Shown here: one piece after another, positions 1-64,000 of the stretch | Position numbering within the stretch: the first letter of the stretch is position 1 | How the letters are laid out: each line of letters opens with the position of its first letter | Source of the DNA: Occultella glacieicola | Lineage (GTDB): Bacteria > Actinomycetota > Actinomycetes > Actinomycetales > Beutenbergiaceae | Direction: 5' to 3' | DNA length: 64,000 bases | Assembly: GCF_004353825.1 (NCBI RefSeq) | Contig: NZ_SMNA01000004.1 | Coordinates: 310,001-374,000, forward strand | Notes under the pieces: generated by a model | What the model saw: the letters and a program-made list of their open reading frames with translations, nothing else | Database searches by the model: none | Told to the model about the DNA's origin: nothing | Translations under genes and position numbers: made by a program

Positions 1-560
1 GGCTGCATGAGGCTGGCCGCGACCCGGGCCGCCTGGGCGCCCTCGTGCCACCAGACCGGCCGCCCGATCCGGAGCAGCCGCAGCGACAGCTCGTGCAGGG
101 CGATCGAGTCGCCCCACTCACCGTAGAGGTGGATCCGGGACGCGTTCGCGAGCCAGCCCGCCGCCCGGTCCGCGGCCGCCAGGTCGATCGAGCCCAGCGC
201 CTGCCGGGATGCGCGGTGCTGGGCCGCGACGAGCACGCCGAGGACCTGGTCGGGGGAGTCGTCGGGTTGGATCTCGGTGCCGATGTCCCGCTGCCACCCG
301 CCCTGGACCTCGCGGCCGTGCTCGGTGGCGATCGCCGCGCGCAGCGCCGGGAACCCGTCGAAGCCGAGCAGGTTCGCGAGCCGGGTCAGCGTCGCCGCGG
401 ACACCCCGGCCGCCTGCGCGAGCCGGGTGATCGACTCCCGGCCGGCCGCGGCCGGGTCCGCGACGATGTGCGCGGCCGCGCGCGCGGTGGCGCCGGTCAG
501 ACCGGGCAGGGAGTCGCGCAGGGCCTGCAGGGGGCTCGTCGAGTCGGCGTGGCTGCTCAT
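1..560 (-). CDS. MurR/RpiR family transcriptional regulator (3' end runs off the window)
   Basis: Not in the ORF track. ATG at 560 overlaps the upstream TGA. Manual translation: MSSHADSTSPLQALRDSLPGLTGATARAAAHIVADPAAAGRESITRLAQAAGVSAATLTRLANLLGFDGFPALR (RpiR HTH), then a SIS-like region (RIHLYGEWGDS). Confidence 0.88.
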   Translation of the reverse strand, partial: MSSHADSTSPLQALRDSLPGLTGATARAAAHIVADPAAAGRESITRLAQAAGVSAATLTRLANLLGFDGFPALRAAIATEHGREVQGGWQRDIGTEIQPDDSPDQVLGVLVAAQHRASRQALGSIDLAAADRAAGWLANASRIHLYGEWGDSIALHELSLRLLRIGRPVWWHEGAQAARVAASLMQ

Positions 561-1954
561 GTGTAGAAGAATTGCGCACTTGCCCGCCCGGCGTGGTCGC
601 TGACCAGTCGGGCCCAGTGCGCGCTGAACCCGGGCGGGAAGGTGTGGGTGACCAGGGCGCCGGGCGCCACCTCGAGGGTGGTCACCCGCCCGAACGTGCC
701 GTCGCCGCGGGCGTCGATCTCCAGGTGCACCGTCATCGCGGTGTCGCCGTGGTTCTGCAGGTGCACGCACTTGTTGTCGAAGCCGGTCATCAGGTACGGG
801 TCCGAGGCCTCGCCCGCATCCACGTCGGTGTCCCACCAGGGACCGCCCCACCCGGACGGTTTCCCGAACGACCACAGGTCGTCGGTCTTGCCGAAGAACA
901 TGCCGGACTGGGGTTCCGCCGTCGTCGGGTTGAGCCCGTGGCTGGGTGAGGCGTTGTCCGCGCCGGCGACGAACATCCCGCGCCAGCTGCAGAAGTCGCC
1001 GAGCACCCACAGGTGCGTCGAGACCGGCCGCACGCCCCAGATCCGGTTCCCGTAGGCCCACGGCGAGAGCTCGTAGAACATGCCGTGATGGTCCAGGAGC
1101 AGACGCTCGTGCTCGACCTCCCGGATCCGCGGCCACTCGGTCTGCCACTTGTGGTCGAACGTGTGCGAGGCCTTCGGCAGCCGGTACCGGCGCCAGGTGC
1201 CGTCCGCCTCGGTGAACACCTCGAGGATGGCCGAGGCGGCGTCCCACCCGGACGCGAAGATGGTGCCGCCGAACTCGTGCCGCCCACCGATCGCCGTGAA
1301 CGGCTTGCGCTCCAGGATCCGCCAGGACTCGCCGTCGAACTCCGCGAGGCGCCCGCGGGCGCGCTCGCCGCGCCACTCCGGCTCGGCGTACTCGTTCGAG
1401 CACACCACGAGCCGGCCGAAGCTGGAGTAGCAGTCCTTGTAGTGGACCTTCCACTCGCCCTCGGTGTCGAGCTCGTCGTTCAGGTCCCAGGCGAGCTCGC
1501 AGGCCAGCGTGGTCAGGTCGAGGGAGAACACCTCGCCCTCCATGGTCAGCACGTACACGTGCGTGTCCGGCTCGGTCAGGTGGCGGGTGGTACCGCACAG
1601 CCGGTGCCCGGTCAGCTCCGGCACCGTGCGGATCGTGTGGTCCGGGGAGATCACGTGCGGCCCGATCACCAGGTGCCCGGTGGGGTAGTGCACGAACCGG
1701 TTCGTGTAGGTGCCGTCCACCCCGAGGGTCTCGGCCACGACCTCCATCCGCAGGTCCGCGTCGATGCGGCGCAGGCTCACCCCGGCCCCGCTCGCGGCCT
1801 TGTGCGAGTTGTAGTTCTGCACGTACAGCACGCCGTTGTAGGGCATCAGGGCGCCGACGCCGAGCTCGCTGCGCGGCGGTCCGAAGTCGCCGACCTGGGC
1901 GAGGGAGGGGAAGACGCCGGACACCTGGAGCGGCGCGTCGGTGGAGGAGGTCAT
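557..1954 (-). CDS. conserved hypothetical protein (465 aa), probable beta-rich cytoplasmic enzyme in a sugar ABC operon
   Basis: True start MTSSTDAP at 1954 overlaps the permease stop (ATGA). Trp/His/Tyr-rich with no signal peptide; C-terminus GKPSGWGGPW...SDPYLMTGFD...HTFPPGFSAHWARL. Confidence 0.8.
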   Translation of the reverse strand: MTSSTDAPLQVSGVFPSLAQVGDFGPPRSELGVGALMPYNGVLYVQNYNSHKAASGAGVSLRRIDADLRMEVVAETLGVDGTYTNRFVHYPTGHLVIGPHVISPDHTIRTVPELTGHRLCGTTRHLTEPDTHVYVLTMEGEVFSLDLTTLACELAWDLNDELDTEGEWKVHYKDCYSSFGRLVVCSNEYAEPEWRGERARGRLAEFDGESWRILERKPFTAIGGRHEFGGTIFASGWDAASAILEVFTEADGTWRRYRLPKASHTFDHKWQTEWPRIREVEHERLLLDHHGMFYELSPWAYGNRIWGVRPVSTHLWVLGDFCSWRGMFVAGADNASPSHGLNPTTAEPQSGMFFGKTDDLWSFGKPSGWGGPWWDTDVDAGEASDPYLMTGFDNKCVHLQNHGDTAMTVHLEIDARGDGTFGRVTTLEVAPGALVTHTFPPGFSAHWARLVSDHAGRASAQFFYT

Positions 1955-2841
1955 TTGATCCCGGTGTGGGTGAGGGCCTGCACGAACCGCTTCTGCAGGA
2001 GCAGGAAGACGATCAGCACGGGGATGATGGAGACCACCGAGGCGGCCATGGACAGGTTCGGGGACAGGGCGCCCTGCTCGTCGGCGAACCCGGTCAGGCT
2101 CAGCGGCAGGGTGTACACCTCGGGGCTGGAGATCAGCACGAGTGGGGTCTCGTAGTCGTTCCAGGACCAGACGAACGCGAGGATTCCCAGCGCGCTGATC
2201 ACCGGGGTGGCCATCGGCAGGTACAGCCGCCAGAAGATCTGCCACTCGTTCGCGCCGTCGATCCGGGCCGCCTCGGCGAACGCGGCCGGCTGCGCCACGA
2301 AGAACTGGCGCATCAGGAAGGTGCCGAGCACCGTGAACATCCCGGGCAGGATGAGGGCCCACAGGGTGTCGTAGAGGCTCAGTTGCTGGAAGTAGATGAA
2401 CCGCGGTACCAGGAGCAGCTGGGCCGGGATGATCGACGTCGCGAGGTAGGCCAGGAAGACCTTGTCCCGTCCGCGGAAGTGGAGCCGGGCGAACGCGTAC
2501 CCTGCCATGGTCGCGGTGAGGACCTCACCCAGGACGCGGGCGACGGCGACGATCACCGAGTTCGCGAACGCCGGCAGGATCGAGTTCTCGCCGGTGAGGA
2601 CCTCCACGTAGGAGTCCCACTGGGCCGGGTCCGGGATCCACTGCATCGGGATCGAGAACGCGTCCAGGTTCGACTTCAGCGACGTGGAGACCATCCACGC
2701 GAACGGCGCCAGGAACGCCAGCGCGAGCAACCACAGCGGGATCCCCCAGAGCCAGCGGTTGCGTCGGGACCGCCGCTGCCGCGGGGTCAGGTTCGAGCGC
2801 CGGGTGCCATCGGAGACTCGGGTCAGGGTCGCGTCAGTCAT
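1951..2841 (-). CDS. carbohydrate ABC transporter permease (MalG-like)
   Basis: EAA loop EAARIDGANEWQIFWRL, AGYAFARL motif, multiple TM segments; start MTDATL. Confidence 0.93.
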   Translation of the reverse strand: MTDATLTRVSDGTRRSNLTPRQRRSRRNRWLWGIPLWLLALAFLAPFAWMVSTSLKSNLDAFSIPMQWIPDPAQWDSYVEVLTGENSILPAFANSVIVAVARVLGEVLTATMAGYAFARLHFRGRDKVFLAYLATSIIPAQLLLVPRFIYFQQLSLYDTLWALILPGMFTVLGTFLMRQFFVAQPAAFAEAARIDGANEWQIFWRLYLPMATPVISALGILAFVWSWNDYETPLVLISSPEVYTLPLSLTGFADEQGALSPNLSMAASVVSIIPVLIVFLLLQKRFVQALTHTGIK

Positions 2842-3775
2842 TGAGGGCCTTTCCACGCTGGGCCCGCCACATCGCGAGCGTCAGGGCCAGGACACCGACG
2901 AACGTCACCATGCCGATCGCCGCGGCGTAGCCGAACCGGTAGAACTGGAACCCGGTCTGGTACATGTAGAACGACAGGACCGTGGTCGCGTCGCCCGGGC
3001 CGCCGGCCGTCAGCAGCGCGACGAGGCCGAAGCCCTGGGACGTGCCGATGAACAGGGTGACCATCAGGAACACCGTGGTCGGCAACAGCGAGGGCCAGGT
3101 GATCGTGCGGAACCGGCGCCACGGCCCGGCGCCGTCCATCTCGGCGGCCTCGTACAGGTCGGTGGGTGCGTCCTGCAGCGCGGAGAGGTAGATGACCGCG
3201 GCGTAGCCGACGCCGCTCCAGATCGCGATCACGATCAGCGCGGGCAGGGCCCAGTAGGAGGACGCGAACCAGGCGGGCAGGTCGGTGAGGCCGAACGCGC
3301 CGAGGACCTGGTTGACCAGGCCGGCGGAGGGGTTCATCAGCATCAGCCAGGTCATCCCGATGGCCACCGTGCTCACGATGTAGGGCATGAAGAACACCGC
3401 CCGGAGCGCCCCGCGACCGGGGACGTCCCGGTCCAGGGCGAGCGCCAGCGCCATGCCGAACAGCACCGTCAACGGCACGCTGACCCCGGCGTAGACCACC
3501 GTGCGGCCCACGCTGCCCCAGAACAACGGGTCGGCGAGCACGTTCGTGAAGTTGTCCGCGCCGATGAACTCGATGCCGCCGAGGCCGGAGACCAGGTTCC
3601 AGTCCGTGAACGCCAGGACCACGACCGAGACGAGCGGCACGAACGTGAACAGGGCCACGCCCACGAGGTTCGGCAGGATGAACAGCCAGCCCACGCGGTC
3701 GGGTGGACCCAGGCGGCGGCGGTTGCCCGGGGCCGGCACTGACCTGGTGGGCGCTGGCGCGGTGACGGTGGCCAT
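2834..3775 (-). CDS. carbohydrate ABC transporter permease (MalF-like)
   Basis: EAA loop LYEAAEMDGAGPWRRF, GGPGDATT, FGYAAA; start MATVTA overlaps the SBP stop. Confidence 0.93.
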   Translation of the reverse strand: MATVTAPAPTRSVPAPGNRRRLGPPDRVGWLFILPNLVGVALFTFVPLVSVVVLAFTDWNLVSGLGGIEFIGADNFTNVLADPLFWGSVGRTVVYAGVSVPLTVLFGMALALALDRDVPGRGALRAVFFMPYIVSTVAIGMTWLMLMNPSAGLVNQVLGAFGLTDLPAWFASSYWALPALIVIAIWSGVGYAAVIYLSALQDAPTDLYEAAEMDGAGPWRRFRTITWPSLLPTTVFLMVTLFIGTSQGFGLVALLTAGGPGDATTVLSFYMYQTGFQFYRFGYAAAIGMVTFVGVLALTLAMWRAQRGKALND

Positions 3776-5082
3776 CAGCTGTCCCGTCCGTAGCGGTCGA
3801 TCGCGGCCGTGGCCTGGGCGTCCATCGAGGCGACCGCGTCCTGCGGGGAGCGCTCGCCGATCCAGCACACGTCCCGCTGCTGCTCGACGGCGAGCGTGAT
3901 CTCGGGGAACGCCGTCAGGTTGGTGTCCACGAACAGTTCGGGGTCGTCGTCGAAGAGCACCCGGCGGAAGGAGTCGGTGTCGAACCAGTCGTCGGCGTCG
4001 GGACCGAGGAGGCTGTCGAGCATCTGGTCGGTGTCCACGTTCTGCAACGTGGGGATCTTGCCGCCGGGGGCCATGAACTGTGAGCCCTCCGTGATCCAGA
4101 ACCGGACGAACTCCCAGGCGAGGTCATGCTTGGTCGACCTCGGATTGATCATCACGAAGTTGCCGAACACGCCGGTGTTCCAACTCCCGGTGTCGCTGGT
4201 CGGGATCGGCGCGGCGGCGGCCCGGAACTCGTGCGGGTAGTTGGTGGGGTCGTAGAGGTAGCGCAGGCTGAACGGCGCGGTGACCCAGAGGGCGAACTCC
4301 TCGGCGATGAACGCGTTCTGCTGGTAGGCCTCGAGTTGGCGCGCGAGCACCTCCGTCCACGGGAACAGCACCCCGTCGGAGATGAGGTCGCGGCCGCGGG
4401 TGTAGTGCTCCAGGAAGCGGGGGTCGGTGAAGTTGGAGGTGCCGTCGGACGTGAACCAGTAGTTCGGGCCGAGGCCGACCCGTGGGACGTCCGGCAGCTG
4501 ATAGCTGCCGTAGGTGGTCGCCGTGGTCAGTGCGCGCGCCGTGTCGACGAACTCCTCGACGGTCCACTCGGTCGGCAGGTCGAGACCCGCCGCCTCCAAC
4601 CGGTCGAGGTTGGCCACCACCATGTTCGGCTCCCGGGTGGTGGCCAGGGCGCTGACCCGCCCGTCCTGCCAGTACGCCTTCGGGGCCTCGGTGTCGAGGA
4701 ACGGTTCGAGCTCCGGGTCGGACTCGACCCGGTCGGTGACGTCCAGGGCGAGCCCGGAACCGGCCCGCAGTGCCATCGACTCCATCGAGTAGGTGAAGTA
4801 GACGTCGATGTCCACGCCGCCCTGCAACGCGGTGTCCAGCTTGAGGTTGCCCCGGTCGTCGTTGATGAACCGCGTGTAGACCACGCTGTACTCCGGATGC
4901 GCGGCCTCGAACGCCTCCACCAGGGCGCCGGGCCCCGACTCGGGCGGCACTCCGCCCCAGACGTTCAGCGTCGTCGCCGGCGACGTCGACGTGCCCTGAC
5001 CGCACGCGGTCAGGGCGCCGAGTGCGCCGAGCCCGAGCGCCCCGCCCATGACCTGGCGGCGGGTGGGACCGGTCGTACTCAC
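3775..5082 (-). CDS. carbohydrate ABC transporter solute-binding lipoprotein (Tat-type signal)
   Basis: GTG start; twin-arginine TRRQV, hydrophobic stretch, lipobox LTAC; family 1 SBP features (AWEFVRFW). Confidence 0.9.
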   Translation of the reverse strand: MSTTGPTRRQVMGGALGLGALGALTACGQGTSTSPATTLNVWGGVPPESGPGALVEAFEAAHPEYSVVYTRFINDDRGNLKLDTALQGGVDIDVYFTYSMESMALRAGSGLALDVTDRVESDPELEPFLDTEAPKAYWQDGRVSALATTREPNMVVANLDRLEAAGLDLPTEWTVEEFVDTARALTTATTYGSYQLPDVPRVGLGPNYWFTSDGTSNFTDPRFLEHYTRGRDLISDGVLFPWTEVLARQLEAYQQNAFIAEEFALWVTAPFSLRYLYDPTNYPHEFRAAAAPIPTSDTGSWNTGVFGNFVMINPRSTKHDLAWEFVRFWITEGSQFMAPGGKIPTLQNVDTDQMLDSLLGPDADDWFDTDSFRRVLFDDDPELFVDTNLTAFPEITLAVEQQRDVCWIGERSPQDAVASMDAQATAAIDRYGRDS

Positions 5083-5176
5083 CGGGTGTGCCTGACGCCG
5101 GTCGGGAGATCGACCGCCGGCGCGGTGCTGGTCATGACTACGAACACGCGATCTCCCTCGATCGGATCCTCCGGAC

Positions 5177-5234
5177 GTGCAAGAAGTTACCGAGAGAATC
5201 GATCGCACGCAAGGGTCACGAAAATATCTTGCAC
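5177..5234. promoter_or_regulatory. candidate RpiR operator pair upstream of the ABC operon
   Basis: GTGCAAGAAGTTACC (5177-5191) and inverted GAAAATATCTTGCAC (5220-5234) share GTGCAAGA, in an AT-rich patch upstream of the SBP gene. Confidence 0.45.
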
Positions 5235-5259
5235 ACCTCGAACGGGTCGCGCAGGTTCG

Positions 5260-6111
5260 TCACAGACCGTCGTGGTCGTCCCAGTGCTCCTGCCAGCGCC
5301 AGTCGATGGGGTCGCTGACGCGTTGGTAGCGGATGTCCGTGGACAACCGCATCCGCCCGCCCGGATCCACGTTGTCCAGCGCCGCGTGGATGATGTGCGC
5401 GGAATGGACCATCACGTCGCCGGCGCGGTAGTCGGCCACCAGCCACCGTGCGTCGTGGGAGTGGGCCAGGCCGGGCAGGTCGGCCGTGATGGACGCCGCC
5501 GGCCGCTGCAGCCGGCCCTCCGCCTCCTCCCGGAGCACGGCCCGGTGCGAGCCCTCGAGGTAGGTGAGGCCGCCGAGCGTGGTCGGGCAGTCGCCGAGCG
5601 GGATCCACATCGACAGGACCCGGTCGGTGCCCTCGCGCAGGTAGACCAGGTCGTAGTGGGCCTGGGTCGCGGTGCCGACCCCGTTCTGGCCGGGCCTCGT
5701 GTGGCGCAGGATCTTGCGCCGGTGCAGGTGCACGTCGTCGCCGAGGAACCAGCGGAACCAGTCGGCCACGGTGGACGTGCGGCACAGGCGTTCGTAGTCC
5801 TCGGACGGCACGATGTGGCCGAAGAGGGCCCGACGGTAGCCCGCCTGGTCGATCGGGCCGGTCCCGGCGATGCCGTCCTCGGCGGGGGTACCGGGTCGCA
5901 GGACACCGGCGGGGGCGAGTGCGCCGAAGTAGAACCGGCGGAACGCCGCGATCTGCTCCGGCGGGATCTGGCCCCGAAGCAGCAGGTATCCCTGGCGGCG
6001 CAGGCGCAGCCACAGCGCCTCCCGGTCGTCGCGCTCGCGGTCGGGCGTCTCGGTGAGCGGTCCGAGCCGATCCGGACTTTCCTTCAGCACGTAGCCGTTC
6101 GACGTCAGCAT
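5260..6111 (-). CDS. phytanoyl-CoA dioxygenase (PhyH) family Fe(II)/2-oxoglutarate oxygenase
   Basis: HxD (AHYD), WIPLGD...GGL.YLEGSH, AGDV, distal H (IIH) and R (RLSTDIRY); start MLTSNG at 6111. Confidence 0.88.
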   Translation of the reverse strand: MLTSNGYVLKESPDRLGPLTETPDRERDDREALWLRLRRQGYLLLRGQIPPEQIAAFRRFYFGALAPAGVLRPGTPAEDGIAGTGPIDQAGYRRALFGHIVPSEDYERLCRTSTVADWFRWFLGDDVHLHRRKILRHTRPGQNGVGTATQAHYDLVYLREGTDRVLSMWIPLGDCPTTLGGLTYLEGSHRAVLREEAEGRLQRPAASITADLPGLAHSHDARWLVADYRAGDVMVHSAHIIHAALDNVDPGGRMRLSTDIRYQRVSDPIDWRWQEHWDDHDGL

Positions 6112-6160
6112 CCAACGCACGCTAATCTGCGGCAAGCCCTGAGCCAATGGACGATCGGTC

Positions 6161-7036
6161 GTGCGACGCTTGGACTTTCGTGAGAAGCATCCCACGGGCG
6201 GCTGGCGTGTCTATCCGGCGGCTGAGCCGGTCCTGCGGGACAACGGGCTGAGCTGCCGTGGCGCCGGCGAGCAGCATGGCGCGCTGCGGCACACGAGCGA
6301 GCGGCGGCTGGCCACGCACGGCCTCGTGCTCGTCACCGAGGGGCGTGGCCGCTACGTCGACGATGCCCATCCGGCCGGTATCGAGGTGGTGGCCCCGGCC
6401 GTGATCTGGTTGTTCCCGGGGGTACGCCACGGTTACGGGCCCGACGGCGGTGGCTGGCGGGAGCACTGGGTGCTGTTCGAAGGGGTCGCCACCCGCGCCC
6501 TCGAGAGCTTCGGCGCGTGGGAGCGCACCGAGCCGGTGTGCGCTGCCGCGCCCGAGCTCGCCGAACGGGTCGCGCCGGTGTTCGCGCACCTGCGCCGCGT
6601 GCTCGCCGTTCCCGGCGGTCGCGGCGCGATGCTCGCCGCGGGCCTGAGCCAGCACCTGATCGCCGTCGTGGCGGAGTGCGCACCCGCTGCGCCCACGTGG
6701 CAACCGCCGGGCGTGCTCGAGTCCCTGACCGCGACCGCCCTGGTGCAGATGCCCGTCGAGCATCGCGCCCGCGCGCTGGGCCTGACCGAGGCGCAGTTGC
6801 GAGCGGCGGTACTGGGTGCCACCGGGCTCACCCCGCACGCGTTCGTGCTGGCCACCCGGCTCGAGCGGGCCCAGTCGCTGCTCGCCCGGACCGCGGCGGG
6901 CGTCGCGGAGGTCGCCCGCCAGGTGGGTTACGACGACCCCGCCTACTTCAGCCGGCTGTTCCACCGTCGGGTCGGCATGTCGCCGTCGGCGTTCCGGGAG
7001 CAGGAGTCCCGCCGCGCGCACCCGCCACGGCCCTGA
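6161..7036 (+). CDS. AraC family transcriptional regulator
   Basis: N-terminal AraC_binding cupin (HGYGPD...WREHWVLFEG); C-terminal VAEVARQVGYDDPAYFSRLFHRRVGMSPSAFR; divergent from phyH. Start uncertain. Confidence 0.9.
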   Translation: MRRLDFREKHPTGGWRVYPAAEPVLRDNGLSCRGAGEQHGALRHTSERRLATHGLVLVTEGRGRYVDDAHPAGIEVVAPAVIWLFPGVRHGYGPDGGGWREHWVLFEGVATRALESFGAWERTEPVCAAAPELAERVAPVFAHLRRVLAVPGGRGAMLAAGLSQHLIAVVAECAPAAPTWQPPGVLESLTATALVQMPVEHRARALGLTEAQLRAAVLGATGLTPHAFVLATRLERAQSLLARTAAGVAEVARQVGYDDPAYFSRLFHRRVGMSPSAFREQESRRAHPPRP

Positions 7037-7175
7037 GCGCCGTCGCCCCGGTGCGGAGGGGCCTCGCGGCGAAGTCGTGCGCGAATAGTCCTCGCGCCCT
7101 GCCGTGCGTGCCCTAACGTTCGCTCACCGGGCGCACGTACCGGCGCCACGAGTGGCCTCCTCAGAGAGCACGAGC

Positions 7176-7904
7176 ATGAGCAACACTGCGCCCGACCGCG
7201 GGTTCGCGCCGCCCTACCCCACGATCACCGCGCCGACCGCACCGGCCCCCCACTGGACGTACGCGCAGCACCCGTATCCGCCGTCGGGCTTTCCCCCGCC
7301 GGCGCCGCCGGCACGTCACCGGGCCCTGAGCTGGCTCGTCCCGTGCCTGGTCGGGGTCGTCGCGCTCGTGATCGGCTTCACCGCCGGCGCCCTCGTCGGC
7401 CCGTTCGCGGGCCCGATGTCCGGGGCGTACGGCTCCGGGAACGACACCAGCCGCGAGCAGCCGGCGGCGCTCGGCACGTCGGTGACCCTGGTCAACGACC
7501 CGGGGGAGTGGGAGGTGAGCCTGGGCGAGCCCGACTACGGTGCCGACGCACGCGTGCTCGAGCATGACGACCTGAACGAGCCGGCGCCCGACGGGCTGTC
7601 CTACGTCGTCGTCCCGGTCACGGTGACCTACCACGGGCCGGACCGCGCGAACGCCGGGGCCGACCTGTGGGTCTCCTTCGTGGGGGCGGACGGGCGCTCC
7701 TACGACGAGGCCTCCCTCTACGCCTCGGACGCGTACGTCGAGGGCCCGGACTCGCTGTTCTACTACGGCGACCTGTACGACGGCGGATCGCTCACCGGGA
7801 ACGTGACGCTCGCCATCCCCGAGGGTGCCGAGGCGGACGCGGCGTCGGTATGGCGGGTGGAGTCGATCTGGACCGCCGACGCCGCCTACTTCGCGGCCGG
7901 GTGA
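7176..7904 (+). CDS. Pro-rich single-pass membrane protein with acidic extracellular beta-sandwich (DUF4352-like)
   Basis: Pro-rich N-terminus, one TM (WLVPCLVGVVALVIGFTAGALV), C-terminal YVVVPVTVTY...VSFVGADGRSY...LTGNVTLAIP. Confidence 0.7.
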   Translation: MSNTAPDRGFAPPYPTITAPTAPAPHWTYAQHPYPPSGFPPPAPPARHRALSWLVPCLVGVVALVIGFTAGALVGPFAGPMSGAYGSGNDTSREQPAALGTSVTLVNDPGEWEVSLGEPDYGADARVLEHDDLNEPAPDGLSYVVVPVTVTYHGPDRANAGADLWVSFVGADGRSYDEASLYASDAYVEGPDSLFYYGDLYDGGSLTGNVTLAIPEGAEADAASVWRVESIWTADAAYFAAG

Positions 7905-7916
7905 CGGTGTGCGAGG

Positions 7917-9608
7917 CTACTCGTGGCGCCGCGCGCCCAGTTCGGCCAGGATCGCCGCGTCCACCGCGCGCCGGGAGTCCAGGTAGTGCTCGCGGTCGTA
8001 GCTGAACGTGGCGTACCCGAGGGTGCCCGCCTGGTCCACGAGCGCTCGCGCCGTGGCCTCGTCGGTCAGGTCGCGCAGCAGTTGGAGGGCGCGGTGGTCG
8101 TCCATGGCCTGGGCGAACACCCGGTACCGGATGCTCGGCCACGGCCGCCCGTCCGGCCCGGGGTAGACGACGAACGGGTCGCCGGCCGGGAACGCGCCGC
8201 CGGCGCACGTGTCGGTGAACGGGTCGATGGCGCGGGTCGAGTACTGCGCCGCCCAGAAGTTGAAGCCCCAGTGCAGGAAGCCCGGGGCGCCGGCCACGAA
8301 CAGCTGCCGGCCGAGCACCCGGTTGCGTAGCGACGGCAGCCCGATGAACCGGTTCGCGACGTCACGGTGCTGGGACACGCAGTAGTACACCCACGGGCTC
8401 TGTCCGTGATCGAGGAACTCCTGCACGTGGTTCGTGGCCACGATCGGGGTGTCCACGGCGCCGGAGCTGGCGAACTCGTAGTCGCTCAACGCGTCCACGA
8501 CCGTCGCGCCGGTGAGCAGGTCCTCGACCACGGCCCGGGCCGCCCGGTAGTCGGCCAGCATGTGTGCGCGCGGCTCGTCGCTGATGTGGAAGAGCACCCC
8601 GCCGTCCCAGTGCTCGGCCAGGTAGCCACGCAGTGCGGGCAGCAGCTGCGCCATCAGGTCGCGGTAGCGCGGGTCGGTGGCCGGCACGTCCCACCCGAAC
8701 CGGCGCTCGGTGCCGGTCGGCGTGTCGACGTGGATCGCGGGCGTCGCCGTGGCGCCCCACTGCGTGAACAGGTGGGCGATCTCCAGGGTGGCGATCCCGT
8801 GCTTGCGGCACAGACCCAACCACCGACCCAGGAGGCCGAAGTCGAAGACGTGACCTCCGCCGTCGTCCACGATCCTGATCAGTTGCACGGGCGTGCGCTC
8901 GCCGCCCACCGCGGTGTCCAGCGGCGGCGTCCACGTCGGCGTGAGCACGGAGTTCACGCGCATCCGCGCGGCGGCGCCGAGGTAGGCGTCGAGCAGGTCC
9001 CAGTGCTCCTCGCTGAACACCGGGACGCGGTAGTACTCGGCCAGGCTGTCCGCGTGCAACCAGTGCGTGTTGACGATGTCCAGCGCGGGTAGCTCGACCG
9101 GGTGGATCACCACCTCGACCGAGGCCTCGAACAGGGTGGCACCGTCACCGTCGGTGACGCTCAGGTGCAGGTCGTGGCGCCCGGCGCGGGCCGGGTCGCT
9201 CACCTCGACGTCGAACCACAGGGACTGCCAGTGCCCGACGGCGGGGCTCACCGCGGTCCCGGGCGGCACCGGTCGTAGCAGGTCCGGGTAGAGGCCCGGG
9301 GCGTCGCGGAGGTACCCCTCGTCATGTCCGTCGAACGCCACCAGGTGGCACGGTACGAGCTCGACCGTGGCGACCTGGACGAGGTCGGCGAGCGGGCCGT
9401 GGACCCGTGGGTGCAGGCTGCCGAGCGCGGCCAGGCTCTCCGTGGCCGGCGGCAGGTACGCGAGCTGGACGGACAGCGTCTCGCCGAGGAACCCGGACAG
9501 CGGCACATCGGTCCTCATCGGCGCCGGGCGCTCGTCGCCGAACACCTTCTCCAACGTGTCGACGAGCTGGAACGTCCAGTCCGGGCGGGGGTGGGGACGG
9601 TCGGTCAC
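7917..9608 (-). CDS. DUF4091-domain glycoside hydrolase (GH123-like, putative beta-N-acetylhexosaminidase)
   Basis: TPPLDTAVGGER, HLFTQWGA, catalytic-type DE pair (HISDEP), WVYYC, GFLHWGFNFW, GDPFVVYPG...PSIR C-terminal region. Confidence 0.75.
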   Translation of the reverse strand: MTDRPHPRPDWTFQLVDTLEKVFGDERPAPMRTDVPLSGFLGETLSVQLAYLPPATESLAALGSLHPRVHGPLADLVQVATVELVPCHLVAFDGHDEGYLRDAPGLYPDLLRPVPPGTAVSPAVGHWQSLWFDVEVSDPARAGRHDLHLSVTDGDGATLFEASVEVVIHPVELPALDIVNTHWLHADSLAEYYRVPVFSEEHWDLLDAYLGAAARMRVNSVLTPTWTPPLDTAVGGERTPVQLIRIVDDGGGHVFDFGLLGRWLGLCRKHGIATLEIAHLFTQWGATATPAIHVDTPTGTERRFGWDVPATDPRYRDLMAQLLPALRGYLAEHWDGGVLFHISDEPRAHMLADYRAARAVVEDLLTGATVVDALSDYEFASSGAVDTPIVATNHVQEFLDHGQSPWVYYCVSQHRDVANRFIGLPSLRNRVLGRQLFVAGAPGFLHWGFNFWAAQYSTRAIDPFTDTCAGGAFPAGDPFVVYPGPDGRPWPSIRYRVFAQAMDDHRALQLLRDLTDEATARALVDQAGTLGYATFSYDREHYLDSRRAVDAAILAELGARRHE

Positions 9609-9689
9609 GTGAGCTTCCTAGGGTCGCGGTGTTGCGTGGAGACTAACGGGCCCGCGAGCCCTGTGACCGCACGCGCGCGGGTGCCGTCC

Positions 9690-10175
9690 TCAACCGGGCG
9701 AGCCGGCAGGCACAGCTGGGGCGTCCCGGCGATCGCCGAGGATGGCGCCGATGGTCGCCAGCATGCCGCCGGCCACGGCCACGAATCCCGCGGGTCCACG
9801 CTGGATCAGGACGTAGCCTCCGGTCGCGCGACCCTGCTCGTCGACGCCGTCCCAGATGACCTCCGCGGTGGGCACGAGGACCAGAGCCAGCACCAGGATG
9901 AGGAGGCCGAGGCCCGCGAGCACCACCGGCCACGTGCGGGTGCGGCGCCAGACCAGCGCAGCCACGCCGCCGAGCGCGAGGAGGCCGGTGATGTACAGGC
10001 TGATGGTCGCGACGGGGTCCTCGCTGAAGTCCGGGTCCCCAAGGGTGGCGTTGCTGACCGTCCAGGGCAGGATCGCCGCGACCAGTGCGATCGCGAGCCC
10101 GCCGACGGCGAATACCAGCGCGGTCGTCGGTGCGCGCGACGGACGTCCGACCTGGTGATCCGGGTACGCCCGCAT
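9690..10175 (-). CDS. hypothetical membrane protein (about 4 TM)
   Basis: Four hydrophobic segments; TAGACT 6 nt before the ATG suggests a leaderless start. Confidence 0.65.
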   Translation of the reverse strand: MRAYPDHQVGRPSRAPTTALVFAVGGLAIALVAAILPWTVSNATLGDPDFSEDPVATISLYITGLLALGGVAALVWRRTRTWPVVLAGLGLLILVLALVLVPTAEVIWDGVDEQGRATGGYVLIQRGPAGFVAVAGGMLATIGAILGDRRDAPAVPAGSPG

Positions 10176-10331
10176 GCCGGGAGTCTAGGCAGGCAGCTGG
10201 GATGCGGCCCGCTCCCCGCGTGGGTGCCGCTGCCCATTGACGATCGCACCTGCCTTGCTGAGATCGCACCCTCGCGATGTGCGAGGTCGACGGCGCAGGT
10301 ACTAGGTCGGCGGGGCGGCGGTCGGGTCTGC

Positions 10332-11711
10332 TCAGAGGATGGCGCCGGGGTTGAGCAGCCCCTTCGGGTCGAGCGCGTCCTTGATGGTCCGGTTCAGCCG
10401 GACCACGTCCTCGCCCACGTAGTCGCCGAGCCAGGCCTTCTTGGTCCGACCCACGCCGTGCTCGCCGGTGATGGTGCCGCCCAGCCGGATCGCCAGGTCC
10501 ATCACCTCGCCGTAGGCGACCTCGGCCCGGGCGGCCTGGTCGGGGTCGTCCGGGTCGAACACCACGAGCGGGTGGGTGTTCCCGTCCCCGGCGTGGGCGA
10601 TCACCGAGATGACCACGTCATGGCGGGTGGAGATGCCGGCGATCCCGGTGACCAGGGCGCCCAGCTCGGGCAACGGCACACCGACGTCGCCCAACAGCAG
10701 CCGGCCCTTGCTCTCGACGGCTGGGATCGCGCCGCGGCGGGCCGCGGTGTAGGTCTCACCCACCGCGGTGTCCGCGGTCACCAAAACCTCGTCCGCGCCG
10801 AGTTCCCGGCAGACGGCGGCGATCGCCTCGATCTCGCGGGTGGCCGTCTCGCCGGGTTGGTCCGACTGGGCGATCAGCATCGCCTGGGCGGTCCGGTCGA
10901 GGCCGTAGCCGTGCACGTCCTCGACGGCGTTGATCGCGACGTTGTCCATGAACTCGAGCATCGACGCGCGGGTGGTGCTGGCGATGGCGAGCACCGACCG
11001 GCAGGACGCGTCCAGGTCGGTGAACGTGGCGACCATCGTGGCCGACGGCGGCGGCTGCGGCACCAGGCGCAGCACGATCCGGGTGATGATCCCGAGCGTG
11101 CCCTCGCTCCCGACGAACAGTTTGGTCAGCGACAGCCCGGCGGCCTCCTTCAGGCGTGGGCCGCCGAGGTCGAGAGCGGTGCCGTCGGCGAGCACGACCG
11201 TCAGGCCGAGCACGTAGTCGGTCGTGACGCCGTACTTCACGCAGCACAGCCCGCCGGCGTTCGTGGCGACGTTACCGCCGATCGAGGAGAAGCCGATGCT
11301 CGCCGGGTCCGGCGGGTACCAGAGCCCGACGGCGGCCGCGGCCTCCTTGAGGTCGGCGTTGATCACGCCCGGCTCGACGAACGCCATCCGGGTCACCGGG
11401 TCGATCTCGACGTGCGTCATCTCCGCCATCGACACCACGAGCCCGCCCTCGACGGCGGACGCACCCCCGGACAGGCCCGAGCCCGCGCCGCGCGGCACGA
11501 TCGGGATCCCGTTGGCCCCGGCGTACCGGACGACCTGTTGCACCTGTTCGGTGGTGTGCGGCAGCACCACGGCCATCGGCAGCCCGGCGCCGGGGTCGAG
11601 CGCTCGGTCCCAGCGGTGCGCCTCGCGCTCGTCGAGGGCGTGCAGCACCTTCACGCCGGGCAGTGCCCGGATCAGGTCGTCCACGCCGGGGACTCCTGGA
11701 CTGTCAGTCAC
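10332..11711 (-). CDS. FAD-linked oxidase, GlcD/D-lactate dehydrogenase-like
   Basis: PRGAGSGLSGGA, YPPDPAS, GGNVATNAGG, GSEGTLG, HAGDGNTH, GEHGVG, LDPKGLLNPG. Confidence 0.92.
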   Translation of the reverse strand: MTDSPGVPGVDDLIRALPGVKVLHALDEREAHRWDRALDPGAGLPMAVVLPHTTEQVQQVVRYAGANGIPIVPRGAGSGLSGGASAVEGGLVVSMAEMTHVEIDPVTRMAFVEPGVINADLKEAAAAVGLWYPPDPASIGFSSIGGNVATNAGGLCCVKYGVTTDYVLGLTVVLADGTALDLGGPRLKEAAGLSLTKLFVGSEGTLGIITRIVLRLVPQPPPSATMVATFTDLDASCRSVLAIASTTRASMLEFMDNVAINAVEDVHGYGLDRTAQAMLIAQSDQPGETATREIEAIAAVCRELGADEVLVTADTAVGETYTAARRGAIPAVESKGRLLLGDVGVPLPELGALVTGIAGISTRHDVVISVIAHAGDGNTHPLVVFDPDDPDQAARAEVAYGEVMDLAIRLGGTITGEHGVGRTKKAWLGDYVGEDVVRLNRTIKDALDPKGLLNPGAIL

Positions 11712-12026
11712 TGAGGTCTCTCCACTCCATCGTTCCCGGAAGCCGCCCAGCGTGTGAGGTCGTGGTCACGTGTGGAGCGTCGTCCCCACGCTAGCCGACC
11801 TCGGTGCGGGCACTTGCTCAGCACCAGGGACTCGGCAGAACCGGCATCAGAGACTCGGCAGGACCAGCGATGCCGATCGTCGCACCCCGGCGCGAGCGGT
11901 CGTCCTGAGACAAGGGGTGCCGACTCCGGAAGGCACGCGATCCGCCGTCCTGCCTACGAGGCGGACTCGCCGGTGGCAACGCCGATCCCGGTTAGGCTGG
12001 AGGCCGATCACGCCAGGAGGAAATTC

Positions 12027-12482
12027 ATGAAGATCGCCATCGGGTCCGACAGTTCCGGAACCGCACTGAAGGATGAGGTCGTCGCACACCTGCAGGAGTC
12101 CGGCCACGAGGTGGTCGACGTCGGCTGGGACGGCTCGGGCGAGGCGGAGTACTCCGCCCACTACGCCAAGAAGGTCGCGCACCTGATCCGGGACTCCGAG
12201 GCCGACCGCGGCGTCCTGATCTGCGGCACCGGCATCGGGATCTCGATCTCGGCGAACAAGATCCGCGGGATCCGGGCGGCGGTGTGCTCCGAGCCGTTCA
12301 CGGCGAAGCACACCCGCGAGCACAACGGCTCGCAGATCATCGCGTTCGGCGCGTTCGTGGTGGCCCCGGAGATGGCGTTCGCCATCACCGACGCGTTCCT
12401 CGGCGCCGAGTTCAAGGGTGGGATCTACCAGGACCGCTTCAACATCATCGCGGGTATCGAGGACGAGGAAGCCCGGGTCTGA
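12027..12482 (+). CDS. rpiB: RpiB/LacA/LacB family sugar(-phosphate) isomerase, divergent active site
   Basis: MKIAIGSD, CGTGIGISISANKIRGIRAAVC, REHN; strong RBS AGGAGG. Confidence 0.85.
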   Translation: MKIAIGSDSSGTALKDEVVAHLQESGHEVVDVGWDGSGEAEYSAHYAKKVAHLIRDSEADRGVLICGTGIGISISANKIRGIRAAVCSEPFTAKHTREHNGSQIIAFGAFVVAPEMAFAITDAFLGAEFKGGIYQDRFNIIAGIEDEEARV

Positions 12483-12509
12483 CGCCCCCTCGGTGCCGTC
12501 AACAGCCGG

Positions 12510-12953
12510 TCAGGCGCCGTCCGGGGCGGCGCTCGTGAGCCTCGCCCGCAGCTGGTCGGCGCTGGGATTGCGCAGCACCTGGTCGCCGACCAGCACCGTC
12601 GGCGTCAGTTCGTCGCCGTTGTTGAGCCGGCGGACCTCGGCGTTCGCGTCCTTGTCCGCCCACACGTTCACCCAGGTGATCCGGTCGTCGCCGCGCAGGT
12701 CATGGAGCAGCCGCTCGCAGTAGACGCAGCCGGGCTTCCAGAGCACGACGGCCTTGCCGCTGCCGAGTGTGTGCGCGGCGGCGCGCCATGGGGTGTGCCG
12801 GCCGCGCCGGGCGAGCAGCGCGACCAGGAACAGGCCGGCCACCGCGACGGCTCCGACGACCCACGGGTTCGCGTCGCCCTGGACCAACAGGACCAGGGCG
12901 ACGACCACGGGCAGCAGCCCGAAGATGATCTGCTTGCGTCGTTCCGGGGCCAC
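12510..12953 (-). CDS. membrane-anchored glutaredoxin/mycoredoxin-like protein
   Basis: Two N-terminal TM helices, then WKPGCVYC (CxxC), VNVW, NNGDELTPTV, LRNPS; TAATCT 6 nt before the GTG. Confidence 0.8.
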   Translation of the reverse strand: MAPERRKQIIFGLLPVVVALVLLVQGDANPWVVGAVAVAGLFLVALLARRGRHTPWRAAAHTLGSGKAVVLWKPGCVYCERLLHDLRGDDRITWVNVWADKDANAEVRRLNNGDELTPTVLVGDQVLRNPSADQLRARLTSAAPDGA

Positions 12954-13027
12954 GGAACGAGATTAACCCGCCCACCCGCCGTCGGGTGCTACGGACCGAG
13001 CCGGGCGACCCGCGACACAATGGGTCC

Positions 13028-14041
13028 ATGACCGACGCCGATGCCACAGGCCCCGCGACAGTCCGGTCCGTGGCCAGGGCCGCGGGCGTCTCGGTCGCCA
13101 CTGTCAGCCGGGTGATGGCGGGCACCGGCGTGGTCAGCCCGGAGCGGACCGAGCGGGTCCTCGCGGCCGCCCGGCGGCTCGGCTACACGCCGTCCCCGAT
13201 CGCCCGGAGCCTGGCCACCGGGACCTCGCGCCGCGTGGCCGTCGTGGTGCCGAACCTGTCCAACCCGTACTTCTACGACATCATCCGTGGGATCGGCCGG
13301 GCCAGCGCCGCCGACGGGTACACCATGACCGTCGCGGACTCCATGGAGGACGCCACCGCGGAGGCGGCGCTCGCCACCGACATGCTCGCCCAGGCCGACG
13401 CGCTCGTGCTCGTCGCCCCACGCGCGGACCGGGCCGTGCTCCGGGAGCTGCAGCGGTCCCGCCGGCCGGTGCTGATGCTGCTCGGCCCCAGGGCGGAGGC
13501 CGGGCTCCCGGACCTCGGTGTCGACAACCTCGGCGGGATGACCATGCTCTACCGGCACCTCGCCGAGATCGGCCACCGCCGCGTGGTCTACCTGTCCGGC
13601 CCGCCGGGGGCGTGGCAGAACCGGCGCCGGCTCGAGGCCGCCCGCCGCGCCGAGCGGTTCGGGGTGGAGGTCACCGTCCTGGAGGCGGGTGGCACCATCG
13701 CCGCCGGGCACGACGCGGCCGATGCCGCCCTGACCCACGGCCCGACGGCGATCGCATGCTTCAACGATCTCGTCGCCTTCGGGGTCCTGAACCGGCTCAC
13801 CGAGCGCGGGATCGGCGTGCCGACGGATGTCTCGCTCACCGGTTTCGACGACATCGACTTCAGCGCCTACTCCTCACCGGCGCTCACCACGGTCCGCACG
13901 CCCCGGGAACGGTTGGGCAGCGAGGGCTGGCACACGCTGCGCAGGATGATCGACGGCGAGGCGGTCGACCCGGCACCGGAGGAACTGGCGGCCGAGCTCG
14001 TCGTCCGGGACTCGACCGGCTCGGTTCAGGCCAGCGCGTAG
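13028..14041 (+). CDS. LacI family transcriptional regulator
   Basis: TVRSVARAAGVSVATVSRV HTH, LGYTPSPIARSL hinge, FND, DVSLTGFDD, PALTTV, LVVRDST. Confidence 0.95.
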   Translation: MTDADATGPATVRSVARAAGVSVATVSRVMAGTGVVSPERTERVLAAARRLGYTPSPIARSLATGTSRRVAVVVPNLSNPYFYDIIRGIGRASAADGYTMTVADSMEDATAEAALATDMLAQADALVLVAPRADRAVLRELQRSRRPVLMLLGPRAEAGLPDLGVDNLGGMTMLYRHLAEIGHRRVVYLSGPPGAWQNRRRLEAARRAERFGVEVTVLEAGGTIAAGHDAADAALTHGPTAIACFNDLVAFGVLNRLTERGIGVPTDVSLTGFDDIDFSAYSSPALTTVRTPRERLGSEGWHTLRRMIDGEAVDPAPEELAAELVVRDSTGSVQASA

Positions 14042-14760
14042 CCGCCGTCGACGGGAAGCGTGTGCCCGGTGACGAACCCGGCCGCCGGCGAGAGCAGGAA
14101 CAGCGCCGGGCCGGTGACGTCCGCCGGTGCACCGAGGCGCTTCATCGGGGTGCGGCCGACGATGCGCTCGTGGTTCGCGGGCACCGCGAGCATCTGCGCG
14201 GTCATCTCGGTGCGGATGTAGCCGGGCGCGATCGCGTTGAGCCGGATGCCCTCCTCGCCCAGTTCCACCGCGAGCCCGGCGATCAGCTGGGACAGGCCGG
14301 CCTTGACCGAACCGTAGGGCACGATCCCGGCCAGCACCCGGTCCGCGGACATCGAGGACATGGCCAGCACCGAGCCCGGGCGGGTGCCGTCGCCGGTGCG
14401 GAGCGCCCCATGCAGGCCGCGCACCGTGCGGTAGAACGAGGAGAGGTTCACGTCGAGCAGCCGGGCCCAGTCCTCCTCTGCGATCTCGATGCCCGGGGTC
14501 CGCACCTGGATCCCGGCGGCCGTCACCAGGTGGGACAGTCCGTGCCCGTTCAGCCAGGCCGCGACCCGGTCGGGGAAGTCGGCGGCCGCGACGTCCGCGA
14601 CGAGGCCCTCCGCGCCGGCCACCTCGGCGATCTCGGTCACCGCGGGCGAGCGGTCCACGAACAGCACCCGGGCGCCCTCCCGGTGCAGCGCGAGCGCGAT
14701 GTCCTTGCCGATGCCGCTCGCGGCCCCGGTGACCACGGCCCGCTGGTCGGTGAAGTTCAT
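14026..14760 (-). CDS. SDR family oxidoreductase
   Basis: TGAASGIG, YGSVK (YxxxK), NAIAPG, VDGG. Confidence 0.93.
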   Translation of the reverse strand: MNFTDQRAVVTGAASGIGKDIALALHREGARVLFVDRSPAVTEIAEVAGAEGLVADVAAADFPDRVAAWLNGHGLSHLVTAAGIQVRTPGIEIAEEDWARLLDVNLSSFYRTVRGLHGALRTGDGTRPGSVLAMSSMSADRVLAGIVPYGSVKAGLSQLIAGLAVELGEEGIRLNAIAPGYIRTEMTAQMLAVPANHERIVGRTPMKRLGAPADVTGPALFLLSPAAGFVTGHTLPVDGGYALA

Positions 14761-15539
14761 TCGGCTGCCACGCGGGCCGCGGAGCGCGCCGCCTTCGCCG
14801 CGTAGAAGGCGTCCATCCGCTCGGCGAACTCGCCGCCCTGGAGCGTCTCCTCGGCCAGCTCGACCAGGGCCGCCTCGCTGGCGGCCAGCCCGTCGGCGAG
14901 CAGCTCGCGGTTGAGCCAGCGCTTGGACCGGGCCAGCGCGTCCGGCGCGGCCGCACGGACGCCGTCGAGCACCTGCGCCAGGGTGGCGTCGAGTTCGTCC
15001 TGCCCGACGGCGTAGGTCGCCAGACCGAGGTCCCTCGCCTCGGCGTGGCCGAGGGTGTCGCCGGCGAGCGCCATCCGGGCGCCGAGGCGGCGACTCGAGG
15101 TGGCCGGCATGGCGCCGAGATAGACGGTGGCCCAGACGCCGATCCTCGCCTCCGGCAGCGCGAAGGTGGCGTGCTCACCGGCGATCACGACATCGCTCCA
15201 GGTGACCAGTTCGACGCCGCCGCCCAGGGCGGCGCCCTCCACCACCGCGATCACGGGCAGCGGTGAGGCGGCGATCGCGTGGAACGTGGGCAGCATCCCG
15301 GTGACGAAATAGTCCTTGGCTCCGGTGACGCCGTCGAGGGAACTCATCGCGTCGATGTCGTTGCCGGCGCAGAAGGACCGCTCGTCGCCGCGCAGGACGA
15401 TCGCGCGCTGGGTCGGGTCCTGCGATGCCGCGGTCACGGCCGCGCCGAGCGACTGCCACGCGGCGAGGTCCATCGAGTTGCGCTTGTGCGGGCGGTCGAA
15501 CGTGATGACGGTGTGGTCGGCGTGGGCGGTGGCGGGCAC
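14757..15539 (-). CDS. enoyl-CoA hydratase/isomerase family protein
   Basis: GTG at 15539 behind GAGGAG; FDRPHKRN, FCAGND, GAALGGGVEL, LPEARIG (both Glu residues present). Confidence 0.9.
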   Translation of the reverse strand: MPATAHADHTVITFDRPHKRNSMDLAAWQSLGAAVTAASQDPTQRAIVLRGDERSFCAGNDIDAMSSLDGVTGAKDYFVTGMLPTFHAIAASPLPVIAVVEGAALGGGVELVTWSDVVIAGEHATFALPEARIGVWATVYLGAMPATSSRRLGARMALAGDTLGHAEARDLGLATYAVGQDELDATLAQVLDGVRAAAPDALARSKRWLNRELLADGLAASEAALVELAEETLQGGEFAERMDAFYAAKAARSAARVAAE

Positions 15540-15577
15540 GGTGCTCCTCGGGGACGGGTCGGGCTGGCGACGCTGGG

Positions 15578-17119
15578 TCAGGCGGGCAGGGCCACCGCGA
15601 CCGGCGCGAACACCTCGGCGGGCATCGGCCTGATCTCGCCGATGACGGGCCGGAAGTCGAGGTGCGCGAGGATGTCGCGCTCGACGTCGATGCCGGGCGC
15701 CACCTCCGTCAGGGCGAGCCCACCCGGCGTGAGTTCGAAGACGCACCGCTCGGTGACATAGAGCGCGCGGCGGCCCTCGTCGGCCGCGAACGGCCCGGCG
15801 TAGGTGACCTGCTCGACCTCGGGGACGAACTTGGCGACCTCGCCCTCGGAGTCGATGACGAGTCGGCCGTCCTCGAGGTGGACGCGCAGGCCCTTGGCGC
15901 GGAAGGCCCCGCAGAACACGGCCGTGCGGGCGTTCTGGCTGATGTCGACGAACCCGCCCGGGCCCATCACCTTGCCGCCGAACGCGGACACGTTGACGTT
16001 GCCGCGGGCGTCCACCTGGGCCATGCCCAGGCAGGTGACGTCGATGATGCCGCCGGCGAAGATGTCGAACTGGGTCGCCGAACTCACTCGCGCCGAGGGG
16101 CCGCGGGACATGCCGAAGAGGTCGCCGAGCTCGGGCTCGCCGTCGTAGAGTCCCTGCTCGACGGCGAGCTGGACCGTGCCCAGGCGGCCCTGCTCGCGCA
16201 GCACCTTGGCCACGTCGGCGCTCATCCCGAAGCCGAGGTTGAGGACGTCGCCCGCGGCCACCTCCAGGGCGGCCCGGCGGGCGACCACGGCGCGGATCGG
16301 GTCCGTGATCGGCTCGGCGGCGACCCGGTCGGCGGGCACCGGGCTGAACAGCTCGGGGTCCTCCTCGGTGAGATAGGTCTGGGTCTGCGTCGGCTCGACG
16401 ACCACGTAGTCCACCAGCGCCGCCGGCAGCAGCACCCGGCGCGGGTCGAGGCGGCCGGCGATGCGCCGCTTCACCTGCACGATCACGGTCCCCCCGCACC
16501 CCCGTGCCGCCTGGGCCGCCTCGAGGGCGTCGAGGATCGCGGGCTCGGCGTCCGCACCGATGTTGCCCAGCTCGTCCACCTCGGTGCCTCGCACCAGGGC
16601 GACGTCCACGTGCAGCGGCTTGTACCGCAGGTACTCCCGGCCGTCGAGCTCGAGGACCTCCACGAGCTCCTCGCGGGCGCTGGCGTTCGCCCGGCCGCCC
16701 TGGTGGCGGGGGTCGGCGAACGTGTGCAGCCCGGTCCGGGTCAGGTAGCCGGGCCGCCGGGCACCGGACTCGCGGAACAGATGCGTGATGACACCCGCCG
16801 GCAGCACGTAGGCCTCGATCTTGTTCTCGGCCGCGAGTCCCATCATCGCCGGGGACCAGGTCCAGTGGCCGCCGATCACCCGGGTGGTCATGCCCTCGTG
16901 GGCGAACCCGTTGATCCCGCGGGTGCCACGGTCGCCGACGCCGAGGGCGTGCACCAGGCGCAGGCCGTGCGGGGTTCCCTCGGCCAGGAAACGGCGCTCC
17001 ACGGCGGCGATGAGCGCGTTCGGCTCGAGCTGACCGCCACCGTTCGCGGCGAGCGCGACGGTGTGGCCGTCCCGGACGTGCCGGGCGGCCTCGTCGGCGG
17101 TGACGAACTGGACTGGCAT
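15578..17119 (-). CDS. acyl-CoA:acetate/3-ketoacid CoA-transferase (fused YdiF/Pct type)
   Basis: GLHTFADPR, NLGFGM, catalytic ExG (AVEQG), GNVNVS, GPGGFVDISQ, YVTERCVF, EVAPGID. Confidence 0.9.
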   Translation of the reverse strand: MPVQFVTADEAARHVRDGHTVALAANGGGQLEPNALIAAVERRFLAEGTPHGLRLVHALGVGDRGTRGINGFAHEGMTTRVIGGHWTWSPAMMGLAAENKIEAYVLPAGVITHLFRESGARRPGYLTRTGLHTFADPRHQGGRANASAREELVEVLELDGREYLRYKPLHVDVALVRGTEVDELGNIGADAEPAILDALEAAQAARGCGGTVIVQVKRRIAGRLDPRRVLLPAALVDYVVVEPTQTQTYLTEEDPELFSPVPADRVAAEPITDPIRAVVARRAALEVAAGDVLNLGFGMSADVAKVLREQGRLGTVQLAVEQGLYDGEPELGDLFGMSRGPSARVSSATQFDIFAGGIIDVTCLGMAQVDARGNVNVSAFGGKVMGPGGFVDISQNARTAVFCGAFRAKGLRVHLEDGRLVIDSEGEVAKFVPEVEQVTYAGPFAADEGRRALYVTERCVFELTPGGLALTEVAPGIDVERDILAHLDFRPVIGEIRPMPAEVFAPVAVALPA

Positions 17120-17144
17120 CGGGCGTGCCTCTCTCGCGTGACTA

Positions 17145-17172
17145 CACCATTTGTAACCGGTTACAAATGGTG
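17145..17172. promoter_or_regulatory. perfect 28-bp palindrome, probable LacI-family operator in the CoA-transferase promoter
   Basis: CACCATTTGTAACC|GGTTACAAATGGTG. A minus-strand TTGACA (-35) lies at 17179-17174, directly adjacent. The core TGTAACCGGTTACA resembles LacI-family sites. Confidence 0.8.
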
Positions 17173-17193
17173 GTGTCAAGTAGGCCAGGCGCC

Positions 17194-17293
17194 GAGAGTG
17201 CTGTGGTGGCCACCCATTCCGCACTCTCGCGCGCGGGGACGGTCGCGTGAGAGTGCCGTGGTGGCCGCCATTTCAGCACTCTCGCGCGCGGGG
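17194..17293. repeat. two copies of a ~45-bp palindromic (REP-like) unit
   Basis: GAGAGTGC-N19-GCACTCTCGCGCGCGGGG at 17194-17238 and 17249-17293; period 55 bp; loops similar (TGTGGTGGCCACCCATTCC / CGTGGTGGCCGCCATTTCA). Confidence 0.8.
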
Positions 17294-17320
17294 GGCAGCC
17301 GGGGCGGCGCCGTGCGCGCC

Positions 17321-18748
17321 TCAGACCGGCGACCCGATGTACTTCTCCTCGAGGAACTCCTCGATGCCCTCGGCGCTGCCCTCGCGCCCGAGTCCCGACT
17401 GCTTCATGCCACCGAAGGGTGCGGCGGGATCGCTGAGGACGGCGCGGTTCACGCCGACCATGCCGGCGTCGATGGCGAGCGCGACCGTCATGGCCTCACC
17501 CGGTGGACCGTAGACGTAGGCGATGAGCCCGTAGATGGTGTCGTTGGCCATCCGGATCGCGTCCGCCACGTCGTCGAACGCGATCAGCGCGACCACCGGG
17601 CCGAAGATCTCGGTGCGGGTGATCTCGCTGCCGTGGGTGACGTCGGCGAGGACCGTGGGTGGATAGAACGCGCCCCCATCGCTTGCCCCGCCGCCGAGCA
17701 CGACCCGCGCTCCGCCGTCGACCGCGGTATCGACGAGCGCGGCGACCTTGTCCCGCTCGGCCACCGAGACCAGAGCACCGAGGTCGTTCTCCGGGTCGTG
17801 GCCCGGCCCGGTCCGGACGTCGGCCATGGCGGCCGTGAGCTCGCTCGAGAACTCCTCGAGCACGCTGGTGTGGACGTAGAACCGGTTCGCCGCCGTGCAC
17901 GCGGAGCCGCCGTTGCGCATCTTCGCGACCATCGCCCCGGCCACGGAGTCCTTGACGTCGGCTCCCTCGAGCACGACGAACGGCGCGTTCCCGCCGAGTT
18001 CCATGGAGGAGCTGATCACGTTGTCGGCCGCCTCGTGCAGAAGCAACCGGCCCACCTCGGTCGAGCCGGTGAAGGACAGTTTGCGCACGGCCGGATGGTG
18101 CAGCATCGCCCGCACGGCCGGCGCCGTGGGGGCGGGGGTCACGAGGTTGACCACGCCCGACGGCACGCCGGCGCGCTCGAGGACGCCGATCACGTAGGCC
18201 GCCGTCAGCGGCGTCTCGGACGCGGGCTTCAGCACCACGGTGCAGCCGGCGGCCAGCGCCGGTGCGATCTTGCGGGTGGCCATCGCGGCCGGGAAGTTCC
18301 ACGGCGTGATCAGCACGCTCACGCCGATCGGCTGGCGGGTGACGGTGATGCGCTTGTCCCCGGCCGGTGACAGCCGGAAGTCACCACCGATGCGGACCGC
18401 CTCCTCGGCGAACCAGCGGAAGAACTCGCGGGCGTAGCGCGCCTCTGCCAGCGCATCGGCGTGGGCCTTGCCGTTCTCGCTGACGATGAGGTCGGTCATC
18501 GTCTGCTCCTCCGCCGCCAGGATCTCGTAGCAGCGTCGCAGCAGTTCCGACCGCTCGCGTGGCGGAGTGGCCGACCATGGCGGCAGAGCGCGCTCCGCCG
18601 CGGTGACGGCGTCGAGGCAGTCGCCGGAGGTGGCAACGGCGAACGTGGTCAGTTCGGAGCCGTCGGACGGGTCGATGACGGGGAAGCGGTGGTCCTGCGC
18701 CCCGGGCCGCCAGGTGCCGTCGATGAAGAGATCGTTCAGGTAGGTCAT
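17321..18748 (-). CDS. NAD(P)-dependent aldehyde dehydrogenase, succinate-semialdehyde dehydrogenase (GabD)-like
   Basis: ITPWNFP, KPASETP, SFTGSTEVG, MELGGNAP, catalytic Cys (GSACTAAN), EIFGP, PFGGMKQSGLGREG. Confidence 0.93.
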   Translation of the reverse strand: MTYLNDLFIDGTWRPGAQDHRFPVIDPSDGSELTTFAVATSGDCLDAVTAAERALPPWSATPPRERSELLRRCYEILAAEEQTMTDLIVSENGKAHADALAEARYAREFFRWFAEEAVRIGGDFRLSPAGDKRITVTRQPIGVSVLITPWNFPAAMATRKIAPALAAGCTVVLKPASETPLTAAYVIGVLERAGVPSGVVNLVTPAPTAPAVRAMLHHPAVRKLSFTGSTEVGRLLLHEAADNVISSSMELGGNAPFVVLEGADVKDSVAGAMVAKMRNGGSACTAANRFYVHTSVLEEFSSELTAAMADVRTGPGHDPENDLGALVSVAERDKVAALVDTAVDGGARVVLGGGASDGGAFYPPTVLADVTHGSEITRTEIFGPVVALIAFDDVADAIRMANDTIYGLIAYVYGPPGEAMTVALAIDAGMVGVNRAVLSDPAAPFGGMKQSGLGREGSAEGIEEFLEEKYIGSPV

Positions 18749-18762
18749 GGGGGTGCTCCCGC

Positions 18763-19986
18763 TCAGGTGTGGTCGCCGTGCCAGGCGGCGGTGACGATTC
18801 CGGGGATCCGGTCGATCGGGCCGGCGGCCGCGACGTTCCCGGCGAGCCGGCTGATGCTCGCCGCTCGTGCCGCGATGTCGGGCAGGTCCTCGGCACGGAC
18901 GCCGAGTTCGGCGAGGCTCCCCGGGATCCCGATGTCGGCGACGATCTGCTCGATCCGGTCGATGGCGCCGAGCGCCGGGTCGTTGGCGGTCTCGGCGACG
19001 CCCAGCAGGGTGGCGATCCGGCGCAGTGCCGGGTCGATGTCCGGGCGGCACCCGCGCAGCACGTGGGGAAGCAGCAGACCGGTGCCGAGTCCGTGCGGGG
19101 TCTTCGTGAGGGCGCCGATCGGGTACTGGATCGCGTGTGACAGGTGAGTTCCGGCACTGCCGAAGGCCATCCCGGCCAGCAGGCTGCCGTAGGCCATCTC
19201 GGTCCGCGCGGCGTCATCATCGGGATCCGTGACCGCGCGGACCAGGTTCGCGGCGATGACGGAGATCGCCTCCTCGGCGAGGAGGCCCGCCAGCCGGTTC
19301 TGACCCACGAACACCGGCAGTTGTTCGGCCCATTCCGGAGTCCTGACCGCCGCCGTGTAGGACTCGATCGCGTGCACGAACGCATCGACGCCGGCGTGCG
19401 CGGTGACCGTCGCCGGTGCTCCGCGGGTCAGGGTCGGATCGACGACGGCGAACCGCGGGATCAGGTGGGGGCTCGAGATGCCGACCTTGAGATCCCGGCC
19501 CGGATCGGAGACGACGGCCACCGGCGTGACCTCCGATCCGGTACCGGCGGTGGTCGGCACGGCTATCACCGGCGTGAGGGGTCCGGGGACGGCGTTCTCG
19601 CCGTAGTAGTCACTGAGCGGGCCACCGTGACTGCGCACCAGCGCCACGAGCTTCGCCAGGTCGAGCGCGCTGCCGCCCCCGAACCCGATGATCACCTCGG
19701 GACCCCAGGCCGAGGCCGCGTCGGCCGCACGGTGTACCGAGTCGACCGGGAGTTCGGGCTCGACCTCGGTCCAGACCTGCAGGACCGCTCCGGTCCTCCG
19801 TAGCTCCTCGCAGGTGCGTTCGAACTGCGGGGTATCGGCCAGGAACGGGTCGCAGCACACGAACACACGCCGACCGAGCTCTAGAGCAAGTGGCGCGATC
19901 GCCGCCACGGCGCCGTTCCCGAAGTGGATCCGGTTCGGCAGTCGGAGCAGGCCGAAGCCGTCAGCGGGCGTCCGGGTGTGCGTCAT
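18763..19986 (-). CDS. iron-containing alcohol dehydrogenase
   Basis: GGGSALDLAK, PTTAGTGSEVT, DAFVHAIESY, HLSHAIQY, PHG. Confidence 0.93.
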   Translation of the reverse strand: MTHTRTPADGFGLLRLPNRIHFGNGAVAAIAPLALELGRRVFVCCDPFLADTPQFERTCEELRRTGAVLQVWTEVEPELPVDSVHRAADAASAWGPEVIIGFGGGSALDLAKLVALVRSHGGPLSDYYGENAVPGPLTPVIAVPTTAGTGSEVTPVAVVSDPGRDLKVGISSPHLIPRFAVVDPTLTRGAPATVTAHAGVDAFVHAIESYTAAVRTPEWAEQLPVFVGQNRLAGLLAEEAISVIAANLVRAVTDPDDDAARTEMAYGSLLAGMAFGSAGTHLSHAIQYPIGALTKTPHGLGTGLLLPHVLRGCRPDIDPALRRIATLLGVAETANDPALGAIDRIEQIVADIGIPGSLAELGVRAEDLPDIAARAASISRLAGNVAAAGPIDRIPGIVTAAWHGDHT

Positions 19987-21023
19987 GCGCTGTGCTCCTC
20001 GAGGAGTTCTTCGACGTCTCGCCAGACCTGCGGGTTGATCGGGATGCCATGCGTCAGCCGCTCGGCCCGGGTCGCCCGCGCCCGGTCGCCCGGCACCGTG
20101 ACCGGCTCCGGACCGGTCCCGCTCGCGCGAACGTCGTCGAGGTAGGCCTCCACGAGGCGCAGGTGCGGGAGGCGCCCGATCCGGTCGAGGGAGATCGCGA
20201 CGAAGATGTCGCCCTTCGTGGCGACATGCTCGACGTCAAGGGTGCCCTGCTTCCGAGGGCCGAACGCCGTCCCGGTGACGGTGCCGACGAGCACCTCCAG
20301 GGCGATCCCGAGGGCGTAGCCCTTGGCGCCGCCGAACGGCGAGAGGGCCCCGTCGGACGCCTCGACGGGATCCGTGACCGGTCTGCCCTCGCGATCGACG
20401 GCCCAGCCGAGCGGGATCGGCTGCGAGGTGGCGGCGTGGTCGAGGACCTTGCCCATCGAGACCGCCGCCGTCGACATGTCGAGCACGAGCGGCTCGCTCC
20501 CGGTCGGCACCGCGATGCCCACGGGGTTCGTGCCGAGCATCGGTCGGGCGCTGCCCCAGGGATGCACGAGCGCTTCACTGGTCGTCAGGGCGATGCCGAT
20601 CTGGCCGGCCGCGGCGATGCGCTCCACGTACGGCGCGAGCATGCCCATGTGGTTCGCGTTGTGCACCGCGGCCAGAGCGATGCCACTCTCGCTAGCCCGT
20701 CGGGTGATCGCGTCGATCGCCACCGCCGCCACCGCGGGCCCGAAGCCCCGACCGCCGTCGACGCTCAGGAACGCGTCGCTGATCCACGTCGTACGCGGTG
20801 TGCCCCCGGACCGGATCAGCCCGTTGCGCAGGCGGCCGACCAGCACGGCGAGGCGCCGCACGCCGTGGGAGGGGTGGCCGCGGAGATCGCCCTCGACGAG
20901 GATGTCCGCCTGGTGGACAGCGTCGGCACGGGTGGCACCCTCACCGATCAGGATCTGGACCACGGCGTCGTGCAGACGATCTGCGCTCACGGCCACGTCG
21001 GTGCCGACGCTGTTCGTCGTCAT
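19983..21023 (-). CDS. Ldh_2 family oxidoreductase (malate/L-lactate/sulfolactate/ureidoglycolate dehydrogenase-like)
   Basis: DLRGHPSHG, NHMG, LGTNP, LDMST, PFGGAKGYALG, VPGD. Confidence 0.92.
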   Translation of the reverse strand: MTTNSVGTDVAVSADRLHDAVVQILIGEGATRADAVHQADILVEGDLRGHPSHGVRRLAVLVGRLRNGLIRSGGTPRTTWISDAFLSVDGGRGFGPAVAAVAIDAITRRASESGIALAAVHNANHMGMLAPYVERIAAAGQIGIALTTSEALVHPWGSARPMLGTNPVGIAVPTGSEPLVLDMSTAAVSMGKVLDHAATSQPIPLGWAVDREGRPVTDPVEASDGALSPFGGAKGYALGIALEVLVGTVTGTAFGPRKQGTLDVEHVATKGDIFVAISLDRIGRLPHLRLVEAYLDDVRASGTGPEPVTVPGDRARATRAERLTHGIPINPQVWRDVEELLEEHSA

Positions 21024-21080
21024 AGGTATCCTCCTCGGTCACGTCTGGACCGATGATGACCATCACGGAAGGAAGCGGCT

Positions 21081-21851
21081 ATGACCCGTCCCGAACAGCA
21101 GGACGCCAGCTCCTCGCTCGCCAAGGGCTTGTCCCTGCTCGACCTCTTCTCGGTGACCGACTTCGAGATCAGCATCAGCGAGATGGCCCGGACGTCGGGG
21201 ATACCGAAGTCCACGACCCATCGGCTGGTGACGGATCTCGTGGCGTGGGGTGCCCTCGAGCGCGGCAGGAAGGGATACCGGCTCGGGGTGCGCATGTTCG
21301 AGCTGGGACACCTGGTGCCCGCGCAGCGGACCCTGCGGGAGGTGGCCCTCCCGTATGCGCACAACCTCAACGAGGTGACCGGCCTGACCTCGAACCTGGC
21401 CGTCCGGGACAAGCGCGAGATCATCTACCTAGAGAAGATCTCGCGCCGCGACCTGCTGGTCCCGCACTCGCGCCTCGGGGGCCGGCTGCCGTTGCACTGC
21501 ACCGGTCTCGGCAAGGCGATCCTCGGCTTCAGCGACCACGACTTCGTGGAGTCGGTGTTGGGCGCACCCTTGACGAGGCTCTCGCCGAAGACCATCACCG
21601 ATCCCACCTCCCTTCGCCGCGAGCTCGCGAGGGTGCGGGAGACCAAGGTCGCCTACGACGTCGAGGAGTCGCAGCCCGGCCTGTTCTGTGTGGCGGCACC
21701 GATCTTCGGGATGGGCAATCACCTGGTCGGAGCGATCTCCGTCACCGGTGCGACCGCGTTGTCCCAGGCCCAGCGTTACGCCTCCGCGGTGCGGATGACG
21801 GCGATGGCGATCTCCCGGGTACTGGGATCGAGACCCGGTCGTCCGGCATAG
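21081..21851 (+). CDS. IclR family transcriptional regulator
   Basis: ISEMARTSGIPKSTTHRL HTH, LPLHCTGLGKAIL, CVAAPI, GAISV. Confidence 0.95.
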   Translation: MTRPEQQDASSSLAKGLSLLDLFSVTDFEISISEMARTSGIPKSTTHRLVTDLVAWGALERGRKGYRLGVRMFELGHLVPAQRTLREVALPYAHNLNEVTGLTSNLAVRDKREIIYLEKISRRDLLVPHSRLGGRLPLHCTGLGKAILGFSDHDFVESVLGAPLTRLSPKTITDPTSLRRELARVRETKVAYDVEESQPGLFCVAAPIFGMGNHLVGAISVTGATALSQAQRYASAVRMTAMAISRVLGSRPGRPA

Positions 21852-21975
21852 CGGGACGACCGCTTGATGCCTCTCGCCTTCCGCGCGATCGTCGGAGCCC
21901 ATCGGGACGAGGACGTGGCCCGATGCCCGACGGCCTACCCCCCGGCCGCGGGCCTCGCGAGGGAGATGAGAGCGA

Positions 21976-22914
21976 GTGGCGAACACCCAGGTCTCGGCAT
22001 CCGCGACGGATGCCCCGCCGAACCGGAGTCGCCGGGAGAAGCCGCGGCGTCAGAACCTCGCGGGCTGGCTGTTCGTCGGTCCGGTGATCCTGGGAGTGCT
22101 CGCCTTCCAGATCGGTCCGGTGATCGCGTCGCTCGGCGTTTCGATGACGAACTGGACCGGTCTGAACGAGCCGGACTTCCTCGGGCTGGGGAACTTCGTC
22201 GCCCTGTTCACCACCGACACCCGCTTCTACACGACCCTGCTGAACACGGCGATCTTCACCGTGGCGATGGTGGCCCTCTCGATCGCGATCGGACTCGCAC
22301 TGGCCGTCCTGTGCAACCAGCGGATCCGTGGCGTCGGCGTGTTCCGGACCCTGTACTACTCCCCGGCGATCACGAACGTCGTGGCCATCGGGTTCGTCTG
22401 GTTCTGGCTGTATGAGCCGAACAACGGCCTGATCAACTCGGTCCTACGCGGAGTCGGGATCTCTGGCCCGGCGTGGCTCTCCGACCCGAGCACAGCGCTG
22501 ATCGCGGTGATCATCGTGGCGTTGTGGCAGGGCGTCGGCTACCCGATGGTGATCCTGCTCGCCGGGTTGCAGTCGATCGACAAGTCGCTCCTGGAGGCGG
22601 CAACGGTCGACGGCGCCTCCAACTGGCTCCGGTTCTGGCGCGTCACATTTCCGCTGCTCACCCCGAGCATCTTCTTCCTGACGATCATGCAGTTCATTTC
22701 GTCATTCCAGGTCTTCGGCATCATCTACGTGATGACGTCCGGCGGACCGAACAATGCGACGTCCGTCCTGATCTTCGAGATCTATCAGGTCGCTTTCGCC
22801 CAGGGGCGCCTCGGTTATGCCTCGGCGATGGGGTGGGTCCTGTTCCTGATCGTCGGCCTGGTGACCGTCTTCCAATGGAAGATGGAGAAGCGGTGGGTGC
22901 ACTATGACAGCTGA
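21976..22914 (+). CDS. carbohydrate ABC transporter permease (MalF-like)
   Basis: LLEAATVDGA EAA loop, GGPNNAT, LGYASAMG. Confidence 0.93.
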   Translation: MANTQVSASATDAPPNRSRREKPRRQNLAGWLFVGPVILGVLAFQIGPVIASLGVSMTNWTGLNEPDFLGLGNFVALFTTDTRFYTTLLNTAIFTVAMVALSIAIGLALAVLCNQRIRGVGVFRTLYYSPAITNVVAIGFVWFWLYEPNNGLINSVLRGVGISGPAWLSDPSTALIAVIIVALWQGVGYPMVILLAGLQSIDKSLLEAATVDGASNWLRFWRVTFPLLTPSIFFLTIMQFISSFQVFGIIYVMTSGGPNNATSVLIFEIYQVAFAQGRLGYASAMGWVLFLIVGLVTVFQWKMEKRWVHYDS

Positions 22915-23824
22915 ACGCGTCGTGGCTCGAGCGCCACGTGCCCTTGACCCAGGTACCGCAGGCGGGCCCGAGGAGCGCCGGGCCGCGCCGGCCACGCGGC
23001 GCCGGCCGCGCGGCATCGGTAGGCGGGCCGCGGTCCTGATCACCCTGATCGTCCTGGCCGGTGTGTTCGCGATGCCGTTGCTGTGGATGGTGAGCGCCTC
23101 GCTGAAGCCCGAGAACGAGGTGCTCGCCTCGCCGCCCACGTTCATCCCCTCCGCCTTCCAGTGGGAGAACTACGCGGCCGCGGCGGACGGTCTCCTGCCG
23201 TTCTTCCTGAACAGCGTGAAACTTGCGGCGCTCAACGTGACTGGCCTGCTCTTCTTCGCGTCGCTGGCCGGGTACGGGTTCGCTCGCCTGAACTTCGTGG
23301 GCAAGAACGTCGCGTTCGCCCTGCTGTTGGCGACGGCGATGATCCCGAGCATGGTCTACCTGATTCCGCAGTACATGCTCTTCCGCGAGATCGGCTGGAT
23401 CGACACACATCTGCCGCTCTGGGTCCCCAATGTGCTGACGCCGGTGTTCGGGACCTTCCTGCTCCGTCAGTCGTTCCGTGGCGTACCGAGGGAACTGGAG
23501 GAGGCGGCGAAGCTGGACGGGGCGTCCATCTTCGGGACGTTCTGGCGGATCATGCTGCCTCAGGTCAAGCCGGCCCTGGCCGCCGTCGGCGCCCTGACCT
23601 TCATGGCGTCCTGGAACGACCTGTTCGGTCCGTTGATCTTCCTGAACTCCACCCGGCTGCAGACCATGCCCATCGCGCTCGTGCTCTTCCAGGGCGAGTT
23701 CTTCACGCAGACGAATCTCATGATGGCGGCGGCCACGCTGACGATCATTCCGCCGCTCATCCTCTTCTTCCTCGCCCAACGGTATTTCGTCCAGGGCATC
23801 ACCATGTCAGGTCTGAAAGGTTAG
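22904..23824 (+). CDS. carbohydrate ABC transporter permease (MalG-like)
   Basis: AGYGFARL, ELEEAAKLDGA, WNDLFGPL, QRYFVQG. Confidence 0.93.
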   Translation: MTAERVVARAPRALDPGTAGGPEERRAAPATRRRPRGIGRRAAVLITLIVLAGVFAMPLLWMVSASLKPENEVLASPPTFIPSAFQWENYAAAADGLLPFFLNSVKLAALNVTGLLFFASLAGYGFARLNFVGKNVAFALLLATAMIPSMVYLIPQYMLFREIGWIDTHLPLWVPNVLTPVFGTFLLRQSFRGVPRELEEAAKLDGASIFGTFWRIMLPQVKPALAAVGALTFMASWNDLFGPLIFLNSTRLQTMPIALVLFQGEFFTQTNLMMAAATLTIIPPLILFFLAQRYFVQGITMSGLKG

Positions 23825-23835
23825 GTCGCCGATAC

Positions 23836-24918
23836 ATGCGCATCACACAGGTCGAGTCCATCATTCTGCTCGAGCAGTTCCACATCGTGAAGGTCCACAC
23901 CGACGAAGGACTCGTCGGGATCGGTGAGGTCAGCCCCATGAAGGCCGCCGTGACGCACGCCATCGTCGAGCATGCGCTGGCGCCGCTGCTGGTGGGCGAG
24001 GACCCGGGAGACATCGAACGGCTCTGGCGTCGGATGTACACCAAGCCCTACAAGCTCGGACCGATGGGCGCCCAGCTCGAGGCGATCGCCGGCATCGACA
24101 TCGCGCTCTGGGATCTGCTGGGGAAGGCCGCGAACCTGCCCGTGTACGCGCTCACCGGCGGCACCTACCGCAACGGCACGAAGGTCTACGCGAGCTCGAT
24201 GTCGCGCAGCATGAGCCCGCAGGAGGAGGCCGAGCGGGCGGTGTCGTTCCAGGAGCAGGGCTATCACGGCTACAAGATCCACTCCTCGACCCCGTGGATG
24301 CATGACGACGGCTTCGATCAGACGATCGCGACGGTCGCGGCGGTCCGCACCGCGGTCGGCGACGACTTCCCGATCCTCGTCGACGTCAACAACGCCTACT
24401 ACGAGCACACCGCGATCCGGATCGCGCGCGAACTGGAGGCCTACGGGGTCTGGCACTTCGAGGAGCCGCTCGCCGCGCACGACTACGCCGCCTATGCCCG
24501 GCTCGCGGACGCCGTCGACATCCCCATCGCGGCGGGCGAGCAGGAGTACACGAGCTGGCAGTTCCGCGACCTGATCACGCAGGGCCGGGTCGACATCCTG
24601 CAGCCCGACGTCATCAAGTGCGGTGGCATCACCGAGTTCCGCAAGATCGCGGTACTCGCGGACGTCCACACGAAGCCGATCACGGTGCACAACACCCAGC
24701 AGACCATCGGCACCTCGGCACACGCGCACCTGTGGGTGAGTACGCCCTCGTGCGTGTACCCGCAGGAGTACAACATCGAGCACAACCCGGTGCTCGACGA
24801 CGTCCCGATCTGGACCAACCCTCTCGTCCCGGTCGACGGCGTCATCACCCCGTGGGACCTGCCCGGTCTCGGGGTCGAACTCGACGAGGACGCCGTGGCG
24901 CGGTTGCGAAGCAACTGA
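23836..24918 (+). CDS. mandelate racemase/muconate lactonizing enzyme family protein (acid-sugar dehydratase-like)
   Basis: IDIALWDLLGK; metal ligands D (VDVNN), E (FEEP), E (GEQ); QPD, H (VHN), PGLGVE. Confidence 0.92.
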   Translation: MRITQVESIILLEQFHIVKVHTDEGLVGIGEVSPMKAAVTHAIVEHALAPLLVGEDPGDIERLWRRMYTKPYKLGPMGAQLEAIAGIDIALWDLLGKAANLPVYALTGGTYRNGTKVYASSMSRSMSPQEEAERAVSFQEQGYHGYKIHSSTPWMHDDGFDQTIATVAAVRTAVGDDFPILVDVNNAYYEHTAIRIARELEAYGVWHFEEPLAAHDYAAYARLADAVDIPIAAGEQEYTSWQFRDLITQGRVDILQPDVIKCGGITEFRKIAVLADVHTKPITVHNTQQTIGTSAHAHLWVSTPSCVYPQEYNIEHNPVLDDVPIWTNPLVPVDGVITPWDLPGLGVELDEDAVARLRSN

Positions 24919-25024
24919 CGGCGAATCCTCCAATCGGAGCACCGCGTCGCGGCGACTCCGGCACACCGGCCCGCTCCTCGGCCGGCCCATCAACACGGCT
25001 CAGCACACAGGACAGGACGAACCA

Positions 25025-26350
25025 ATGGCGGTAGATCAGGTCTCACGACGATCGTTGCTCAAGACCCTGGGAGTGGCCTCCGGCGCTGCTCTCATCGGTG
25101 CCCCACTCGCCGGCTGTGGGGGCGGTGGTGGCGGCTCCGGCTCGGGGTCGGGCGGGACCTTCGCCTTCATGAGCTGGGACGCGACGTCCGACACGACCCT
25201 GTACCAGGTCGCCCAGAACTGGGCGGAACAGGCCTCCCGGGAGATCGACGTGCAGTCGGTCCCGGGCGGCGGCGACTACGAGACGAAGCTTCGTACCGTG
25301 CTCTCGTCCGGGGCCCACCCGGACGTCATCCGCATCAACGACGACTTCGTGCAGGCGTACTACAGCGAGGGCTCCCTGCTCGATCTCACGCCCTATCTCG
25401 AGCAGGACTCGATCGACGCGGACGACTTCTACCCGGTGGCCTTCAACTTCGCCAAGCAGGCCGACGGCGCCCATGCGGCCTGGCCGATCCTGACGAACCC
25501 CGGCGTCATCTACTGCAACGTCGACGCGTTCGAGGAGGCGGGGGTGCCGCTCCCACCGACTGACTGGGACGCCGACGGGTGGACCTGGGACGACTTCCTG
25601 GACGCCGCCACGAAGCTCACCAAGCCGGGCGGCGAACGCTGGGGCGCGCTGCTCTTCCACGACACCGCCCTGGAGACCGTCTGGCCGGTCAACAACGGCA
25701 CCACCGGCATCTACTCCGAGGACGCCCAGTCGTTCACGCTCGCCGACGAGGGCAGCACGGATGCCCTCCAGTGGGTCGCCGACCTGGCGCTCGTGCACGG
25801 CGTCCACCCGGACTTCGGCACGGTCAGCACCGGAAAGTCCACCCCGAACTGGGCCCAGTCCCTGTTCGGGACCGGGCAGGTCGCGATGCTCCTCGGGCTC
25901 ACCAGCTCGATCCCCTACCTCCGCGAGAACGCGGAGGTGAACTGGGACATCTTCCCGCCGCCGCAGCAGGCGACCCGGCAGACCGTGAACACCATGACGG
26001 TCCTGGCCGTGCCGTCCGAGTCGCCGGATCCCGACGCTGCCTGGGACTTCCTGAAGTACTGCGTCGGCCCCGAGGCCGCCGAGCTCTTCGCCGAGTCGCG
26101 CGGGTTCGTCCCGGTGGCCACCAGCTCCGCCGAGCTGTTCGTCGCCGACGATCAGGCGCCCCAGAACCTCGGCATGGTCAGCCAGGCACTGGCGAACGCC
26201 GTCAACGAGAACTTCGGGCTCTACATCGAGCGGGCGCGGACGGTCTACCGACCCGTGCTTGACGAGATCTGGAGCGGACGTCAGACCGCGGCGGACGCGC
26301 TCGGTGGCATCCGCGCCGAGGTCGAGGCGATCCTCGCCGGGCAGGGGTGA
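25025..26350 (+). CDS. carbohydrate ABC transporter solute-binding lipoprotein (Tat-type signal)
   Basis: SRRSLLK twin-arginine, lipobox LAGC, Gly/Ser linker, NVDAFEEAG, WTWDDFL, AAWDFLKY. Confidence 0.92.
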   Translation: MAVDQVSRRSLLKTLGVASGAALIGAPLAGCGGGGGGSGSGSGGTFAFMSWDATSDTTLYQVAQNWAEQASREIDVQSVPGGGDYETKLRTVLSSGAHPDVIRINDDFVQAYYSEGSLLDLTPYLEQDSIDADDFYPVAFNFAKQADGAHAAWPILTNPGVIYCNVDAFEEAGVPLPPTDWDADGWTWDDFLDAATKLTKPGGERWGALLFHDTALETVWPVNNGTTGIYSEDAQSFTLADEGSTDALQWVADLALVHGVHPDFGTVSTGKSTPNWAQSLFGTGQVAMLLGLTSSIPYLRENAEVNWDIFPPPQQATRQTVNTMTVLAVPSESPDPDAAWDFLKYCVGPEAAELFAESRGFVPVATSSAELFVADDQAPQNLGMVSQALANAVNENFGLYIERARTVYRPVLDEIWSGRQTAADALGGIRAEVEAILAGQG

Positions 26351-27402
26351 CCTTGAAGATCACCAGAGTGACGGTCGACGTCACCTCCGAACCCAAGGCA
26401 CACGCGATCCGGGATGCCATCCAGGTGCTCGATCGGAACGGGCGCTGCGACGTGACGATCGAGACGGACGCGGGCGTCAGCGGCACCAGCAGCACCTATT
26501 TCGGTCGCGTCGCCAGCTCACCCGCTCTGCTCGGCGCCCTCGTCACCGAACAGCTCGGTCCCGCGATCGTCGGCCAGGACGCCACGATGATCCGGCACAT
26601 CCGCGACCTGCTGCGGACGCTGACCGACTATCAGGGCACGGCGGGCCTGTCGACCTTCGGGATCTCCGCGATCGATCAGGCCCTCTGGGATCTGCTCGGC
26701 AAGTCGCTCGGGGTGCCGGTCTGGAGACTGTTGGGTGCCCAGCGGGCCGCGATCCCCACCTACGCGATGGTGGGGTGGCTCGAGCTGGACGTTCCGCAAC
26801 TGCAGGACGTCTGCGCCAGGGCGATGGAACAGGGCTTCCAGGGTGTGAAGATGAAGGTGGGCGGTGGCCCGCTCGCCGAGGACCTCGAACGGATCGGCGC
26901 GGTCCGTGCGGTGATCGGCGACGGGGTCCCCCTGATGGTCGACGCGAACCAGGCCTTCGACCTCGCCGAGGCGATCCGGCGCGGTCGCGCCTACACCGAT
27001 CTCGGTTGCCGGTGGTTCGAGGAGCCCCTCCGGGCCGCGGACACGGCGGCACACATCACGCTCGCCGAGAAACTCGACATCCCGATCGCGACCGGGGAGA
27101 ACCGGTACGGGCAGGAGCAGTTCCGGGACCTGTTCGTCGGTGGCGGCGTCGGCGTGGTCCAACCGGACCTGCGCCGGGCCGGCGGGCTCACCGACTGCTA
27201 CGAGATCGGCCTGATGGCGGCCGGCTTCGGCATCCCGTACGCCTCCCACGGCGGCGGCGCGCACATCCACGTCCTCGCGGCCCTGCCGAACACGATCTAC
27301 GTCGAGAGCGGGCTGCTGCCGGCGGACGGGTCGGTCACCCTGACCGACGGCTGCTACCCGCTGCCCACCGAACCCGGCCTGTCCTCCTGGAGCGCGCACT
27401 GA
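26347..27402 (+). CDS. mandelate racemase/muconate lactonizing enzyme family protein
   Basis: IDQALWDLLGK, KxK (KMKVG), VDANQ, WFEEP, TGEN, QPD, SHG, PGL. Confidence 0.92.
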   Translation: MTLKITRVTVDVTSEPKAHAIRDAIQVLDRNGRCDVTIETDAGVSGTSSTYFGRVASSPALLGALVTEQLGPAIVGQDATMIRHIRDLLRTLTDYQGTAGLSTFGISAIDQALWDLLGKSLGVPVWRLLGAQRAAIPTYAMVGWLELDVPQLQDVCARAMEQGFQGVKMKVGGGPLAEDLERIGAVRAVIGDGVPLMVDANQAFDLAEAIRRGRAYTDLGCRWFEEPLRAADTAAHITLAEKLDIPIATGENRYGQEQFRDLFVGGGVGVVQPDLRRAGGLTDCYEIGLMAAGFGIPYASHGGGAHIHVLAALPNTIYVESGLLPADGSVTLTDGCYPLPTEPGLSSWSAH

Positions 27403-27412
27403 GCGATACCGG

Positions 27413-27889
27413 TCAACCGACCACCAGAGCCACGACCAGGGCGGCGAGTGCCGCCGTCGACGTGGCAGTGCGGGCGTGGTTCCACCGGACCCACCCCGCC
27501 TCGAAGGCGGTCCGCACCCCGGCCGCGTCGGCCGGGGTGGGACCGGCCCGGTCGATGGCGTTGTTCAGCGGGATGTTCGCCCGGCCGGTGATGATCAGGC
27601 AGACCAGGTAGGCCGCCACGGCCGCGGCGATCCACGGCACGGCGGGGGACGAGGCGTCCCTGACCAGGTGCGCGACCAGCGCCAGGACCGACAGGACGAT
27701 CGCCCCGCCGAACGCGAGCGCGAACCACACGTTCAGGATCGCGGTGTTGATGTGGTGCATGACCTCGACGAACGCGGCGTCCCCGGCCCGCCGCAGGCCG
27801 GGCATCACGGCCACCGAGAAGGAGAAGAACAGCCCGGCCGCGAGTCCCATCGCGATGGTCGCCGCGGCCAGGCTGACGGTGGCGAGCAT
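27413..27889 (-). CDS. DUF1772 / anthrone oxygenase family membrane protein
   Basis: GLAAGLFFSFSVAVMPGL, INTAILN, NIPLNNA, WVRWNHART. Confidence 0.85.
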   Translation of the reverse strand: MLATVSLAAATIAMGLAAGLFFSFSVAVMPGLRRAGDAAFVEVMHHINTAILNVWFALAFGGAIVLSVLALVAHLVRDASSPAVPWIAAAVAAYLVCLIITGRANIPLNNAIDRAGPTPADAAGVRTAFEAGWVRWNHARTATSTAALAALVVALVVG

Positions 27890-27890
27890 C

Positions 27891-28739
27891 TCAGTGCACC
27901 GGCAGGGTCGCCGCGGACCAGGCGCCCGCCGTGGCCGCCTCACGTGCCCAGTCCGAGAAGCCGCGGGCGGGGCGCCCGAGGACCTGCTGGACGTCGTCGG
28001 TGGGAACGGAGTTGCGCCCGTCGAGGACCTCGGTGAACAGGTAGACGAACAGGTCGACGAGTTCCGGGGGCGTGCCCTCGGACTCGAGTCCGGCCCGGAA
28101 CTCGTCGGCGGTGATCTCCTGGTAGCGCACCTCGAGCCCGCTCGCGGCCGAGATCTCGGCCATCGCCTCGGCGAACGTCAGCGAGCGCGGCCCGGTGAGT
28201 TCGTAGACCTTGCCGGCGTGGCCGTCCTGGGTGAGCACGGCTGCGGCCACCTCGGCGATGTCCTCGACGTCGGTGAACGGTTCCGGCCGGCCGGCCGGAG
28301 CCGCGAACACGCCGCTGAGCACCGCCGGCAGCAGGAAGCTCTCGCTGAAGTTCTGGTTGAACCAGCTCGCGCGCAGCACGGTCACGTCGGCATCCACGCC
28401 CTGCACGCGCCGCTCGGCGATCCCGGCCTCGGTCTCACCTCGGCCGGAGAGCAGCGCCAGTCGGCGGACGCCGGCCGCGACCGCCTGGTCGGCGAAGGCG
28501 CCGATCACCTCGGCGGCGCCCGGCAGGGCCAGGTCCGGCACGTAGGCGATGTAGACGGCGCTCACGCCGTCGAGCGCGCCGGACCAGGTGGTGGGGTCCT
28601 CCCAGTCGAACGACGGCTGGGCCGATCGGGAGCCGAGACGAACGGGATGCCCGACGGCGGTGAGCCGCCTGGCGACGCGGCTGCCGGTCTTGCCGGTGGC
28701 GCCGAGGACGAGGGTCAGGTCTTCTGAGTTGGTGGTCAT
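27891..28739 (-). CDS. NmrA family NAD(P)-binding protein
   Basis: LGATGKTGSRV, FDWED, LSGRGE, WFNQNFSE, DVEDIA, YELTGP. Confidence 0.9.
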   Translation of the reverse strand: MTTNSEDLTLVLGATGKTGSRVARRLTAVGHPVRLGSRSAQPSFDWEDPTTWSGALDGVSAVYIAYVPDLALPGAAEVIGAFADQAVAAGVRRLALLSGRGETEAGIAERRVQGVDADVTVLRASWFNQNFSESFLLPAVLSGVFAAPAGRPEPFTDVEDIAEVAAAVLTQDGHAGKVYELTGPRSLTFAEAMAEISAASGLEVRYQEITADEFRAGLESEGTPPELVDLFVYLFTEVLDGRNSVPTDDVQQVLGRPARGFSDWAREAATAGAWSAATLPVH

Positions 28740-28822
28740 GGGGATCACTCAACCGGTGTGAGCTGAGACGATCCATAGTTCAGGCTCTTGATTCCATGTG
28801 TGTACGTCTAGAGACTGGTGGC

Positions 28823-29785
28823 ATGGATGCGCTGACCGGACTGCTCGACGGACCTCGCGCGCGTGGCGCGTTCCTGATGCGCTCGCTGATGGAACCGCCG
28901 TGGGCGATCCGGATCCGGGACGAGGCTCCGCTGACGGTCGTGGTGATGACCAAGGGCACCGCCTGGATCCTGCCCGATGCCGGTGAGCCGGTGCGGCTGG
29001 ACGCGGGTGACCTGGCGCTCGTGCGCGGCCCGGAGTCTTACACCGTCGCCGAGCCGCCGGAGGCACCGATCGGCGTCTACATCAATCCGGGCCAGCACTG
29101 TCAGGCACCCGACGGCCGGTCCCTCGAGGAGGAGATGCTGCTCGGCGTGCGCACCTGGGGCAACGACCCGGCCGCGGCCACCGAGGTCATCACGGGTGCG
29201 TACGGGGTCGACGGTGAGGTCAGCCAGCGGCTCCTGGACGTGTTGCCGACCATCATCGTCATCCGGGCCGGCGACCCCGCGTCACCAGCCACCCTGACCG
29301 GACTGATCCGCGAGGAGATCATCAAGGACGATCCCGGCCAGGACGTGGTTCTGGACCGGATGCTGGACCTGCTCCTGATCGCGGTGCTGCGGAACTGGCT
29401 GGGGCGGCCCGAGGCGAACCCGCCGGCCTGGTACACGGCCAGTTCCGACCCGATGGTCGGGCACGCTCTTCGGCTGCTGCACAACAACCCCGACCACCCC
29501 TGGACGGTCGCCGGGCTCGCCGCCGAGTGTGGGGTGTCCAGGGCCGCGTTCGCGCGCCGGTTCACCGAACTGGTCGGCCAGGCCCCGATGGCCTACCTCA
29601 CGGACTGGCGGCTCACCATGGCGGCGGACCTGCTTCGGGAGCCGGACGCGACAGTGGCCGCCGTCGCCCGGCGGGTCGGTTACGCGAGTCCGTTCGCGTT
29701 CAGTTCCGCGTTCAAGCGCGTGCGCGGCATCAGCCCGCAGCGGCACCGCACCGGCGCCGCGCTCGCGGGCGTCGGGACCGACTGA
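28823..29785 (+). CDS. AraC family transcriptional regulator (cupin_6 type)
   Basis: MDALTGLLDGPRARGAF, PWTVAGLA...SRAAFARRF, YLTDWR, VGYASPFAFSSAFKR; divergent from nmrA. Confidence 0.93.
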   Translation: MDALTGLLDGPRARGAFLMRSLMEPPWAIRIRDEAPLTVVVMTKGTAWILPDAGEPVRLDAGDLALVRGPESYTVAEPPEAPIGVYINPGQHCQAPDGRSLEEEMLLGVRTWGNDPAAATEVITGAYGVDGEVSQRLLDVLPTIIVIRAGDPASPATLTGLIREEIIKDDPGQDVVLDRMLDLLLIAVLRNWLGRPEANPPAWYTASSDPMVGHALRLLHNNPDHPWTVAGLAAECGVSRAAFARRFTELVGQAPMAYLTDWRLTMAADLLREPDATVAAVARRVGYASPFAFSSAFKRVRGISPQRHRTGAALAGVGTD

Positions 29786-29819
29786 GCCCGACGGCGGAAC
29801 CCGCCTGCCGCCGTCGGGC
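29786..29819. terminator. stem-loop between convergent araC and vapC
   Basis: GCCCGACGGCGG-N10-CCGCCGTCGGGC, perfect 12-bp stem right after the araC stop; no U-tract. Confidence 0.6.
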
Positions 29820-29930
29820 GGTAGTCAGTGGGCCCGAGGGGCGACCAACGCGACCCCGGGTCTGCGCGAAGCCAGCGGACCGTTCCTCGTTGCGCGGCGG
29901 CGGGGTGCCGTCGATCGGTCGCAAGCGTGC

Positions 29931-30341
29931 TCACGGCGTCCGGACTGCACCCGGGGCGATGACGTCGAGCCCTGCGGACCTGGCGGCCTCGCCGAGCCTG
30001 TGATCGTAGGTGAGGACACCCGAGGCATCGAGCCGGATGGCCGCCTCGAGGTGCAATGCGTCGAGGGTGCGCAGGTATGGCATGGGAAGGAAACCGGCGC
30101 TGCGATAGACAGCGCGGTCGAGGGCCGCGAGCGCGACGCCGTCGAGCAGGCGAGTCACATCGGACTGGTCGAGGCCTTCCCGCACCGCAACGCGTCGCAA
30201 CTCGGTCTCGAGCAGATCGCTGGAGACCAACGTGTCCTGGGTCTGGTCGAGCCAATGCAGCAGCGCCGTGCTCTCGGGCTGATCGATCAGCAGCGCGCCG
30301 AGCGCCGACGTGTCGACATAGACGATCGAACCCGACGTCAC
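29931..30341 (-). CDS. vapC: type II TA system VapC (PIN domain) toxin
   Basis: YVDTSAL, ETELRR, LRTLDALHL, LTYDHRL acidic PIN residues; overlaps the antitoxin stop. Confidence 0.92.
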   Translation of the reverse strand: MTSGSIVYVDTSALGALLIDQPESTALLHWLDQTQDTLVSSDLLETELRRVAVREGLDQSDVTRLLDGVALAALDRAVYRSAGFLPMPYLRTLDALHLEAAIRLDASGVLTYDHRLGEAARSAGLDVIAPGAVRTP

Positions 30342-30619
30342 AGCCGATCTCCGCGCAGGTCGTCAAGAGTCGCGGCAAGACCCTCCCTGGTGGACTTGCG
30401 CTCGATTGCCAACGCGGCCCATCCGCCCTCACGCCGCGCCGGACGAGTGATCGGCAGCGCGGGAGCGGGGGCATCGACAGGCACGATTCGAGCGACGGGC
30501 ACGCCACTGTTGGTCAGGACGAAGGAGTGACCTTCGCTCACCGCACGGAGCACTCGCCCGGACTCATTGCGCAACTCGCGCTGCGACAGGCTCTCGATCT
30601 TGGGGTCGCTGGAACTCAT
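30338..30619 (-). CDS. type II TA system Phd/YefM family antitoxin
   Basis: SQRELRNESGRVLRAV...FVLTNSGVPVARIVP; acidic tail LDDLRGDR. Confidence 0.9.
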   Translation of the reverse strand: MSSSDPKIESLSQRELRNESGRVLRAVSEGHSFVLTNSGVPVARIVPVDAPAPALPITRPARREGGWAALAIERKSTREGLAATLDDLRGDRL

Positions 30620-30628
30620 GGAACCGAG

Positions 30629-30646
30629 CGTAGCACTCGTGCTACG
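30629..30646. promoter_or_regulatory. TA autoregulatory operator overlapping a leaderless promoter
   Basis: Inverted repeat CGTAGCAC-TC-GTGCTACG; minus-strand TACGCT lies 7 nt before the antitoxin ATG. Confidence 0.7.
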
Positions 30647-30686
30647 GGCCTTCGCTCTTGAGGTCGGGGTCGATCGTGGCGGCCGC

Positions 30687-30727
30687 CAGCAACGCTGGAC
30701 TCGAGGAGGTGACAGTCCAGGTTGCTG
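30687..30727 (-). terminator. stem-loop downstream of gntR
   Basis: CAGCAAC(G)CTGGACT...AGTCCAGGTTGCTG, 14-bp stem with a one-base bulge, between the gntR stop and the TA promoter. Confidence 0.5.
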
Positions 30728-30748
30728 ATGTCTGGGTCGAGAGCGCGA

Positions 30749-31519
30749 TCAGCGAGGGCCGCGGGCGCGGTCGCCATGCTGGTGATGGAACCGTACGCGC
30801 TGCCCGATCCAGACCGTGCGCGAGGCTTCGATGAGTGCGCCCTCGCTGTCGATACTGACGGCATTGACGACCATCAGGGGAGCCTCCTGCGGGCAGCGCA
30901 GGATCTCCGCGAACTCAGGGGATGCGGTCTCCGGATGGAGGTAGCTGTGTACTTCGGTCGCGACGATGCCGTACCGGCTCTCCAGGGTGGTGGACAGGGA
31001 CCCCTCGATGAGCGGCATGGACTCGATCCCTGGCGCGACGGCCGGTGCGAGCCAGGAATCGGACATGCCGATCGGGTTTCCGTCGACGAGTTGCAGGCGG
31101 CGGAACCAGCGTGGCCCGATGTCGCCGTGGGCGAGGTCCAGGTCGAACAACAGCGCGACGGGCGGCGCTCGAATGTGTTCGGTCGGGACCTCGACGGACG
31201 TCGCCTGCATCCCGGAAGTCGCGAGCCGGTCGCGCCAGGGCTGAGCGATCGCGAGATCGTGCTGGACCACCTGCACGGTCTCCGAGACGAACGTGCCCGA
31301 CCCCTGTCGACGATGGATGTAGCCCTCGTCGGCGAGCGAGCTCAGGGCCTGCCGGACCGTGATCCGGCTGACGCCGTAGTTCTCCGCCAACTCGTTCTCG
31401 CTCGGCAACTGCGCCCCGGACGCGAGTTCGCGTTGCTCGATCCGCCGCCTGATGTCACGGGCGATCTGCCCCCACCGTGCAACGGGAGACCGTCGATCCG
31501 TTGTCGCCGCCATAGTCAT
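30749..31519 (-). CDS. GntR family regulator, HutC/UTRA subfamily
   Basis: LPSENELAENYGVSRITVRQAL...GSGTFV wHTH plus UTRA-like C-terminal domain; start 31519 or 31513. Confidence 0.93.
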   Translation of the reverse strand: MTMAATTDRRSPVARWGQIARDIRRRIEQRELASGAQLPSENELAENYGVSRITVRQALSSLADEGYIHRRQGSGTFVSETVQVVQHDLAIAQPWRDRLATSGMQATSVEVPTEHIRAPPVALLFDLDLAHGDIGPRWFRRLQLVDGNPIGMSDSWLAPAVAPGIESMPLIEGSLSTTLESRYGIVATEVHSYLHPETASPEFAEILRCPQEAPLMVVNAVSIDSEGALIEASRTVWIGQRVRFHHQHGDRARGPR

Positions 31520-31585
31520 CCCCACCCGCTCCCGACCCGTGGGCAACTGTGCCATGCCCCGTGCCGCAAGAGTCCCGTACCGAAG

Positions 31586-31621
31586 TTGTCTTGACAAGGA
31601 TACCCTTAAAGGTACTAAGGT
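31586..31621 (+). promoter_or_regulatory. promoter of the 13-gene operon with HutC/GntR-type operator over the -35
   Basis: TTGTC-TT-GACAA palindrome at 31586-31597 contains TTGACA (31591-31596); AT-rich spacer; candidate -10 TACTAA or TAAGGT; RBS AGGAGG before 31656. Confidence 0.65.
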
Positions 31622-31655
31622 CCCTACAACCAGATGGGCGACCAGGAGGTGAACG

Positions 31656-32615
31656 ATGGACGACATCCGCCAGGTGGCACTCGGTCACGTCGTCATCGAC
31701 GACATCGTGCTCACGGACGGACGAGAACTGACGGGGATGCTCGGTGGCGCCGGTGCCTACGCCGCCCTCGGACAGGCGCTAAGCAGCGGCCGCAGGGTGG
31801 CCCTGCTCTCCGGGATCGGGGCGGACTTCCCGCCGGAGGCGGCCATGCACCTACGGGCTGCAGGCGTCGACCCCGACGCGTTGACCGTCCTGAACGAGCA
31901 CACCCCGCGGACCAGGATCCGCTACTTCGCGGATGGCGAGCGCGAGGAGTCGCCGGCGTACGGCATGACGCACTTCGTCGCCCTCGACCCGACCGCGGCG
32001 ATGCTGCCGCACGGACTCGGCGACCTGTCCGGGGTCTATGCGTTCGCTTCGGTCGAGGACCCGCTCTGGCAGGACGTGCCCGATCTCGCCCGGACGAGCG
32101 GCGCCACTCTGCTGTGGGAGATCCACGCCGACTCGTGCGCGCCGGGCCGGTTCGACGAGGTGGCGGCCCGGTTGGCCGAGGTCGACATCCTTTCCCTCAA
32201 CCGTGCCGAGGCGCGGAACTTGTGTGGCAGCGCGGACCTGACCGTGTGCCTCCGTCGGCTCCTGGAGCACGTCGGCGTGCTCGCGCTGCGGCTCGGGTCG
32301 GACGGCGCGCTTGTCGCCACCCGCACGCGCGTCGCCCGCGCGCGACCCGCGGCGCGAGCCGTGATCGACCCGACCGGGGCCGGCAACGCGTTCAGCGGTG
32401 CGCTCGTCGGCGCGTGGCCCGCCGCCACCACCGGCGAGGAGACAGACCTGAGGTCCCCGCTGGCAGCAGCGATGGCAGCCGCGGCCCTGACCATCGACCA
32501 GTACGGCCCGCCACCGGTGACCGAGTCGGTGCGCGCCAGTTTTCGCGCGCTGGCCCGCTCGGTCGAGGTCACCCTCGCACCCCTCGACTCCCTACAGAAC
32601 GGAACACAGCTGTGA
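31656..32615 (+). CDS. PfkB family carbohydrate kinase, MAK32-like (GAGN anion hole)
   Basis: LGHVVIDDI...LGGAGAYAALG, SLNRAEA, LRLGSDGA, IDPTGAGNAFSGA. Confidence 0.85.
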   Translation: MDDIRQVALGHVVIDDIVLTDGRELTGMLGGAGAYAALGQALSSGRRVALLSGIGADFPPEAAMHLRAAGVDPDALTVLNEHTPRTRIRYFADGEREESPAYGMTHFVALDPTAAMLPHGLGDLSGVYAFASVEDPLWQDVPDLARTSGATLLWEIHADSCAPGRFDEVAARLAEVDILSLNRAEARNLCGSADLTVCLRRLLEHVGVLALRLGSDGALVATRTRVARARPAARAVIDPTGAGNAFSGALVGAWPAATTGEETDLRSPLAAAMAAAALTIDQYGPPPVTESVRASFRALARSVEVTLAPLDSLQNGTQL

Positions 32616-33724
32616 TCAACCCGAACGCCCTGCACGATCAGGTGACCAGCCTGCCTGCCCTGATCAAGGAGCAGACCTGGCGCCTCGAGGAGGACCTGCG
32701 CAAGTCCGTCCCCACGCCGGTCCAGCACGCGATCCGACACGTCGTGCTCACCGGTTCCGGTGACTCGGCGATCGCTGGCCTGGCTGCCGAGCAGACGTTC
32801 CGGCGGTTCGTCGGCGTGCCCGTGTACGCCGGTGAGTCGCTCGCCGTAAGCAGGTTCCTGCTCGACTCCTATGGCAACGAGTACCCGCACACGCCGATGC
32901 TGCTCGCCACGTCGAACTCGGGCGAGGTCGCCCGGGTCGTCGAGGCAGCTCAGCGGGCCGCCGCGGCCGGCGGCTACGTCGTCGGCCTCACCGGGAACGC
33001 GCAGTCGCGGCTGGCCCGGACATCGCAGAGCATCGTCGACGTAGGGGCGCCCGCGTTCCCGGCCGCACCCGGGATGCGCAGCTACGTCATGGCCGTCCTC
33101 GCGCTCAACCTGTTCGCGATCCGGTTCGCCGAGGTGCGGGGGCGTATCACCATGGATGAGGCGCAGGCGCTGCGCGGCGAACTCGCCGGACTCTCCGACG
33201 TGGTTGAGCAGGCGATCGTGACGGCCGATGCTCCGCTGCGTTCCTTGGTGCAGGACTGGCGCGACCTCCAGGGGGTGGAATTCCTCGGCTCGGGGCCGTC
33301 GCGCGCTTCTGCGGCGTTCGGGGTGGCCAAGATCCTCGAGGCCGTCGGCAAGCAGTCTGCCCACGTCGATCTCGAGGAGTTCATCCACCTGAACTACTTC
33401 GAGCGGGCGGCCACCGGCATCGGCACCGTCGTACTGGCGCCGGCCGGCTCCCCGGTCCGCAGCCGCGCGGACGAGCTCGCGCCACTGCTGAACAACCTCG
33501 GCCGGCCGTGGGCCGCCATCGGCTCGGTCACCGACGCGCCCGTCAGCATCGAGATCCCGCAGGTGCGGGAGGAGTTCGCCCCGGTGGTCCAGGCCGCCGT
33601 GCTCGGTCTCCTCGCCGCTCACCTCATGGACGCAACGGGGGAGGAGCCGGGCCGCGGCGCCGTCGGCCCATGGGCGGATTGCGCGGACGGCGCCACCACC
33701 CGCGACAGCCAGATCGTCCTCTGA
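32612..33724 (+). CDS. SIS-domain protein (GlmS C-terminal/FrlB/AgaS-like isomerase or deglycase)
   Basis: GTG overlaps the kinase stop; LTGSGDS, SNSGEV, LTGNAQSRLA, second SIS FLGSGPS...AKILE, LEEFIH. Confidence 0.88.
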   Translation: MINPNALHDQVTSLPALIKEQTWRLEEDLRKSVPTPVQHAIRHVVLTGSGDSAIAGLAAEQTFRRFVGVPVYAGESLAVSRFLLDSYGNEYPHTPMLLATSNSGEVARVVEAAQRAAAAGGYVVGLTGNAQSRLARTSQSIVDVGAPAFPAAPGMRSYVMAVLALNLFAIRFAEVRGRITMDEAQALRGELAGLSDVVEQAIVTADAPLRSLVQDWRDLQGVEFLGSGPSRASAAFGVAKILEAVGKQSAHVDLEEFIHLNYFERAATGIGTVVLAPAGSPVRSRADELAPLLNNLGRPWAAIGSVTDAPVSIEIPQVREEFAPVVQAAVLGLLAAHLMDATGEEPGRGAVGPWADCADGATTRDSQIVL

Positions 33725-33752
33725 GACGACGAGCAGACAAGGACCCCAGACC

Positions 33753-34172
33753 ATGACCAGCCGCCACCCACTACAGACCAATGGCAACGAGGCCTACGAC
33801 ATCCAGCCCGAGATCAACGACGCGGTCACCGAGAGCGGCGTCCAGGAGGGCCTGGTGACGATCGTCGCACCACACACCACCGCGGCGCTCGGAATCATCT
33901 CCTACCACGACCCGCTCGGGCTCGAGGACGTGATGGACGAGTTCCAGCGCCTGGTTCCTGCGCGGATCACCTTCAAGCACGAGCACGACACTCCGCAGGA
34001 CGCAGCCGGACACGTGCTGTCGACGATGGTGGGACCGACGCTCACGCTGATCGTCACCGGCGGCGAGGTGCTCCTCGGGCACTCCCAGAAGGTGTTCTTC
34101 CTCGAGTTCGATGGTCCCCGCAGGCGCCAGTTCTTCGTCAAGGTCACCGCCGACCCGACCCCCGGGGCCTGA
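33753..34172 (+). CDS. yjbQ: YjbQ/UPF0047 family protein (divergent)
   Basis: PHTTAA, FKH, AAGH, LLG..Q.VFFLEFDGPRRR. Confidence 0.88.
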   Translation: MTSRHPLQTNGNEAYDIQPEINDAVTESGVQEGLVTIVAPHTTAALGIISYHDPLGLEDVMDEFQRLVPARITFKHEHDTPQDAAGHVLSTMVGPTLTLIVTGGEVLLGHSQKVFFLEFDGPRRRQFFVKVTADPTPGA

Positions 34173-34175
34173 CCC

Positions 34176-35120
34176 ATGGACGCCGTCGACGCGATCGAGC
34201 CGCACCCGAGAACGACCGGCCCGGACGACGTGCTCGGTCGTTACCGGTACGCAGCGAACATCCCCGCCAACGGGCTCATGATCGATGGCCGGCCGGCCCT
34301 CACCCAACTCGACCCATCCCGGATCGGGCGGTACGTGCTGCTCGTCGTTCGCGACCCCTTGTGCGCCTACGACGAGGACCCGGCCGCCCAGTTCGCCGCC
34401 GAGCTCGACGACGCGGAGCTCGTGGGTCGCTCCGGGATGTTCACCACGTATTCGGGGACTTACGGCGATGCCCCGGTGACCGTGCTCAGCGGGGGATCGG
34501 GCGGCCCCGAGGTGGAGCTCGCGCTCATGGAACTGTTCGAGCACACGAACGCGGACACTTTCATCCGGGTCGGTGGTTCCGGAGGCATGCACGCCCGCGT
34601 GCAACCGGGCGACCTCGTCATCGCCACCGGTGTGGTTCGCGACGAGGGCGTCAGCCAGGCGTACATCCCGCAGGCCTATCCGGGCGTCTGCTCGCCGGAG
34701 GTCGTGCTCGCGCTGACGCAGGCCGCGGCCGGTCACGGCGCACCGTTCCACCTCGGACTCACCCGGTCCACAGACTCGGACTTCGTGGCCGGCGGCCGGC
34801 CCGCTGCGCGCGGCTACTTCCAGCCCGCCCATCTGGACCTCGTGGAGACCTGGACCAGGGCCGGCGTCCTCAACGGAGATCGCGAGTCCGCGGCGATCGT
34901 CACCCTCGCGAGCCTGTTCGGGCTCCGTGGCGGCTCGATCTGCTCGGTCGCCGACAACATCGTCACCGGCGCGAGGTTCATGCCGGGGGCCGGTCACACC
35001 GACGCGATGAGGGTCGCGCTCGACGGTGTCGCCGTGCTTCACGCCATGGATCGCGCGCGCGAGGCCGCCGGGCTTGCCATGTGGATACCAGCGCTCTCCG
35101 AAGCGGGTGGGTCCGCATGA
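34176..35120 (+). CDS. nucleoside phosphorylase (PNP/UDP family), uridine-phosphorylase-like but divergent
   Basis: GSGGPEVELALMEL, FIRVG, PGDLVIATGVVRDEGVSQAY, GDRESAAI, SVADN. Confidence 0.85.
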   Translation: MDAVDAIEPHPRTTGPDDVLGRYRYAANIPANGLMIDGRPALTQLDPSRIGRYVLLVVRDPLCAYDEDPAAQFAAELDDAELVGRSGMFTTYSGTYGDAPVTVLSGGSGGPEVELALMELFEHTNADTFIRVGGSGGMHARVQPGDLVIATGVVRDEGVSQAYIPQAYPGVCSPEVVLALTQAAAGHGAPFHLGLTRSTDSDFVAGGRPAARGYFQPAHLDLVETWTRAGVLNGDRESAAIVTLASLFGLRGGSICSVADNIVTGARFMPGAGHTDAMRVALDGVAVLHAMDRAREAAGLAMWIPALSEAGGSA

Positions 35121-36040
35121 GAACGGTCCTTGTCGACGGCGGACTGAGCCGCGACCATCTGGTCACCGTCGGTCAGCCGCCCCGCTTCGACGAGCCGGGC
35201 GGGCCGGGCGTCTACGCGAGCCTGGCTGCGGTCCTCGCGGTCTCGCTGCTGCGGCATCGGAGTGCGGAATCGATGCAGGTGGCGCTGAGCACGACCCTGC
35301 CGAGAGCCGATGAGGACATTCGGGCGGTGCTCGCCGGGGCGGGCGTCGACCTCAGCCTGTGCGTGGACGGCCCGGCGATCCCGAAGCTCTGGATCCTCAA
35401 CTCCCCGCAGGGGCGGCGGATCGTGCGGACTGCTGCGTCGGCGACGGCACACGAACTCGACGAGACGGACGACCTGGGGACTGCGCCACCCGCCCAGCTG
35501 GGCGCCACCGCGCCCGATGTCCTACTCCGGTGTGCGCCCACCCGGGCGCTCGAAGGTCGACGCCCGGCGGTCACGCTCGTCGACCCGGACCAGCAGTCCC
35601 TGGCGGTCGGCGGCTGGGACTACGTTGCCGAACTCACCCCACGGACCGACGTCTATCTGCCAAGTCGTGTGCAACTGACCCAGCTCGGTGCCGACCCGGT
35701 GGAAGCGGCGTGGGAACTGCGGCGCAGGACGGGCAGGTCGGTGGTCGCCAGGCTCGACGCCGAGGGATCCCTCGTCCTGCCCCCCGGCGGGGGAGCCTGG
35801 CGGGTCGCCGCCGGGACGGTCGACGTCGAGGAGACCACAGGTGCCGGCGACAGTCACGCCGGCGCGTTGGCGGCCGCACTGGCGCAGCCGGGCACGACGC
35901 TCGTCGACGCAACCCTGATCGCCACCGCAGCCGTCGCCCACAACCTTGCGGCGCCCGGAATCGCCGGCCTGATCGGCGGCGACGAGATCACCGAGAACGA
36001 GCTGCGCGGCATTCGCGTGGAGGAACAGGAGCAGCCGTGA
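35117..36040 (+). CDS. PfkB family carbohydrate kinase (divergent)
   Basis: ATG overlaps the previous stop; PGGPGVYASLA, YLPS, VARLDAEGS, ETTGAGDSHAGA. Confidence 0.82.
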   Translation: MRTVLVDGGLSRDHLVTVGQPPRFDEPGGPGVYASLAAVLAVSLLRHRSAESMQVALSTTLPRADEDIRAVLAGAGVDLSLCVDGPAIPKLWILNSPQGRRIVRTAASATAHELDETDDLGTAPPAQLGATAPDVLLRCAPTRALEGRRPAVTLVDPDQQSLAVGGWDYVAELTPRTDVYLPSRVQLTQLGADPVEAAWELRRRTGRSVVARLDAEGSLVLPPGGGAWRVAAGTVDVEETTGAGDSHAGALAAALAQPGTTLVDATLIATAAVAHNLAAPGIAGLIGGDEITENELRGIRVEEQEQP

Positions 36041-36960
36041 CCGACCAGCACACCGCAGCCGCAGCACTCGGCGGCCTCGCAGTTCCCGACATCACGCCAC
36101 TCGGCGGGCGCCGGGCTGCCTTCCTCGGCTGCGGAGACTCACTCGCGGCCGCGAGAGGGGCCGAGGCCGACGGGCATCGGGTCCTGTCCGCCGGTGACGT
36201 CGCCTGGAGCGGCAGCGCCCCTCGCGGGGTCGACCTGGTGGTCCCGCTGTCCTGGTCCGGGCGGACCGGGGCGACGATCCGCGCAGCCCAGGTGGCCAAG
36301 GACGCCGGCCTACCGGTCCTGTCGATCACCTCCAACCCTGCCTCCCCACTGGCCGAGCTCTCGGACGAGCACATCGCCCTGCCTCCCAACGACATCGCCG
36401 AGGACATCCCGGCGATCGGCTACGCGCTGCACTCGTCCGCGATCGCACGGCTGGTCGGCCTCGCCAGTCCGGACCCCGCCACCCTCGCCCGGGACTGGGC
36501 CGATGCCGGACAGGGCGTAGCCCGTGTCGTCACGGCCGCGGGCGGTGAACCGGCCGGGATCACGATCGCGAGCATGCCGGACGCACACGGCGCCGCCGAG
36601 TTCTGGATGCTCAAGATCATCGAGGCCACCGGCATCACGGTCCGGACCGCGTCGATCGAGGAGATCGGTCACGTGGACTACTTCCTCGGCCCGCAGGCCC
36701 ATCTGACCCTGATCGTCTCTGGCGCTGCCGACGCGCCCCGGGCGGACGGGCTCGGTGCCGCGCTGGGCCGCAACGGCCAGCGCGTGGTCCAGATCCGGCT
36801 CAGCGACTTCACCGCCGCGGCTGGGACCGAACGCGAGATCCTCGGCGGTCTCATCGGCGCCGATGTGGCCGCCGGTCTCGCGGTCGCGTGGGGCAGGCCC
36901 CACTTCAGAGGCGGCGTCGTCGACATGTCGGCGCAGCACATCCAGGTGCCGGTCGCCTGA
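36037..36960 (+). CDS. SIS-domain protein (second, shorter paralog)
   Basis: GTG overlaps the previous stop; FLGCGDS, LSWSGRT, ITSNPASPLA, LKIIEATG, IEEIGH. Confidence 0.85.
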   Translation: MTDQHTAAAALGGLAVPDITPLGGRRAAFLGCGDSLAAARGAEADGHRVLSAGDVAWSGSAPRGVDLVVPLSWSGRTGATIRAAQVAKDAGLPVLSITSNPASPLAELSDEHIALPPNDIAEDIPAIGYALHSSAIARLVGLASPDPATLARDWADAGQGVARVVTAAGGEPAGITIASMPDAHGAAEFWMLKIIEATGITVRTASIEEIGHVDYFLGPQAHLTLIVSGAADAPRADGLGAALGRNGQRVVQIRLSDFTAAAGTEREILGGLIGADVAAGLAVAWGRPHFRGGVVDMSAQHIQVPVA

Positions 36961-37008
36961 CCGGACCCACCCCCCGGAGAACCCACATCTCAACGAGGAG
37001 CGTCACCC

Positions 37009-38361
37009 ATGAAGAACATCAGAAGGACCCTTCGGGTCACCGCGGCCGCCGCAGCGATCACGCTATTGGCGGCCTGCGGCGCGGGCGGTGAAGGATCGTC
37101 CGACGGGCGTGAGGAACTCGAACTCTGGTTCTGGGGTGCCACGCCGGCGCAGCGGGCGGCCCTCGAGGAGAACCTCGTCGACGCCTACAACGCCTCGCAG
37201 GACGAGTACACCCTGACGGTCACGTTCAACGAGCGCGTCGACAGCAACATCCAGACCGCGCTCGCGGCCAACGAGGGACCGGACATCGTCTATGGCTCGG
37301 GCCCGTCGTTCGTCTCGCCGTTCGCGCAGAGCGGCAAACTCCTGAACCTCGACGAATACTCCGAGCAGTACGGCTGGCAGGACCGGCTCCTGGCACCGAT
37401 CTACGAGTCCGGCACCGTGGACGGCAGCCTCTACGCCGTCGCCAACTCCATCAACACGGTCGGGATCTTCTACAACCAGGCGGTCCTCGACGACCTCGGA
37501 GTCGGCGTTCCGACCACCATCGAGGAACTTGAGACGGCGTTGGCCGCCGCCCAGGACGCGGGACTCTACCCGTCGGTCACCGGGAACAAGGGCTGGCAGC
37601 CCGTCAACGAGAACTACTCCTCGATGTTCCTGACGGCGGTCGCCGGCCCGGACGCGATGCATGACGTGCTCACCGGCGCGGCCTCGTGGACGGACCAGCC
37701 CTACGTCGATGCCGTCCAGATGAGTGCCGACTGGTACGAGAACGGGTATCTCGGCGGCGGCCAGTACACCAACCTCAACTTCCTCGAGTCCATGCAGCTC
37801 CTCTCGGACGGGCAATCCCCGTTCTTCTTCGGACCGACGCTCGCGTTCCAGTTCGCGGCCGAGTTCTTCAACACCGAGAACGGCAACGTCGACGATCTCG
37901 GCTTCATCCCGTTCCCCACGGTCGGTGCGGAGCTCGAGTCGCCCCTGTACACGCTGGCCACCACCGCGTCCTTCTCGATCAACGCCCAGTCCGAGCATCC
38001 GGATGCCGCCGCCGAGGTCATCGACCACATGCTGACCGAGGACTTCATGAGCACGATGACCGCGCAGTGGCCCGGGTACTGGGGTGTCCCGCTCGCAGGG
38101 GTGGAACTCGACCCGGCGCAGTTCGACGGGCTGTCGGCAGCGTATGTAACCGCGCTCGTCGACATCCTCACCGCCACTGAGGAGGGTCGCTTCGGGTACT
38201 TCACCGGCACGTTCTTCCCACCCCAGACCCAGCAGGCCCTGGTTGACATCGACACGGTGTGGACCGGTCAGGCCGACGCCGAGACCTTCCTGACCGGCAT
38301 CGAGACCACCTTCGCCGCCGAACTCGCCGACGGTGCGGTCCCACCGATCCCGGCGCCCTAG
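37009..38361 (+). CDS. carbohydrate ABC transporter solute-binding lipoprotein
   Basis: Lipobox LAAC, GPDIV, GSLYAV, IFYN, SEHPDAAAE; RBS GAGGAG. Confidence 0.93.
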   Translation: MKNIRRTLRVTAAAAAITLLAACGAGGEGSSDGREELELWFWGATPAQRAALEENLVDAYNASQDEYTLTVTFNERVDSNIQTALAANEGPDIVYGSGPSFVSPFAQSGKLLNLDEYSEQYGWQDRLLAPIYESGTVDGSLYAVANSINTVGIFYNQAVLDDLGVGVPTTIEELETALAAAQDAGLYPSVTGNKGWQPVNENYSSMFLTAVAGPDAMHDVLTGAASWTDQPYVDAVQMSADWYENGYLGGGQYTNLNFLESMQLLSDGQSPFFFGPTLAFQFAAEFFNTENGNVDDLGFIPFPTVGAELESPLYTLATTASFSINAQSEHPDAAAEVIDHMLTEDFMSTMTAQWPGYWGVPLAGVELDPAQFDGLSAAYVTALVDILTATEEGRFGYFTGTFFPPQTQQALVDIDTVWTGQADAETFLTGIETTFAAELADGAVPPIPAP

Positions 38362-38370
38362 CAGTGGTGA

Positions 38371-38407
38371 CGGGTGGGTCGCCCACGCAGTGCGGCCGAC
38401 CCACCCG
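38371..38407 (+). terminator. intercistronic stem-loop after the SBP gene (partial terminator or mRNA stabiliser)
   Basis: CGGGTGGGTCG...CGACCCACCCG 11-bp stem. Confidence 0.55.
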
Positions 38408-38430
38408 AACCCGCAGGAACGGAACGACTC

Positions 38431-39357
38431 ATGACAGTTCTGAACTCTGTGCAGCCTGACGCCGACACCGCGACCGTCAAGGATGCCCGTCGTGGACGGG
38501 GACATGGTGTCCATTACCTACTCCTGGCGCCGGCGATCCTGCTCTCGATGGCGATCGTGCTCGTTCCCGGCGTGTTCACGTTGGTCACCTCGTTCACCGA
38601 CTGGAACGGTGTCGCGGCCGACCCGGAGTTCGTGGGCGTCGAGAACTACGCGGCGATCCTCGCGGATCCGATCTTCCGGACCGCCGTCGGGAACAACATC
38701 ATCTGGACCCTGTTGTTCCTGACCATCCCCGTTGTCCTCGGGTTGGGCGTGGCGTTACTGCTGCTTCGCCGGCCGCGCACGCGCGGGCTCTACCAGGTCA
38801 TCTTCCTGCTGCCCTACGTGATGGCCGCGGTCACGAACGCGATGGTCTGGCTGAACATGATCTACAGCCCCATCTCCGGAGTGATCGGGTTCCTGAACAA
38901 GCAGGGCTGGGACATCGACTCGCCGATCTCCAGCCTCGACGGCGCGATCTACGCGGTGGCCGCCGTCGACATCTGGCACTACTGGGGCTTCCTCCTCGTC
39001 GTCTACCTCGCGGCGCTGCGACAGACGCCGGTGGAGCAGATCGAGGCGGCCCAGCTCGAGGGAGCCAACTCGTGGCAGGTGTTCCGCTACGTCTACCTGC
39101 CGAACATCCGCCCCACGATGCAACTCATGTTCGTGATGATCATGATCTTCTCCTTCCTCACGTTCGACTACATCTTCCTGATGACCCAGGGCGGACCCGC
39201 CAACTCCACGGAGATGCTCAGCACGTTCGCCTACAGCCTCGCGTTCGCGACGTTCCAGTTCGGAAAGGCCGCGGCCGTCGGCATCGTCATGGGTGTGTTC
39301 GGGCTCGTCGCCTCCGTCATCTACACCCGCATGAGCCGGAGAGGCATGGACGTATGA
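38431..39357 (+). CDS. carbohydrate ABC transporter permease (MalF-like)
   Basis: SFTDWNG, EAAQLEGAN, GGPANSTE, FGKAAA. Confidence 0.93.
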   Translation: MTVLNSVQPDADTATVKDARRGRGHGVHYLLLAPAILLSMAIVLVPGVFTLVTSFTDWNGVAADPEFVGVENYAAILADPIFRTAVGNNIIWTLLFLTIPVVLGLGVALLLLRRPRTRGLYQVIFLLPYVMAAVTNAMVWLNMIYSPISGVIGFLNKQGWDIDSPISSLDGAIYAVAAVDIWHYWGFLLVVYLAALRQTPVEQIEAAQLEGANSWQVFRYVYLPNIRPTMQLMFVMIMIFSFLTFDYIFLMTQGGPANSTEMLSTFAYSLAFATFQFGKAAAVGIVMGVFGLVASVIYTRMSRRGMDV

Positions 39358-40190
39358 GCCGCAGCTCGAACCGGGCGCTGCGGGCGACCCCCGGTCACAT
39401 CATTCTCATCCTGCTCGTGTTCACGGCGCTGTTCCCGATCGTGCTGGTGCTGCTGAACAGCCTGAAGGATGCCCCGGAGGTGGTGCGCAATCCACTCGCG
39501 CTGCCCGAGTCCCCGGACTGGTCGAACTTCGCCGAAGCGTGGCAGTACGCCGGATACACCCGCGGATTCGCCAACAGTGTGCTGCTCACTGCCACGACGG
39601 TCGCGACCGTGCTATTGACCGCGGCGCCGGCGGCCTACGTGCTCGCTGCTCGCAAGATCAAGGCGGCCGGCCCGGTGATGATCTATCTCATGGTGGCCAT
39701 GACGGTGCCGATCCAACTCTTCCTGTTCCCGCTCTACGCGGTGTTCGCCCGGCTCGGCCTGCTCAGCAACGTCGTCGCCGTCGGCGTGATCGTCGCCGCG
39801 ATCAACATGCCCCTCGCCGTCATGCTGCTGCGCACGTTCTTCCTGCGGATCCCGAGCGAACTGCCGGAGGCCGCCACCATGGACGGCGCGAACACCTTCC
39901 AGGTGCTCCGGCACGTGCTGGTCCCTGCCGTCTCGCCCGGCATGATCACCGTCGGCATCATCGTAGGGCTGAACGCCTGGAACGAGTACCTCATCTCGGT
40001 GACGTTCCTCCAGCGGGAGGAGAGCTACACCGCCACCCTCGGGTTCCTGTCCCTGACCGGAACGTTCGCGGTCGACCAGGGGGTCCTGATGGCCGGCGCG
40101 GCCATCCTGATCCTCCCGATCGTCTTCCTCTTCCTAGCCGCCCAGCGCAAGTTCGTCGACGGTCTCGTCAGCGGTTCGGTCAAGGGGTGA
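39354..40190 (+). CDS. carbohydrate ABC transporter permease (MalG-like)
   Basis: ELPEAATMDGA, WNEYL, QRKFVDGL..GSVKG. Confidence 0.93.
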   Translation: MSRSSNRALRATPGHIILILLVFTALFPIVLVLLNSLKDAPEVVRNPLALPESPDWSNFAEAWQYAGYTRGFANSVLLTATTVATVLLTAAPAAYVLAARKIKAAGPVMIYLMVAMTVPIQLFLFPLYAVFARLGLLSNVVAVGVIVAAINMPLAVMLLRTFFLRIPSELPEAATMDGANTFQVLRHVLVPAVSPGMITVGIIVGLNAWNEYLISVTFLQREESYTATLGFLSLTGTFAVDQGVLMAGAAILILPIVFLFLAAQRKFVDGLVSGSVKG

Positions 40191-40201
40191 TCCCGGTGGT
40201 C

Positions 40202-42343
40202 ATGAAAGAGCAGGACTACACGGAACGCACGTATGCGGGGGTACTCGGGAAGATCATCGGCGTCTACCTGGGGCGCCCTGTCGAGGGCTGGCCCTACGCC
40301 GACATCGCCGAGCGGTTCGGGACGTTGACGCACTACGTCAACGACCAACTCGGGATCCCGGTCGTGACCGCGGATGACGACATCTCGGGCACGTTCGCGT
40401 TCTCCCGCGCGGTGCTCGACCACGCCGGCACCGGGCCGCTCAACGCCCGGCAGGTCGGCGAGACCTGGCTCAACTACATCGTCGAGGACCGCACGATCCT
40501 GTGGTGGGGCGGACGTGGGCGATCCACCGAACACACCGCCTATCTGAACCTCAAGAACGGCGTGCCCGCGCCCGGATCGGGCTCCGCGCGACGCAACGGG
40601 CGGACCCTACCCGTGCAGGTGGGCGCCCAGATCTTCGTCGACGGCTTCGCCATGATGAGTCCCGGTGACCCGGACCGGGCCGCTGCCCACGCCCGGGCGG
40701 CGGCCTCCGTGAGCCACGACGGCGTGGCCGTGGATGCGGCCGCGTTCATCGCCGCGATGGAGGCACTCGCCTACATCGAACCCGACCTGCACGTCCTGAT
40801 CGAGACGGGACGGACCCAGGTCAAGGATCCGGTCCTGCAGCAGATCATCGACGACGTGCTGACCTGGTGCGCGCCAGGCGCCGACTGGCGTGGGGTCCGG
40901 GACCGGATCGAGCAGACGTACGGCTACTCCGTGTTCCACGGCCCGTGCCCGGCCACGACCAACAACGCCGCGGTGCTCTCGGCCCTTCTGCTCGGTGGCG
41001 ACAGCTTCCACCGGGCCGTCTCGATCGCGTCCTCGGCCGGCTGGGACACCGACTCCAACGCCGGCGTGGTCGGCGCACTGAACGGGATCAGACTCGGGCT
41101 CAGCGCCCTGGACGCGGAGGCGGACCTGCGCTCGCCGGTGGCCGACCAGTTGCTGGTGGTGACCGCGGACGGTGGGGAGTGCATCTCCGACGCGGTGCAG
41201 CAGACGCGGGCCATCACGGCCGGCAGACGCCTCCTCGACGGTCTCCCACCTGCGCCTCGGCCGGCACGATTCGCATTCGAACTGCCCGGCTCCGTGCAGG
41301 GCTTCGCCCCGTGCCCGGACGTCGCTTCGCCCTACACCCGGGTAGCGGTCGCCAACGTCCACCCGCGCCCCGGCGGACGGGTCGGCCCGGATGCGGGCGG
41401 CCTGGTGATCACGTGCGCGGGCATCGCCGAAACGGTGCCCGCGGCCGTCTCCACCCCGGTGTTCCTACCGAGGGCCGCGGACGGGGACAACTTCTCGACC
41501 ATCGCCAGCCCGACCCTCTACCCCGGGCAGCGCGTCCGGTTGACTGCCCGCCTCGCGGCGCCCACGTCGCAGGCAGGCCCGACGCTGCGCCCGTACGTGC
41601 TCACCGAGGCTGACGCACGGATGGTGGCGACGTTCGGTCCCGACCTCCTCCTGGCGGAGGAGCCACGCGAGGTGGTCTGGGAGGTGCCCGAGGTCGGTGC
41701 GAACCCGATCCTGCGACTCGGTGTGGCGGTGACCTCCACGAGCCGGTTCGACGGCGACGTGGTGCTGGAGCGGGTGGACTGGTCCGGCGCACCGGTTCGC
41801 CACGCCCGGTCCGGCGTCCTGATGACCTCGATCTGGGACCTCACCCCGGAGCCGCTGCGGGCGTGGGTGAGCTCGGCGAAGGACTTCGAGGCCGACTTCA
41901 GGTACTCCTACTCCGTGTCCCACCCCGAGGGGACCGGATTGGCGACCATCGGCACCCGGGACTGGGACGACTACACGTTCTCCTCGACCCTCGTGTTCAA
42001 TCCCCACGAACGCGGCGGCCTGGTGGTCCGGGCCCGCGGACACCGCCGCTACTACGCCGCGGTGTTCGAGTCGTGGCAGCGGATCTCGTTGGTGCGCCGC
42101 GACCACGACCGTGAGGAGATCCTCGCGAGCGCACCCTTCACGTACGCCGAGGACGTGCCCTATCGGGTCACGGTGAGCTGCCATCGGGACCGGCTCACGG
42201 TCAGGATCGACGACGCCGAGGTCCTGACCGCCTCGGACGACGCCGCGAACGCGCACTCGAGCGGAGGCGCGGGCTTCCTCGTCACGACCGGCACCGTGCT
42301 CGCCGACGGCTTCGAGGTCGGTTCGCTCGGGCCGGACCGATGA
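40202..42343 (+). CDS. ADP-ribosylglycohydrolase (ARH/DraG) family protein with long C-terminal beta-rich extension
   Basis: YAGVLGKIIGVYLGRPVEGW, ADDDIS, SHDG, GWDTDSNAG metal-binding motifs in the first ~320 aa; ~390-aa tail ending WDDYTFS...GGAGF. Alternative GTG start at 40187. Confidence 0.88.
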   Translation: MKEQDYTERTYAGVLGKIIGVYLGRPVEGWPYADIAERFGTLTHYVNDQLGIPVVTADDDISGTFAFSRAVLDHAGTGPLNARQVGETWLNYIVEDRTILWWGGRGRSTEHTAYLNLKNGVPAPGSGSARRNGRTLPVQVGAQIFVDGFAMMSPGDPDRAAAHARAAASVSHDGVAVDAAAFIAAMEALAYIEPDLHVLIETGRTQVKDPVLQQIIDDVLTWCAPGADWRGVRDRIEQTYGYSVFHGPCPATTNNAAVLSALLLGGDSFHRAVSIASSAGWDTDSNAGVVGALNGIRLGLSALDAEADLRSPVADQLLVVTADGGECISDAVQQTRAITAGRRLLDGLPPAPRPARFAFELPGSVQGFAPCPDVASPYTRVAVANVHPRPGGRVGPDAGGLVITCAGIAETVPAAVSTPVFLPRAADGDNFSTIASPTLYPGQRVRLTARLAAPTSQAGPTLRPYVLTEADARMVATFGPDLLLAEEPREVVWEVPEVGANPILRLGVAVTSTSRFDGDVVLERVDWSGAPVRHARSGVLMTSIWDLTPEPLRAWVSSAKDFEADFRYSYSVSHPEGTGLATIGTRDWDDYTFSSTLVFNPHERGGLVVRARGHRRYYAAVFESWQRISLVRRDHDREEILASAPFTYAEDVPYRVTVSCHRDRLTVRIDDAEVLTASDDAANAHSSGGAGFLVTTGTVLADGFEVGSLGPDR

Positions 42344-43245
42344 CGGGTATCGCCGTGGTGGGCAGCCTCAACGAGGACCTCGTGGTGGAGGTCGTCGTGG
42401 CACCCGCGGCCGGTGAGACCGTATTGGCCCGTGGTCACCAGCGCGGACTCGGGGGCAAGGGCGCCAACCAGGCCGTCGCGGCGGCCAGGCTCGGCGGCCG
42501 AGTACATCTGACGGGGTGCGTCGGTGACGATGCCGGCGGCAACGAGTTCCGGCGTCGGCTGGCCGCCGAGCGGATCGATACGACCGGCATCCGGGTGCGT
42601 GACGGCGGTGCCACTGGACTCGCCGTCATCGTCGTCGACCGAGCCGGGGAGAACCGGATCCTGGTCAGCGCCGGCAGCAACGCGACCTTGGGCCAGGGGG
42701 ACCTCTCCGAGGGTGCCCTGGCCACGGCGTCCGTCGTGCTTGCGCAGCTGGAGGTGCCGGCGGACGCGGTGCTGGCTGCGTTCCGGATGGCCGCCGGGCG
42801 TCGGATCCTCAACGCTGCACCGGCCGCTCCGGTGTCGGCGGAGCTGCTCGAGCTCGTCGACATTCTGGTTGTCAATGAGACCGAGCTCGCCTCGATCACG
42901 GGCCGGGGGATCCCCGAGAGTCCCCACGAAGCACTCGCACAGGCCGGCGTCGTGACCGGACCGGAGACGGTCGTCGTCACGCTGGGCGGCTCGGGTTGCG
43001 TGGTACTCACCTCCGGTGAGTCATGGCACGAACCCGGTCGCACCGTTCCGGTCGTCGACACGACAGCGGCCGGCGATGCCTTCTGTGGCGCCCTCGCCGT
43101 GCGGCTCAGCGTGGGCGACGACCTGCGGAGCGCGGTGCGGTACGCGACCCGGGTGGGCGCTGCCGTCGTGACCCGTCGTGGAGCCATCGACTCCCTCCCA
43201 ACCCTTACCGAACTCGACGATCCGGACGAAGGATGGAACGCATGA
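42340..43245 (+). CDS. rbsK: ribokinase
   Basis: VVGSLNED, GETV, GGKGANQAVAAARLG, GENRI, QLEVP, NAAPA, VNETE, VDTTAAGDAF. Confidence 0.9.
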   Translation: MTGIAVVGSLNEDLVVEVVVAPAAGETVLARGHQRGLGGKGANQAVAAARLGGRVHLTGCVGDDAGGNEFRRRLAAERIDTTGIRVRDGGATGLAVIVVDRAGENRILVSAGSNATLGQGDLSEGALATASVVLAQLEVPADAVLAAFRMAAGRRILNAAPAAPVSAELLELVDILVVNETELASITGRGIPESPHEALAQAGVVTGPETVVVTLGGSGCVVLTSGESWHEPGRTVPVVDTTAAGDAFCGALAVRLSVGDDLRSAVRYATRVGAAVVTRRGAIDSLPTLTELDDPDEGWNA

Positions 43246-44192
43246 CCAGCAAACTCATCATCGACTGTGACCCGGGCATCGACGACGCCCTGGCCATCAT
43301 CCTCGCCCTCAAGGACCCCGGCCTCGAGATCCTGGCGCTCACTGCGGTCACCGGGAACCTCCCGTCCGACCGCACCGCGGTGAACGCCCGCAAGGTGCTC
43401 GAACTCATGGGCGAGCGCGGGACGCCCGTCGCCCAGGGGCCGCTGCAGCCGATCTCACGGGAGTACCCCCACGACCCGTTCTCGCACGGGGACGACGGCC
43501 TCGCGAACACCGCCCTACCGGAGCCGACACTGCCCCTGGAGGACCGCAGTGCCGCGCAACTGATCGTCGACGTCATCAACGACAACGCCGGAGACATCGC
43601 GATCGCCGTGCTCGGCCCGATGACGAACATCGCCCTGGCGCTCGAACTCGACCCGGACCTGCCCCGCAAGGTGAGCAGGATGACGGCCATCGCCGGGTCG
43701 TTCGGATTCACCCGCTACGCGTGGACCCAAGCCACCGGCGACAACCCGGTCAGCGAGTGGAACGTCTACGTCGACCCCGGCGCGGCCGCCACGGTGTTCG
43801 CCGCCGGCTTCGCGCTGACCGCCGTCGGACTGGACGTCGCCACACACCCGGACGTGAATCTCAGCCCGGAGCGATTCGACCGACTCGCCGCGAGTGGGCG
43901 ACCCGAGGCACGGTTCGCGGCCGACATCGTCAGGTTCGTCCGCGGCCGCGGGTACCAGAGCTACTGCGCCCTGATCGACTCGCTGGCGATCGCAGCCCTC
44001 GTCCATCCTGAACTCATGACCACCCAGCGGATCCATTGCGCCGTGGAGACCCGCGGCGAGCTGACTCTCGGCATGACGGTCGCGGACGTCCGCAACCACC
44101 ACCGCTGGGAACACCTGCCACTGCTGGAGGCCGTGAGCGACGTCGATTTCGACGGTTTCCTCGACTATCTCGTCGACGGGCTGGTGCGATGA
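43242..44192 (+). CDS. nucleoside hydrolase (IU-NH fold)
   Basis: DCDPGIDDA Ca-binding motif, TGN, HGDDGL, LGPMTNIA, SEWNVYVDP, GLDV. Confidence 0.92.
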   Translation: MTSKLIIDCDPGIDDALAIILALKDPGLEILALTAVTGNLPSDRTAVNARKVLELMGERGTPVAQGPLQPISREYPHDPFSHGDDGLANTALPEPTLPLEDRSAAQLIVDVINDNAGDIAIAVLGPMTNIALALELDPDLPRKVSRMTAIAGSFGFTRYAWTQATGDNPVSEWNVYVDPGAAATVFAAGFALTAVGLDVATHPDVNLSPERFDRLAASGRPEARFAADIVRFVRGRGYQSYCALIDSLAIAALVHPELMTTQRIHCAVETRGELTLGMTVADVRNHHRWEHLPLLEAVSDVDFDGFLDYLVDGLVR

Positions 44193-45235
44193 TTCGGCAG
44201 ATGAGCGACGTCCCGGCGAACCCCGCCACGCCTCCCTGCGCTGAGCTGCACCTGCACATCGAGGGCACGCTGGAGCCGGACCTGGTGTTCGCGCTCGCGG
44301 AGCGCAACGGGATCGAGCTTCCGGATCGGGACATCGCCGGACTGCGGTCCCGGTACGCCTTCACCGACCTGCAGTCCTTCCTCGACCTCTACTACGAGAA
44401 CATGGCGGTGCTGCGCACGCCGGCCGACTTCGCGGAGATGACGCGCGCCTACCTGACCCGGGCCCGGGCGGCCGGGGTTCGGCACGCCGAGATCATGTTC
44501 GACCCGCAGGCCCACCTGGCCCGGGGGGTGCCGCTGGCCACCAGCGTCGAGGGCATCGCGTCCGTGCTCCGCGCGAGCGAGGCCGAGTTCGGGATCTCGA
44601 CGGGGCTGATCGCGGCGTTCCTTCGGGACCGACCGGCCACCGAAGCGCTCGAGGTCCTCGAGGATCTGTTGGCGATGGACGCGCCGATCATCGGCATCGG
44701 CCTCGACTCCGCCGAGGTGGGGAACCCGCCGTCGGGCTTCACCGCGGTCTACGACCGCGCCCGCCGGGCCGGACTGCACCTGGTGGCGCACGCGGGGGAG
44801 GAGGGACCGCCGTCGTACATCGCAGACGCGCTCGACGACCTCGGCGTCGAGCGGATCGACCACGGGATCCGGTGCCTCGACGACCCGGCACTCGTGGCGA
44901 GGCTGGCCGCCGAGCAGATCCCGCTGACCGTCTGCCCGCTGTCCAACGTGCGGCTGCGGGCGGTGCCCTCACTCGTCGAGCACCCGCTGCGGCGGCTGCT
45001 CGAGGCCGGGGTGGTCGTGACGATCAACTCCGACGACCCGGCCTACTTCGGCGGCTACGTCGATGACAACCTGCACGCCGTGCGGGAGGTCCACAAGCTG
45101 ACCGACGACGAGCTGGCGGCGCTCGCGGCGAACTCGTTCCGCGCCTCCTTCCTCGACGGCGACCGGCGGGATGCGTTGCTCGCCGAGGTCGAGGCGTGGC
45201 GAACCTCGGCGCCCCCGGCCCTCGGTGCGAACTGA
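44189..45235 (+). CDS. adenosine deaminase family protein, likely adenine deaminase
   Basis: HLHIEGTLE, LQSFLDLYY, HAGEEG, RIDHG, CPLSN, NSDDPAYFGG. Alternative start 44201. Confidence 0.9.
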   Translation: MIRQMSDVPANPATPPCAELHLHIEGTLEPDLVFALAERNGIELPDRDIAGLRSRYAFTDLQSFLDLYYENMAVLRTPADFAEMTRAYLTRARAAGVRHAEIMFDPQAHLARGVPLATSVEGIASVLRASEAEFGISTGLIAAFLRDRPATEALEVLEDLLAMDAPIIGIGLDSAEVGNPPSGFTAVYDRARRAGLHLVAHAGEEGPPSYIADALDDLGVERIDHGIRCLDDPALVARLAAEQIPLTVCPLSNVRLRAVPSLVEHPLRRLLEAGVVVTINSDDPAYFGGYVDDNLHAVREVHKLTDDELAALAANSFRASFLDGDRRDALLAEVEAWRTSAPPALGAN

Positions 45236-45248
45236 GGGACCGGAGCGG

Positions 45249-46196
45249 TCAACCGGACGGGTGCCGATCCGGCCTGGGACTCGGCAGCCCGAGGACCACG
45301 GCCAGCCAGGTCAGATTGATCGAGGCGAGGTCGATGAACACCTGACGGAGCCAGTCCGGTTGCGTGCTCACGCAGGCGCGCTGCAGCGACGGCCCGGCAA
45401 GCCTGGCGATGAGCGGTGCGGGTTCGGTGCACACCTGCCACGGCGGCGGACCACCCTCCAGCTGGAGCGTGGGGAGGAGTTGCACGAGGTCGTGCCACTC
45501 GTGGCCGGCGCCGGCGTGCGACCAGTCGACGAGGCGAGCTTCGCGCTCGTCGGCTTCGCCGACGATGCAGAGGTTGTCGCTGCGGAGGTCGCCATGCACC
45601 AGGTGGGCGTCGAGTTCGAGAGCCTCGTCCGCCTCCGCATCGACAGTGGTGAGGGTCTCGGCATTCGCCTCGAGCCAGCCGGGGGTGACCACACCGAGAT
45701 CGGCGAGTCGGCCGGCCAGCTCGATGACACGTTGCCACTGTGGGCCCGGCCAACTGGTGGTACGCGGTAGCTCGGCGGCGATCGGCACCCGGCGCAAACG
45801 GTCGAGCGTGCGGCGGAGGACGTCGATGTCACCGGGGCGCCACAGCGTCGATGTGCCCTCGCCCGGATCCTCGATGCCGGCCGCGGGCCAGTAAGCGGCG
45901 GACAGGTCCTCGGTGACCAGCAGCGGCGCTCCCGTGCCGTCGTCCTGCCAGCCCTGGACCTCGGGGGCGAGGCCGGTGCCACGCAGGTGATCGAGGAACC
46001 GGTGCTCATTGCGCAGCCAGCCCGCGGTCTCGGCGGTCCGCGCCGCCTTGACGAACGCGGCGCCGCCATCGCTGAACGTGACGATCAACCGGTCCGCCGC
46101 TGACAGCCCGAACTCGGGTGCACGCCAGATCACCGCAGTCTTGCCGAGCAGCGACTCCACCGCCCCGGCGATCGCGGGCCTTTCGGCAGATCTCAC
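45249..46196 (-). CDS. aminoglycoside phosphotransferase (APH)/choline kinase-like protein
   Basis: AFVK, WLRNE, LVTEDL, Brenner motif HGDLRSDN, LVDW. Confidence 0.8.
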   Translation of the reverse strand: MRSAERPAIAGAVESLLGKTAVIWRAPEFGLSAADRLIVTFSDGGAAFVKAARTAETAGWLRNEHRFLDHLRGTGLAPEVQGWQDDGTGAPLLVTEDLSAAYWPAAGIEDPGEGTSTLWRPGDIDVLRRTLDRLRRVPIAAELPRTTSWPGPQWQRVIELAGRLADLGVVTPGWLEANAETLTTVDAEADEALELDAHLVHGDLRSDNLCIVGEADEREARLVDWSHAGAGHEWHDLVQLLPTLQLEGGPPPWQVCTEPAPLIARLAGPSLQRACVSTQPDWLRQVFIDLASINLTWLAVVLGLPSPRPDRHPSG

Positions 46197-46236
46197 CCGC
46201 CAGGTATACCAGCCGGCGCCGGTCGGAGCGCAGGGG

Positions 46237-47067
46237 TCAGCGGAGCTCGGTGACCTGCACGTGGTCCATGTCGTCGAAGGACTGGTTCTCCCCGGCCATG
46301 GCCCACACGAACGAGTAGGCGCTGGTGCCGACGCCGGAGTGGACCGACCAGCTCGGAGAGATGACGGCCTGCTCGTTCGCGATCACGACGTGCCGGGTCT
46401 GCGTCGGTTCCCCCATCAGGTGCAGCACCCGGGCCTCGTCCGGCAGGTCGAAGTAGAGGTAGGCCTCCATCCGGCGGTCGTGAGTGTGCGCGGGCATCGT
46501 GTTCCACATGCTGCCCTCGTGCAGGGTGGTCACGCCCATCACCACCTGGCAGGACCGCACGCCGTCCGCGTGGATGTACTGGTTGAGGGTGCGCCGGTTC
46601 GAGGTGCTCTGCTCACCGAGCTCGCGCACGTTGCCCTCGCCCGGCCGGACCAGCGTGGTCGGGTACGCGGTGTGCGCAGGTGCGGAGAAGCCGTAGAACC
46701 GCGCCGGTTCAGCGGTGTCGGAGGAGGCGAAGGTGACGTGCTCGGCGCCCCGGCCGACGTACAGGCAGGCGCCGTGGATGAGTTCGTACGCCGCGCCGTC
46801 GACCGTGACGGTGCCGGCGGCGCCGACATTCACGATCCCGATCTCGCGCCGGGAGAGGAAGTGCTCGGCGCGCAGCTCCGCCGGTGCGACCAGGCCGAGC
46901 GGCCGGTCCGTCGGCACAGCGCCGACCAGGACCACGCGGTCCTGGTGGGAGTACGTCACGCTCACCTCCCCCGGGGTGAAGAGGTCCTCGACGAGGAACC
47001 GGTCGCGCAGCGCGTCGGTGTCCATCGAACCGATCTCGGTGGGGGAGGTGGCGTAGCGGATGTCCAC
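46237..47067 (-). CDS. kduI: 5-dehydro-4-deoxy-D-glucuronate isomerase
   Basis: YSHQDR, FLSRREIG, SNRR, WNTMPAHTHDRRMEAYLYF, SPSWSVHSG, WAMAGENQ. Confidence 0.95.
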   Translation of the reverse strand: MDIRYATSPTEIGSMDTDALRDRFLVEDLFTPGEVSVTYSHQDRVVLVGAVPTDRPLGLVAPAELRAEHFLSRREIGIVNVGAAGTVTVDGAAYELIHGACLYVGRGAEHVTFASSDTAEPARFYGFSAPAHTAYPTTLVRPGEGNVRELGEQSTSNRRTLNQYIHADGVRSCQVVMGVTTLHEGSMWNTMPAHTHDRRMEAYLYFDLPDEARVLHLMGEPTQTRHVVIANEQAVISPSWSVHSGVGTSAYSFVWAMAGENQSFDDMDHVQVTELR

Positions 47068-47127
47068 GTCAGGAGCCTGCTTTCGTCTGGGCCCGGCGGT
47101 GGGCGCCGCCGGGATCGTGATGAGGAG

Positions 47128-48108
47128 TCAGTGGGCGGCGCGGCCGGTCTCGAGGACCTCGGGGTTGAGGATGTTGCGGGGGCGCTTTCCCGCCACGACG
47201 TCCACGGCGTTCTCGGCCGTGCGCCGCTTCAGCTCGGAGTAGGACTCCTCGGTGTAGAAGGCCGCGTGCGGGGTGAGGATCACGTTGTCGAACCTGGTCA
47301 GCGGGTGCTCCGCCCCGATCGGTTCCTCCTCCAGCACGTCGATCCCGGCGGCGTGCAGGCGGCCGGACTCGAGCGCCGCCACGAGCGCGGCGGAGTCCAC
47401 GACGCCCCCACGCGCGGTGTTGACCAGGATCGCGCCCGGCTTCATCGCGGCGAAGGCGGCGGCGTCGATCAGATGCAGGCTCGCCGCGTCGAGCGGGGTG
47501 TGCACGCTGATGACGTCCGACTCGGCGAGCAACTGCTCCCGGGAGACGGCGAGCCACCCCTCCGGCCGGACCTCACCGGGGGTGAAGAGCACGTCGTGGA
47601 CGAGCACCGTGAACCCCAGGGCGGCAGCCTTGCGGGCCGTTGCCGACCCGATCCGGCCGCACCCGAGAACGCCGACGGTCTGGTTCGAGAACTGCCGGAT
47701 CGGCAGCGCCGGCTCGAGTTCGTGCCGGCCCGCACGGATACCCCGGTCGAGGTTCACGAGGCCCCGGATGGTGCCGAGCACCAGGGCGATCGCGTGGTCC
47801 GAGACCGCCTCCGTACCGTAGTCGGGCACGTTGCAGACGGCCACGCCCAGCTCGGTCGCCGCCTCGACGTCGACCGTGTCCACGCCGACGCCGTAACGGC
47901 TGATCACCTTCACGTCCGGCAGGGCCTCGAGCACCTCGCGGGTGATCTTGGCGTACTGGACGATCAGGCCGTCCGCCCCGGCCGCACCGGCGATGACGTC
48001 CGCCGGTGCGTTGGTCTGGTTGAGCGTGAACTCACCCCCGGCGGCCGTGACCACTTCGCGTTCGAGGTCCAGGGTGGCGTGGTCGCAGTCGGTGACGACG
48101 ATGCGCAT
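47128..48108 (-). CDS. D-isomer-specific 2-hydroxyacid dehydrogenase (CtBP-like)
   Basis: RYGVGVD, NVPDY, GCGRIG, HTPL, NTARG, DVLEEEP, TPHAAF. Confidence 0.92.
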   Translation of the reverse strand: MRIVVTDCDHATLDLEREVVTAAGGEFTLNQTNAPADVIAGAAGADGLIVQYAKITREVLEALPDVKVISRYGVGVDTVDVEAATELGVAVCNVPDYGTEAVSDHAIALVLGTIRGLVNLDRGIRAGRHELEPALPIRQFSNQTVGVLGCGRIGSATARKAAALGFTVLVHDVLFTPGEVRPEGWLAVSREQLLAESDVISVHTPLDAASLHLIDAAAFAAMKPGAILVNTARGGVVDSAALVAALESGRLHAAGIDVLEEEPIGAEHPLTRFDNVILTPHAAFYTEESYSELKRRTAENAVDVVAGKRPRNILNPEVLETGRAAH

Positions 48109-48124
48109 CGGTGCTTCCTTTCAG

Positions 48125-49432
48125 CTAGATGAGGCCGAGTAGTCCGGGTAGCCACAGGGACAGTGCCGGCACGAACTGGATGATCAGCAGCATCACGATC
48201 AGCGACACGTAGAACCAGAGCAGGGGCTTGAAGACCCGCTCCACCTTCACCTCGGCCACCTTGGCACCGACGAACAGGACCGGTGCCGATGGTGGTGATA
48301 TGACCGCGATACACATGTTGAAGACCAGCATGATGCCGAAGTGGATCGGGCTGATCCCGTACGCCTCCACCGCGATCGGCAGGAAGATCGGCGTGAAGAT
48401 CAGCACGGCAGGGGTGGCGTCGAGCGGGATCCCGATGATCAGCAGGATGACCATCATGATCAGCAGGAAGACGATCTTGGAGTCGGTGATCTCCGTCATC
48501 CACTGGCCGATCAGCTGCGGCACCCGGGAGTAGGTCATCGCGAAGGACATGATCGAGGACAGCCCGATCAGGAAGATGACCACAGAGGAGGTCCGGGTGG
48601 ACTGCAGCAGGATCTTCGGGAAGTCCTTGACCTTCACGGCCCGGTAGATCATCGCCAGGGCCGCCGAGACGACCACGGAGACCGCGGCGCCCTCGGTGGG
48701 GGTGAAGAACCCGAAGATGATCCCACCGATGACGATCAGCACCATGGACAGGGACGGCAGTGCCCGCCACAGGATCGTCAGGAACGTGCGGAAGTCCGGG
48801 AAGCCCTTCCCGCGCAGTTCCGGCTTCTTGCGGGCGTAGAGCCAGATGATCACGGCGCAGGACAGGCCCCAGAGGATGCCGGGAATGTATCCGGCGACGA
48901 ACAGCGCGCCGACGGATGCCTGGGAGACCAGGGCATACACGATCAGAGTGTTGGACGGGGGGATCAGCATGCCCGATGGGGCCGAGGCCACGTTCGCGGC
49001 GGCCGCCCAGCGCATGTCGTGGCCCTCCTTGCGCTGCTGCGGTGCCATCGAGGATCCGACGGCGGCCGCACCCGCGAGGGCGGAGCCGGAGATCGAACCG
49101 AAGAGCATGTTCGCGATGGCGTTGGTCTGCATGAGAGAGCCGGGCATCCGCCCGGTCATCGCTCTGGCCAGATCGATGAGTCTTGTGGCTATGCCCCCGT
49201 TGTTCATGATGGCGCCGGCCAGCACGAAGAGGGGGATCGCGAGCAGGGCGAAGGAGTCGATGCCGTTGTAGATCTTCTGGGCGCTCGTGTAGATGCCCTG
49301 TTCGTTGCCCTGGAGCAGAACCAGGCAGATCGAGGCGGGAAGTCCGATGGCGACCGAGACCGAGACGCCGAGGGCCATCAGGCCGAACATGCCGATCACC
49401 ATGATGAGGGTGACCATGAGTGCGTCGTTCAT
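48125..49432 (-). CDS. TRAP transporter large permease (DctM)
   Basis: LLAIPLFVLAG, FGSISGS, LIPPS, FTPTE, PIHFG, SPP. Confidence 0.95.
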   Translation of the reverse strand: MNDALMVTLIMVIGMFGLMALGVSVSVAIGLPASICLVLLQGNEQGIYTSAQKIYNGIDSFALLAIPLFVLAGAIMNNGGIATRLIDLARAMTGRMPGSLMQTNAIANMLFGSISGSALAGAAAVGSSMAPQQRKEGHDMRWAAAANVASAPSGMLIPPSNTLIVYALVSQASVGALFVAGYIPGILWGLSCAVIIWLYARKKPELRGKGFPDFRTFLTILWRALPSLSMVLIVIGGIIFGFFTPTEGAAVSVVVSAALAMIYRAVKVKDFPKILLQSTRTSSVVIFLIGLSSIMSFAMTYSRVPQLIGQWMTEITDSKIVFLLIMMVILLIIGIPLDATPAVLIFTPIFLPIAVEAYGISPIHFGIMLVFNMCIAVISPPSAPVLFVGAKVAEVKVERVFKPLLWFYVSLIVMLLIIQFVPALSLWLPGLLGLI

Positions 49433-49433
49433 G

Positions 49434-49976
49434 TCAGATCCCCTCTTCCGCGATCTTGCTGATGTCCACGTCGTCGGGCTCCTCGTGGTGCGTGATCTCC
49501 TCGTCGGAGGCCCGCACGATGTCGATCGTGTGCAGGATGCTGTAGATGACGATCAGGGCACCGGCGATCGGGAGCACCAGGAACGTCTGGCCCTGGGTGA
49601 CCGGCATCAGTTGCACGTGGTCCTCCCAGCCGGCGAGGACGTTGCGCATGCCGCCCCAGATCATGATCCAGACCGCGAAGAAGGCGACGATCGCGTGGGC
49701 CAGGATGGAGACACCCTTCACGGCCTTGACCGGCAGCTTGTTGACGAGCCAGTCGATGGCGACGTCTTCCTTCTCACCGATCACGTAGGCCGCGCCGATG
49801 ATGCCCTGCCAGATGAACACGATCCGTGCGCTCACCTCGGTCCAGGGGAGCGATACCCCCAGGAACCGGACGATCACCTGGGCAATCACCAGGGCGACCA
49901 TGGCCACGAAGAGGATGATGCAGAACCAGCGTAGGAACGCGTTCAACCCCTTGTGGAACCCGTCGATGACCTTCAT
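49434..49976 (-). CDS. TRAP transporter small permease (DctQ)
   Basis: QVIVRF...WTEVSARIVFIW...GAAY; four TM segments. Confidence 0.92.
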   Translation of the reverse strand: MKVIDGFHKGLNAFLRWFCIILFVAMVALVIAQVIVRFLGVSLPWTEVSARIVFIWQGIIGAAYVIGEKEDVAIDWLVNKLPVKAVKGVSILAHAIVAFFAVWIMIWGGMRNVLAGWEDHVQLMPVTQGQTFLVLPIAGALIVIYSILHTIDIVRASDEEITHHEEPDDVDISKIAEEGI

Positions 49977-50015
49977 CGCTGCTCCGATTTCTTGTGGTTC
50001 AGGTGTCTTGAACAG

Positions 50016-50057
50016 CCGAGTGGGGGTGCGGCCGAAGTCGCCCGCACCCCCACTCGG
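50016..50057 (-). terminator. intercistronic stem-loop between dctP and dctQ
   Basis: Perfect 16-bp stem CCGAGTGGGGGTGCGG-N10-CCGCACCCCCACTCGG. Confidence 0.65.
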
Positions 50058-50069
50058 GTCACTGCCTGG

Positions 50070-51146
50070 TCAGCTCCCGGCGGGGAACTGCTCGTTGTAT
50101 TCCTGCACCGCGTCGTAGAGGTCCTGACGCACGGGGTTGTTGATGGACTCCTCCACGAGCGGGGCGACCCGCTCACGGAAGGCCTCGACGTTGACGTCGT
50201 CGTTGAACTGGGCGCCAGCCTCCTCGGAGGCTGCGATCGACTCGTCGATGAACTCCATGAAGCCGGAGTTGGCGCTCTCCACCAGGTCCGGGATGAGGCC
50301 GAGGAAGGCCTCGCGGTCCTCGTCGCTCATCTCGCCGAGGATGTCGGTGTTCATGAGCAGGTAGTCCGGGATCATCAGGTGCCGGGTGTAGGAGTAGTAC
50401 TCCGCAACCTCGTCGTGGTTGAGGGCGTTGTAGACGGTCTCGTTGTTCTCGGCACCGTCGAGCACGCCGGACTGGAGCGCGGTGTAGACCTCGCCCTGGC
50501 CCATCGGGGACGCGACGCCGCCCATCATCTCGATCATCCGAACCTGCGAGTCGGACTGCTGCACGCGCAGCTTCAGACCGGACAGGTCCTCGGGCTCCAC
50601 GATGGGACGCTCGGCGTTGTAGACGTTGCGGACGCCGGCGAACAGGGCCGCGAGGACGGTGATGCCCTTGGACTCCTCGATCGAGGAGAACAGGTCGCCG
50701 GTGACCTCGGTGTCAGCGAACACGCCGGCTTGGGCCTCGATCGAGTCGAACATGTACGGCAGGTTGAACACGATGAAGTCCTCGTTGAAGGACTCCATCA
50801 CGGGCCCGCCGATGTACATCATCTCGACGCTGCCCTCGGAGACGTTGTTCACCACGTCCGCCTGGGTGCCGAGGAGCTCGTTGGCGTACACCTCGATGCC
50901 GTAGCGGCCGTCGGTGGCCTCGTACAGGGCCTCACCGAGCTCGACCGCGGCGATGTACTGCGGGTGCTCCTCGGTCTGGTTGAACGCGAGCCGCCAGACC
51001 GTGTCCGCGCTCGAGACGTCCACGTCACCGCCTCCGTCGCCGCCTCCGTCGCCGCCTTCGATGCCACCGCCGGAACCGCACGCGGCGAGGCCGAGCGTGA
51101 TGGTCAGGGCGGCTGCTGCGGTCGCGAGGACCTTCTTGCGTGTCAT
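50070..51146 (-). CDS. TRAP transporter substrate-binding lipoprotein (DctP)
   Basis: Lipobox LAAC, DLSGLKLRVQ (carboxylate-binding Arg), EVYTALQSGVLDGAENN, TRH. Confidence 0.95.
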   Translation of the reverse strand: MTRKKVLATAAAALTITLGLAACGSGGGIEGGDGGGDGGGDVDVSSADTVWRLAFNQTEEHPQYIAAVELGEALYEATDGRYGIEVYANELLGTQADVVNNVSEGSVEMMYIGGPVMESFNEDFIVFNLPYMFDSIEAQAGVFADTEVTGDLFSSIEESKGITVLAALFAGVRNVYNAERPIVEPEDLSGLKLRVQQSDSQVRMIEMMGGVASPMGQGEVYTALQSGVLDGAENNETVYNALNHDEVAEYYSYTRHLMIPDYLLMNTDILGEMSDEDREAFLGLIPDLVESANSGFMEFIDESIAASEEAGAQFNDDVNVEAFRERVAPLVEESINNPVRQDLYDAVQEYNEQFPAGS

Positions 51147-51251
51147 TACAGACCTCTTCGTCCCGGGGGATCTCACCGAATGTAGTGCGGACGACCGGCG
51201 GCCGCCCCTCGGCTCCGCGATCATCGTGGAACCGTCCCGCCATCGTAGAGC

Positions 51252-51290
51252 AATAGTCATACCAAAGCGGGTGGAATAGTGATATCAAAG
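51252..51290. promoter_or_regulatory. tandem FadR/GntR-type operator candidates in the divergent dctP/reductase region
   Basis: AATAGTCATACCAAAG (51252-51267) and AATAGTGATATCAAAG (51275-51290), 14/16 identical; the minus strand reads TTGGTATGACTA. Confidence 0.55.
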
Positions 51291-51390
51291 TGCCACGGGT
51301 TCCGCAAGTCGTTCCGCAAGGCATGGTGTGATGGCACCCGACGGGTCGGTCGAGGATGTCGATCCGGACGACGAGAGGACCGGGACCACG

Positions 51391-52395
51391 ATGGCGGACA
51401 TGACGAGCGGGACCAGCACGGGCGGCACAGGCGGCACGAACGGCACAGCCGGCACCGGCGGGACGAGCACGGGCGGCACGGCCGGATCGGTCGGCGGCGA
51501 GCGGCGGGCCGCCGGCACCAGGGTCGGTGTCATCGGGCTGGGCGTGATGGGTGCACCGATGGCCCGGCACATGGTGACGGCGGGCATCCCCACCACGGTA
51601 TGGGCCCGGCGCCCCGCGACCACACAGGCGCTCGCCGAGCACGGCGCCTCGGTCGCGGCATCGGCTGTCGAACTCGCCGCCGCGAGTGACGTGGTGGTAC
51701 TGGTGCTGCCGGGGATGCCGGAGATCGACGCGGTGCTCGAGGGTCCGGACGGACTGCTCGCCGGCGGACGGGACCGGGTCCTGGTGATCTGCTCGACGGT
51801 GTCACCGCGGGCCGTGCGGGAACTCGCGGAGCGCCCGGGCCTGCGCGACGCCGGCTGGCGCGTCGTGGACGCCCCGATCTCCGGCGGCGAGCAGGGCGCG
51901 GAGGCCGGCACCCTGGCCATCTTCGTCGGCGGTGAGGCCGAGGACGTCGCGGTCGTCGCGCCGGTCCTGGGTGCGACCGGGACGCCGGTGCACCTCGGAC
52001 CGCTCGGCTCCGGCCAGGTGGGCAAGGCGTGCAACCAGGTGATCGTGGCCGCCACCGTGACCGCGCTCGGCGAGGCCGCGGTCCTCGCGGAACGCTCCGG
52101 ACTGGATGTCGCAGCGCTGTTCGACCTGCTCGGCGGCGGGTATGCCGGATCGCGCCTGCTCGAGGTGAAGAAGGACCGGTTCGTCGCGCACGACCACTCG
52201 CCCTCCGGCGCCGCCAAGTACATGGTCAAGGACCTCACCGGAGCGCTCGACCAGGCCGAGGACGCGCGCACGGTGCTGCCGCTGACCACCCAGCTCCTGA
52301 CCACGTTCACCGACCTGACCGCAGCCGGACTCGGGGACAACGACACGGCCGTCGTGCAGGCCTGGATCGAACGGCAGGGCGAGCCGGCCTCGTAG
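51391..52395 (+). CDS. NAD(P)-dependent oxidoreductase, 3-hydroxyisobutyrate dehydrogenase/tartronate-semialdehyde reductase family
   Basis: GLGVMGAPMA, DAPISGG, GSGQVGKACNQ, KDL; Gly/Thr-rich N-terminal extension. Start uncertain (51391 or 51400). Confidence 0.9.
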   Translation: MADMTSGTSTGGTGGTNGTAGTGGTSTGGTAGSVGGERRAAGTRVGVIGLGVMGAPMARHMVTAGIPTTVWARRPATTQALAEHGASVAASAVELAAASDVVVLVLPGMPEIDAVLEGPDGLLAGGRDRVLVICSTVSPRAVRELAERPGLRDAGWRVVDAPISGGEQGAEAGTLAIFVGGEAEDVAVVAPVLGATGTPVHLGPLGSGQVGKACNQVIVAATVTALGEAAVLAERSGLDVAALFDLLGGGYAGSRLLEVKKDRFVAHDHSPSGAAKYMVKDLTGALDQAEDARTVLPLTTQLLTTFTDLTAAGLGDNDTAVVQAWIERQGEPAS

Positions 52396-52419
52396 GAGGC
52401 GTTGCCGAGGCCGGGCGGC

Positions 52420-52434
52420 ATTGGTAGTATCAAT
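52420..52434. promoter_or_regulatory. FadR/GntR-type operator candidate upstream of the SDR-idnD pair
   Basis: Imperfect palindrome ATTGGTAGTATCAAT, related to the 51252-51290 sites. Confidence 0.5.
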
Positions 52435-52508
52435 TCCTGTTCGGGCTCAGCCCGCAATGATGCGCACCGCGACTTCGCGGTTCCACCCCCGTTCTACGAA
52501 GGTGACCG

Positions 52509-53279
52509 ATGACGACTTCCCTCTTCGACCTCAGCGGCCGACTCGCGTTCGTGACCGGCTCCGCCCGGGGCATCGGTAATGCGCTGGCGCTCGGGCTGGC
52601 CCAGGCCGGCGCGGACGTCGTCGTGCACGGTCGGGACGCCGCGGCGACGGCCGAGGCCGCCGAGAGGATCGCCGCCGAGACCGGCGTGCGGACCCACACG
52701 GTCAGCTTCGACGTCACCGACCCCGACGTGGTCCGCACCCAGGTGGCCGGTCTGATCGAGGAGGTCGGCGTGCCGGACATCCTCGTGAACAACGCCGGGA
52801 TGCAGCACCGGGCGCCGTTCAACTCCTTCCCCGTCGACAAGTGGGACCAGGTGCTCGCCACCAACCTGTCCTCGGTCTTCTACGTCTCGCAGCCGATCAC
52901 GACCGCGATGGCCGAGCGTGGCTCCGGGAAGGTCATCAACATCGGCTCGGCGATGTCCGCGTTGGCCCGCCAGACCATCGCCCCCTACACCGCCTCCAAG
53001 GGCGGTGTGGTGATGCTGACCAAGGGCATGGCGGCGGATCTGGCCCGCTTCGACATCCAGGTGAACGCGATCTCACCCGGCTACTTCGCCTCCGAGATGA
53101 ACCGCGACCTGTGGAGCGACCCGGAGTTCGACGGCTGGCTCAAGAACCGCACCCCCGCCAACCGCTGGGGCCGGCTGGAGGAACTCGTCGGCGCCGCGGT
53201 GTTCCTGTCCTCCGACGCTTCGAGCTTCGTCTCCGGCCAGAACATCCACGTCGATGGCGGCCTGACCTCCGTCGTCTGA
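52509..53279 (+). CDS. gluconate 5-dehydrogenase (IdnO)/KduD-like SDR
   Basis: LFDLSGR, TGSARGIG, NNAGMQHR, ARQTIAPYTASKG, SPGYF, RTPANRWG, VDGG. Confidence 0.9.
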   Translation: MTTSLFDLSGRLAFVTGSARGIGNALALGLAQAGADVVVHGRDAAATAEAAERIAAETGVRTHTVSFDVTDPDVVRTQVAGLIEEVGVPDILVNNAGMQHRAPFNSFPVDKWDQVLATNLSSVFYVSQPITTAMAERGSGKVINIGSAMSALARQTIAPYTASKGGVVMLTKGMAADLARFDIQVNAISPGYFASEMNRDLWSDPEFDGWLKNRTPANRWGRLEELVGAAVFLSSDASSFVSGQNIHVDGGLTSVV

Positions 53280-53345
53280 CCCGGTCGTGCCGCGGCGCCG
53301 CGGCACGCATCCCATCCCGATCCTTCTTTCAGCAAAGGAACCCGC

Positions 53346-54350
53346 GTGCGCGCACTCAGCATCCACGGCAAGGAAGACCTCAGGCCCCTCGACGTCGAGC
53401 TCCCCGAGCCCGGCCCGGACCAGGTCCGGATCAAGGTCGCCTACGTGGGCATCTGCGGCTCCGACCTGCACTACTACTTCCACGGCGCGAACGGCGCGTT
53501 CGTGGTCCGCGAGCCGCTCGTGCCCGGCCACGAGCTCTCCGGCACGGTCGACTCCGACCCGAGCGGCCGCCTGGCCCCGGGCACCCCGGTCACCGTGCAT
53601 CCGGCCACGTTCGGGCCGGTCGTGGACGGGCTCGACGACGCCCGGCACCTGTGGCCCGGCGGTTCCTACCTCGGGTCCGCCTCGACCTGGCCGCACACCC
53701 AGGGCGGCATGACCGAGTACCTCGTGGTCGGCGCGGACATGATCCGCGAACTTCCCGCGGACCTGCCGCTGACCCGGGCCGCCCTGGCCGAACCGCTCGC
53801 CGTCGCCCTGCACGGCGTCGGCCAGGCGGGCGGCGTCGCCGGCGCCCGCGTCCTGGTCAGCGGGGCCGGCCCGATCGGGCTGCTCACCGCGTTCGCCGCG
53901 AAGGCGCTCGGCGCCGCCCACGTGACCGTCTCCGACGTGGTGCCCGAACCGCTCGAGCGAGCCACCGCCGTCGGCGCGGACGCCACGATCCTGCTCGGCA
54001 CCGACGAGGTGCCGGCGAACGCCTATGACGTGGTGCTCGAGTGCGCGGGCGTGCCCGCCTCGATCAGCACCGCGATCGGCGCGGTGCGCCCCCGCGGCGT
54101 GGTCGCCCAGGTCGGCATGCTCCCGAACCAGGAGGTCTCGGTGCTGCTCGCTCCGCTGATCTCCAAGGAGGCCCGCCTGGTCGGCTGCTTCCGCTTCGAC
54201 GACGAGATCGGCGACGCTGTGCGGCTGCTGGCCGCGCACCCGGAGGCCGAAGCCGTGGTGACGCACGTGATCGACGCGAGTGACGCCGTCGGGGCGTTCG
54301 CGACCGCGAAGGACAGCCGCGCCTCGGGCAAGGTGCTCGTCGCGCTCTGA
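53346..54350 (+). CDS. idnD: L-idonate 5-dehydrogenase-like Zn-dependent dehydrogenase
   Basis: GICGSDLHYY, GHE, YLGSA..PH..GG, AEPLAVALH, GAGPIG, GCFRF, SGKV. Confidence 0.85.
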   Translation: MRALSIHGKEDLRPLDVELPEPGPDQVRIKVAYVGICGSDLHYYFHGANGAFVVREPLVPGHELSGTVDSDPSGRLAPGTPVTVHPATFGPVVDGLDDARHLWPGGSYLGSASTWPHTQGGMTEYLVVGADMIRELPADLPLTRAALAEPLAVALHGVGQAGGVAGARVLVSGAGPIGLLTAFAAKALGAAHVTVSDVVPEPLERATAVGADATILLGTDEVPANAYDVVLECAGVPASISTAIGAVRPRGVVAQVGMLPNQEVSVLLAPLISKEARLVGCFRFDDEIGDAVRLLAAHPEAEAVVTHVIDASDAVGAFATAKDSRASGKVLVAL

Positions 54351-54391
54351 GCCCGGGCCGGATCGGAAGGGGGGCGCGTGCGGAGCCGGAG

Positions 54392-55081
54392 TCAGCCGAT
54401 CTCGTCCCGGACCACCGACAGCATGGTCCGGGAGGCCTCCTCGGCCGCCTGCGCGCTGCCCTCGGCCACGGCGCTCGCCGCGCTGACGTGGCAGGCCATG
54501 GCGAGCGGGTTCGGGTGCGCCGGCGTCAGTCCGAGGTGGGACCGGCCGCTGAGCACCTCGGTGACCGCCGGCTCGAGCGCGAGCAGCATCGGGTTGCCGC
54601 TGGCCCGCAGCAGCGTGACGTGGAACTGCACGTCCACCTCGAGGTACTCCTCGGAGTCGCCTCGTCCGGCGTCCCCGATCGCGGTCAGCTGCTTGACCAG
54701 GTCGAGCAGGAGCGTGCGCTGCTCGGGCGTGGCGTGCTGCGCGGCCAGCCGGGTGGCGGTGGGCTCGATGGCGATCCGCAGGTCCATGAGCGCGAGCAGC
54801 TGGGCGTCGCGGCCCGCGCCGGCGAGGTTCCACCGGATCACCTGCGGGTCCAGCACGTTCCAGTCCTGGGCCGGGGACACGATCAGGCCGACCCGCCTCC
54901 GCGCGGTGATCATCCCGAGCGCCTGCAGCGCGCGCATCGCCTCGCGGGCCACGGTCCGCGAGACCGCGAACTCCTGCTCCAGGCTCGCCAGCGACATCAC
55001 CTCGCGGGGTGCGAGTTCGCCGCCGACGATGCGGCTGCCGAGCACGTCGACCATGTGCTCGTACATGGAGGCCTTTGCCAT
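54392..55081 (-). CDS. FadR/GntR family transcriptional regulator
   Basis: FAVSRTVAREAM wHTH, WNVLDPQVIRW, FCD domain (DVQFH, SGNP). Confidence 0.92.
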   Translation of the reverse strand: MAKASMYEHMVDVLGSRIVGGELAPREVMSLASLEQEFAVSRTVAREAMRALQALGMITARRRVGLIVSPAQDWNVLDPQVIRWNLAGAGRDAQLLALMDLRIAIEPTATRLAAQHATPEQRTLLLDLVKQLTAIGDAGRGDSEEYLEVDVQFHVTLLRASGNPMLLALEPAVTEVLSGRSHLGLTPAHPNPLAMACHVSAASAVAEGSAQAAEEASRTMLSVVRDEIG

Positions 55082-55131
55082 CGTTGCCAATCTCCGAACC
55101 GGGGGTGAAGCACCCGCGCACTGAACCCGTG

Positions 55132-55205
55132 ACATCTGATCTTTGTGGCTAAATCTAGCCGAAATCGCACCCGATTCCTAGTCAGGGTGGTAATTCATCA
55201 GATGA
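55132..55205. promoter_or_regulatory. CATCnGATG-type operator candidates upstream of the fuconate dehydratase
   Basis: TCATCAGATGA palindrome at 55195-55205 and near-copy ACATCTGATCT at 55132-55142. Confidence 0.55.
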
Positions 55206-55293
55206 CTCAATAGGGTTCTCGGCGTGCGCACCCGCGCCCGCATCCGACACCGGATGCCCGGCAGGCAGCAGAAGAACCAGCCAGGAGAATCCC

Positions 55294-56628
55294 ATGACTC
55301 GCATCGTCGGCGTCGACATCGAGGACGTCCGCTTCCCCACCTCCCTCACGGCCGACGGGTCGGACGCGATGAACAAGGACGGGGACTACTCCGCCGCGTA
55401 CGTCGTGCTGCGCACCGACGGACAGGCTCCCGACGGCGCCCCGTTGGCCGGTCATGGCCTCACCTTCACGATCGGTCGGGGCAACGACATCGTCGCCGCG
55501 GCGGCGCGCGAGCAGGCGGCGCACCTTCTCGGGCGCGACGTCGCCGAGGTCGTGGCCGACCTCGGCGGGGTGTACCGGGAGCTGACCGCCGACTCCCAGC
55601 TCCGTTGGCTCGGGCCGGAGAAGGGCGTGGTCCACCTGTCCCTGTCCGCCGTCATGAACGCGGTCTGGGACCTCGCGGCCCGAGCGGCGGGCAAGCCGCT
55701 GTGGCGGCTGCTCGCGGACCTGAGTCCGGAGCAACTGGTCGACGTTGCGGATCTGCGGTACCTGTCCGACGCGCTCACCCGGGACGAGGCGATCGCGATC
55801 CTGCGGGCCCAGGAGGCCGGCAAGGCCGAGCGGATCGCCGAACTCGAGCGGACCGGGTACCCCTGCTACACGACCTCCGCGGGCTGGCTCGGTTACAGCG
55901 ACGACAAGCTCCGGCGGCTCTGCCAGGAGGCGGTCGACTCCGGCTACGACCACATCAAGCTCAAGGTGGGTGCGAACCTGGAGGACGACATCCGCCGCTG
56001 CGGGATCGCCCGCGAGGTGATCGGCCCGGACCGGACCCTGATGATCGACGCGAACCAGGTCTGGGACGTGCCGCAGGCGATCGAGTGGACGAACGCCCTG
56101 GCCCGGTTCGACCTGCTCTGGATCGAGGAGCCGACCTCGCCCGACGACATCCTCGGCCACGCCGCGATCAAGGCGGGCGTGGCGCCGGTCGGGGTCGCCA
56201 CCGGCGAGCACTGCCACAACCGGGTGATGTTCAAGCAGTTCCTGCAGGCCGGGGCGATGGACTACTGCCAGCTCGACACCGGTCGGCTGGCCAGCCTCAA
56301 CGAGATCATCGCGGTGCTCCTGCTGGCCGCCAAGTTCGAGGTGCCGGTGTGCCCGCACGCCGGCGGGGTGGGGCTGTGCGAGATGGTCCAGCACGTCTCG
56401 ATGCTCGATTTCGTCGCGGTCTCCGGCACCCGTGAGGGTCGGATCACCGAGTTCGTCGACCACCTGCACGAGCACTTCACCGACCCGTGCGTCGTCGCGA
56501 ACGCCGCCTACCGGGTGCCGACCCGGCCGGGCTACTCCACGCAACTGCACGAGGAGTCGATCGCCGAGTTCCGGTTCCCCCGTGGCAGCTACTGGGCCGG
56601 GCGCGCGCTCGCCGAGTCGACGGCGTGA
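55294..56628 (+). CDS. L-fuconate dehydratase (enolase superfamily, FucD/rTS-like)
   Basis: [86 protein letters not shown]. Confidence 0.92.
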
Positions 56629-57422
56629 CCAAGGCCGCGGGATCCGTGCCGGCCGTGTCTTCGCTGCCCTCAGGGCCAGGGCCGCGGGAGGCCGCGGGCG
56701 AGGGCGGGCGCGCGTCCCGGACCGATCACGTGGTCGCCGGGATCGCCCGGCTGATCATCGACGGGGATCTCGCCCCTGGGGACCGGCTGCCCGTCGAGAA
56801 GGACCTCGCGGCGCGTTTCGACGTCTCCCGAGGGTCGCTGCGTGAGGCGGTCCGGGCGCTCGCCGCCCTCGGGGTGGTGGAGTCCCGGCAGGGCGACGGA
56901 ACCTACGTCACCAGCCTCGACCCGGCGCTGCTGGTCGGGCCGCTCGGTCTGGCCGTCGACCTCCAGGCGGCCGGGCACGGGTCGCACATCCACTCCGTGC
57001 GCCGGTTGCTCGAGGTGGAGGCCGCCGGACTGGCGGCGAGCCGGAGCCGCGCGCCGGGCGCGGACCTGAGCGACGCCGTCGCCGCCCTCGAGGAGGCCGC
57101 CGCGATGGCGGCGGACGCGGCAATGGTCGCGGACGCGGACTTCGACCACGCCGCGTTCCTCGACCTGGACCTGGCCTTCCACCGTGCCCTCGGGGTTGCG
57201 TCCGGGAACCCCGTGCTCGCCGCGCTCATCGAGGCGCTCGCGGGACGGACCGCACGGCACCGCCTGCTGCGCAGCGCCACCGTGGCCGGGGTGGCGCAGC
57301 GGACCCAGGCCGAGCACGAGGCGATCCTGACGGCCGTGACCGACGGCGACCCGGAGCGGGCCCGGGTCGGGATGGCGGCGCACCTGCTCGCGGTGGAGGA
57401 CTTCCTGCGCGAGAGCGAGTGA
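56625..57422 (+). CDS. FadR/GntR family transcriptional regulator
   Basis: GTG overlaps the previous stop; [25 protein letters not shown]...QGDGTYV; FCD domain. Confidence 0.93.
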
Positions 57423-57522
57423 ACGTCGGGCGTAGCTCAGCGTCGCCACCGGATGAGACGTGGTGATCTGAAACACTCCGGCCGGAGTAGGTGAACGTGC
57501 TCGGCCGGGTCTAGGTTTCATC

Positions 57523-58935
57523 GTGGTGTCCATGCGCCTACGGCCGGTCCGACTCCCTCGCACCCGCCAGCCCGTGCTCAGTCGACCCGGACAGGTGCTG
57601 GTGGCCAGCTTCGCCGGGGCGATCGTCGTCGGCACCCTGCTGCTGATGCTCCCGATCGCGGTGGTGGCGGAACCGCCCGCGGGGACGCTGCCCGCGGACG
57701 TCGGACCGTGGGGCGGGGCGCCGGTGCTGGCCGCGTTGTTCACCGCGACCTCCGCCGTCTGCGTCACCGGGCTCGTCGTGGTGGACACCGCCACCTATTG
57801 GAGTCCGTTCGGTCAGGTGGTCGTCCTCGCCCTGATCCAGCTCGGCGGGCTCGGCATCATGACCTTCGCCTCCCTGATCTCGATCCTGCTCGCCCGCAGA
57901 CTCGGCCTGCGGTCCCGCCTGATCGCCTCCGCGAGCGTCCGCAGTGTCGGTCTCGGCGACGTCCGCACGATCGTGATCGGCGTCGCGAAGGTAGGTTTCG
58001 GCACCGAGGCCGTCGTGGCCGTGGCCCTCGCGGTGCGGTTGGCGACCGGGTACGGCGCCGGCATCGGTGAGTCCGCGTGGTTCGGCCTCTTCCATGCGGT
58101 CTCGGCATTCAACAACGCCGGGTTCGCGTTGTACTCGGACAGCCTGATGGGGTTCGTGACCGATCCCTGGGTGTGCCTGCCGATCGCGGCTGCCGTGATC
58201 CTCGGGGGGCTCGGTTTCCCCGTGCTCTTCGAGTTCCGGCGGCACTTCCGGCTGCCCCGGACGTGGTCGATGCACACCAAGCTGGTGATCGTCGGGACCG
58301 TCGTGCTGCTGCTCGGCGGGTTCGTCACGATCACCGCACTGGAGTGGTTCAACCCGCAGACCCTCGGGCCGCTGGATCCTGCCGGCAAGCTCCTCGCCGG
58401 ATTCTTCGCGTCGGTGGCGGCCCGCACGGCCGGCTTCAACAGCATCGACATCTCGGCCATGCACACCCAGACCTGGTTCGCGCACGACGTGCTGATGTTC
58501 ATCGGCGCCGGGCCGGCGGGGACGGCGGGCGGCCTGAAGATCACCACGTTCGCGGTCCTGTTCTTCATCATCGTGACCGAGATCCGGGGCGGCACCGCCG
58601 TGAACATCTTCGGCCGGCGGCTCGGCCGGTCGGTGCACCGCGAGGCCACGACGGTCGCCCTCCTCGCGGTGGCCGTGGTCATGATCGGGACCTGGTGCCT
58701 GCTGATCATGACCACGTTCAGCCTGGACCGGATCGTGTTCGAGGTGGTCTCGGCGTTCGCGACCGTGGGGCTGTCCACCGGGATCACCCATCTGCTACCC
58801 GCCGGCGGCCAGCTGATCCTGGTCGCCCTGATGTTCGTCGGGCGCCTGGGGCCGCTGACCCTCGCGTCGGCGTTAGCCTTACGTTCACGCAGTTCCCATG
58901 TCGAGCTGCCGAAGGAAAGGCCGATCATTGGCTAG
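57523..58935 (+). CDS. Trk/Ktr potassium uptake membrane subunit (KtrB/TrkH)
   Basis: Four pore motifs SAVCVTGL, SAFNNAGF, RTAGF, SAFATVGLS; GGLKITT, GRLGP. TAGGTT 5 nt before the GTG. Confidence 0.95.
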   Translation: MVSMRLRPVRLPRTRQPVLSRPGQVLVASFAGAIVVGTLLLMLPIAVVAEPPAGTLPADVGPWGGAPVLAALFTATSAVCVTGLVVVDTATYWSPFGQVVVLALIQLGGLGIMTFASLISILLARRLGLRSRLIASASVRSVGLGDVRTIVIGVAKVGFGTEAVVAVALAVRLATGYGAGIGESAWFGLFHAVSAFNNAGFALYSDSLMGFVTDPWVCLPIAAAVILGGLGFPVLFEFRRHFRLPRTWSMHTKLVIVGTVVLLLGGFVTITALEWFNPQTLGPLDPAGKLLAGFFASVAARTAGFNSIDISAMHTQTWFAHDVLMFIGAGPAGTAGGLKITTFAVLFFIIVTEIRGGTAVNIFGRRLGRSVHREATTVALLAVAVVMIGTWCLLIMTTFSLDRIVFEVVSAFATVGLSTGITHLLPAGGQLILVALMFVGRLGPLTLASALALRSRSSHVELPKERPIIG

Positions 58936-59623
58936 CATCCCGCGGGCCGCGCGTGGCTCGATCGCACTGAACGACTCGGACTCGGTGGTGGTCGCCGGTC
59001 TGGGGCGGTTCGGCAGCGCCCTCGCCGTCGAGCTGTCCGAGGCCGGGGTCGAGGTGCTCGGCATCGACACCGACGAGGAGATCGTCCAAGGGCTCAGCGA
59101 CACCCTGACCCACGTGGTGCGGGCCGACACCACGAAGATGGAGGCGCTCGAACAGCTGGGCGTGCCGAACTTCTCACACGTGGTGGTCGCGATCGGTTCC
59201 GACGTCGAGGCCTCCATCCTGACCACGTCCTGGATGCTCCGGTTCGAGATCGAGAACCTGTGGGCCAAGGCCATCAGCGCGCCGCACGGCCAGATCCTCA
59301 CCCAGCTCGGTGTGCAGCACGTCGTCTACCCGGAGTCGGACATGGGCCGGCGGGTCGCGCATCTGCTCCGCGGGTCGATCGCCGACTACCAGGACGTCGG
59401 CGGTGGCTTCGCGACGGTGACGGCGACCGTGCCGCCCTCGATGGTCGGGCGGACCCTCGATCAGGTGGGTCTGCGCAAGAAGCACAACCTCAACGTGGTC
59501 GCCGTGAAGCGGAAGGACGGCACCTGGGCCCACGCCACGGGTGAGACGATCCTGAACTGGGACGACACCGTCATCGTGATGGGCCCCTCCGAGTTGGCGG
59601 AGCGCTTCATCGACATGGCCTGA
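58928..59623 (+). CDS. Trk/Ktr potassium uptake regulatory subunit (KtrA/TrkA)
   Basis: GLGRFG RCK_N, VVVAIG, VYPE..MG, RCK_C (NVVAVKR); TTG start overlapping ktrB. Confidence 0.93.
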   Translation: MASIPRAARGSIALNDSDSVVVAGLGRFGSALAVELSEAGVEVLGIDTDEEIVQGLSDTLTHVVRADTTKMEALEQLGVPNFSHVVVAIGSDVEASILTTSWMLRFEIENLWAKAISAPHGQILTQLGVQHVVYPESDMGRRVAHLLRGSIADYQDVGGGFATVTATVPPSMVGRTLDQVGLRKKHNLNVVAVKRKDGTWAHATGETILNWDDTVIVMGPSELAERFIDMA

Positions 59624-59680
59624 GCCGCCGGGCGGCGCTCACCGGCGGGCGTGCGCCGGGCTCACCTCGGCGCGCCCGGT

Positions 59681-60541
59681 TCAGTTGCCCAGCTGGGGCA
59701 GTTCCGCGGCGAGCAGGTCGACCTGATCCGGGTCGGCCGACGTGGGGAAGAGGATCAGCTCGTCCGCGCCGGCTGCGGTGAAGCCCTCCACCAAGGCCCG
59801 GACGGTGTCGGCGTCCTTGGCGGCGCCGCCGATGATCATCTCGGCGTAGTCGCCGAGGAACCCGTAGTAGTGGCCGAGATCATGGCGGGCCTGCTCCTGG
59901 GCGTTCGGGCCGAGGGCGTAGTAGGACAGGGCCACGACCCGCGGCCTGCCCTCACGTCCGGCCACCCGCCAGGCCTCGGTCAGGGCGGGCAGCGCCTGGG
60001 CCACGGCGTCCGGTGGGGCTCCGCCGATCGTCAGGCCGTCGGCGTAGCGGGCGGCCCGCTGGATGGCCCGGTCGCCCTGGCCGCCGATCAGCAGATGGGG
60101 CCGGCGTCCCGAGACCGGCGCGGGGCCGACGCCCGTCTCGCCCGCCCAGTGGCTGCCGAGCTCCTCGAGCTGACGGTCGAAGACGCGTCCGCGCTCGCGG
60201 AAGTCGAGACCGGAGACCGTGTAGTCGTCCTCACGGCCACCGACGGCCATGCCGAGCACGAGCCGCCCCTCGGACAGGTGATCGAGGGTCAGCGTCTGCT
60301 TGGCGAGCATCGCGGTGTTCACGTGCAAGGGGGCCAGCAGGATGTCGGTGGTGAGCCGGATCCGCTCGGTGACGGCGGCCGCGGCGGCGAGGGAGATCAG
60401 CTCCTCGTAGTTGCCGTACCTCAGCCGCCCGATCGTGCCGAGCGAGGAGAAGCCGGCGTCCTCCGCGCGGCGGGCCCAGTCGATGATCCCCGCGCGGTTG
60501 ACCTCCGGCACCGTGTTCGGCAGTCCGATTCCGATGTCCAT
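59681..60541 (-). CDS. LLM class flavin-dependent oxidoreductase
   Basis: IGIGLP, AEDAGFSS, LAAAAAVTERIRL, LDHLSEGRLVLG, LIGG, AGADEL. Confidence 0.92.
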   Translation of the reverse strand: MDIGIGLPNTVPEVNRAGIIDWARRAEDAGFSSLGTIGRLRYGNYEELISLAAAAAVTERIRLTTDILLAPLHVNTAMLAKQTLTLDHLSEGRLVLGMAVGGREDDYTVSGLDFRERGRVFDRQLEELGSHWAGETGVGPAPVSGRRPHLLIGGQGDRAIQRAARYADGLTIGGAPPDAVAQALPALTEAWRVAGREGRPRVVALSYYALGPNAQEQARHDLGHYYGFLGDYAEMIIGGAAKDADTVRALVEGFTAAGADELILFPTSADPDQVDLLAAELPQLGN

Positions 60542-60615
60542 GCCTCATCCTCACCTCGTCCTCGGGCCGAGTGTCCGGGACCGGTGCAACCGGCACTCGG
60601 CCGACCCTATTCCGT

Positions 60616-60670
60616 GCTCCCGACCGGCTCCCGACCGGCTCCCGACCGGCTCCCGACCGGCTGCCGACCG
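60616..60670. repeat. 11-bp tandem repeat, 5 copies
   Basis: (GCTCCCGACCG)x4 plus GCTGCCGACCG, intergenic. Confidence 0.95.
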
Positions 60671-60755
60671 TCCCGGCGGGGTAGGGCCAACCCCCCACCG
60701 AATGGCCAGGTGGCACCCATGTGTGGGGTGCGGGACCGTTCATAGGTTGGCGGAC

Positions 60756-61775
60756 ATGCAGACCGCCGACCCAGCCCTGAGCCCACCCCGACCGCGTCCG
60801 TCCGATGCCCCCGACCCGGTGAGCCGCCGGTGGCATCGCCCACTCGTCGTCACCGCCGTGGGGATGTTCGCCCTCGTCCTCGTCTCCGCGTTCGGGCTCC
60901 TGTTCGACGACCGCACGATCCTCGGCGAATCGGTCTGGCTGAAGACCCTGAAGTTTGGATTCTCGTTCGGCGCCTACCTGCTCACCCTCGCCTGGCTGAT
61001 CGCGCACCTGACCAGGGCGAGGCGCTTCGGCTGGTTGACGGGCACCCTGTTCGCGGCGATCAGCGCCGTGGAGGTGGGCGTGATCGCGCTCGCGGCCGCC
61101 CTGGGCACGTTCAGCCACTTCAACACCTCGACCGACCCCGTCAACGAGGTGGTGCAGGCGGTGTTCAAGTACGGCATCCCGGTCATGTTCGTTGTGAACG
61201 TCGCGATGGCGGTCATGGTGCTGTTCCAGCGGATCGGGGACCGCAGTGTCACGACCACGGTCCGGTGGGGCCTGCTGATGTCGACGCTCGGGATGGTCGC
61301 GGCGGTCTTCATCGTCTCCGTCGGCGGGCAGGGTGACCGCACCCTCGTGGACGCCAACGGGCGTAGCGTGGAACTCAACGCCGGCCACGGAGTCGGCGAT
61401 CTCGACGGCCACGGCATGTTCCTCACCAACTGGAGCCTGACCGGCGGAGACATGCGGGTCTCGCACTTCGTGGGCCTGCACGGCATCCAGGTGTTCATCG
61501 CCGCCGCCATCGTCCTGGTCGCCCTGGCCGGGCGCTACGCGTGGCTACGCGACGAACGGGTGCGGGCCGGGCTGATCCGCTGGTTCGCCATCGGCTACCT
61601 CGGCGTGTTCCTCACGGTGGCCTGGCAGGCCGTGCGCGGCCAGTCCGTCGCAGCGCCCGACGGCGTCACGCTCGCCGCGCTGGCCGCCTCCTTCGCGATC
61701 GCGTTCGTCGGTATCGCGGTGACGACCCGTCGGGCGTGGACGACGCCGGACGGTCGCCGTTCGGCGTCAGTGTGA
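60756..61775 (+). CDS. conserved multi-pass membrane protein of unknown function
   Basis: ATG 7 nt after TAGGTT; about 7 TM; GESVWLKTLKF, SHFN, GHGVG, WSLTGGDMRVSHFVGLHGIQ. Confidence 0.8.
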   Translation: MQTADPALSPPRPRPSDAPDPVSRRWHRPLVVTAVGMFALVLVSAFGLLFDDRTILGESVWLKTLKFGFSFGAYLLTLAWLIAHLTRARRFGWLTGTLFAAISAVEVGVIALAAALGTFSHFNTSTDPVNEVVQAVFKYGIPVMFVVNVAMAVMVLFQRIGDRSVTTTVRWGLLMSTLGMVAAVFIVSVGGQGDRTLVDANGRSVELNAGHGVGDLDGHGMFLTNWSLTGGDMRVSHFVGLHGIQVFIAAAIVLVALAGRYAWLRDERVRAGLIRWFAIGYLGVFLTVAWQAVRGQSVAAPDGVTLAALAASFAIAFVGIAVTTRRAWTTPDGRRSASV

Positions 61776-63812
61776 TCAGCGGGCCGTGGGCACCTGACGG
61801 CTGCGGTGCAGCAGCGCGGCGCCGGCGAGGGTGAGCGCGACGGCCACCGCGGCCAGGGGCCACGGCGCGGCGCCGGTGTGCTCGAGCTCGTCACGGCCAT
61901 CGGCACGACTCGCCACCTCGGCCCCGGAGGCACTGTCGGCCTCGGGCGCCGACGGGGTGCCGGGGTCTTGCGCTGGGGGCGGGCCGGCCGGGGCGTCAGG
62001 GTCGTCGACAGGGGGAGTCGGCGCCGAGGGCGCAACCGACACCGTGAGCTGGGCCGGGGCGGTGATGACGCCGTAGTTGCCGTCGTAGGTGACCGTCAGC
62101 GGGTACAGCCCCGGAGTGAGGTCCGCCGGGATCGTGCAGGAGTCGGCCTCGGTGACGTCGAAGGAGCACAGCACCTCACCGGGGGCCGGGACGCGCTTAC
62201 CGCCGCCGAGTGGGGTGACGGCCACGGTCACGGTGCCGGTGGCGTCGTCGGGCAGTGCCGAGGCAAGCCCGATGCGACCCGACTCGCCGGCACCCAGCTG
62301 CAGGTCGTCACTGGTCAGCACCAGGTGCGGGGTGACCTGCAGCGGCACCAGCGGCGGCAGGTCGGGAACCGACCAGCCCTGCTCGAGCCACGTCGGGACG
62401 GCTGTGACGAGGTACTGCCCAGCGGGGAGCGCGGAGACGTCCACGTCACACGAGGTCTCCGGGTGGACCATCGCGCACGCCGGGGTGACCGGCTCGGGGT
62501 CGGTCTCCTCCACGTAGGACGCGGGCACGATGGTCGCCTGCCAGTCGAACTCCGTGCCGGTCGGCGGGTCGACGGTGACGGTGAGCGTCCCCAAGCCTTC
62601 GCGCATCGTGGTGGCCGAGGTCGAGACCGTGTAGTCCAGGAGACGTTCGCCGACGGCGAGGGTGAACTCGCGGGTGAGGTGCTGCACCCCGTGGTTCCCA
62701 CCCACCACGAGGGTGAAGGTGCCCGTCTCCTGCGGGGTGCCGCCGATCTCTCCGTCCGCCGTGAACGTCATCCCGACCGGCAGGTCCGAACCCTCCAGGA
62801 GGGTGAACGTGGCGTCCTCCTCGGTCGTGGCGAGGGCAACGGAGTACGGCAGGGAGTACGTCGCCGTCGGCAACGCCTCCGGGGTGACCCACTGCATCGG
62901 GTCGACCATGAACGGGCCGGGGATGGAGAACTCGGCCGGTTCGTACAGGGTGTCGCCGGAGTAGGAGCCGCGCACGTGCGGGTAGCCGGCTTCGAGCGCG
63001 GACAGGTCCAGGGTGACGGGTCCGGTCAGGGGCAGGCGGGCCGTGGCCAGCACGTGCTCGCCCGAGGTGAAGGTGATCGTGCCGGTTGCGCCGCCTGGGA
63101 TGTTGGTGACGGTGGCGTCGATCGAGGCGTCCGGGCCGGTGACGACCATGTGGTTGCCCACCAGGCTTCCGGAGATCGCACTCGGCCGCCCGGTCACGAC
63201 CACCGTGTGCTCCACGGTCTCGTGGTTCCAGTTCCCGGTGTCCGTGGTCTCCGCACTGATCACGTGCGTGCCCCGCCACAGGCCGCTGATCGTGCAGGTC
63301 CCGTAGTCGCACCACAGGCGGATCCGTTCCCCGTCCTCGGTGAGCAGGAAGTACTGCAGCGGGCTGGTGTGCTCGGGGTGGTCGGTGCTGGCGGTGAGCG
63401 AGATCGTCTGCCCATACTCCAGTTCTGTGGGCGAGACGGAGAAGTTCAGTCCGGGGTCGCCCTTGTCCACGTCGAAGAAGAACTCGGCGAACCCGCCGTT
63501 GTCGGCTTCGTCCGCAACCATGATCTGCATCATCGGGCCCCGACCGGCCGTGGTCGGAGTGCCGGTGAAGAGCCCGGAGGGGGACATGGTCATCCCGTCG
63601 GGCAGCCCACCCGCGACCGTGACGGTGACCTCGCCGACGCCCCCGGCCAGTTCGAGCTGGAAGGAGTAGGGGGTGCCCACCGTGGCCAAGGGCAACCGGG
63701 TGGTGACGACCCGGGGCGCCTCGGCAGCCTCTGCCGCGGGTGCGACCGTGGCGAGGCTGAGTGGTGTGGCCACCAGCAGGGCGGCCAGGAGCAGGCGGAG
63801 CAGGCGGGGCAC
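61776..63812 (-). CDS. secreted, cell-wall-anchored Ig-like domain protein
   Basis: Signal peptide (AEA-AEA); He_PIG-like repeats (ATVGTPYS...GGLPDGM...GTPT; LPTAT...LPVGM...GTP); Ig-like Y.GD..Y; Pro-rich stalk; LEHTG + TM + basic tail. Confidence 0.85.
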   Translation of the reverse strand: MPRLLRLLLAALLVATPLSLATVAPAAEAAEAPRVVTTRLPLATVGTPYSFQLELAGGVGEVTVTVAGGLPDGMTMSPSGLFTGTPTTAGRGPMMQIMVADEADNGGFAEFFFDVDKGDPGLNFSVSPTELEYGQTISLTASTDHPEHTSPLQYFLLTEDGERIRLWCDYGTCTISGLWRGTHVISAETTDTGNWNHETVEHTVVVTGRPSAISGSLVGNHMVVTGPDASIDATVTNIPGGATGTITFTSGEHVLATARLPLTGPVTLDLSALEAGYPHVRGSYSGDTLYEPAEFSIPGPFMVDPMQWVTPEALPTATYSLPYSVALATTEEDATFTLLEGSDLPVGMTFTADGEIGGTPQETGTFTLVVGGNHGVQHLTREFTLAVGERLLDYTVSTSATTMREGLGTLTVTVDPPTGTEFDWQATIVPASYVEETDPEPVTPACAMVHPETSCDVDVSALPAGQYLVTAVPTWLEQGWSVPDLPPLVPLQVTPHLVLTSDDLQLGAGESGRIGLASALPDDATGTVTVAVTPLGGGKRVPAPGEVLCSFDVTEADSCTIPADLTPGLYPLTVTYDGNYGVITAPAQLTVSVAPSAPTPPVDDPDAPAGPPPAQDPGTPSAPEADSASGAEVASRADGRDELEHTGAAPWPLAAVAVALTLAGAALLHRSRQVPTAR

Positions 63813-64000
63813 GGGCGCTCGATTCTTCGGGGTGACGTCCCCGGACGCCAGACGCCCCGGGTCTCCTCGGACACGTTTCCGGCAGAGGAGTGTGCGGACG
63901 CCTCCACGCTCAAGGACGTCCTCACTCGCATTATCGGCAGCGGTGCACCGGATGTAAGGAGATGCACCGCACGACAGCGACGCTGCCCGAAGTCCTCGGC

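Follow-up and report, generated by a model that had tools for sequence, protein, structure and literature searches.

The ARH enzymes characterized so far have ADP-ribosyl (5''-phosphorylated) groups as their targets. In Bacteroidetes, the cited part of the description of ribose utilisation systems (RUS) presents ribokinase genes and an importer combined with variable cleavage enzymes, among them nucleoside hydrolases and ADP-ribosylglycohydrolases, which are proposed to liberate ribose from unidentified ribose-containing nutrients (bioRxiv 10.1101/574913). For E. coli yegTUV-yegW (GgaR), the cited part of the source gives the physiological substrate as not known (PMC10819704). Here we report on an operon of 13 co-oriented genes (31656-45235, + strand) located beside a divergent GntR/UTRA regulator gene in Occultella glacieicola; the window is the whole stretch of 64,000 nucleotides that was analyzed. 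The operon is one version, an actinobacterial one, of a cross-phylum gene module. Literature searches returned no description of the module or its pathway, consistent with the original prediction that no characterized pathway has this gene set.

The predicted gene order on the + strand was borne out by GC3 frame analysis, translations, Pfam and NCBIfam (Table 1). The Pfam families are, in order, PfkB (PfkB1), SIS (SIS1), YjbQ/UPF0047, PNP_UDP_1, PfkB (PfkB2), SIS (SIS2), SBP_bac_1, two BPD_transp_1, ADP_ribosyl_GH, ribokinase-like PfkB, IU_nuc_hydro and A_deaminase. Most genes are indeed coupled by stop/start overlaps, with 4-nt ATGA or GTGA at 7 of 12 junctions; the GTG start of SIS1 overlaps the PfkB1 stop, and the stop of the ADP_ribosyl_GH gene, hereafter ARH-long, overlaps the start of the ribokinase-like gene. 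The junction between permease 2 and ARH-long would be an eighth overlap if GTG at 40187 is the start. The remaining gaps measure 28, 3, 48 and 12 nt, and a simple scan found no terminator-like sites within the operon. In the divergent control region, AGGAGG precedes the ATG at 31656 and a TTGACA box (31591-31596) lies inside the short palindrome TTGTCttGACAA (31586-31597), which occurs once in the window. A palindrome covering the -35 had been predicted, but this detail is weak because the arms are only 5 nt long, the closest relative (L001) has TTGTAttGACAA instead and a strict promoter scan gave no match. Downstream, a GGTAT..N..TAcAAC-like stretch recurs by eye in the promoters of L001, L002, L003, L006, L008 and L009.

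Table 1. Coordinates of the regulator, control region and operon genes in the window.
Feature	Position	Strand	Evidence
HutC-type GntR regulator (GntR HTH + UTRA)	30749..31519	-	Pfam GntR 81.6 bits, UTRA 67.1 bits; start at 31519 picked from sequence
Divergent control region, 136 bp	31520..31655	.	Read from sequence
PfkB1, ribokinase-fold protein	31656..32615	+	Pfam PfkB 69.1 bits
SIS1, 370-aa double-SIS protein, GlmS-isomerase/FrlB class	32612..33724	+	Pfam SIS
YjbQ/UPF0047 protein	33753..34172	+	Pfam 110 bits; TIGR00149 98.4 bits, cut-off 67.75 exceeded
PNP/UDP-family protein	34176..35120	+	Pfam PNP_UDP_1 101.2 bits; TIGR01718 147.8 bits, cut-off 280.3
PfkB2, PfkB kinase, canonical GAGD motif	35117..36040	+	Pfam PfkB 40.2 bits; orthologue alignment
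SIS2, 307-aa SIS protein	36037..36960	+	Pfam SIS 39.3 bits
CUT1-type solute-binding lipoprotein, signal sequence with lipobox LLAAC	37009..38361	+	Pfam SBP_bac_1 76 bits; N-terminus read
ABC permease 1 (start possibly ATG 38431)	38374..39357	+	Pfam BPD_transp_1; GC3-based start
ABC permease 2	39354..40190	+	Pfam BPD_transp_1
ARH-long, 713 aa (alternative GTG start 40187)	40202..42343	+	Pfam ADP_ribosyl_GH 157.6 bits
Ribokinase-like PfkB kinase, AAGD motif	42340..43245	+	Pfam PfkB 201.8 bits; TIGR02152 275.2 bits, cut-off 299.65
IU-type nucleoside hydrolase, DCDPGIDD motif	43242..44192	+	Pfam IU_nuc_hydro 268.1 bits
ADA-fold deaminase, adenine-deaminase subgroup	44189..45235	+	NF006850 464.7 bits, above cut-off 419

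Our comparison covered 39 loci, metagenome loci pooled in, each offering >=9 kb of flank and a relative of ARH-long that is >=44% identical, and PfkB1, YjbQ, the PNP/UDP-like protein and the nucleoside hydrolase were counted as marker partners. At identity cut-offs chosen after the data were seen, at least three of the four markers were present in 33 loci spanning 35-73% GC. Full-length ARH was found in 32 of these, forming 28 groups at 90% ARH identity, and kinship among the source organisms of many metagenome loci may persist despite dereplication. In seven genomes, drawn from different families of actinobacteria, 10-13 of the 13 partner genes were kept in rearranged order. Outside the module ARH-long is rare (2 of 400 other sampled Actinomycetota genomes), and the PNP-like query matched in only one of 400, the match being a canonical uridine phosphorylase. 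Synteny had been put forward as the test of the original prediction and speaks strongly in its favor: the genes reappear together in numerous unrelated genomes, which range from soil actinomycetes to gut-type bacteria of low GC, and form a single conserved functional unit, not a chance mosaic. The part kept across phyla is a core in which the four marker partners are joined by the CUT1 ABC importer, a GlmS-like SIS protein and either one or two ARH-fold proteins of 700 aa, whereas PfkB2/SIS2, the ADA-type deaminase and GntR are actinobacterial extras. Orthologues of GntR adjoin the cluster in 14 of the 39 loci, and low-GC versions carry LacI in its place. Further enzymes include a DeoD-type PNP (11 loci), a two-domain Nuc_deoxyrib_tr protein (12), phosphopentomutase (2), a type I phosphodiesterase/nucleotide pyrophosphatase (L065, L082 and L096) and a sulfatase-superfamily enzyme with a HAD phosphatase (L129).

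Two of the core proteins have altered active sites. PfkB1 keeps the NxxE and GG motifs and has G-x-G-N (Asn244) at the catalytic Asp position. This Asn is invariant in A2 and none of 46 orthologue HSPs has Asp (42 GxGN in register, 2 GGN shifted by one residue, 2 not covering the motif), so the label "kinase" is doubtful. The PNP/UDP-like protein carries a 65-aa N-terminal extension and is without phosphate- and uracil-binding residues. It belongs to the fold family of uridine phosphorylases, which are its best PDB matches, but falls under the equivalog cut-off and, aligned with E. coli UP (1k3f), has R30, R48, T94, F162, Q166 and M197 replaced by P69, G87, G134, D202, G206 and R236, with R91, R168 and E198 kept; we take it to be closer to the hydrolase members of the superfamily than to the phosphorylases. 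The altered motifs are conserved in orthologues linked to the module; L060, which is not linked to it, has the canonical form. Such conserved changes in both proteins imply non-standard chemistry, not decay. At least four non-canonical enzymes had been predicted; these two fit, but ARH-long, SIS1 and SIS2 keep their motifs. The other motifs are listed in Table 1, and the deaminase has HLH.

SIS1 and SIS2 proved to be GlmS/FrlB-class double-SIS proteins, as proposed, by NCBIfam, PDB matches and a shared K..E...H motif, whose residues are presumably catalytic. SIS1 matched GlmS models at 1e-15 and NagB-II at 1.6e-5, all under cut-off, and in PDB 3knz at 3e-10 followed by GlmS isomerase domains; SIS2 is its paralogue (25% over 203 aa, E 2e-5). 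SIS1 is present in 26/39 loci, either SIS protein in 32/39, and PfkB2 and SIS2 in 11/39 each. The layout of kinase followed by SIS with overlapping codons occurs twice in the operon. YjbQ, found in 32/39 loci, is among the best-conserved partners, with 86% identity to Georgenia and 63% to Nonomuraea.

ARH-long has the fold and motifs of the predicted ARH, but with added domains and in a catabolic context. Pfam ADP_ribosyl_GH covers only residues 13-305; the AF2 model (pLDDT 92.5) and Foldseek delimit an ARH-fold catalytic domain (~1-345), a beta-sandwich (~355-535) and a CBM66-like beta-sandwich (~555-708). Foldseek matches were 1t5j (TMt 0.78), DraG and ARH3, and CBM66 4b1m/4azz (TMt 0.79-0.81). 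E28, D58-D60 and D282-T283-D284 do not vary among 39 sequences, preserving Glu28 and the acidic metal motifs. Thus the catalytic fold (TMt 0.6-0.78) and the Glu and Asp-rich motifs are common to ARH-long and the ARH/DraG family (ARH3, ARH1, DraG, MJ1187), whereas ARH-long has ~370 extra residues forming the two beta-sandwich domains and its surroundings are catabolic, not regulatory. No PDB sequence, including any solved ARH, matched at E<0.01, and no signal peptide is present. In the tree the protein falls in paralogue clade B; both clades occur in 29/39 loci. Distant genes for ARH-long form part of LacI-RbsK-RbsD-ARH-ABC arrays (L010-L012). As modeled, ARH-long looks like a multi-domain glycosidase, and this build together with ribokinase/RbsD neighbors elsewhere suggests that ribose is freed from a glycoside, not that de-ADP-ribosylation takes place. 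A report of an ARH that cleaves a plain riboside did not come up in literature searches.

In the PDB, the binding protein is closest to proteins that bind oligosaccharides (4g68 at 6e-28, and the chitin-oligosaccharide NagB1/NagB2). The operon itself lacks an ATPase gene, and seven MalK/MsiK-like matches at E<=1e-40 lie elsewhere in the genome. Among the ribose and adenine enzymes, the ribokinase-like protein scores just short of the TIGR02152 cut-off and the nucleoside hydrolase, present in 33/39 loci, is under the cut-offs of the RihA, RihC and UriH models. The deaminase is far nearer to 3rys (E 6e-137) and 3ou8/3pan/3pao (2e-99; presumably Pa0148, the Pseudomonas adenine deaminase, cf. Goble 2011) than to adenosine deaminases, the best one listed being at 7e-40, which upholds the predicted adenine and ribose disposal part of the operon. 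The ADA-type enzyme occurs in 7/39 loci, and low-GC versions have a non-homologous Amidohydro_1/Adenine_deam_C adenine deaminase instead, with homologues in L103, L070, L098 and L083. With the ribokinase-like gene in the cluster in 5/39 loci and either adenine deaminase in ~10, the ribose and adenine reading is supported mainly by accessory genes.

We lean toward the view, which we hold to be somewhat probable, that this is a repressor-controlled catabolic operon for the uptake and breakdown of a purine (adenine) nucleoside-type glycoside that bears ribose. In its favor we count the conservation of the set, the ribose release suggested by the ARH-long/ribokinase overlap and by the LacI-RbsK-RbsD-ARH-ABC arrays, the glycosidase-like build of ARH-long, the conserved changes in PfkB1 and the PNP-like protein, the purine/adenine output represented by the nucleoside hydrolase, adenine deaminases, DeoD-type PNP, Nuc_deoxyrib_tr protein and phosphopentomutase, and the predicted oligosaccharide class of the importer. 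Judged from sequence, the substrate, the direction of flux and every enzymatic step would be as follows. The lipoprotein and the two CUT1 permeases would import a di- or oligosaccharide-sized compound, energized by a shared MsiK-like ATPase encoded elsewhere. In the cytoplasm ARH-long, as an exo-glycosidase equipped with two beta-sandwich domains of sugar-binding type, would cut the ribosyl glycosidic bond via its two-metal ARH site, and the product of the overlapping ribokinase-like gene would phosphorylate the freed ribose. The IU-type hydrolase would cleave the leftover ordinary nucleoside to base and ribose, and the ADA-fold enzyme would convert adenine to hypoxanthine. The quartet of PfkB1 (ATP site kept, catalytic Asp changed to Asn), GlmS-like SIS, YjbQ and PNP/UDP-like protein would convert the non-standard portion, most probably a sugar that is modified or carries an amino group, to a normal sugar phosphate, with PfkB2/SIS2 as a putative lineage-specific second kinase/isomerase pair. 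The quartet members are the most constant partners, and the substrate could be no nucleoside at all.

A special case of this reading, possible although we would not bet on it, is that the module scavenges O-ribosyl-adenosines, which phosphodiesterases and phosphatases leave behind when they digest poly(ADP-ribose), ADP-ribose adducts or 2'-O-ribosylated tRNA nucleosides. ARH-long, with two paralogues in most organisms, would cut ribose-ribose bonds, and hydrolase, adenine deaminase and ribokinase would complete the breakdown. The ARH fold with intact catalytic motifs, the two paralogue clades, the phosphodiesterases added at some loci, the sulfatase-superfamily enzyme and HAD phosphatase of L129 and an uptake system of a class carrying di- or trisaccharide-sized ligands all agree with it, and poly(ADP-ribose) is cut by ARH3 at the ribose-ribose bond. 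However, ARH-long is without a sequence-level match to solved ARHs, so ARH3 is no sure guide to its specificity; these compounds are thought scarce, a poor fit with so widespread a module; and the most constant partners would be jobless. In the Frl-like reading first proposed, the operon would import an Amadori (ketosamine) or amino-sugar conjugate, possibly ribose or ADP-ribose plus an amine, from which a kinase and a GlmS/FrlB-class SIS "deglycase" or deaminase would yield amine and sugar phosphate. The class and common motif of both SIS proteins, the twice-repeated kinase-then-SIS layout and the HutC-type GntR with a CUT1 importer, a pairing also found in the B. subtilis frl operon, are in keeping with this idea. 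It leaves the co-travelling nucleoside hydrolase, PNP-type enzymes and adenine deaminases unexplained, though, and the kinase paired with the core SIS is without catalytic Asp across orthologues and neither protein is orthologous to FrlB or FrlD; we deem it unlikely.

Those same hydrolase, ribokinase-like and deaminase genes, and elsewhere DeoD and phosphopentomutase, belong to the standard set for nucleoside catabolism and might suggest ordinary nucleoside/ribose salvage, with ARH, PfkB1, SIS and YjbQ as side activities or passengers. This is quite improbable: the supposed passengers are the most constant members over the whole GC range and have conserved, specialized active sites, and the importer belongs to the oligosaccharide (CUT1) class. 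That ARH-long is a DraG-like regulatory protein de-ADP-ribosylase with coincidental neighbors, as its Pfam family and its structural likeness to DraG and ARH1/3 might suggest, is hardly credible given the constant association with catabolic genes and an ABC importer, the carbohydrate-module-like extra domains and the lack of an ADP-ribosyltransferase partner in any locus whose genes were scanned.

Among known systems, the predicted Frl (Amadori) analogy goes no further than the level of families. In E. coli frlABCDR, too, a HutC-type GntR accompanies a PfkB kinase and a double-SIS protein of the GlmS class, but FrlD keeps the catalytic Asp missing from PfkB1, and frl is without nucleoside enzymes or ARH. 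Orthology of the kinase/SIS pairs was ruled out by comparison of SIS1 (E 0.53) and SIS2 (24% over 176 aa) with FrlB and of PfkB1 with FrlD (alignment over 78 aa only), and by the lack of an NCBIfam FrlD match for PfkB1 or PfkB2. E. coli yegTUV-yegW, in the part of its description cited above, likewise brings an ARH-family protein together with a transporter, a PfkB kinase and a GntR repressor of HutC type; similarity is again limited to families (ARH-long and YegU, 25% over 76 aa; PfkB1 and YegV, E 0.004, YegV having GAGD; GntR and GgaR, 23%). Unlike the module, it has an MFS transporter (yegT), not an ABC system, and is without SIS, YjbQ, PNP-like and hydrolase genes. The RUS, as far as the cited part of their description goes, use SusC/D outer-membrane uptake and many GH families where the module has a CUT1 ABC system, a 700-aa three-domain ARH and a fixed PfkB-Asn/SIS/YjbQ/PNP-like quartet without counterpart in that description; what they share with it is the association of ribokinase genes and an importer with nucleoside hydrolases and ADP-ribosylglycohydrolases.

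The original prediction of a 13-gene operon was confirmed in its gene families and gene order, with GC3 frames, translations, Pfam and NCBIfam all agreeing on the gene list, and the gene set recurs in unrelated genomes. In the window, whose G+C content is about 70%, GC3 frame analysis revealed plus-strand coding sequence without a break over 31656–45235, together with a minus-strand gene that ends at 30749. Seven of the 12 operon junctions are ATGA or GTGA overlaps and the other gaps are 3–48 nt long; these gene overlaps suggest that the 13 genes are co-transcribed. A 934-aa open reading frame (39539–42343) was rejected as a single gene because for its first 650 nt it runs over permease 2, which is read in another frame, and by GC3 its own frame is coding only from approximately 40190. 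The operon is flanked by unrelated genes on either side, among them an NmrA-like gene and an AraC/cupin regulator upstream. A PIN-domain (VapC-like) gene sits between the AraC/cupin regulator and the GntR gene. Directly 3' of the operon lies a convergent minus-strand group encoding an APH-family phosphotransferase, KduI/IolB, a D-2-hydroxyacid dehydrogenase and a TRAP DctM permease, which is not conserved with the module.

Features of the operon, its control region and its flanks, with positions in the window
Feature	Position	Strand	Basis
NmrA-like gene, upstream of operon and GntR			
AraC/cupin regulator, upstream of operon and GntR	28823-29785		
PIN-domain (VapC-like) gene	29931-30341	-	
GntR+UTRA regulator	30749-31519	-	translation, Pfam, NCBIfam
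Palindrome	31586-31597		
TTGACA	31591-31596		
GGTAT...TAcAAC-like stretch	31610-31640		
PfkB1	31656-32615	+	translation, Pfam, NCBIfam
SIS1, GTG start	32612-33724	+	translation, Pfam, NCBIfam
YjbQ/UPF0047	33753-34172	+	translation, Pfam, NCBIfam
PNP_UDP_1 protein (PNP-like)	34176-35120	+	translation, Pfam, NCBIfam
PfkB2	35117-36040	+	translation, Pfam, NCBIfam
SIS2	36037-36960	+	translation, Pfam, NCBIfam
SBP_bac_1 lipoprotein (binding protein)	37009-38361	+	translation, Pfam, NCBIfam
Permease 1	38374-39357	+	translation, Pfam, NCBIfam
Permease 2	39354-40190	+	translation, Pfam, NCBIfam
ADP_ribosyl_GH protein, 713 aa (ARH-long)	40202-42343	+	translation, Pfam, NCBIfam
Ribokinase-like PfkB	42340-43245	+	translation, Pfam, NCBIfam
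IU nucleoside hydrolase (IUNH)	43242-44192	+	translation, Pfam, NCBIfam
ADA-fold deaminase	44189-45235	+	translation, Pfam, NCBIfam
Convergent minus-strand group	45249-49432	-	

The divergent region between regulator and operon spans 136 bp and contains a good ribosome-binding site. A palindrome had been proposed to cover the -35 element, and TTGACA does lie inside the 12-nt sequence TTGTCttGACAA. This palindrome, detected by eye and pattern search only, has arms of 5 nt and occurs once in the window; at the Occultella aeris locus, which is 92–99% identical, the position reads TTGTAttGACAA, so that the palindrome is not conserved. Consensus scans returned neither promoter-like nor terminator-like sites, and an inverted-repeat finder applied to the control region found no repeat. 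Downstream of the -35 box, a GGTAT...TAcAAC-like stretch recurs, as judged by eye, in the promoters of six other loci carrying an ARH-long relative (L001, L002, L003, L006, L008 and L009). It appears to be a better operator candidate than the 12-nt palindrome.

The original prediction had left the co-occurrence of the gene set in other genomes to be checked. Searching genomes with the ARH protein, one genome per species, we recovered 51 loci, and at 15 of these the match was nearly full-length. A tblastn search with all 14 window proteins showed that the gene order is rearranged but 10–13 of the 13 partners are retained at seven loci, those of Occultella aeris, Georgenia subflava, an Actinomycetota MAG, Nonomuraea antimicrobica, a Microbacteriaceae MAG, an Acidimicrobiaceae MAG and Prauserella flavalba. 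Scanning metagenomes contributed 73 further loci, which were pooled with those from genomes. The ARH match covered at least half of the query in 87 pooled loci; 57 of these had at least 9 kb of flank, and 39 of the 57 had an ARH identity of at least 44%. With identity cut-offs chosen for each partner after the data had been seen, the most frequent partners in these 39 loci were PfkB1 (37/39), the PNP-like protein, IUNH and the binding protein (33/39 each) and YjbQ (32/39). SIS1 was present in 26/39 and either SIS1 or SIS2 in 32/39, and a second ARH-long gene in 29/39. GntR (14/39), PfkB2 and SIS2 (11/39 each), the ADA-type deaminase (7/39) and the ribokinase-like gene (5/39) were less frequent. 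At least three of four markers (PfkB1, YjbQ, PNP-like and IUNH) were found in 33 of the 39 loci. Among the remaining six, five (L009, L061, L075, L100 and L101) end at a contig edge no more than about 2.5 kb from the ARH gene, and in L063 the partner genes are truly absent. Where ARH identity fell below 44%, the core was found in only 3/18 loci. Homologues are thus syntenic, and the gene set is a conserved module.

Of the 33 core loci, 32 have a full-length ARH sequence; clustered at 90% ARH identity, these 32 form 28 groups, and their G+C ranges from 35 to 73%. Module-bearing contigs include records labelled human gut, fermentation and marine metagenome. Given this breadth of base composition and source, the nutrient is therefore likely to be a common one. 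The special enzymes themselves are rare outside the module. At E<=1e-60, a sample of 400 other Actinomycetota genomes yielded ARH-long in two, neither with the full module, and the PNP-like query at E<=1e-40 matched in 1 of 400, where the match has canonical uridine-phosphorylase motifs.

Core and accessory genes were separated by Pfam scans of low- and mid-GC versions, seven of them complete (L103, L065, L071, L069, L091, L115 and L129) and three as flanks (L080, L110 and L081). Common to these versions are the binding protein with two permeases, one or two ARH-long genes, PfkB1, the PNP-like protein, SIS1, YjbQ and IUNH. Eight of them carry a LacI regulator instead of GntR, and no regulator gene was found by Pfam scan in L129 or on the short contig L071. 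PfkB2, SIS2, the ADA-type deaminase and GntR occur only in high-GC versions. Accessory genes include a DeoD-type PNP (11 loci), a two-domain Nuc_deoxyrib_tr protein (12 loci), recurrent ribokinase-like genes, a phosphopentomutase (L103 and L070), a type I phosphodiesterase (L065, L082 and L096) and, in L129, a sulfatase-superfamily enzyme with a HAD phosphatase.

ARH-long matches Pfam PF03747 with 157.6 bits (cut-off 26.2) and belongs to a large family: of 8000 candidates scored, 6325 matched at E<=1e-5. The top 120 of these 6325 are all 690–739 aa long, and the source names given among them are generic, reading 'ADP-ribosylglycohydrolase', 'ADP-ribosylglycohydrolase family protein' or, once, 'hypothetical protein'. 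A sequence search against solved structures gave no match. An AlphaFold model built from 39 sequences (pLDDT 92.5) places an ARH-fold domain at residues ~1–345, followed by two beta-sandwich domains. Foldseek searches with this predicted model matched domain 1 to MJ1187 (TMt 0.78), a Thermus ARH-related protein, DraG, ARH1 and ARH3, the last domain to CBM66 of B. subtilis (TMt 0.79–0.81) and the tandem beta region to galactocerebrosidase. Residues E28, D58-D59-D60 and D282-T283-D284, which we take to be the catalytic Glu and the two-metal site of ARH enzymes, are invariant in 39/39 sequences, and the N-terminus carries no signal peptide. We infer that ARH-long would be a cytoplasmic hydrolase freeing ribose from an imported glycoside, because of its constant pairing with an oligosaccharide-class importer, its ribose-handling neighbours and its glycosidase-like domain build.

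A tree of 104 sequences resolved two module-linked clades of ARH-long paralogues, approximately 48% identical, and most module versions carry one gene of each. ARH-long genes of such versions include L002:14000-16144, L003:7869-9983, L005:7836-9986, L006:687-2741 and L008:2681-4789. The window and Occultella aeris have a clade-B gene only, and no second copy was found in the genome of the window. More distant ARH-long genes (39–41% identity) occur in LacI-ribokinase-RbsD-ARH-ABC-sulfatase arrays (L010–L012) or beside ABC systems with sugar-oxidation genes (L014 and L015). In two such arrays (L010:7589-16608 and L012:7612-19240), the ARH and ABC genes are followed by one or two sulfatases, with a formylglycine-generating enzyme also present in L012; the target may be a sulfated ribose-containing glycoside. 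Outside the full module, an ARH-long gene (43% identity) was also found near an ADA-type deaminase (56%) and YjbQ (39%) in L058:3982-9104 (G245), a partial form of the association. Several Streptomyces loci (L018–L026 and L032) encode a short ARH of ~300 aa directly followed by a ribokinase-like gene 44–46% identical to that of the window, an ARH-kinase pair like that of E. coli yegU-yegV.

Two other core enzymes, PfkB1 and the PNP-like protein, have non-canonical active sites. In PfkB carbohydrate and nucleoside kinases, the Asp of the G-A-G-D anion-hole motif is catalytic, and the NxxE and GG motifs serve ATP/Mg and substrate binding. PfkB1 reads G-x-G-N at the former motif, with Asn244 invariant in 13/13 aligned sequences. 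Asp was seen in 0/46 orthologue HSPs, of which 42 are in register, two are shifted by one residue and two do not cover the motif. The Asp is kept in PfkB2, the ribokinase-like protein, FrlD and YegV. The NxxE and GG motifs of PfkB1 are retained, with S180-x-N182-x-x-E185, G30-G31 and the substrate Asp15 invariant, and in the ESM Atlas the protein fell into generic PfkB clusters only. The ribokinase-like protein keeps the kinase Asp and matches over its full length, scoring 275.2 against a cut-off of 299.65 for TIGR02152 and 240.9 against one of 341 for PRK11142.

The PNP-like protein was rejected as a uridine phosphorylase, scoring 147.8 against the TIGR01718 cut-off of 280.3 and having R30 replaced by Pro, R48 by Gly, T94 by Gly, F162 by Asp and Q166 by Gly (E. 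coli uridine phosphorylase numbering). M197 is likewise changed to Arg, and R91, R168 and E198 are kept. The aligned residues presumably bind phosphate and uracil in the E. coli enzyme, and the altered motifs are conserved across the module. Loss of the phosphate ligands suggests a hydrolase or an enzyme using a different co-substrate. The two SIS proteins of the window, SIS1 and SIS2, belong to the GlmS-isomerase class; as paralogues they are distant, with 25% identity, and they share a K..E...H motif, which we assume to correspond to the GlmS catalytic residues. Among the module partners, YjbQ is one of the best conserved; according to a 2026 preprint, the family is still without a clear function.

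The window deaminase scored 464.7 against NF006850 (cut-off 419), a model named adenosine deaminase. Its best PDB matches were 3rys (6e-137) and 3ou8/3pan/3pao (2e-99), which we take to be adenine deaminases of the Pa0148 type, and the remaining adenosine deaminase structures listed matched at 7e-40 or weaker. It is thus probably close to the characterised ADA-fold adenine deaminase. An Amidohydro_1/Adenine_deam_C adenine deaminase, unrelated to the ADA fold, is encoded in L103 (1305-3008) and L070, and L098 and L083 contain weaker homologues. Its presence in low-GC versions looks like a non-orthologous replacement, and an unrelated adenine deaminase in other versions of the module lends independent support to adenine as a product.

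Overall, our hypothesis is that the operon represents one form of a widespread module, undescribed so far, for the catabolism of a ribose-bearing purine-nucleoside-type compound. We reasonably infer steps removing ribose, base and adenine. The proposal of an undescribed nucleoside-conjugate pathway is sustained as a hypothesis and sharpened to a widespread module. Taken to its full extent, which we regard as rather unlikely, this reading would describe a cross-phylum catabolism of ribosylated nucleosides, reaching from soil actinomycetes to low-GC gut-type bacteria, in which ARH-fold proteins act as cytoplasmic exo-ribosidases on small glycosides, and PfkB proteins without the catalytic base carry out new sugar chemistry with YjbQ/UPF0047. 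If true, the exo-ribosidase activity would add a new role to a fold that is known from de-ADP-ribosylation, and the orphan YjbQ family would gain its first physiological role. The module joins four large families without an assigned physiological role, namely the 700-aa ARH, YjbQ/UPF0047, the PfkB-Asn subfamily and the PNP/UDP subfamily lacking the phosphate site. Since a single operon holds them together with an importer and a regulator, their functions are directly testable.

A full-text literature search returned no paper on this gene set, and we compared it with three known systems. The operon had been likened to the fructoselysine (Frl) architecture. A family-level likeness stands, including a HutC-type regulator with GntR and UTRA domains divergent from the operon, but the SIS and PfkB proteins are not orthologous to FrlB and FrlD. 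The FrlD model NF007321 matches the ribokinase-like gene only (57.9 bits, cut-off 247) and neither PfkB1 nor PfkB2; PfkB1 aligns with E. coli FrlD over 78 aa only (E 8e-8). SIS1 matches FrlB at E 0.53 and SIS2 at 24% over 176 aa (E 3e-5). Frl orthology was rejected, neither an FrlD-type kinase nor an FrlB-type deglycase having been found. E. coli yegTUV-GgaR resembles the module in combining a transporter, ARH, PfkB and GntR, but is not orthologous, as alignments of ARH with YegU and of the kinase with YegV are weak and partial. In PMC10819704, its substrate is also described as unknown. At system level, the closest analogue of the module is the Bacteroides ribose utilisation systems, in which ribokinases are accompanied by a variable set of cleavage enzymes, ARH and nucleoside hydrolases among them, and whose proposed nutrients are unidentified ribose-containing compounds (10.1101/574913). 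Identifying the nutrient of the module would also illuminate the long-unsolved E. coli yegTUV operon and the ARH-containing ribose-utilisation loci of Bacteroides.

Follow-up and report, generated by a model that had tools for sequence, protein, structure and literature searches.

Asparagine in the anion-hole motif of a PfkB-family protein

The aspartate that ends the GXGD motif is regarded as the defining catalytic residue among ribokinase-family kinases, and PfkB kinases mutated from Asp to Asn usually lose most of their activity. What role, then, could be played by a PfkB-family protein of Occultella glacieicola that carries an asparagine in just this position? The gene is found at 31656..32615 on the forward strand of the window (the 64,000 nt stretch of contig NZ_SMNA01000004.1 that was analyzed), and is an ORF of 319 aa (P0001), referred to here as the Asn-type PfkB. 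The protein matches Pfam PfkB (PF00294) over residues 16-285 (5.3e-19; 69.1 bits, cut-off 25.8), its AF2 model, a ribokinase-like alpha/beta fold with a beta-sheet lid, has a pLDDT of 94.6, and when the model was searched with Foldseek the best 48 of at least 500 matches were all ribokinase-family kinases. Besides the profile and the fold, it has the sugar-binding Asp and the GG dipeptide of the lid hinge (Asp15 and Gly30-Gly31, 31698..31748, forward strand), which align with Asp16 and Gly41-Gly42 of E. coli RbsK, and the Mg/ATP-phosphate motif NXXE (Asn182-Arg-Ala-Glu185, 32199..32210, forward strand), which aligns with RbsK Asn187/Glu190. The sequence includes LGHVVIDDI (residues 9-17), LGGAGAYA (residues 29-36) and AVIDPTGAGNAFSGAL, residue 244 being the Asn. 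The family feature that is missing is a GXGD motif ending in the catalytic Asp, as the motif here reads GAGN.

The initial annotation had described this motif as DPTGAGN, with Asn replacing the catalytic Asp, and the translation, the AAC codon at 32385..32387 (forward strand) and a MAFFT alignment that pairs Asn244 with Asp255 of E. coli RbsK all bear this out. The Asp is retained in the two paralogues of the same operon, as had also been noted, with PfkB2 reading TTGAGD and the operon ribokinase TTAAGD. In the available part of the text of PMC12621476, the motif Asp of ribokinase (Asp255; D269 in the human enzyme) touches the acceptor 5-OH at 2.5 Å, so the replacement by Asn falls at the very point of chemistry.

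Both E. coli RbsK and human ribokinase have the same fold, and their Asp16, GG, NXXE and anion hole (RbsK numbering) align with the Asn-type PfkB, with Lys43 and Asn46 of RbsK replaced by Ala32 and Tyr35. The best match in the PDB, by sequence (3.4e-18 for the query alone, 1.9e-34 for a profile of the clade, about 25% identity) as well as by Foldseek among at least 500 matches (1.9e-18, TM 0.77–0.82), is 3kd6, an AMP-bound structural-genomics entry for a Chlorobium tepidum PfkB protein titled 'nucleoside kinase'. It has the GG, the lid arginines, the NXXE motif and DPTGAG in common with the Asn-type PfkB, but unlike the latter ends the motif with the canonical Asp (DPTGAGD). The clade-profile search of the PDB returned no solved structure from within the Asn clade described below. 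Active kinases with another residue in place of the motif Asp do occur in the ribokinase superfamily, as ThiD and ThiM have a Cys there, but these belong to another family (Phos_pyr_kin / HK) and act on other substrates, and Cys can serve as a base whereas Asn cannot.

Distribution and conservation of the asparagine

At the 50% identity level, 291 clusters match the Asn-type PfkB query at E ≤ 1e-10. The motif ends in Asn in 33 of 33 clade sequences, and in an unbiased set of 150 representatives at the same level of identity the residue is Asn in 136 and Asp in six, while in four the site is not covered and another four have aberrant C-termini. Asn is also found in 118 of the 120 Pezizomycotina relatives among the matches listed, which are 330–385 aa in length. 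Given these counts in all three sets, the replacement is, judging from sequence comparison, not accidental but selected, and the invariance of the Asn is likewise far beyond chance. It is also a trait of the clade: in a FastTree phylogeny of 183 rows, one branch with a support of 100 contains 152 Asn, seven Asp and one Gln rows, and outside it fall all 11 PfkB-family rows from E. coli K-12 and all 10 paralogues from the genome of O. glacieicola itself. The remaining kinase motifs are strongly conserved in the Asn clade, with Asp15 at 93%, Gly30/Gly31 at 99%, Asn182 at 91%, Glu185 at 98%, Gly214/Gly217 at 99% and Gly241/Gly243 at 100%.

Since codons GAC (Asp) and AAC (Asn) are only one base apart, the Asn could have come from an error in sequencing, or from an ordinary ribokinase or fructokinase having recently been inactivated by mutation. 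The initial annotation had pointed to clustering with the canonical enzymes, or to Asp in close orthologues, as signs of such an event, and neither is seen: the Asn-type PfkB falls in a separate FastTree clade, and its orthologues carry Asn. The orthologue in Occultella aeris (93% identity) has the same AAC codon beside a synonymous ggg/gga difference, and the two are therefore independent sequences. Scores against the canonical families are far under their cut-offs, with only partial matches to the ribokinase model TIGR02152 (46.2 bits against 299.65) and to the fructokinase model NF006957 (33 bits against 450), and in the tree the protein does not group with RbsK. Together with the prevalence of Asn among the representatives and the listed fungal relatives, this leaves error or recent mutation a next to negligible probability.

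The likeness of the N-terminus to a fungal PfkB subgroup, also recorded in the initial annotation, was upheld, as the Pezizomycotina relatives have both the N-terminal features and the Asn. Common to the fungal relatives are Asp15, GG, Tyr35, Arg85, Tyr90, Phe107, Trp154-Glu155, NXXE and GxGN, while Arg96 is not kept in the listed Pezizomycotina sequences. The single fungal row in the FastTree phylogeny (P0186) is near the base of the Asn clade, a placement that is not firm. This fungal group possibly corresponds, we presume, to the 'MAK32' group of CDD (cd01943). The name Mak32 is on none of the 120 listed fungal matches, nor on the atlas clusters, and protein atlas look-ups for the Asn-type PfkB returned generic PfkB cluster names only. 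Literature searches joining MAK32 with PfkB found nothing, those joining it with ribokinase or carbohydrate kinase found nothing among the matches listed, and the listed matches to MAK32 alone were mostly assay-kit catalogue numbers. Similarly, searches on PfkB, catalytic base and asparagine found no account of an Asn-type clade, and those on PfkB with pseudokinase nothing relevant. A large clade, under selection in bacteria and fungi, thus has Asn for the defining GXGD Asp while keeping the other kinase motifs, and this suggests either an unrecognized mode of phosphoryl transfer in the ribokinase fold or a widespread family of ligand-binding pseudo-kinases.

An invariant glutamate as candidate base

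If the protein is a kinase, the function of the missing Asp may have been relocated, and the invariant Glu155 (motif LWE, codon at 32118..32120, forward strand) may be a substitute general base, the alternative being a base supplied by the substrate. Glu is present at this position in all 152 Asn-type rows of the alignment and in 120 of 120 listed Pezizomycotina relatives, while the Asp-type rows (n = 30) have Asp in 23 cases and Glu in two. Two Asp-type rows nested within the Asn clade retain the Glu. Only three independent contrasts between positions 155 and 244 were available, one changing in the same direction and two unchanged, too few to give the test any power, and the pairing of Glu155 with Asn244 goes back to essentially one evolutionary event; it is therefore not independent statistical evidence.

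Gene content of the operon

Upstream of the Asn-type PfkB gene, and divergent from it, is a gene for a GntR/HutC-type regulator (30749..31666, reverse strand). Its matches to NCBIfam PhnF/HutC-like models begin at about residue 55, and translation probably begins further downstream than the first ATG. The genes that follow the Asn-type PfkB are all on the forward strand. The first, SIS1 (32612..33724), has a GTG start that overlaps the PfkB stop codon (GTGA), and by its domain matches encodes a two-SIS-domain protein resembling sugar-phosphate isomerases/deglycases. Next are a YjbQ/UPF0047 protein (33753..34172; Pfam 9.7e-32, TIGR00149), for which the name of the NCBIfam match is secondary thiamine-phosphate synthase, and a divergent PNP_UDP_1 enzyme that is uridine-phosphorylase-like by its family matches (34176..35120). 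PfkB2 (35117..36040) is YegV-like and keeps GAGD, but has SRVQ in the place of NXXE, a replacement conserved across the PfkB2 family. It is followed by SIS2 (36037..36960), a single-SIS-domain protein by its domain matches, and a CUT1-type ABC importer (37009..40190) consisting of a binding protein (37009..38361) and two permeases (38374..39357 and 39354..40190).

The ADP-ribosylglycohydrolase-family protein (40187..42343, 718 aa) matches Pfam ADP_ribosyl_GH over residues 18-310, while its C-terminal half of about 400 aa (residues 322-718) has no Pfam match, and no sequence match to the protein was found in the PDB. A ribokinase of canonical type with an AAGD motif (42340..43245) scores just below the TIGR02152 cut-off (275.2 bits) and clusters with E. 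coli rbsK in the FastTree phylogeny. The last two genes encode an IU-type nucleoside hydrolase (43242..44192; Pfam IU_nuc_hydro, 1.6e-79) and an adenosine deaminase (44036..45235; NF006850, 464 bits, above the cut-off of 419), the start of the latter being uncertain as the match begins at about 44231. The operon thus combines three kinds of ribosyl-bond-cleaving enzymes with an ABC importer, YjbQ and SIS-domain proteins. A DeoB-type phosphopentomutase (TIGR01696) gave no match in the O. glacieicola genome (100% complete), which is not diagnostic because one of the control genomes, that of Corynebacterium glutamicum, has no match either.

Conservation of the neighborhood and gene fusions

Related loci, 73 in all, were gathered with a pattern containing TG[AG]GN, and since this biases the set towards Asn forms it is unusable for counting Asn against Asp. 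The loci are spread over four phyla (Actinomycetota, Chloroflexota, Spirochaetia and Alphaproteobacteria), and the context is conserved among them, so that the suggestion of the initial annotation that the operon could give a clue to function proved informative. A PNP/UDP-family enzyme is encoded at 58 of the 73 loci, in 30 of them directly downstream of the Asn-type PfkB (<400 bp). Nucleoside hydrolase genes occur at 56 (adjacent in 48), YjbQ at 54, the binding protein and permeases of the importer at 52 and 48, respectively, and the ADP-ribosylglycohydrolase at 45. SIS1 and a homologue of the GntR regulator are each present at 31 loci, SIS1 being almost mutually exclusive with PfkB2+SIS2, and adenosine deaminase is found at 15. 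Pfam annotation of the context ORFs covered loci L083, L055 and L026, leaving out L062 and L036 (high-GC, with wrong-strand ORFs) and L050.

Two proteins are fusions of an Asn-type PfkB with a PNP_UDP_1 domain (P0041 and P0325, 62% identical to each other, both with DPTGAGN); one of the two came from a search for longer fused forms, which found no further architecture. The PNP_UDP_1 enzyme is likely the functional partner of the Asn-type PfkB. Complex prediction from alignments of the two proteins gave a score of 0.00, which weighs neither way. Operon and fusion provide the first concrete, testable context for the clade, including its fungal members, which have no assigned function and, unlike the bacterial genes, are not in operons. 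Literature searches on ADP-ribosylglycohydrolase, nucleoside hydrolase and PfkB found no description of such an operon, so that working out the function of a single member would provide annotation for many genomes; a search on UPF0047/YjbQ found nothing relevant.

The same survey bears on the earlier proposal that the Asn-type PfkB is a non-catalytic partner of PfkB2. The two genes are in one operon and their products have complementary defects, the former having NXXE without the Asp and the latter GAGD without NXXE, as might be expected of a heterodimer. However, PfkB2 and SIS2 are each present at only 29 of the 73 loci (and occur together in 26 of the 56 full-length ones), and because the Asn-type gene is kept at the 44 loci where PfkB2 is missing, the partnership is not supported as its general function. 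The fungal relatives also occur alone. In PfkB folds the NXXE and GXGD motifs are both in the active site of one chain, which makes complementation across subunits unlikely, and altogether we consider such a heterodimer very improbable.

Possible functions of the Asn-type PfkB

The reading we favor, with about even confidence, is that the Asn-type PfkB is a putative ATP-dependent kinase whose substrate would be a ribosyl compound made or consumed by the neighboring PNP/UDP-family enzyme. The protein would bind ATP and a ribose-type sugar. A riboside could be phosphorylated to the 5'-phosphoriboside and then cleaved by the PNP-like enzyme or, alternatively, ribose-1-phosphate freed by the PNP-like enzyme could be phosphorylated by the Asn-type PfkB. 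Either way, Glu155 or the substrate itself would stand in for the general base that is missing; the order of the two steps, and the substrate, are guesses. The second order has a parallel in the pentose bisphosphate pathway of archaea, where a ribose-1-phosphate kinase of the PfkB family takes the step immediately following a nucleoside phosphorylase. The Asn-type PfkB scores only 32.1 bits against the model for ATP-dependent ribose-1-phosphate kinase (NF053626, cut-off 330), and a ribose-1,5-bisphosphate isomerase was not found among the operon genes.

The usual loss of activity in Asp-to-Asn mutants leaves room for a binding-only or regulatory role, in which the protein would be a dead pseudo-kinase serving as a nucleotide- and sugar-binding subunit for regulation, sensing or scaffolding, for example of the PNP-like enzyme. 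The general base is gone throughout the Asn clade, and fusion to, or adjacency with, the PNP-like enzyme fits a regulatory subunit. There is also precedent for PfkB proteins without a kinase role, as the plastid proteins FLN1 and FLN2 are described as components of the PEP complex in the available part of PMC3409070. Pseudo-enzymes usually erode several catalytic motifs, whereas in this clade Asp15, GG, NXXE and the glycines of the anion hole are conserved at 91–100%, and the position of the lost Asp does not vary but is strictly Asn. Among the more distant Asn-type members there are fusions to a PHP phosphoesterase or a methyltransferase, and such links to other enzymes suggest a pathway step. 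A pseudo-kinase role is accordingly one to which we give some weight, while thinking it unlikely.

As a further alternative, the Asn-type PfkB could be a kinase for an acceptor that has no need of a base (a phosphate, carboxylate or amine), for example converting ribose-1-phosphate to an activated ribosyl diphosphate that YjbQ would use. With an anion or an amine as acceptor the Asp would be needless, and an anion would even be repelled by it. The frequent co-occurrence of YjbQ agrees with this, the conserved lid residues Arg85 and Arg96 could bind a phosphate, and ThiD, of the same superfamily, phosphorylates a phosphate without the motif Asp. Against these points, conserved Asp15 and GG are the pattern of hydroxyl-sugar binders, the operon appears catabolic rather than biosynthetic, and the fungal relatives lack Arg96; we find such a base-free acceptor distinctly unlikely. 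Reaching beyond the favored reading is a speculative picture, to which we would assign a low probability, of a branch of the ribokinase family with members in soil bacteria and in moulds, and probably with the orphan MAK32 type of yeast among them, in which phosphoryl transfer has been re-wired, with Glu155 or the substrate as base and the ribosyl diphosphate for YjbQ as one possible product. The PNP/UDP-family enzyme would be of a new type, and the two would belong to a pathway not described so far, in which an imported compound carrying several ribosyl groups is taken apart.

Similarity to the Psu and yegTUV systems

The operon would share its logic with pseudouridine catabolism (the kinase PsuK and the glycosidase PsuG) and with yegTUV: a riboside would be imported, phosphorylated by a PfkB kinase and cleaved at the ribosyl bond to give a ribose phosphate. 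The operon extends beyond these systems in having the PNP-like enzyme, the IU-type hydrolase, YjbQ and the SIS proteins, and both PsuK and YegV retain the catalytic Asp whereas the Asn-type PfkB does not. The ADP-ribosylglycohydrolase and the GntR regulator of the operon resemble yegU and yegW of the orphan E. coli yegTUV module. A YegV-like identity for the Asn-type PfkB was rejected, as its match to YegV reaches only 23.9 bits (E = 0.004) and the Asp is present in YegV; it is PfkB2 that resembles YegV (3e-07), with GAGDSHAG in common.

Asparagine in place of the catalytic aspartate

The gene at 31656–32615 (+ strand) was defined by its ORF and translation and encodes a protein of 319 aa (P0001) that includes the stretches LGHVVIDDI, LGGAGAYA and AVIDPTGAGNAFSGAL and is assigned to the PfkB family by Pfam (69.1 bits, cut-off 25.8). 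A longer ORF in another frame (31634–33724) is a composite, with a genuine gene (SIS1) only in its distal part. When P0001 was aligned (MAFFT) with E. coli RbsK, the identity and coordinates of which were checked, Asn244 shared a column with Asp255, Asp15 corresponded to Asp16, Gly30-Gly31 to Gly41-Gly42, and Asn182 and Glu185 to the NXXE residues Asn187 and Glu190. In an excerpt of a study of human ribokinase (PMC12621476), the equivalent Asp (D269) is termed catalytic and lies 2.5 Å from the ribose 5-OH. The Asn244 codon is AAC (32385–32387), and the Occultella aeris orthologue (93% identical) also has AAC, next to a synonymous difference, so that this residue has been read independently twice. 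The substitution of Asn for the catalytic Asp, first noted in the initial annotation, is thus borne out by translation, codon and alignment.

Among 35 relatives retrieved by word-indexed search, the 33 closest (P0005–P0037) carry G[AG]GN and the two most distant GAGD. The initial annotation had raised the prospect of close orthologues with Asp, as would be seen with an isolated mutation or a sequencing error; instead, Asn244 is invariant in the clade alignment (33 of 33 sequences) and present in the O. aeris orthologue. When 1.84 billion representatives were searched with index-free HMMER, 1668 matched at E ≤ 1e-3, of which 291 also reached E ≤ 1e-10; the best 150 of the 1668 comprise 136 with Asn, six with Asp, four fragments short of the site and four with aberrant C-termini. 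A homologue search with a fungal representative from a Xylariaceae species (P0186) returned 418 matches; among the 120 listed, which take in P0186 itself, Asn occurs in 118 and Trp154 plus Glu155 in all, and every listed match with a source name is from a filamentous ascomycete, revealing a fungal sister group with the clade signature. The MAK32-like label of the initial annotation is putative, although a fungal group of this kind does exist. The Asn in P0001 is no accident, and sequencing error or recent mutation is refuted, with hardly any doubt left.

A separate lineage within the PfkB family

A FastTree phylogeny (SH-like supports only) was built from 183 rows: 161 full-length matches, 11 E. 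coli K-12 PfkB paralogues (names presumed from coordinates, except rbsK and yegV), 10 paralogues from the window's own genome, and PfkB2. A single branch with a support of 100 unites 160 rows, of which 152 have Asn, seven Asp and one Gln; the 21 reference kinases from E. coli K-12 and the own genome all fall outside it. Four of the Asp-type rows within the branch are basal; two others, of which one is a green algal sequence, lie nested within the Asn forms. PfkB2 was placed inside the branch beside P0113, a join flagged as long branches meeting. The tree requires five state changes, compared with a shuffled mean of 29.2. Clustering with canonical fructokinases or ribokinases, which had also been considered, was therefore not seen in the tree, and the NCBIfam scores of P0001 are far below cut-off for ribokinase (TIGR02152, the best match, 46.2 bits against 299.65), fructokinase (33 against 450) and ribose-1-phosphate kinase (32.1 against 330). 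By these scores P0001 belongs to none of the three kinase types, and by direct comparison it is not a YegV-type kinase either.

Operon organization

The Asn-type gene heads a tightly packed, co-directional gene run in which 4-base stop/start overlaps are frequent, with a divergent GntR/HutC regulator upstream. It is followed, all on the + strand, by SIS1 (32612–33724), whose GTG start at 32612 overlaps the PfkB stop, YjbQ (33753–34172), a PNP_UDP_1-like gene (34176–35120), PfkB2 (35117–36040), SIS2 (36037–36960), a sugar-type ABC binding protein with two permeases (37009–40190), an ADP-ribosylglycohydrolase of 718 aa (40187–42343), a ribokinase (42340–43245), an IU-nucleoside hydrolase (43242–44192) and an adenosine deaminase (ending at 45235). 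The other two PfkB genes retain Asp, as originally noted (PfkB2, TTGAGD; RbsK, TTAAGD). The nearest solved relatives of the ABC binding protein, where named, are oligosaccharide binders. No description of an Asn-type PfkB clade or of an operon of this kind was found in open-access full text.

PfkB2 is a second non-canonical PfkB, similar to E. coli YegV, and its family has a conserved PSRVQL instead of NXXE (22 aligned rows; Ser183 at least 90%, Arg184 invariant), unlike the NRQE of YegV. The PNP-like protein belongs to a divergent, highly conserved subfamily (mean column identity 62%, 37 sequences) extended at the N-terminus by about 60 aa, and has SGMF where the SREY stretch of uridine phosphorylase 3qpb aligns; TRSxDSDF...GRP, differing from 3qpb, is what we take to be the base-binding stretch, the phosphate and base roles of these residues being assumed. 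It is one of only two PNP_UDP_1 genes in the window's genome (100% complete), where a DeoB-type phosphopentomutase (TIGR01696) was not found. The ADP-ribosylglycohydrolase matches Pfam only over residues 18–310, its last ~400 aa having no Pfam match, and a PDB sequence match for the whole protein was not found.

Related loci in other genomes

Among 41 related genomes, a true orthologue is present only in the window's own and one of three congeners (0 of the 37 other relatives searched with this query), and the cluster is therefore patchy. When one genome of each species was scanned, 73 loci were found, spread over Actinomycetota, Chloroflexota, Spirochaetia and Alphaproteobacteria; this set serves for context only because the search pattern included TG[AG]GN. 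Near-identical layouts in four phyla despite this patchiness suggest horizontal spread. By tblastn with the window's neighbors as queries, the 73 loci contain PNP-like genes in 58 (directly downstream, <400 bp, in 30), IU-hydrolase in 56 (adjacent in 48), YjbQ in 54, ABC binding protein in 52, ABC permeases in 48, ADP-ribosylglycohydrolase in 45, SIS1 in 31, PfkB2 and SIS2 in 29 each, adenosine deaminase in 15 and ribokinase in nine; at four loci (L077–L080) none of the tested neighbors was found. The operon layout was borne out at three clean loci annotated with Pfam. The Asn-type PfkB is a core operon member. In Chloroflexi, the ADP-ribosylglycohydrolase and IU-hydrolase genes are duplicated, with two long ADP-ribosylglycohydrolase paralogues side by side, and the Actinomyces urinae locus has a nucleoside 2-deoxyribosyltransferase-family gene.

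PfkB2 invariably occurs together with SIS2, and this pair is nearly exclusive with SIS1: the 56 full-length loci have SIS1 alone (24), PfkB2 and SIS2 alone (22), both (4, including the window's lineage) or neither (6). An obligate, and in the initial annotation non-catalytic, partnership with PfkB2 is very unlikely, since the Asn-type gene occurs without PfkB2 at 44 of the 73 loci. Two natural fusions of the Asn-type PfkB with the PNP-like domain exist (P0041, 622 aa; P0325, 629 aa; 62% identical, both with DPTGAGN), and a functional tie to the PNP-like enzyme is likely. More distant Asn-type fusions (P0119, P0135, P0145, P0164) carry PHP phosphoesterase, M20-like or SAM-methyltransferase domains, and the Asn-type fold therefore serves several different contexts.

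Conserved residues, predicted structure and proposed function

An AF2 model of P0001 built from the clade alignment (pLDDT 94.6, pTM 0.93) gave at least 500 Foldseek matches, and those listed are ribokinase-family kinases without exception. The top match among them, in sequence as well as in fold, is the AMP-bound nucleoside kinase of Chlorobium tepidum (3kd6), whose motif is DPTGAGD, unlike the DPTGAGN of P0001; GAGD is present in both PDB alignments inspected, those of 3kd6 and 4e3a, the top two of 79 profile matches.

The 30 Asp-type rows were examined at the positions that are at least 85% conserved across the 152 Asn-type rows. The general kinase positions Asp15 (93%), Gly30/31 (99%), Asn182 (91%), Glu185 (98%), Gly214/217 (99%) and Gly241/243 (100%) are retained, while Trp154 (92% against 0%), Glu155 (100% against 7%), Glu98, Ser180 and Arg212 are clade-specific. 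At position 155 the Asp-type rows have Asp (23), Asn (4, ribokinases), Thr (1) or Glu (2), the last being the two nested in the Asn clade. Together with the conserved Asn, these residues define a clade signature, WE + GxGN replacing xD + GxGD. The anion-hole motif may thus have lost the carboxylate, and perhaps the base function too, to the strand bearing Glu155. This relocation is proposed tentatively because the Glu155/Asn244 pairing traces to essentially one event; of only three independent contrasts, one agrees and two are without change. The source excerpt on human ribokinase places a loop near the equivalent region in the lining of the sugar pocket, via A181, and the ketohexokinase counterpart, K174, about 5.3 Å from substrate (PMC12621476).

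P0001 lacks the defining catalytic Asp of its family, although PfkB fold and motifs are present. A pseudo-kinase that binds nucleotide and sugar and regulates or scaffolds the PNP-like enzyme is one explanation, which we regard as a minority possibility; phosphorylation of an anionic or amine acceptor, for which no base would be required, seems improbable. The reading we favor, at about an even chance, is an active kinase with altered catalysis, because selection acts on all ATP- and sugar-binding motifs and the replacement is strictly by Asn. P0001 represents a genuine and strongly conserved variation on a known enzyme family, found in an informative new context and with a putative kinase role.

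The ribosyl-bond-cleaving enzymes encoded here are of three to four kinds, which leads us to read the operon as one of riboside catabolism. Its sugar-type ABC system would import a substrate, possibly a riboside with several ribosyl links, and the Asn-type PfkB would act before or after the PNP-like enzyme, in the first case producing a 5'-phosphoriboside for it to cleave, in the second phosphorylating the ribose-1-phosphate that it sets free. Pseudouridine catabolism and the orphan E. coli yegTUV module follow a similar logic; the yegTUV genes are described as still of unknown function in an excerpt of PMC10819704.

Upstream of the operon lies an unrelated sugar-acid-type cluster (23083–27402, + strand), in which two MR_MLE enolase-superfamily genes flank an ABC binding protein, with an AraC/cupin regulator at 28796–29785. 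Beyond the operon, a convergent ORF (45249–46196, − strand) shows weak similarity to APH(3')-like phosphotransferases (29.5 bits, cut-off 205).
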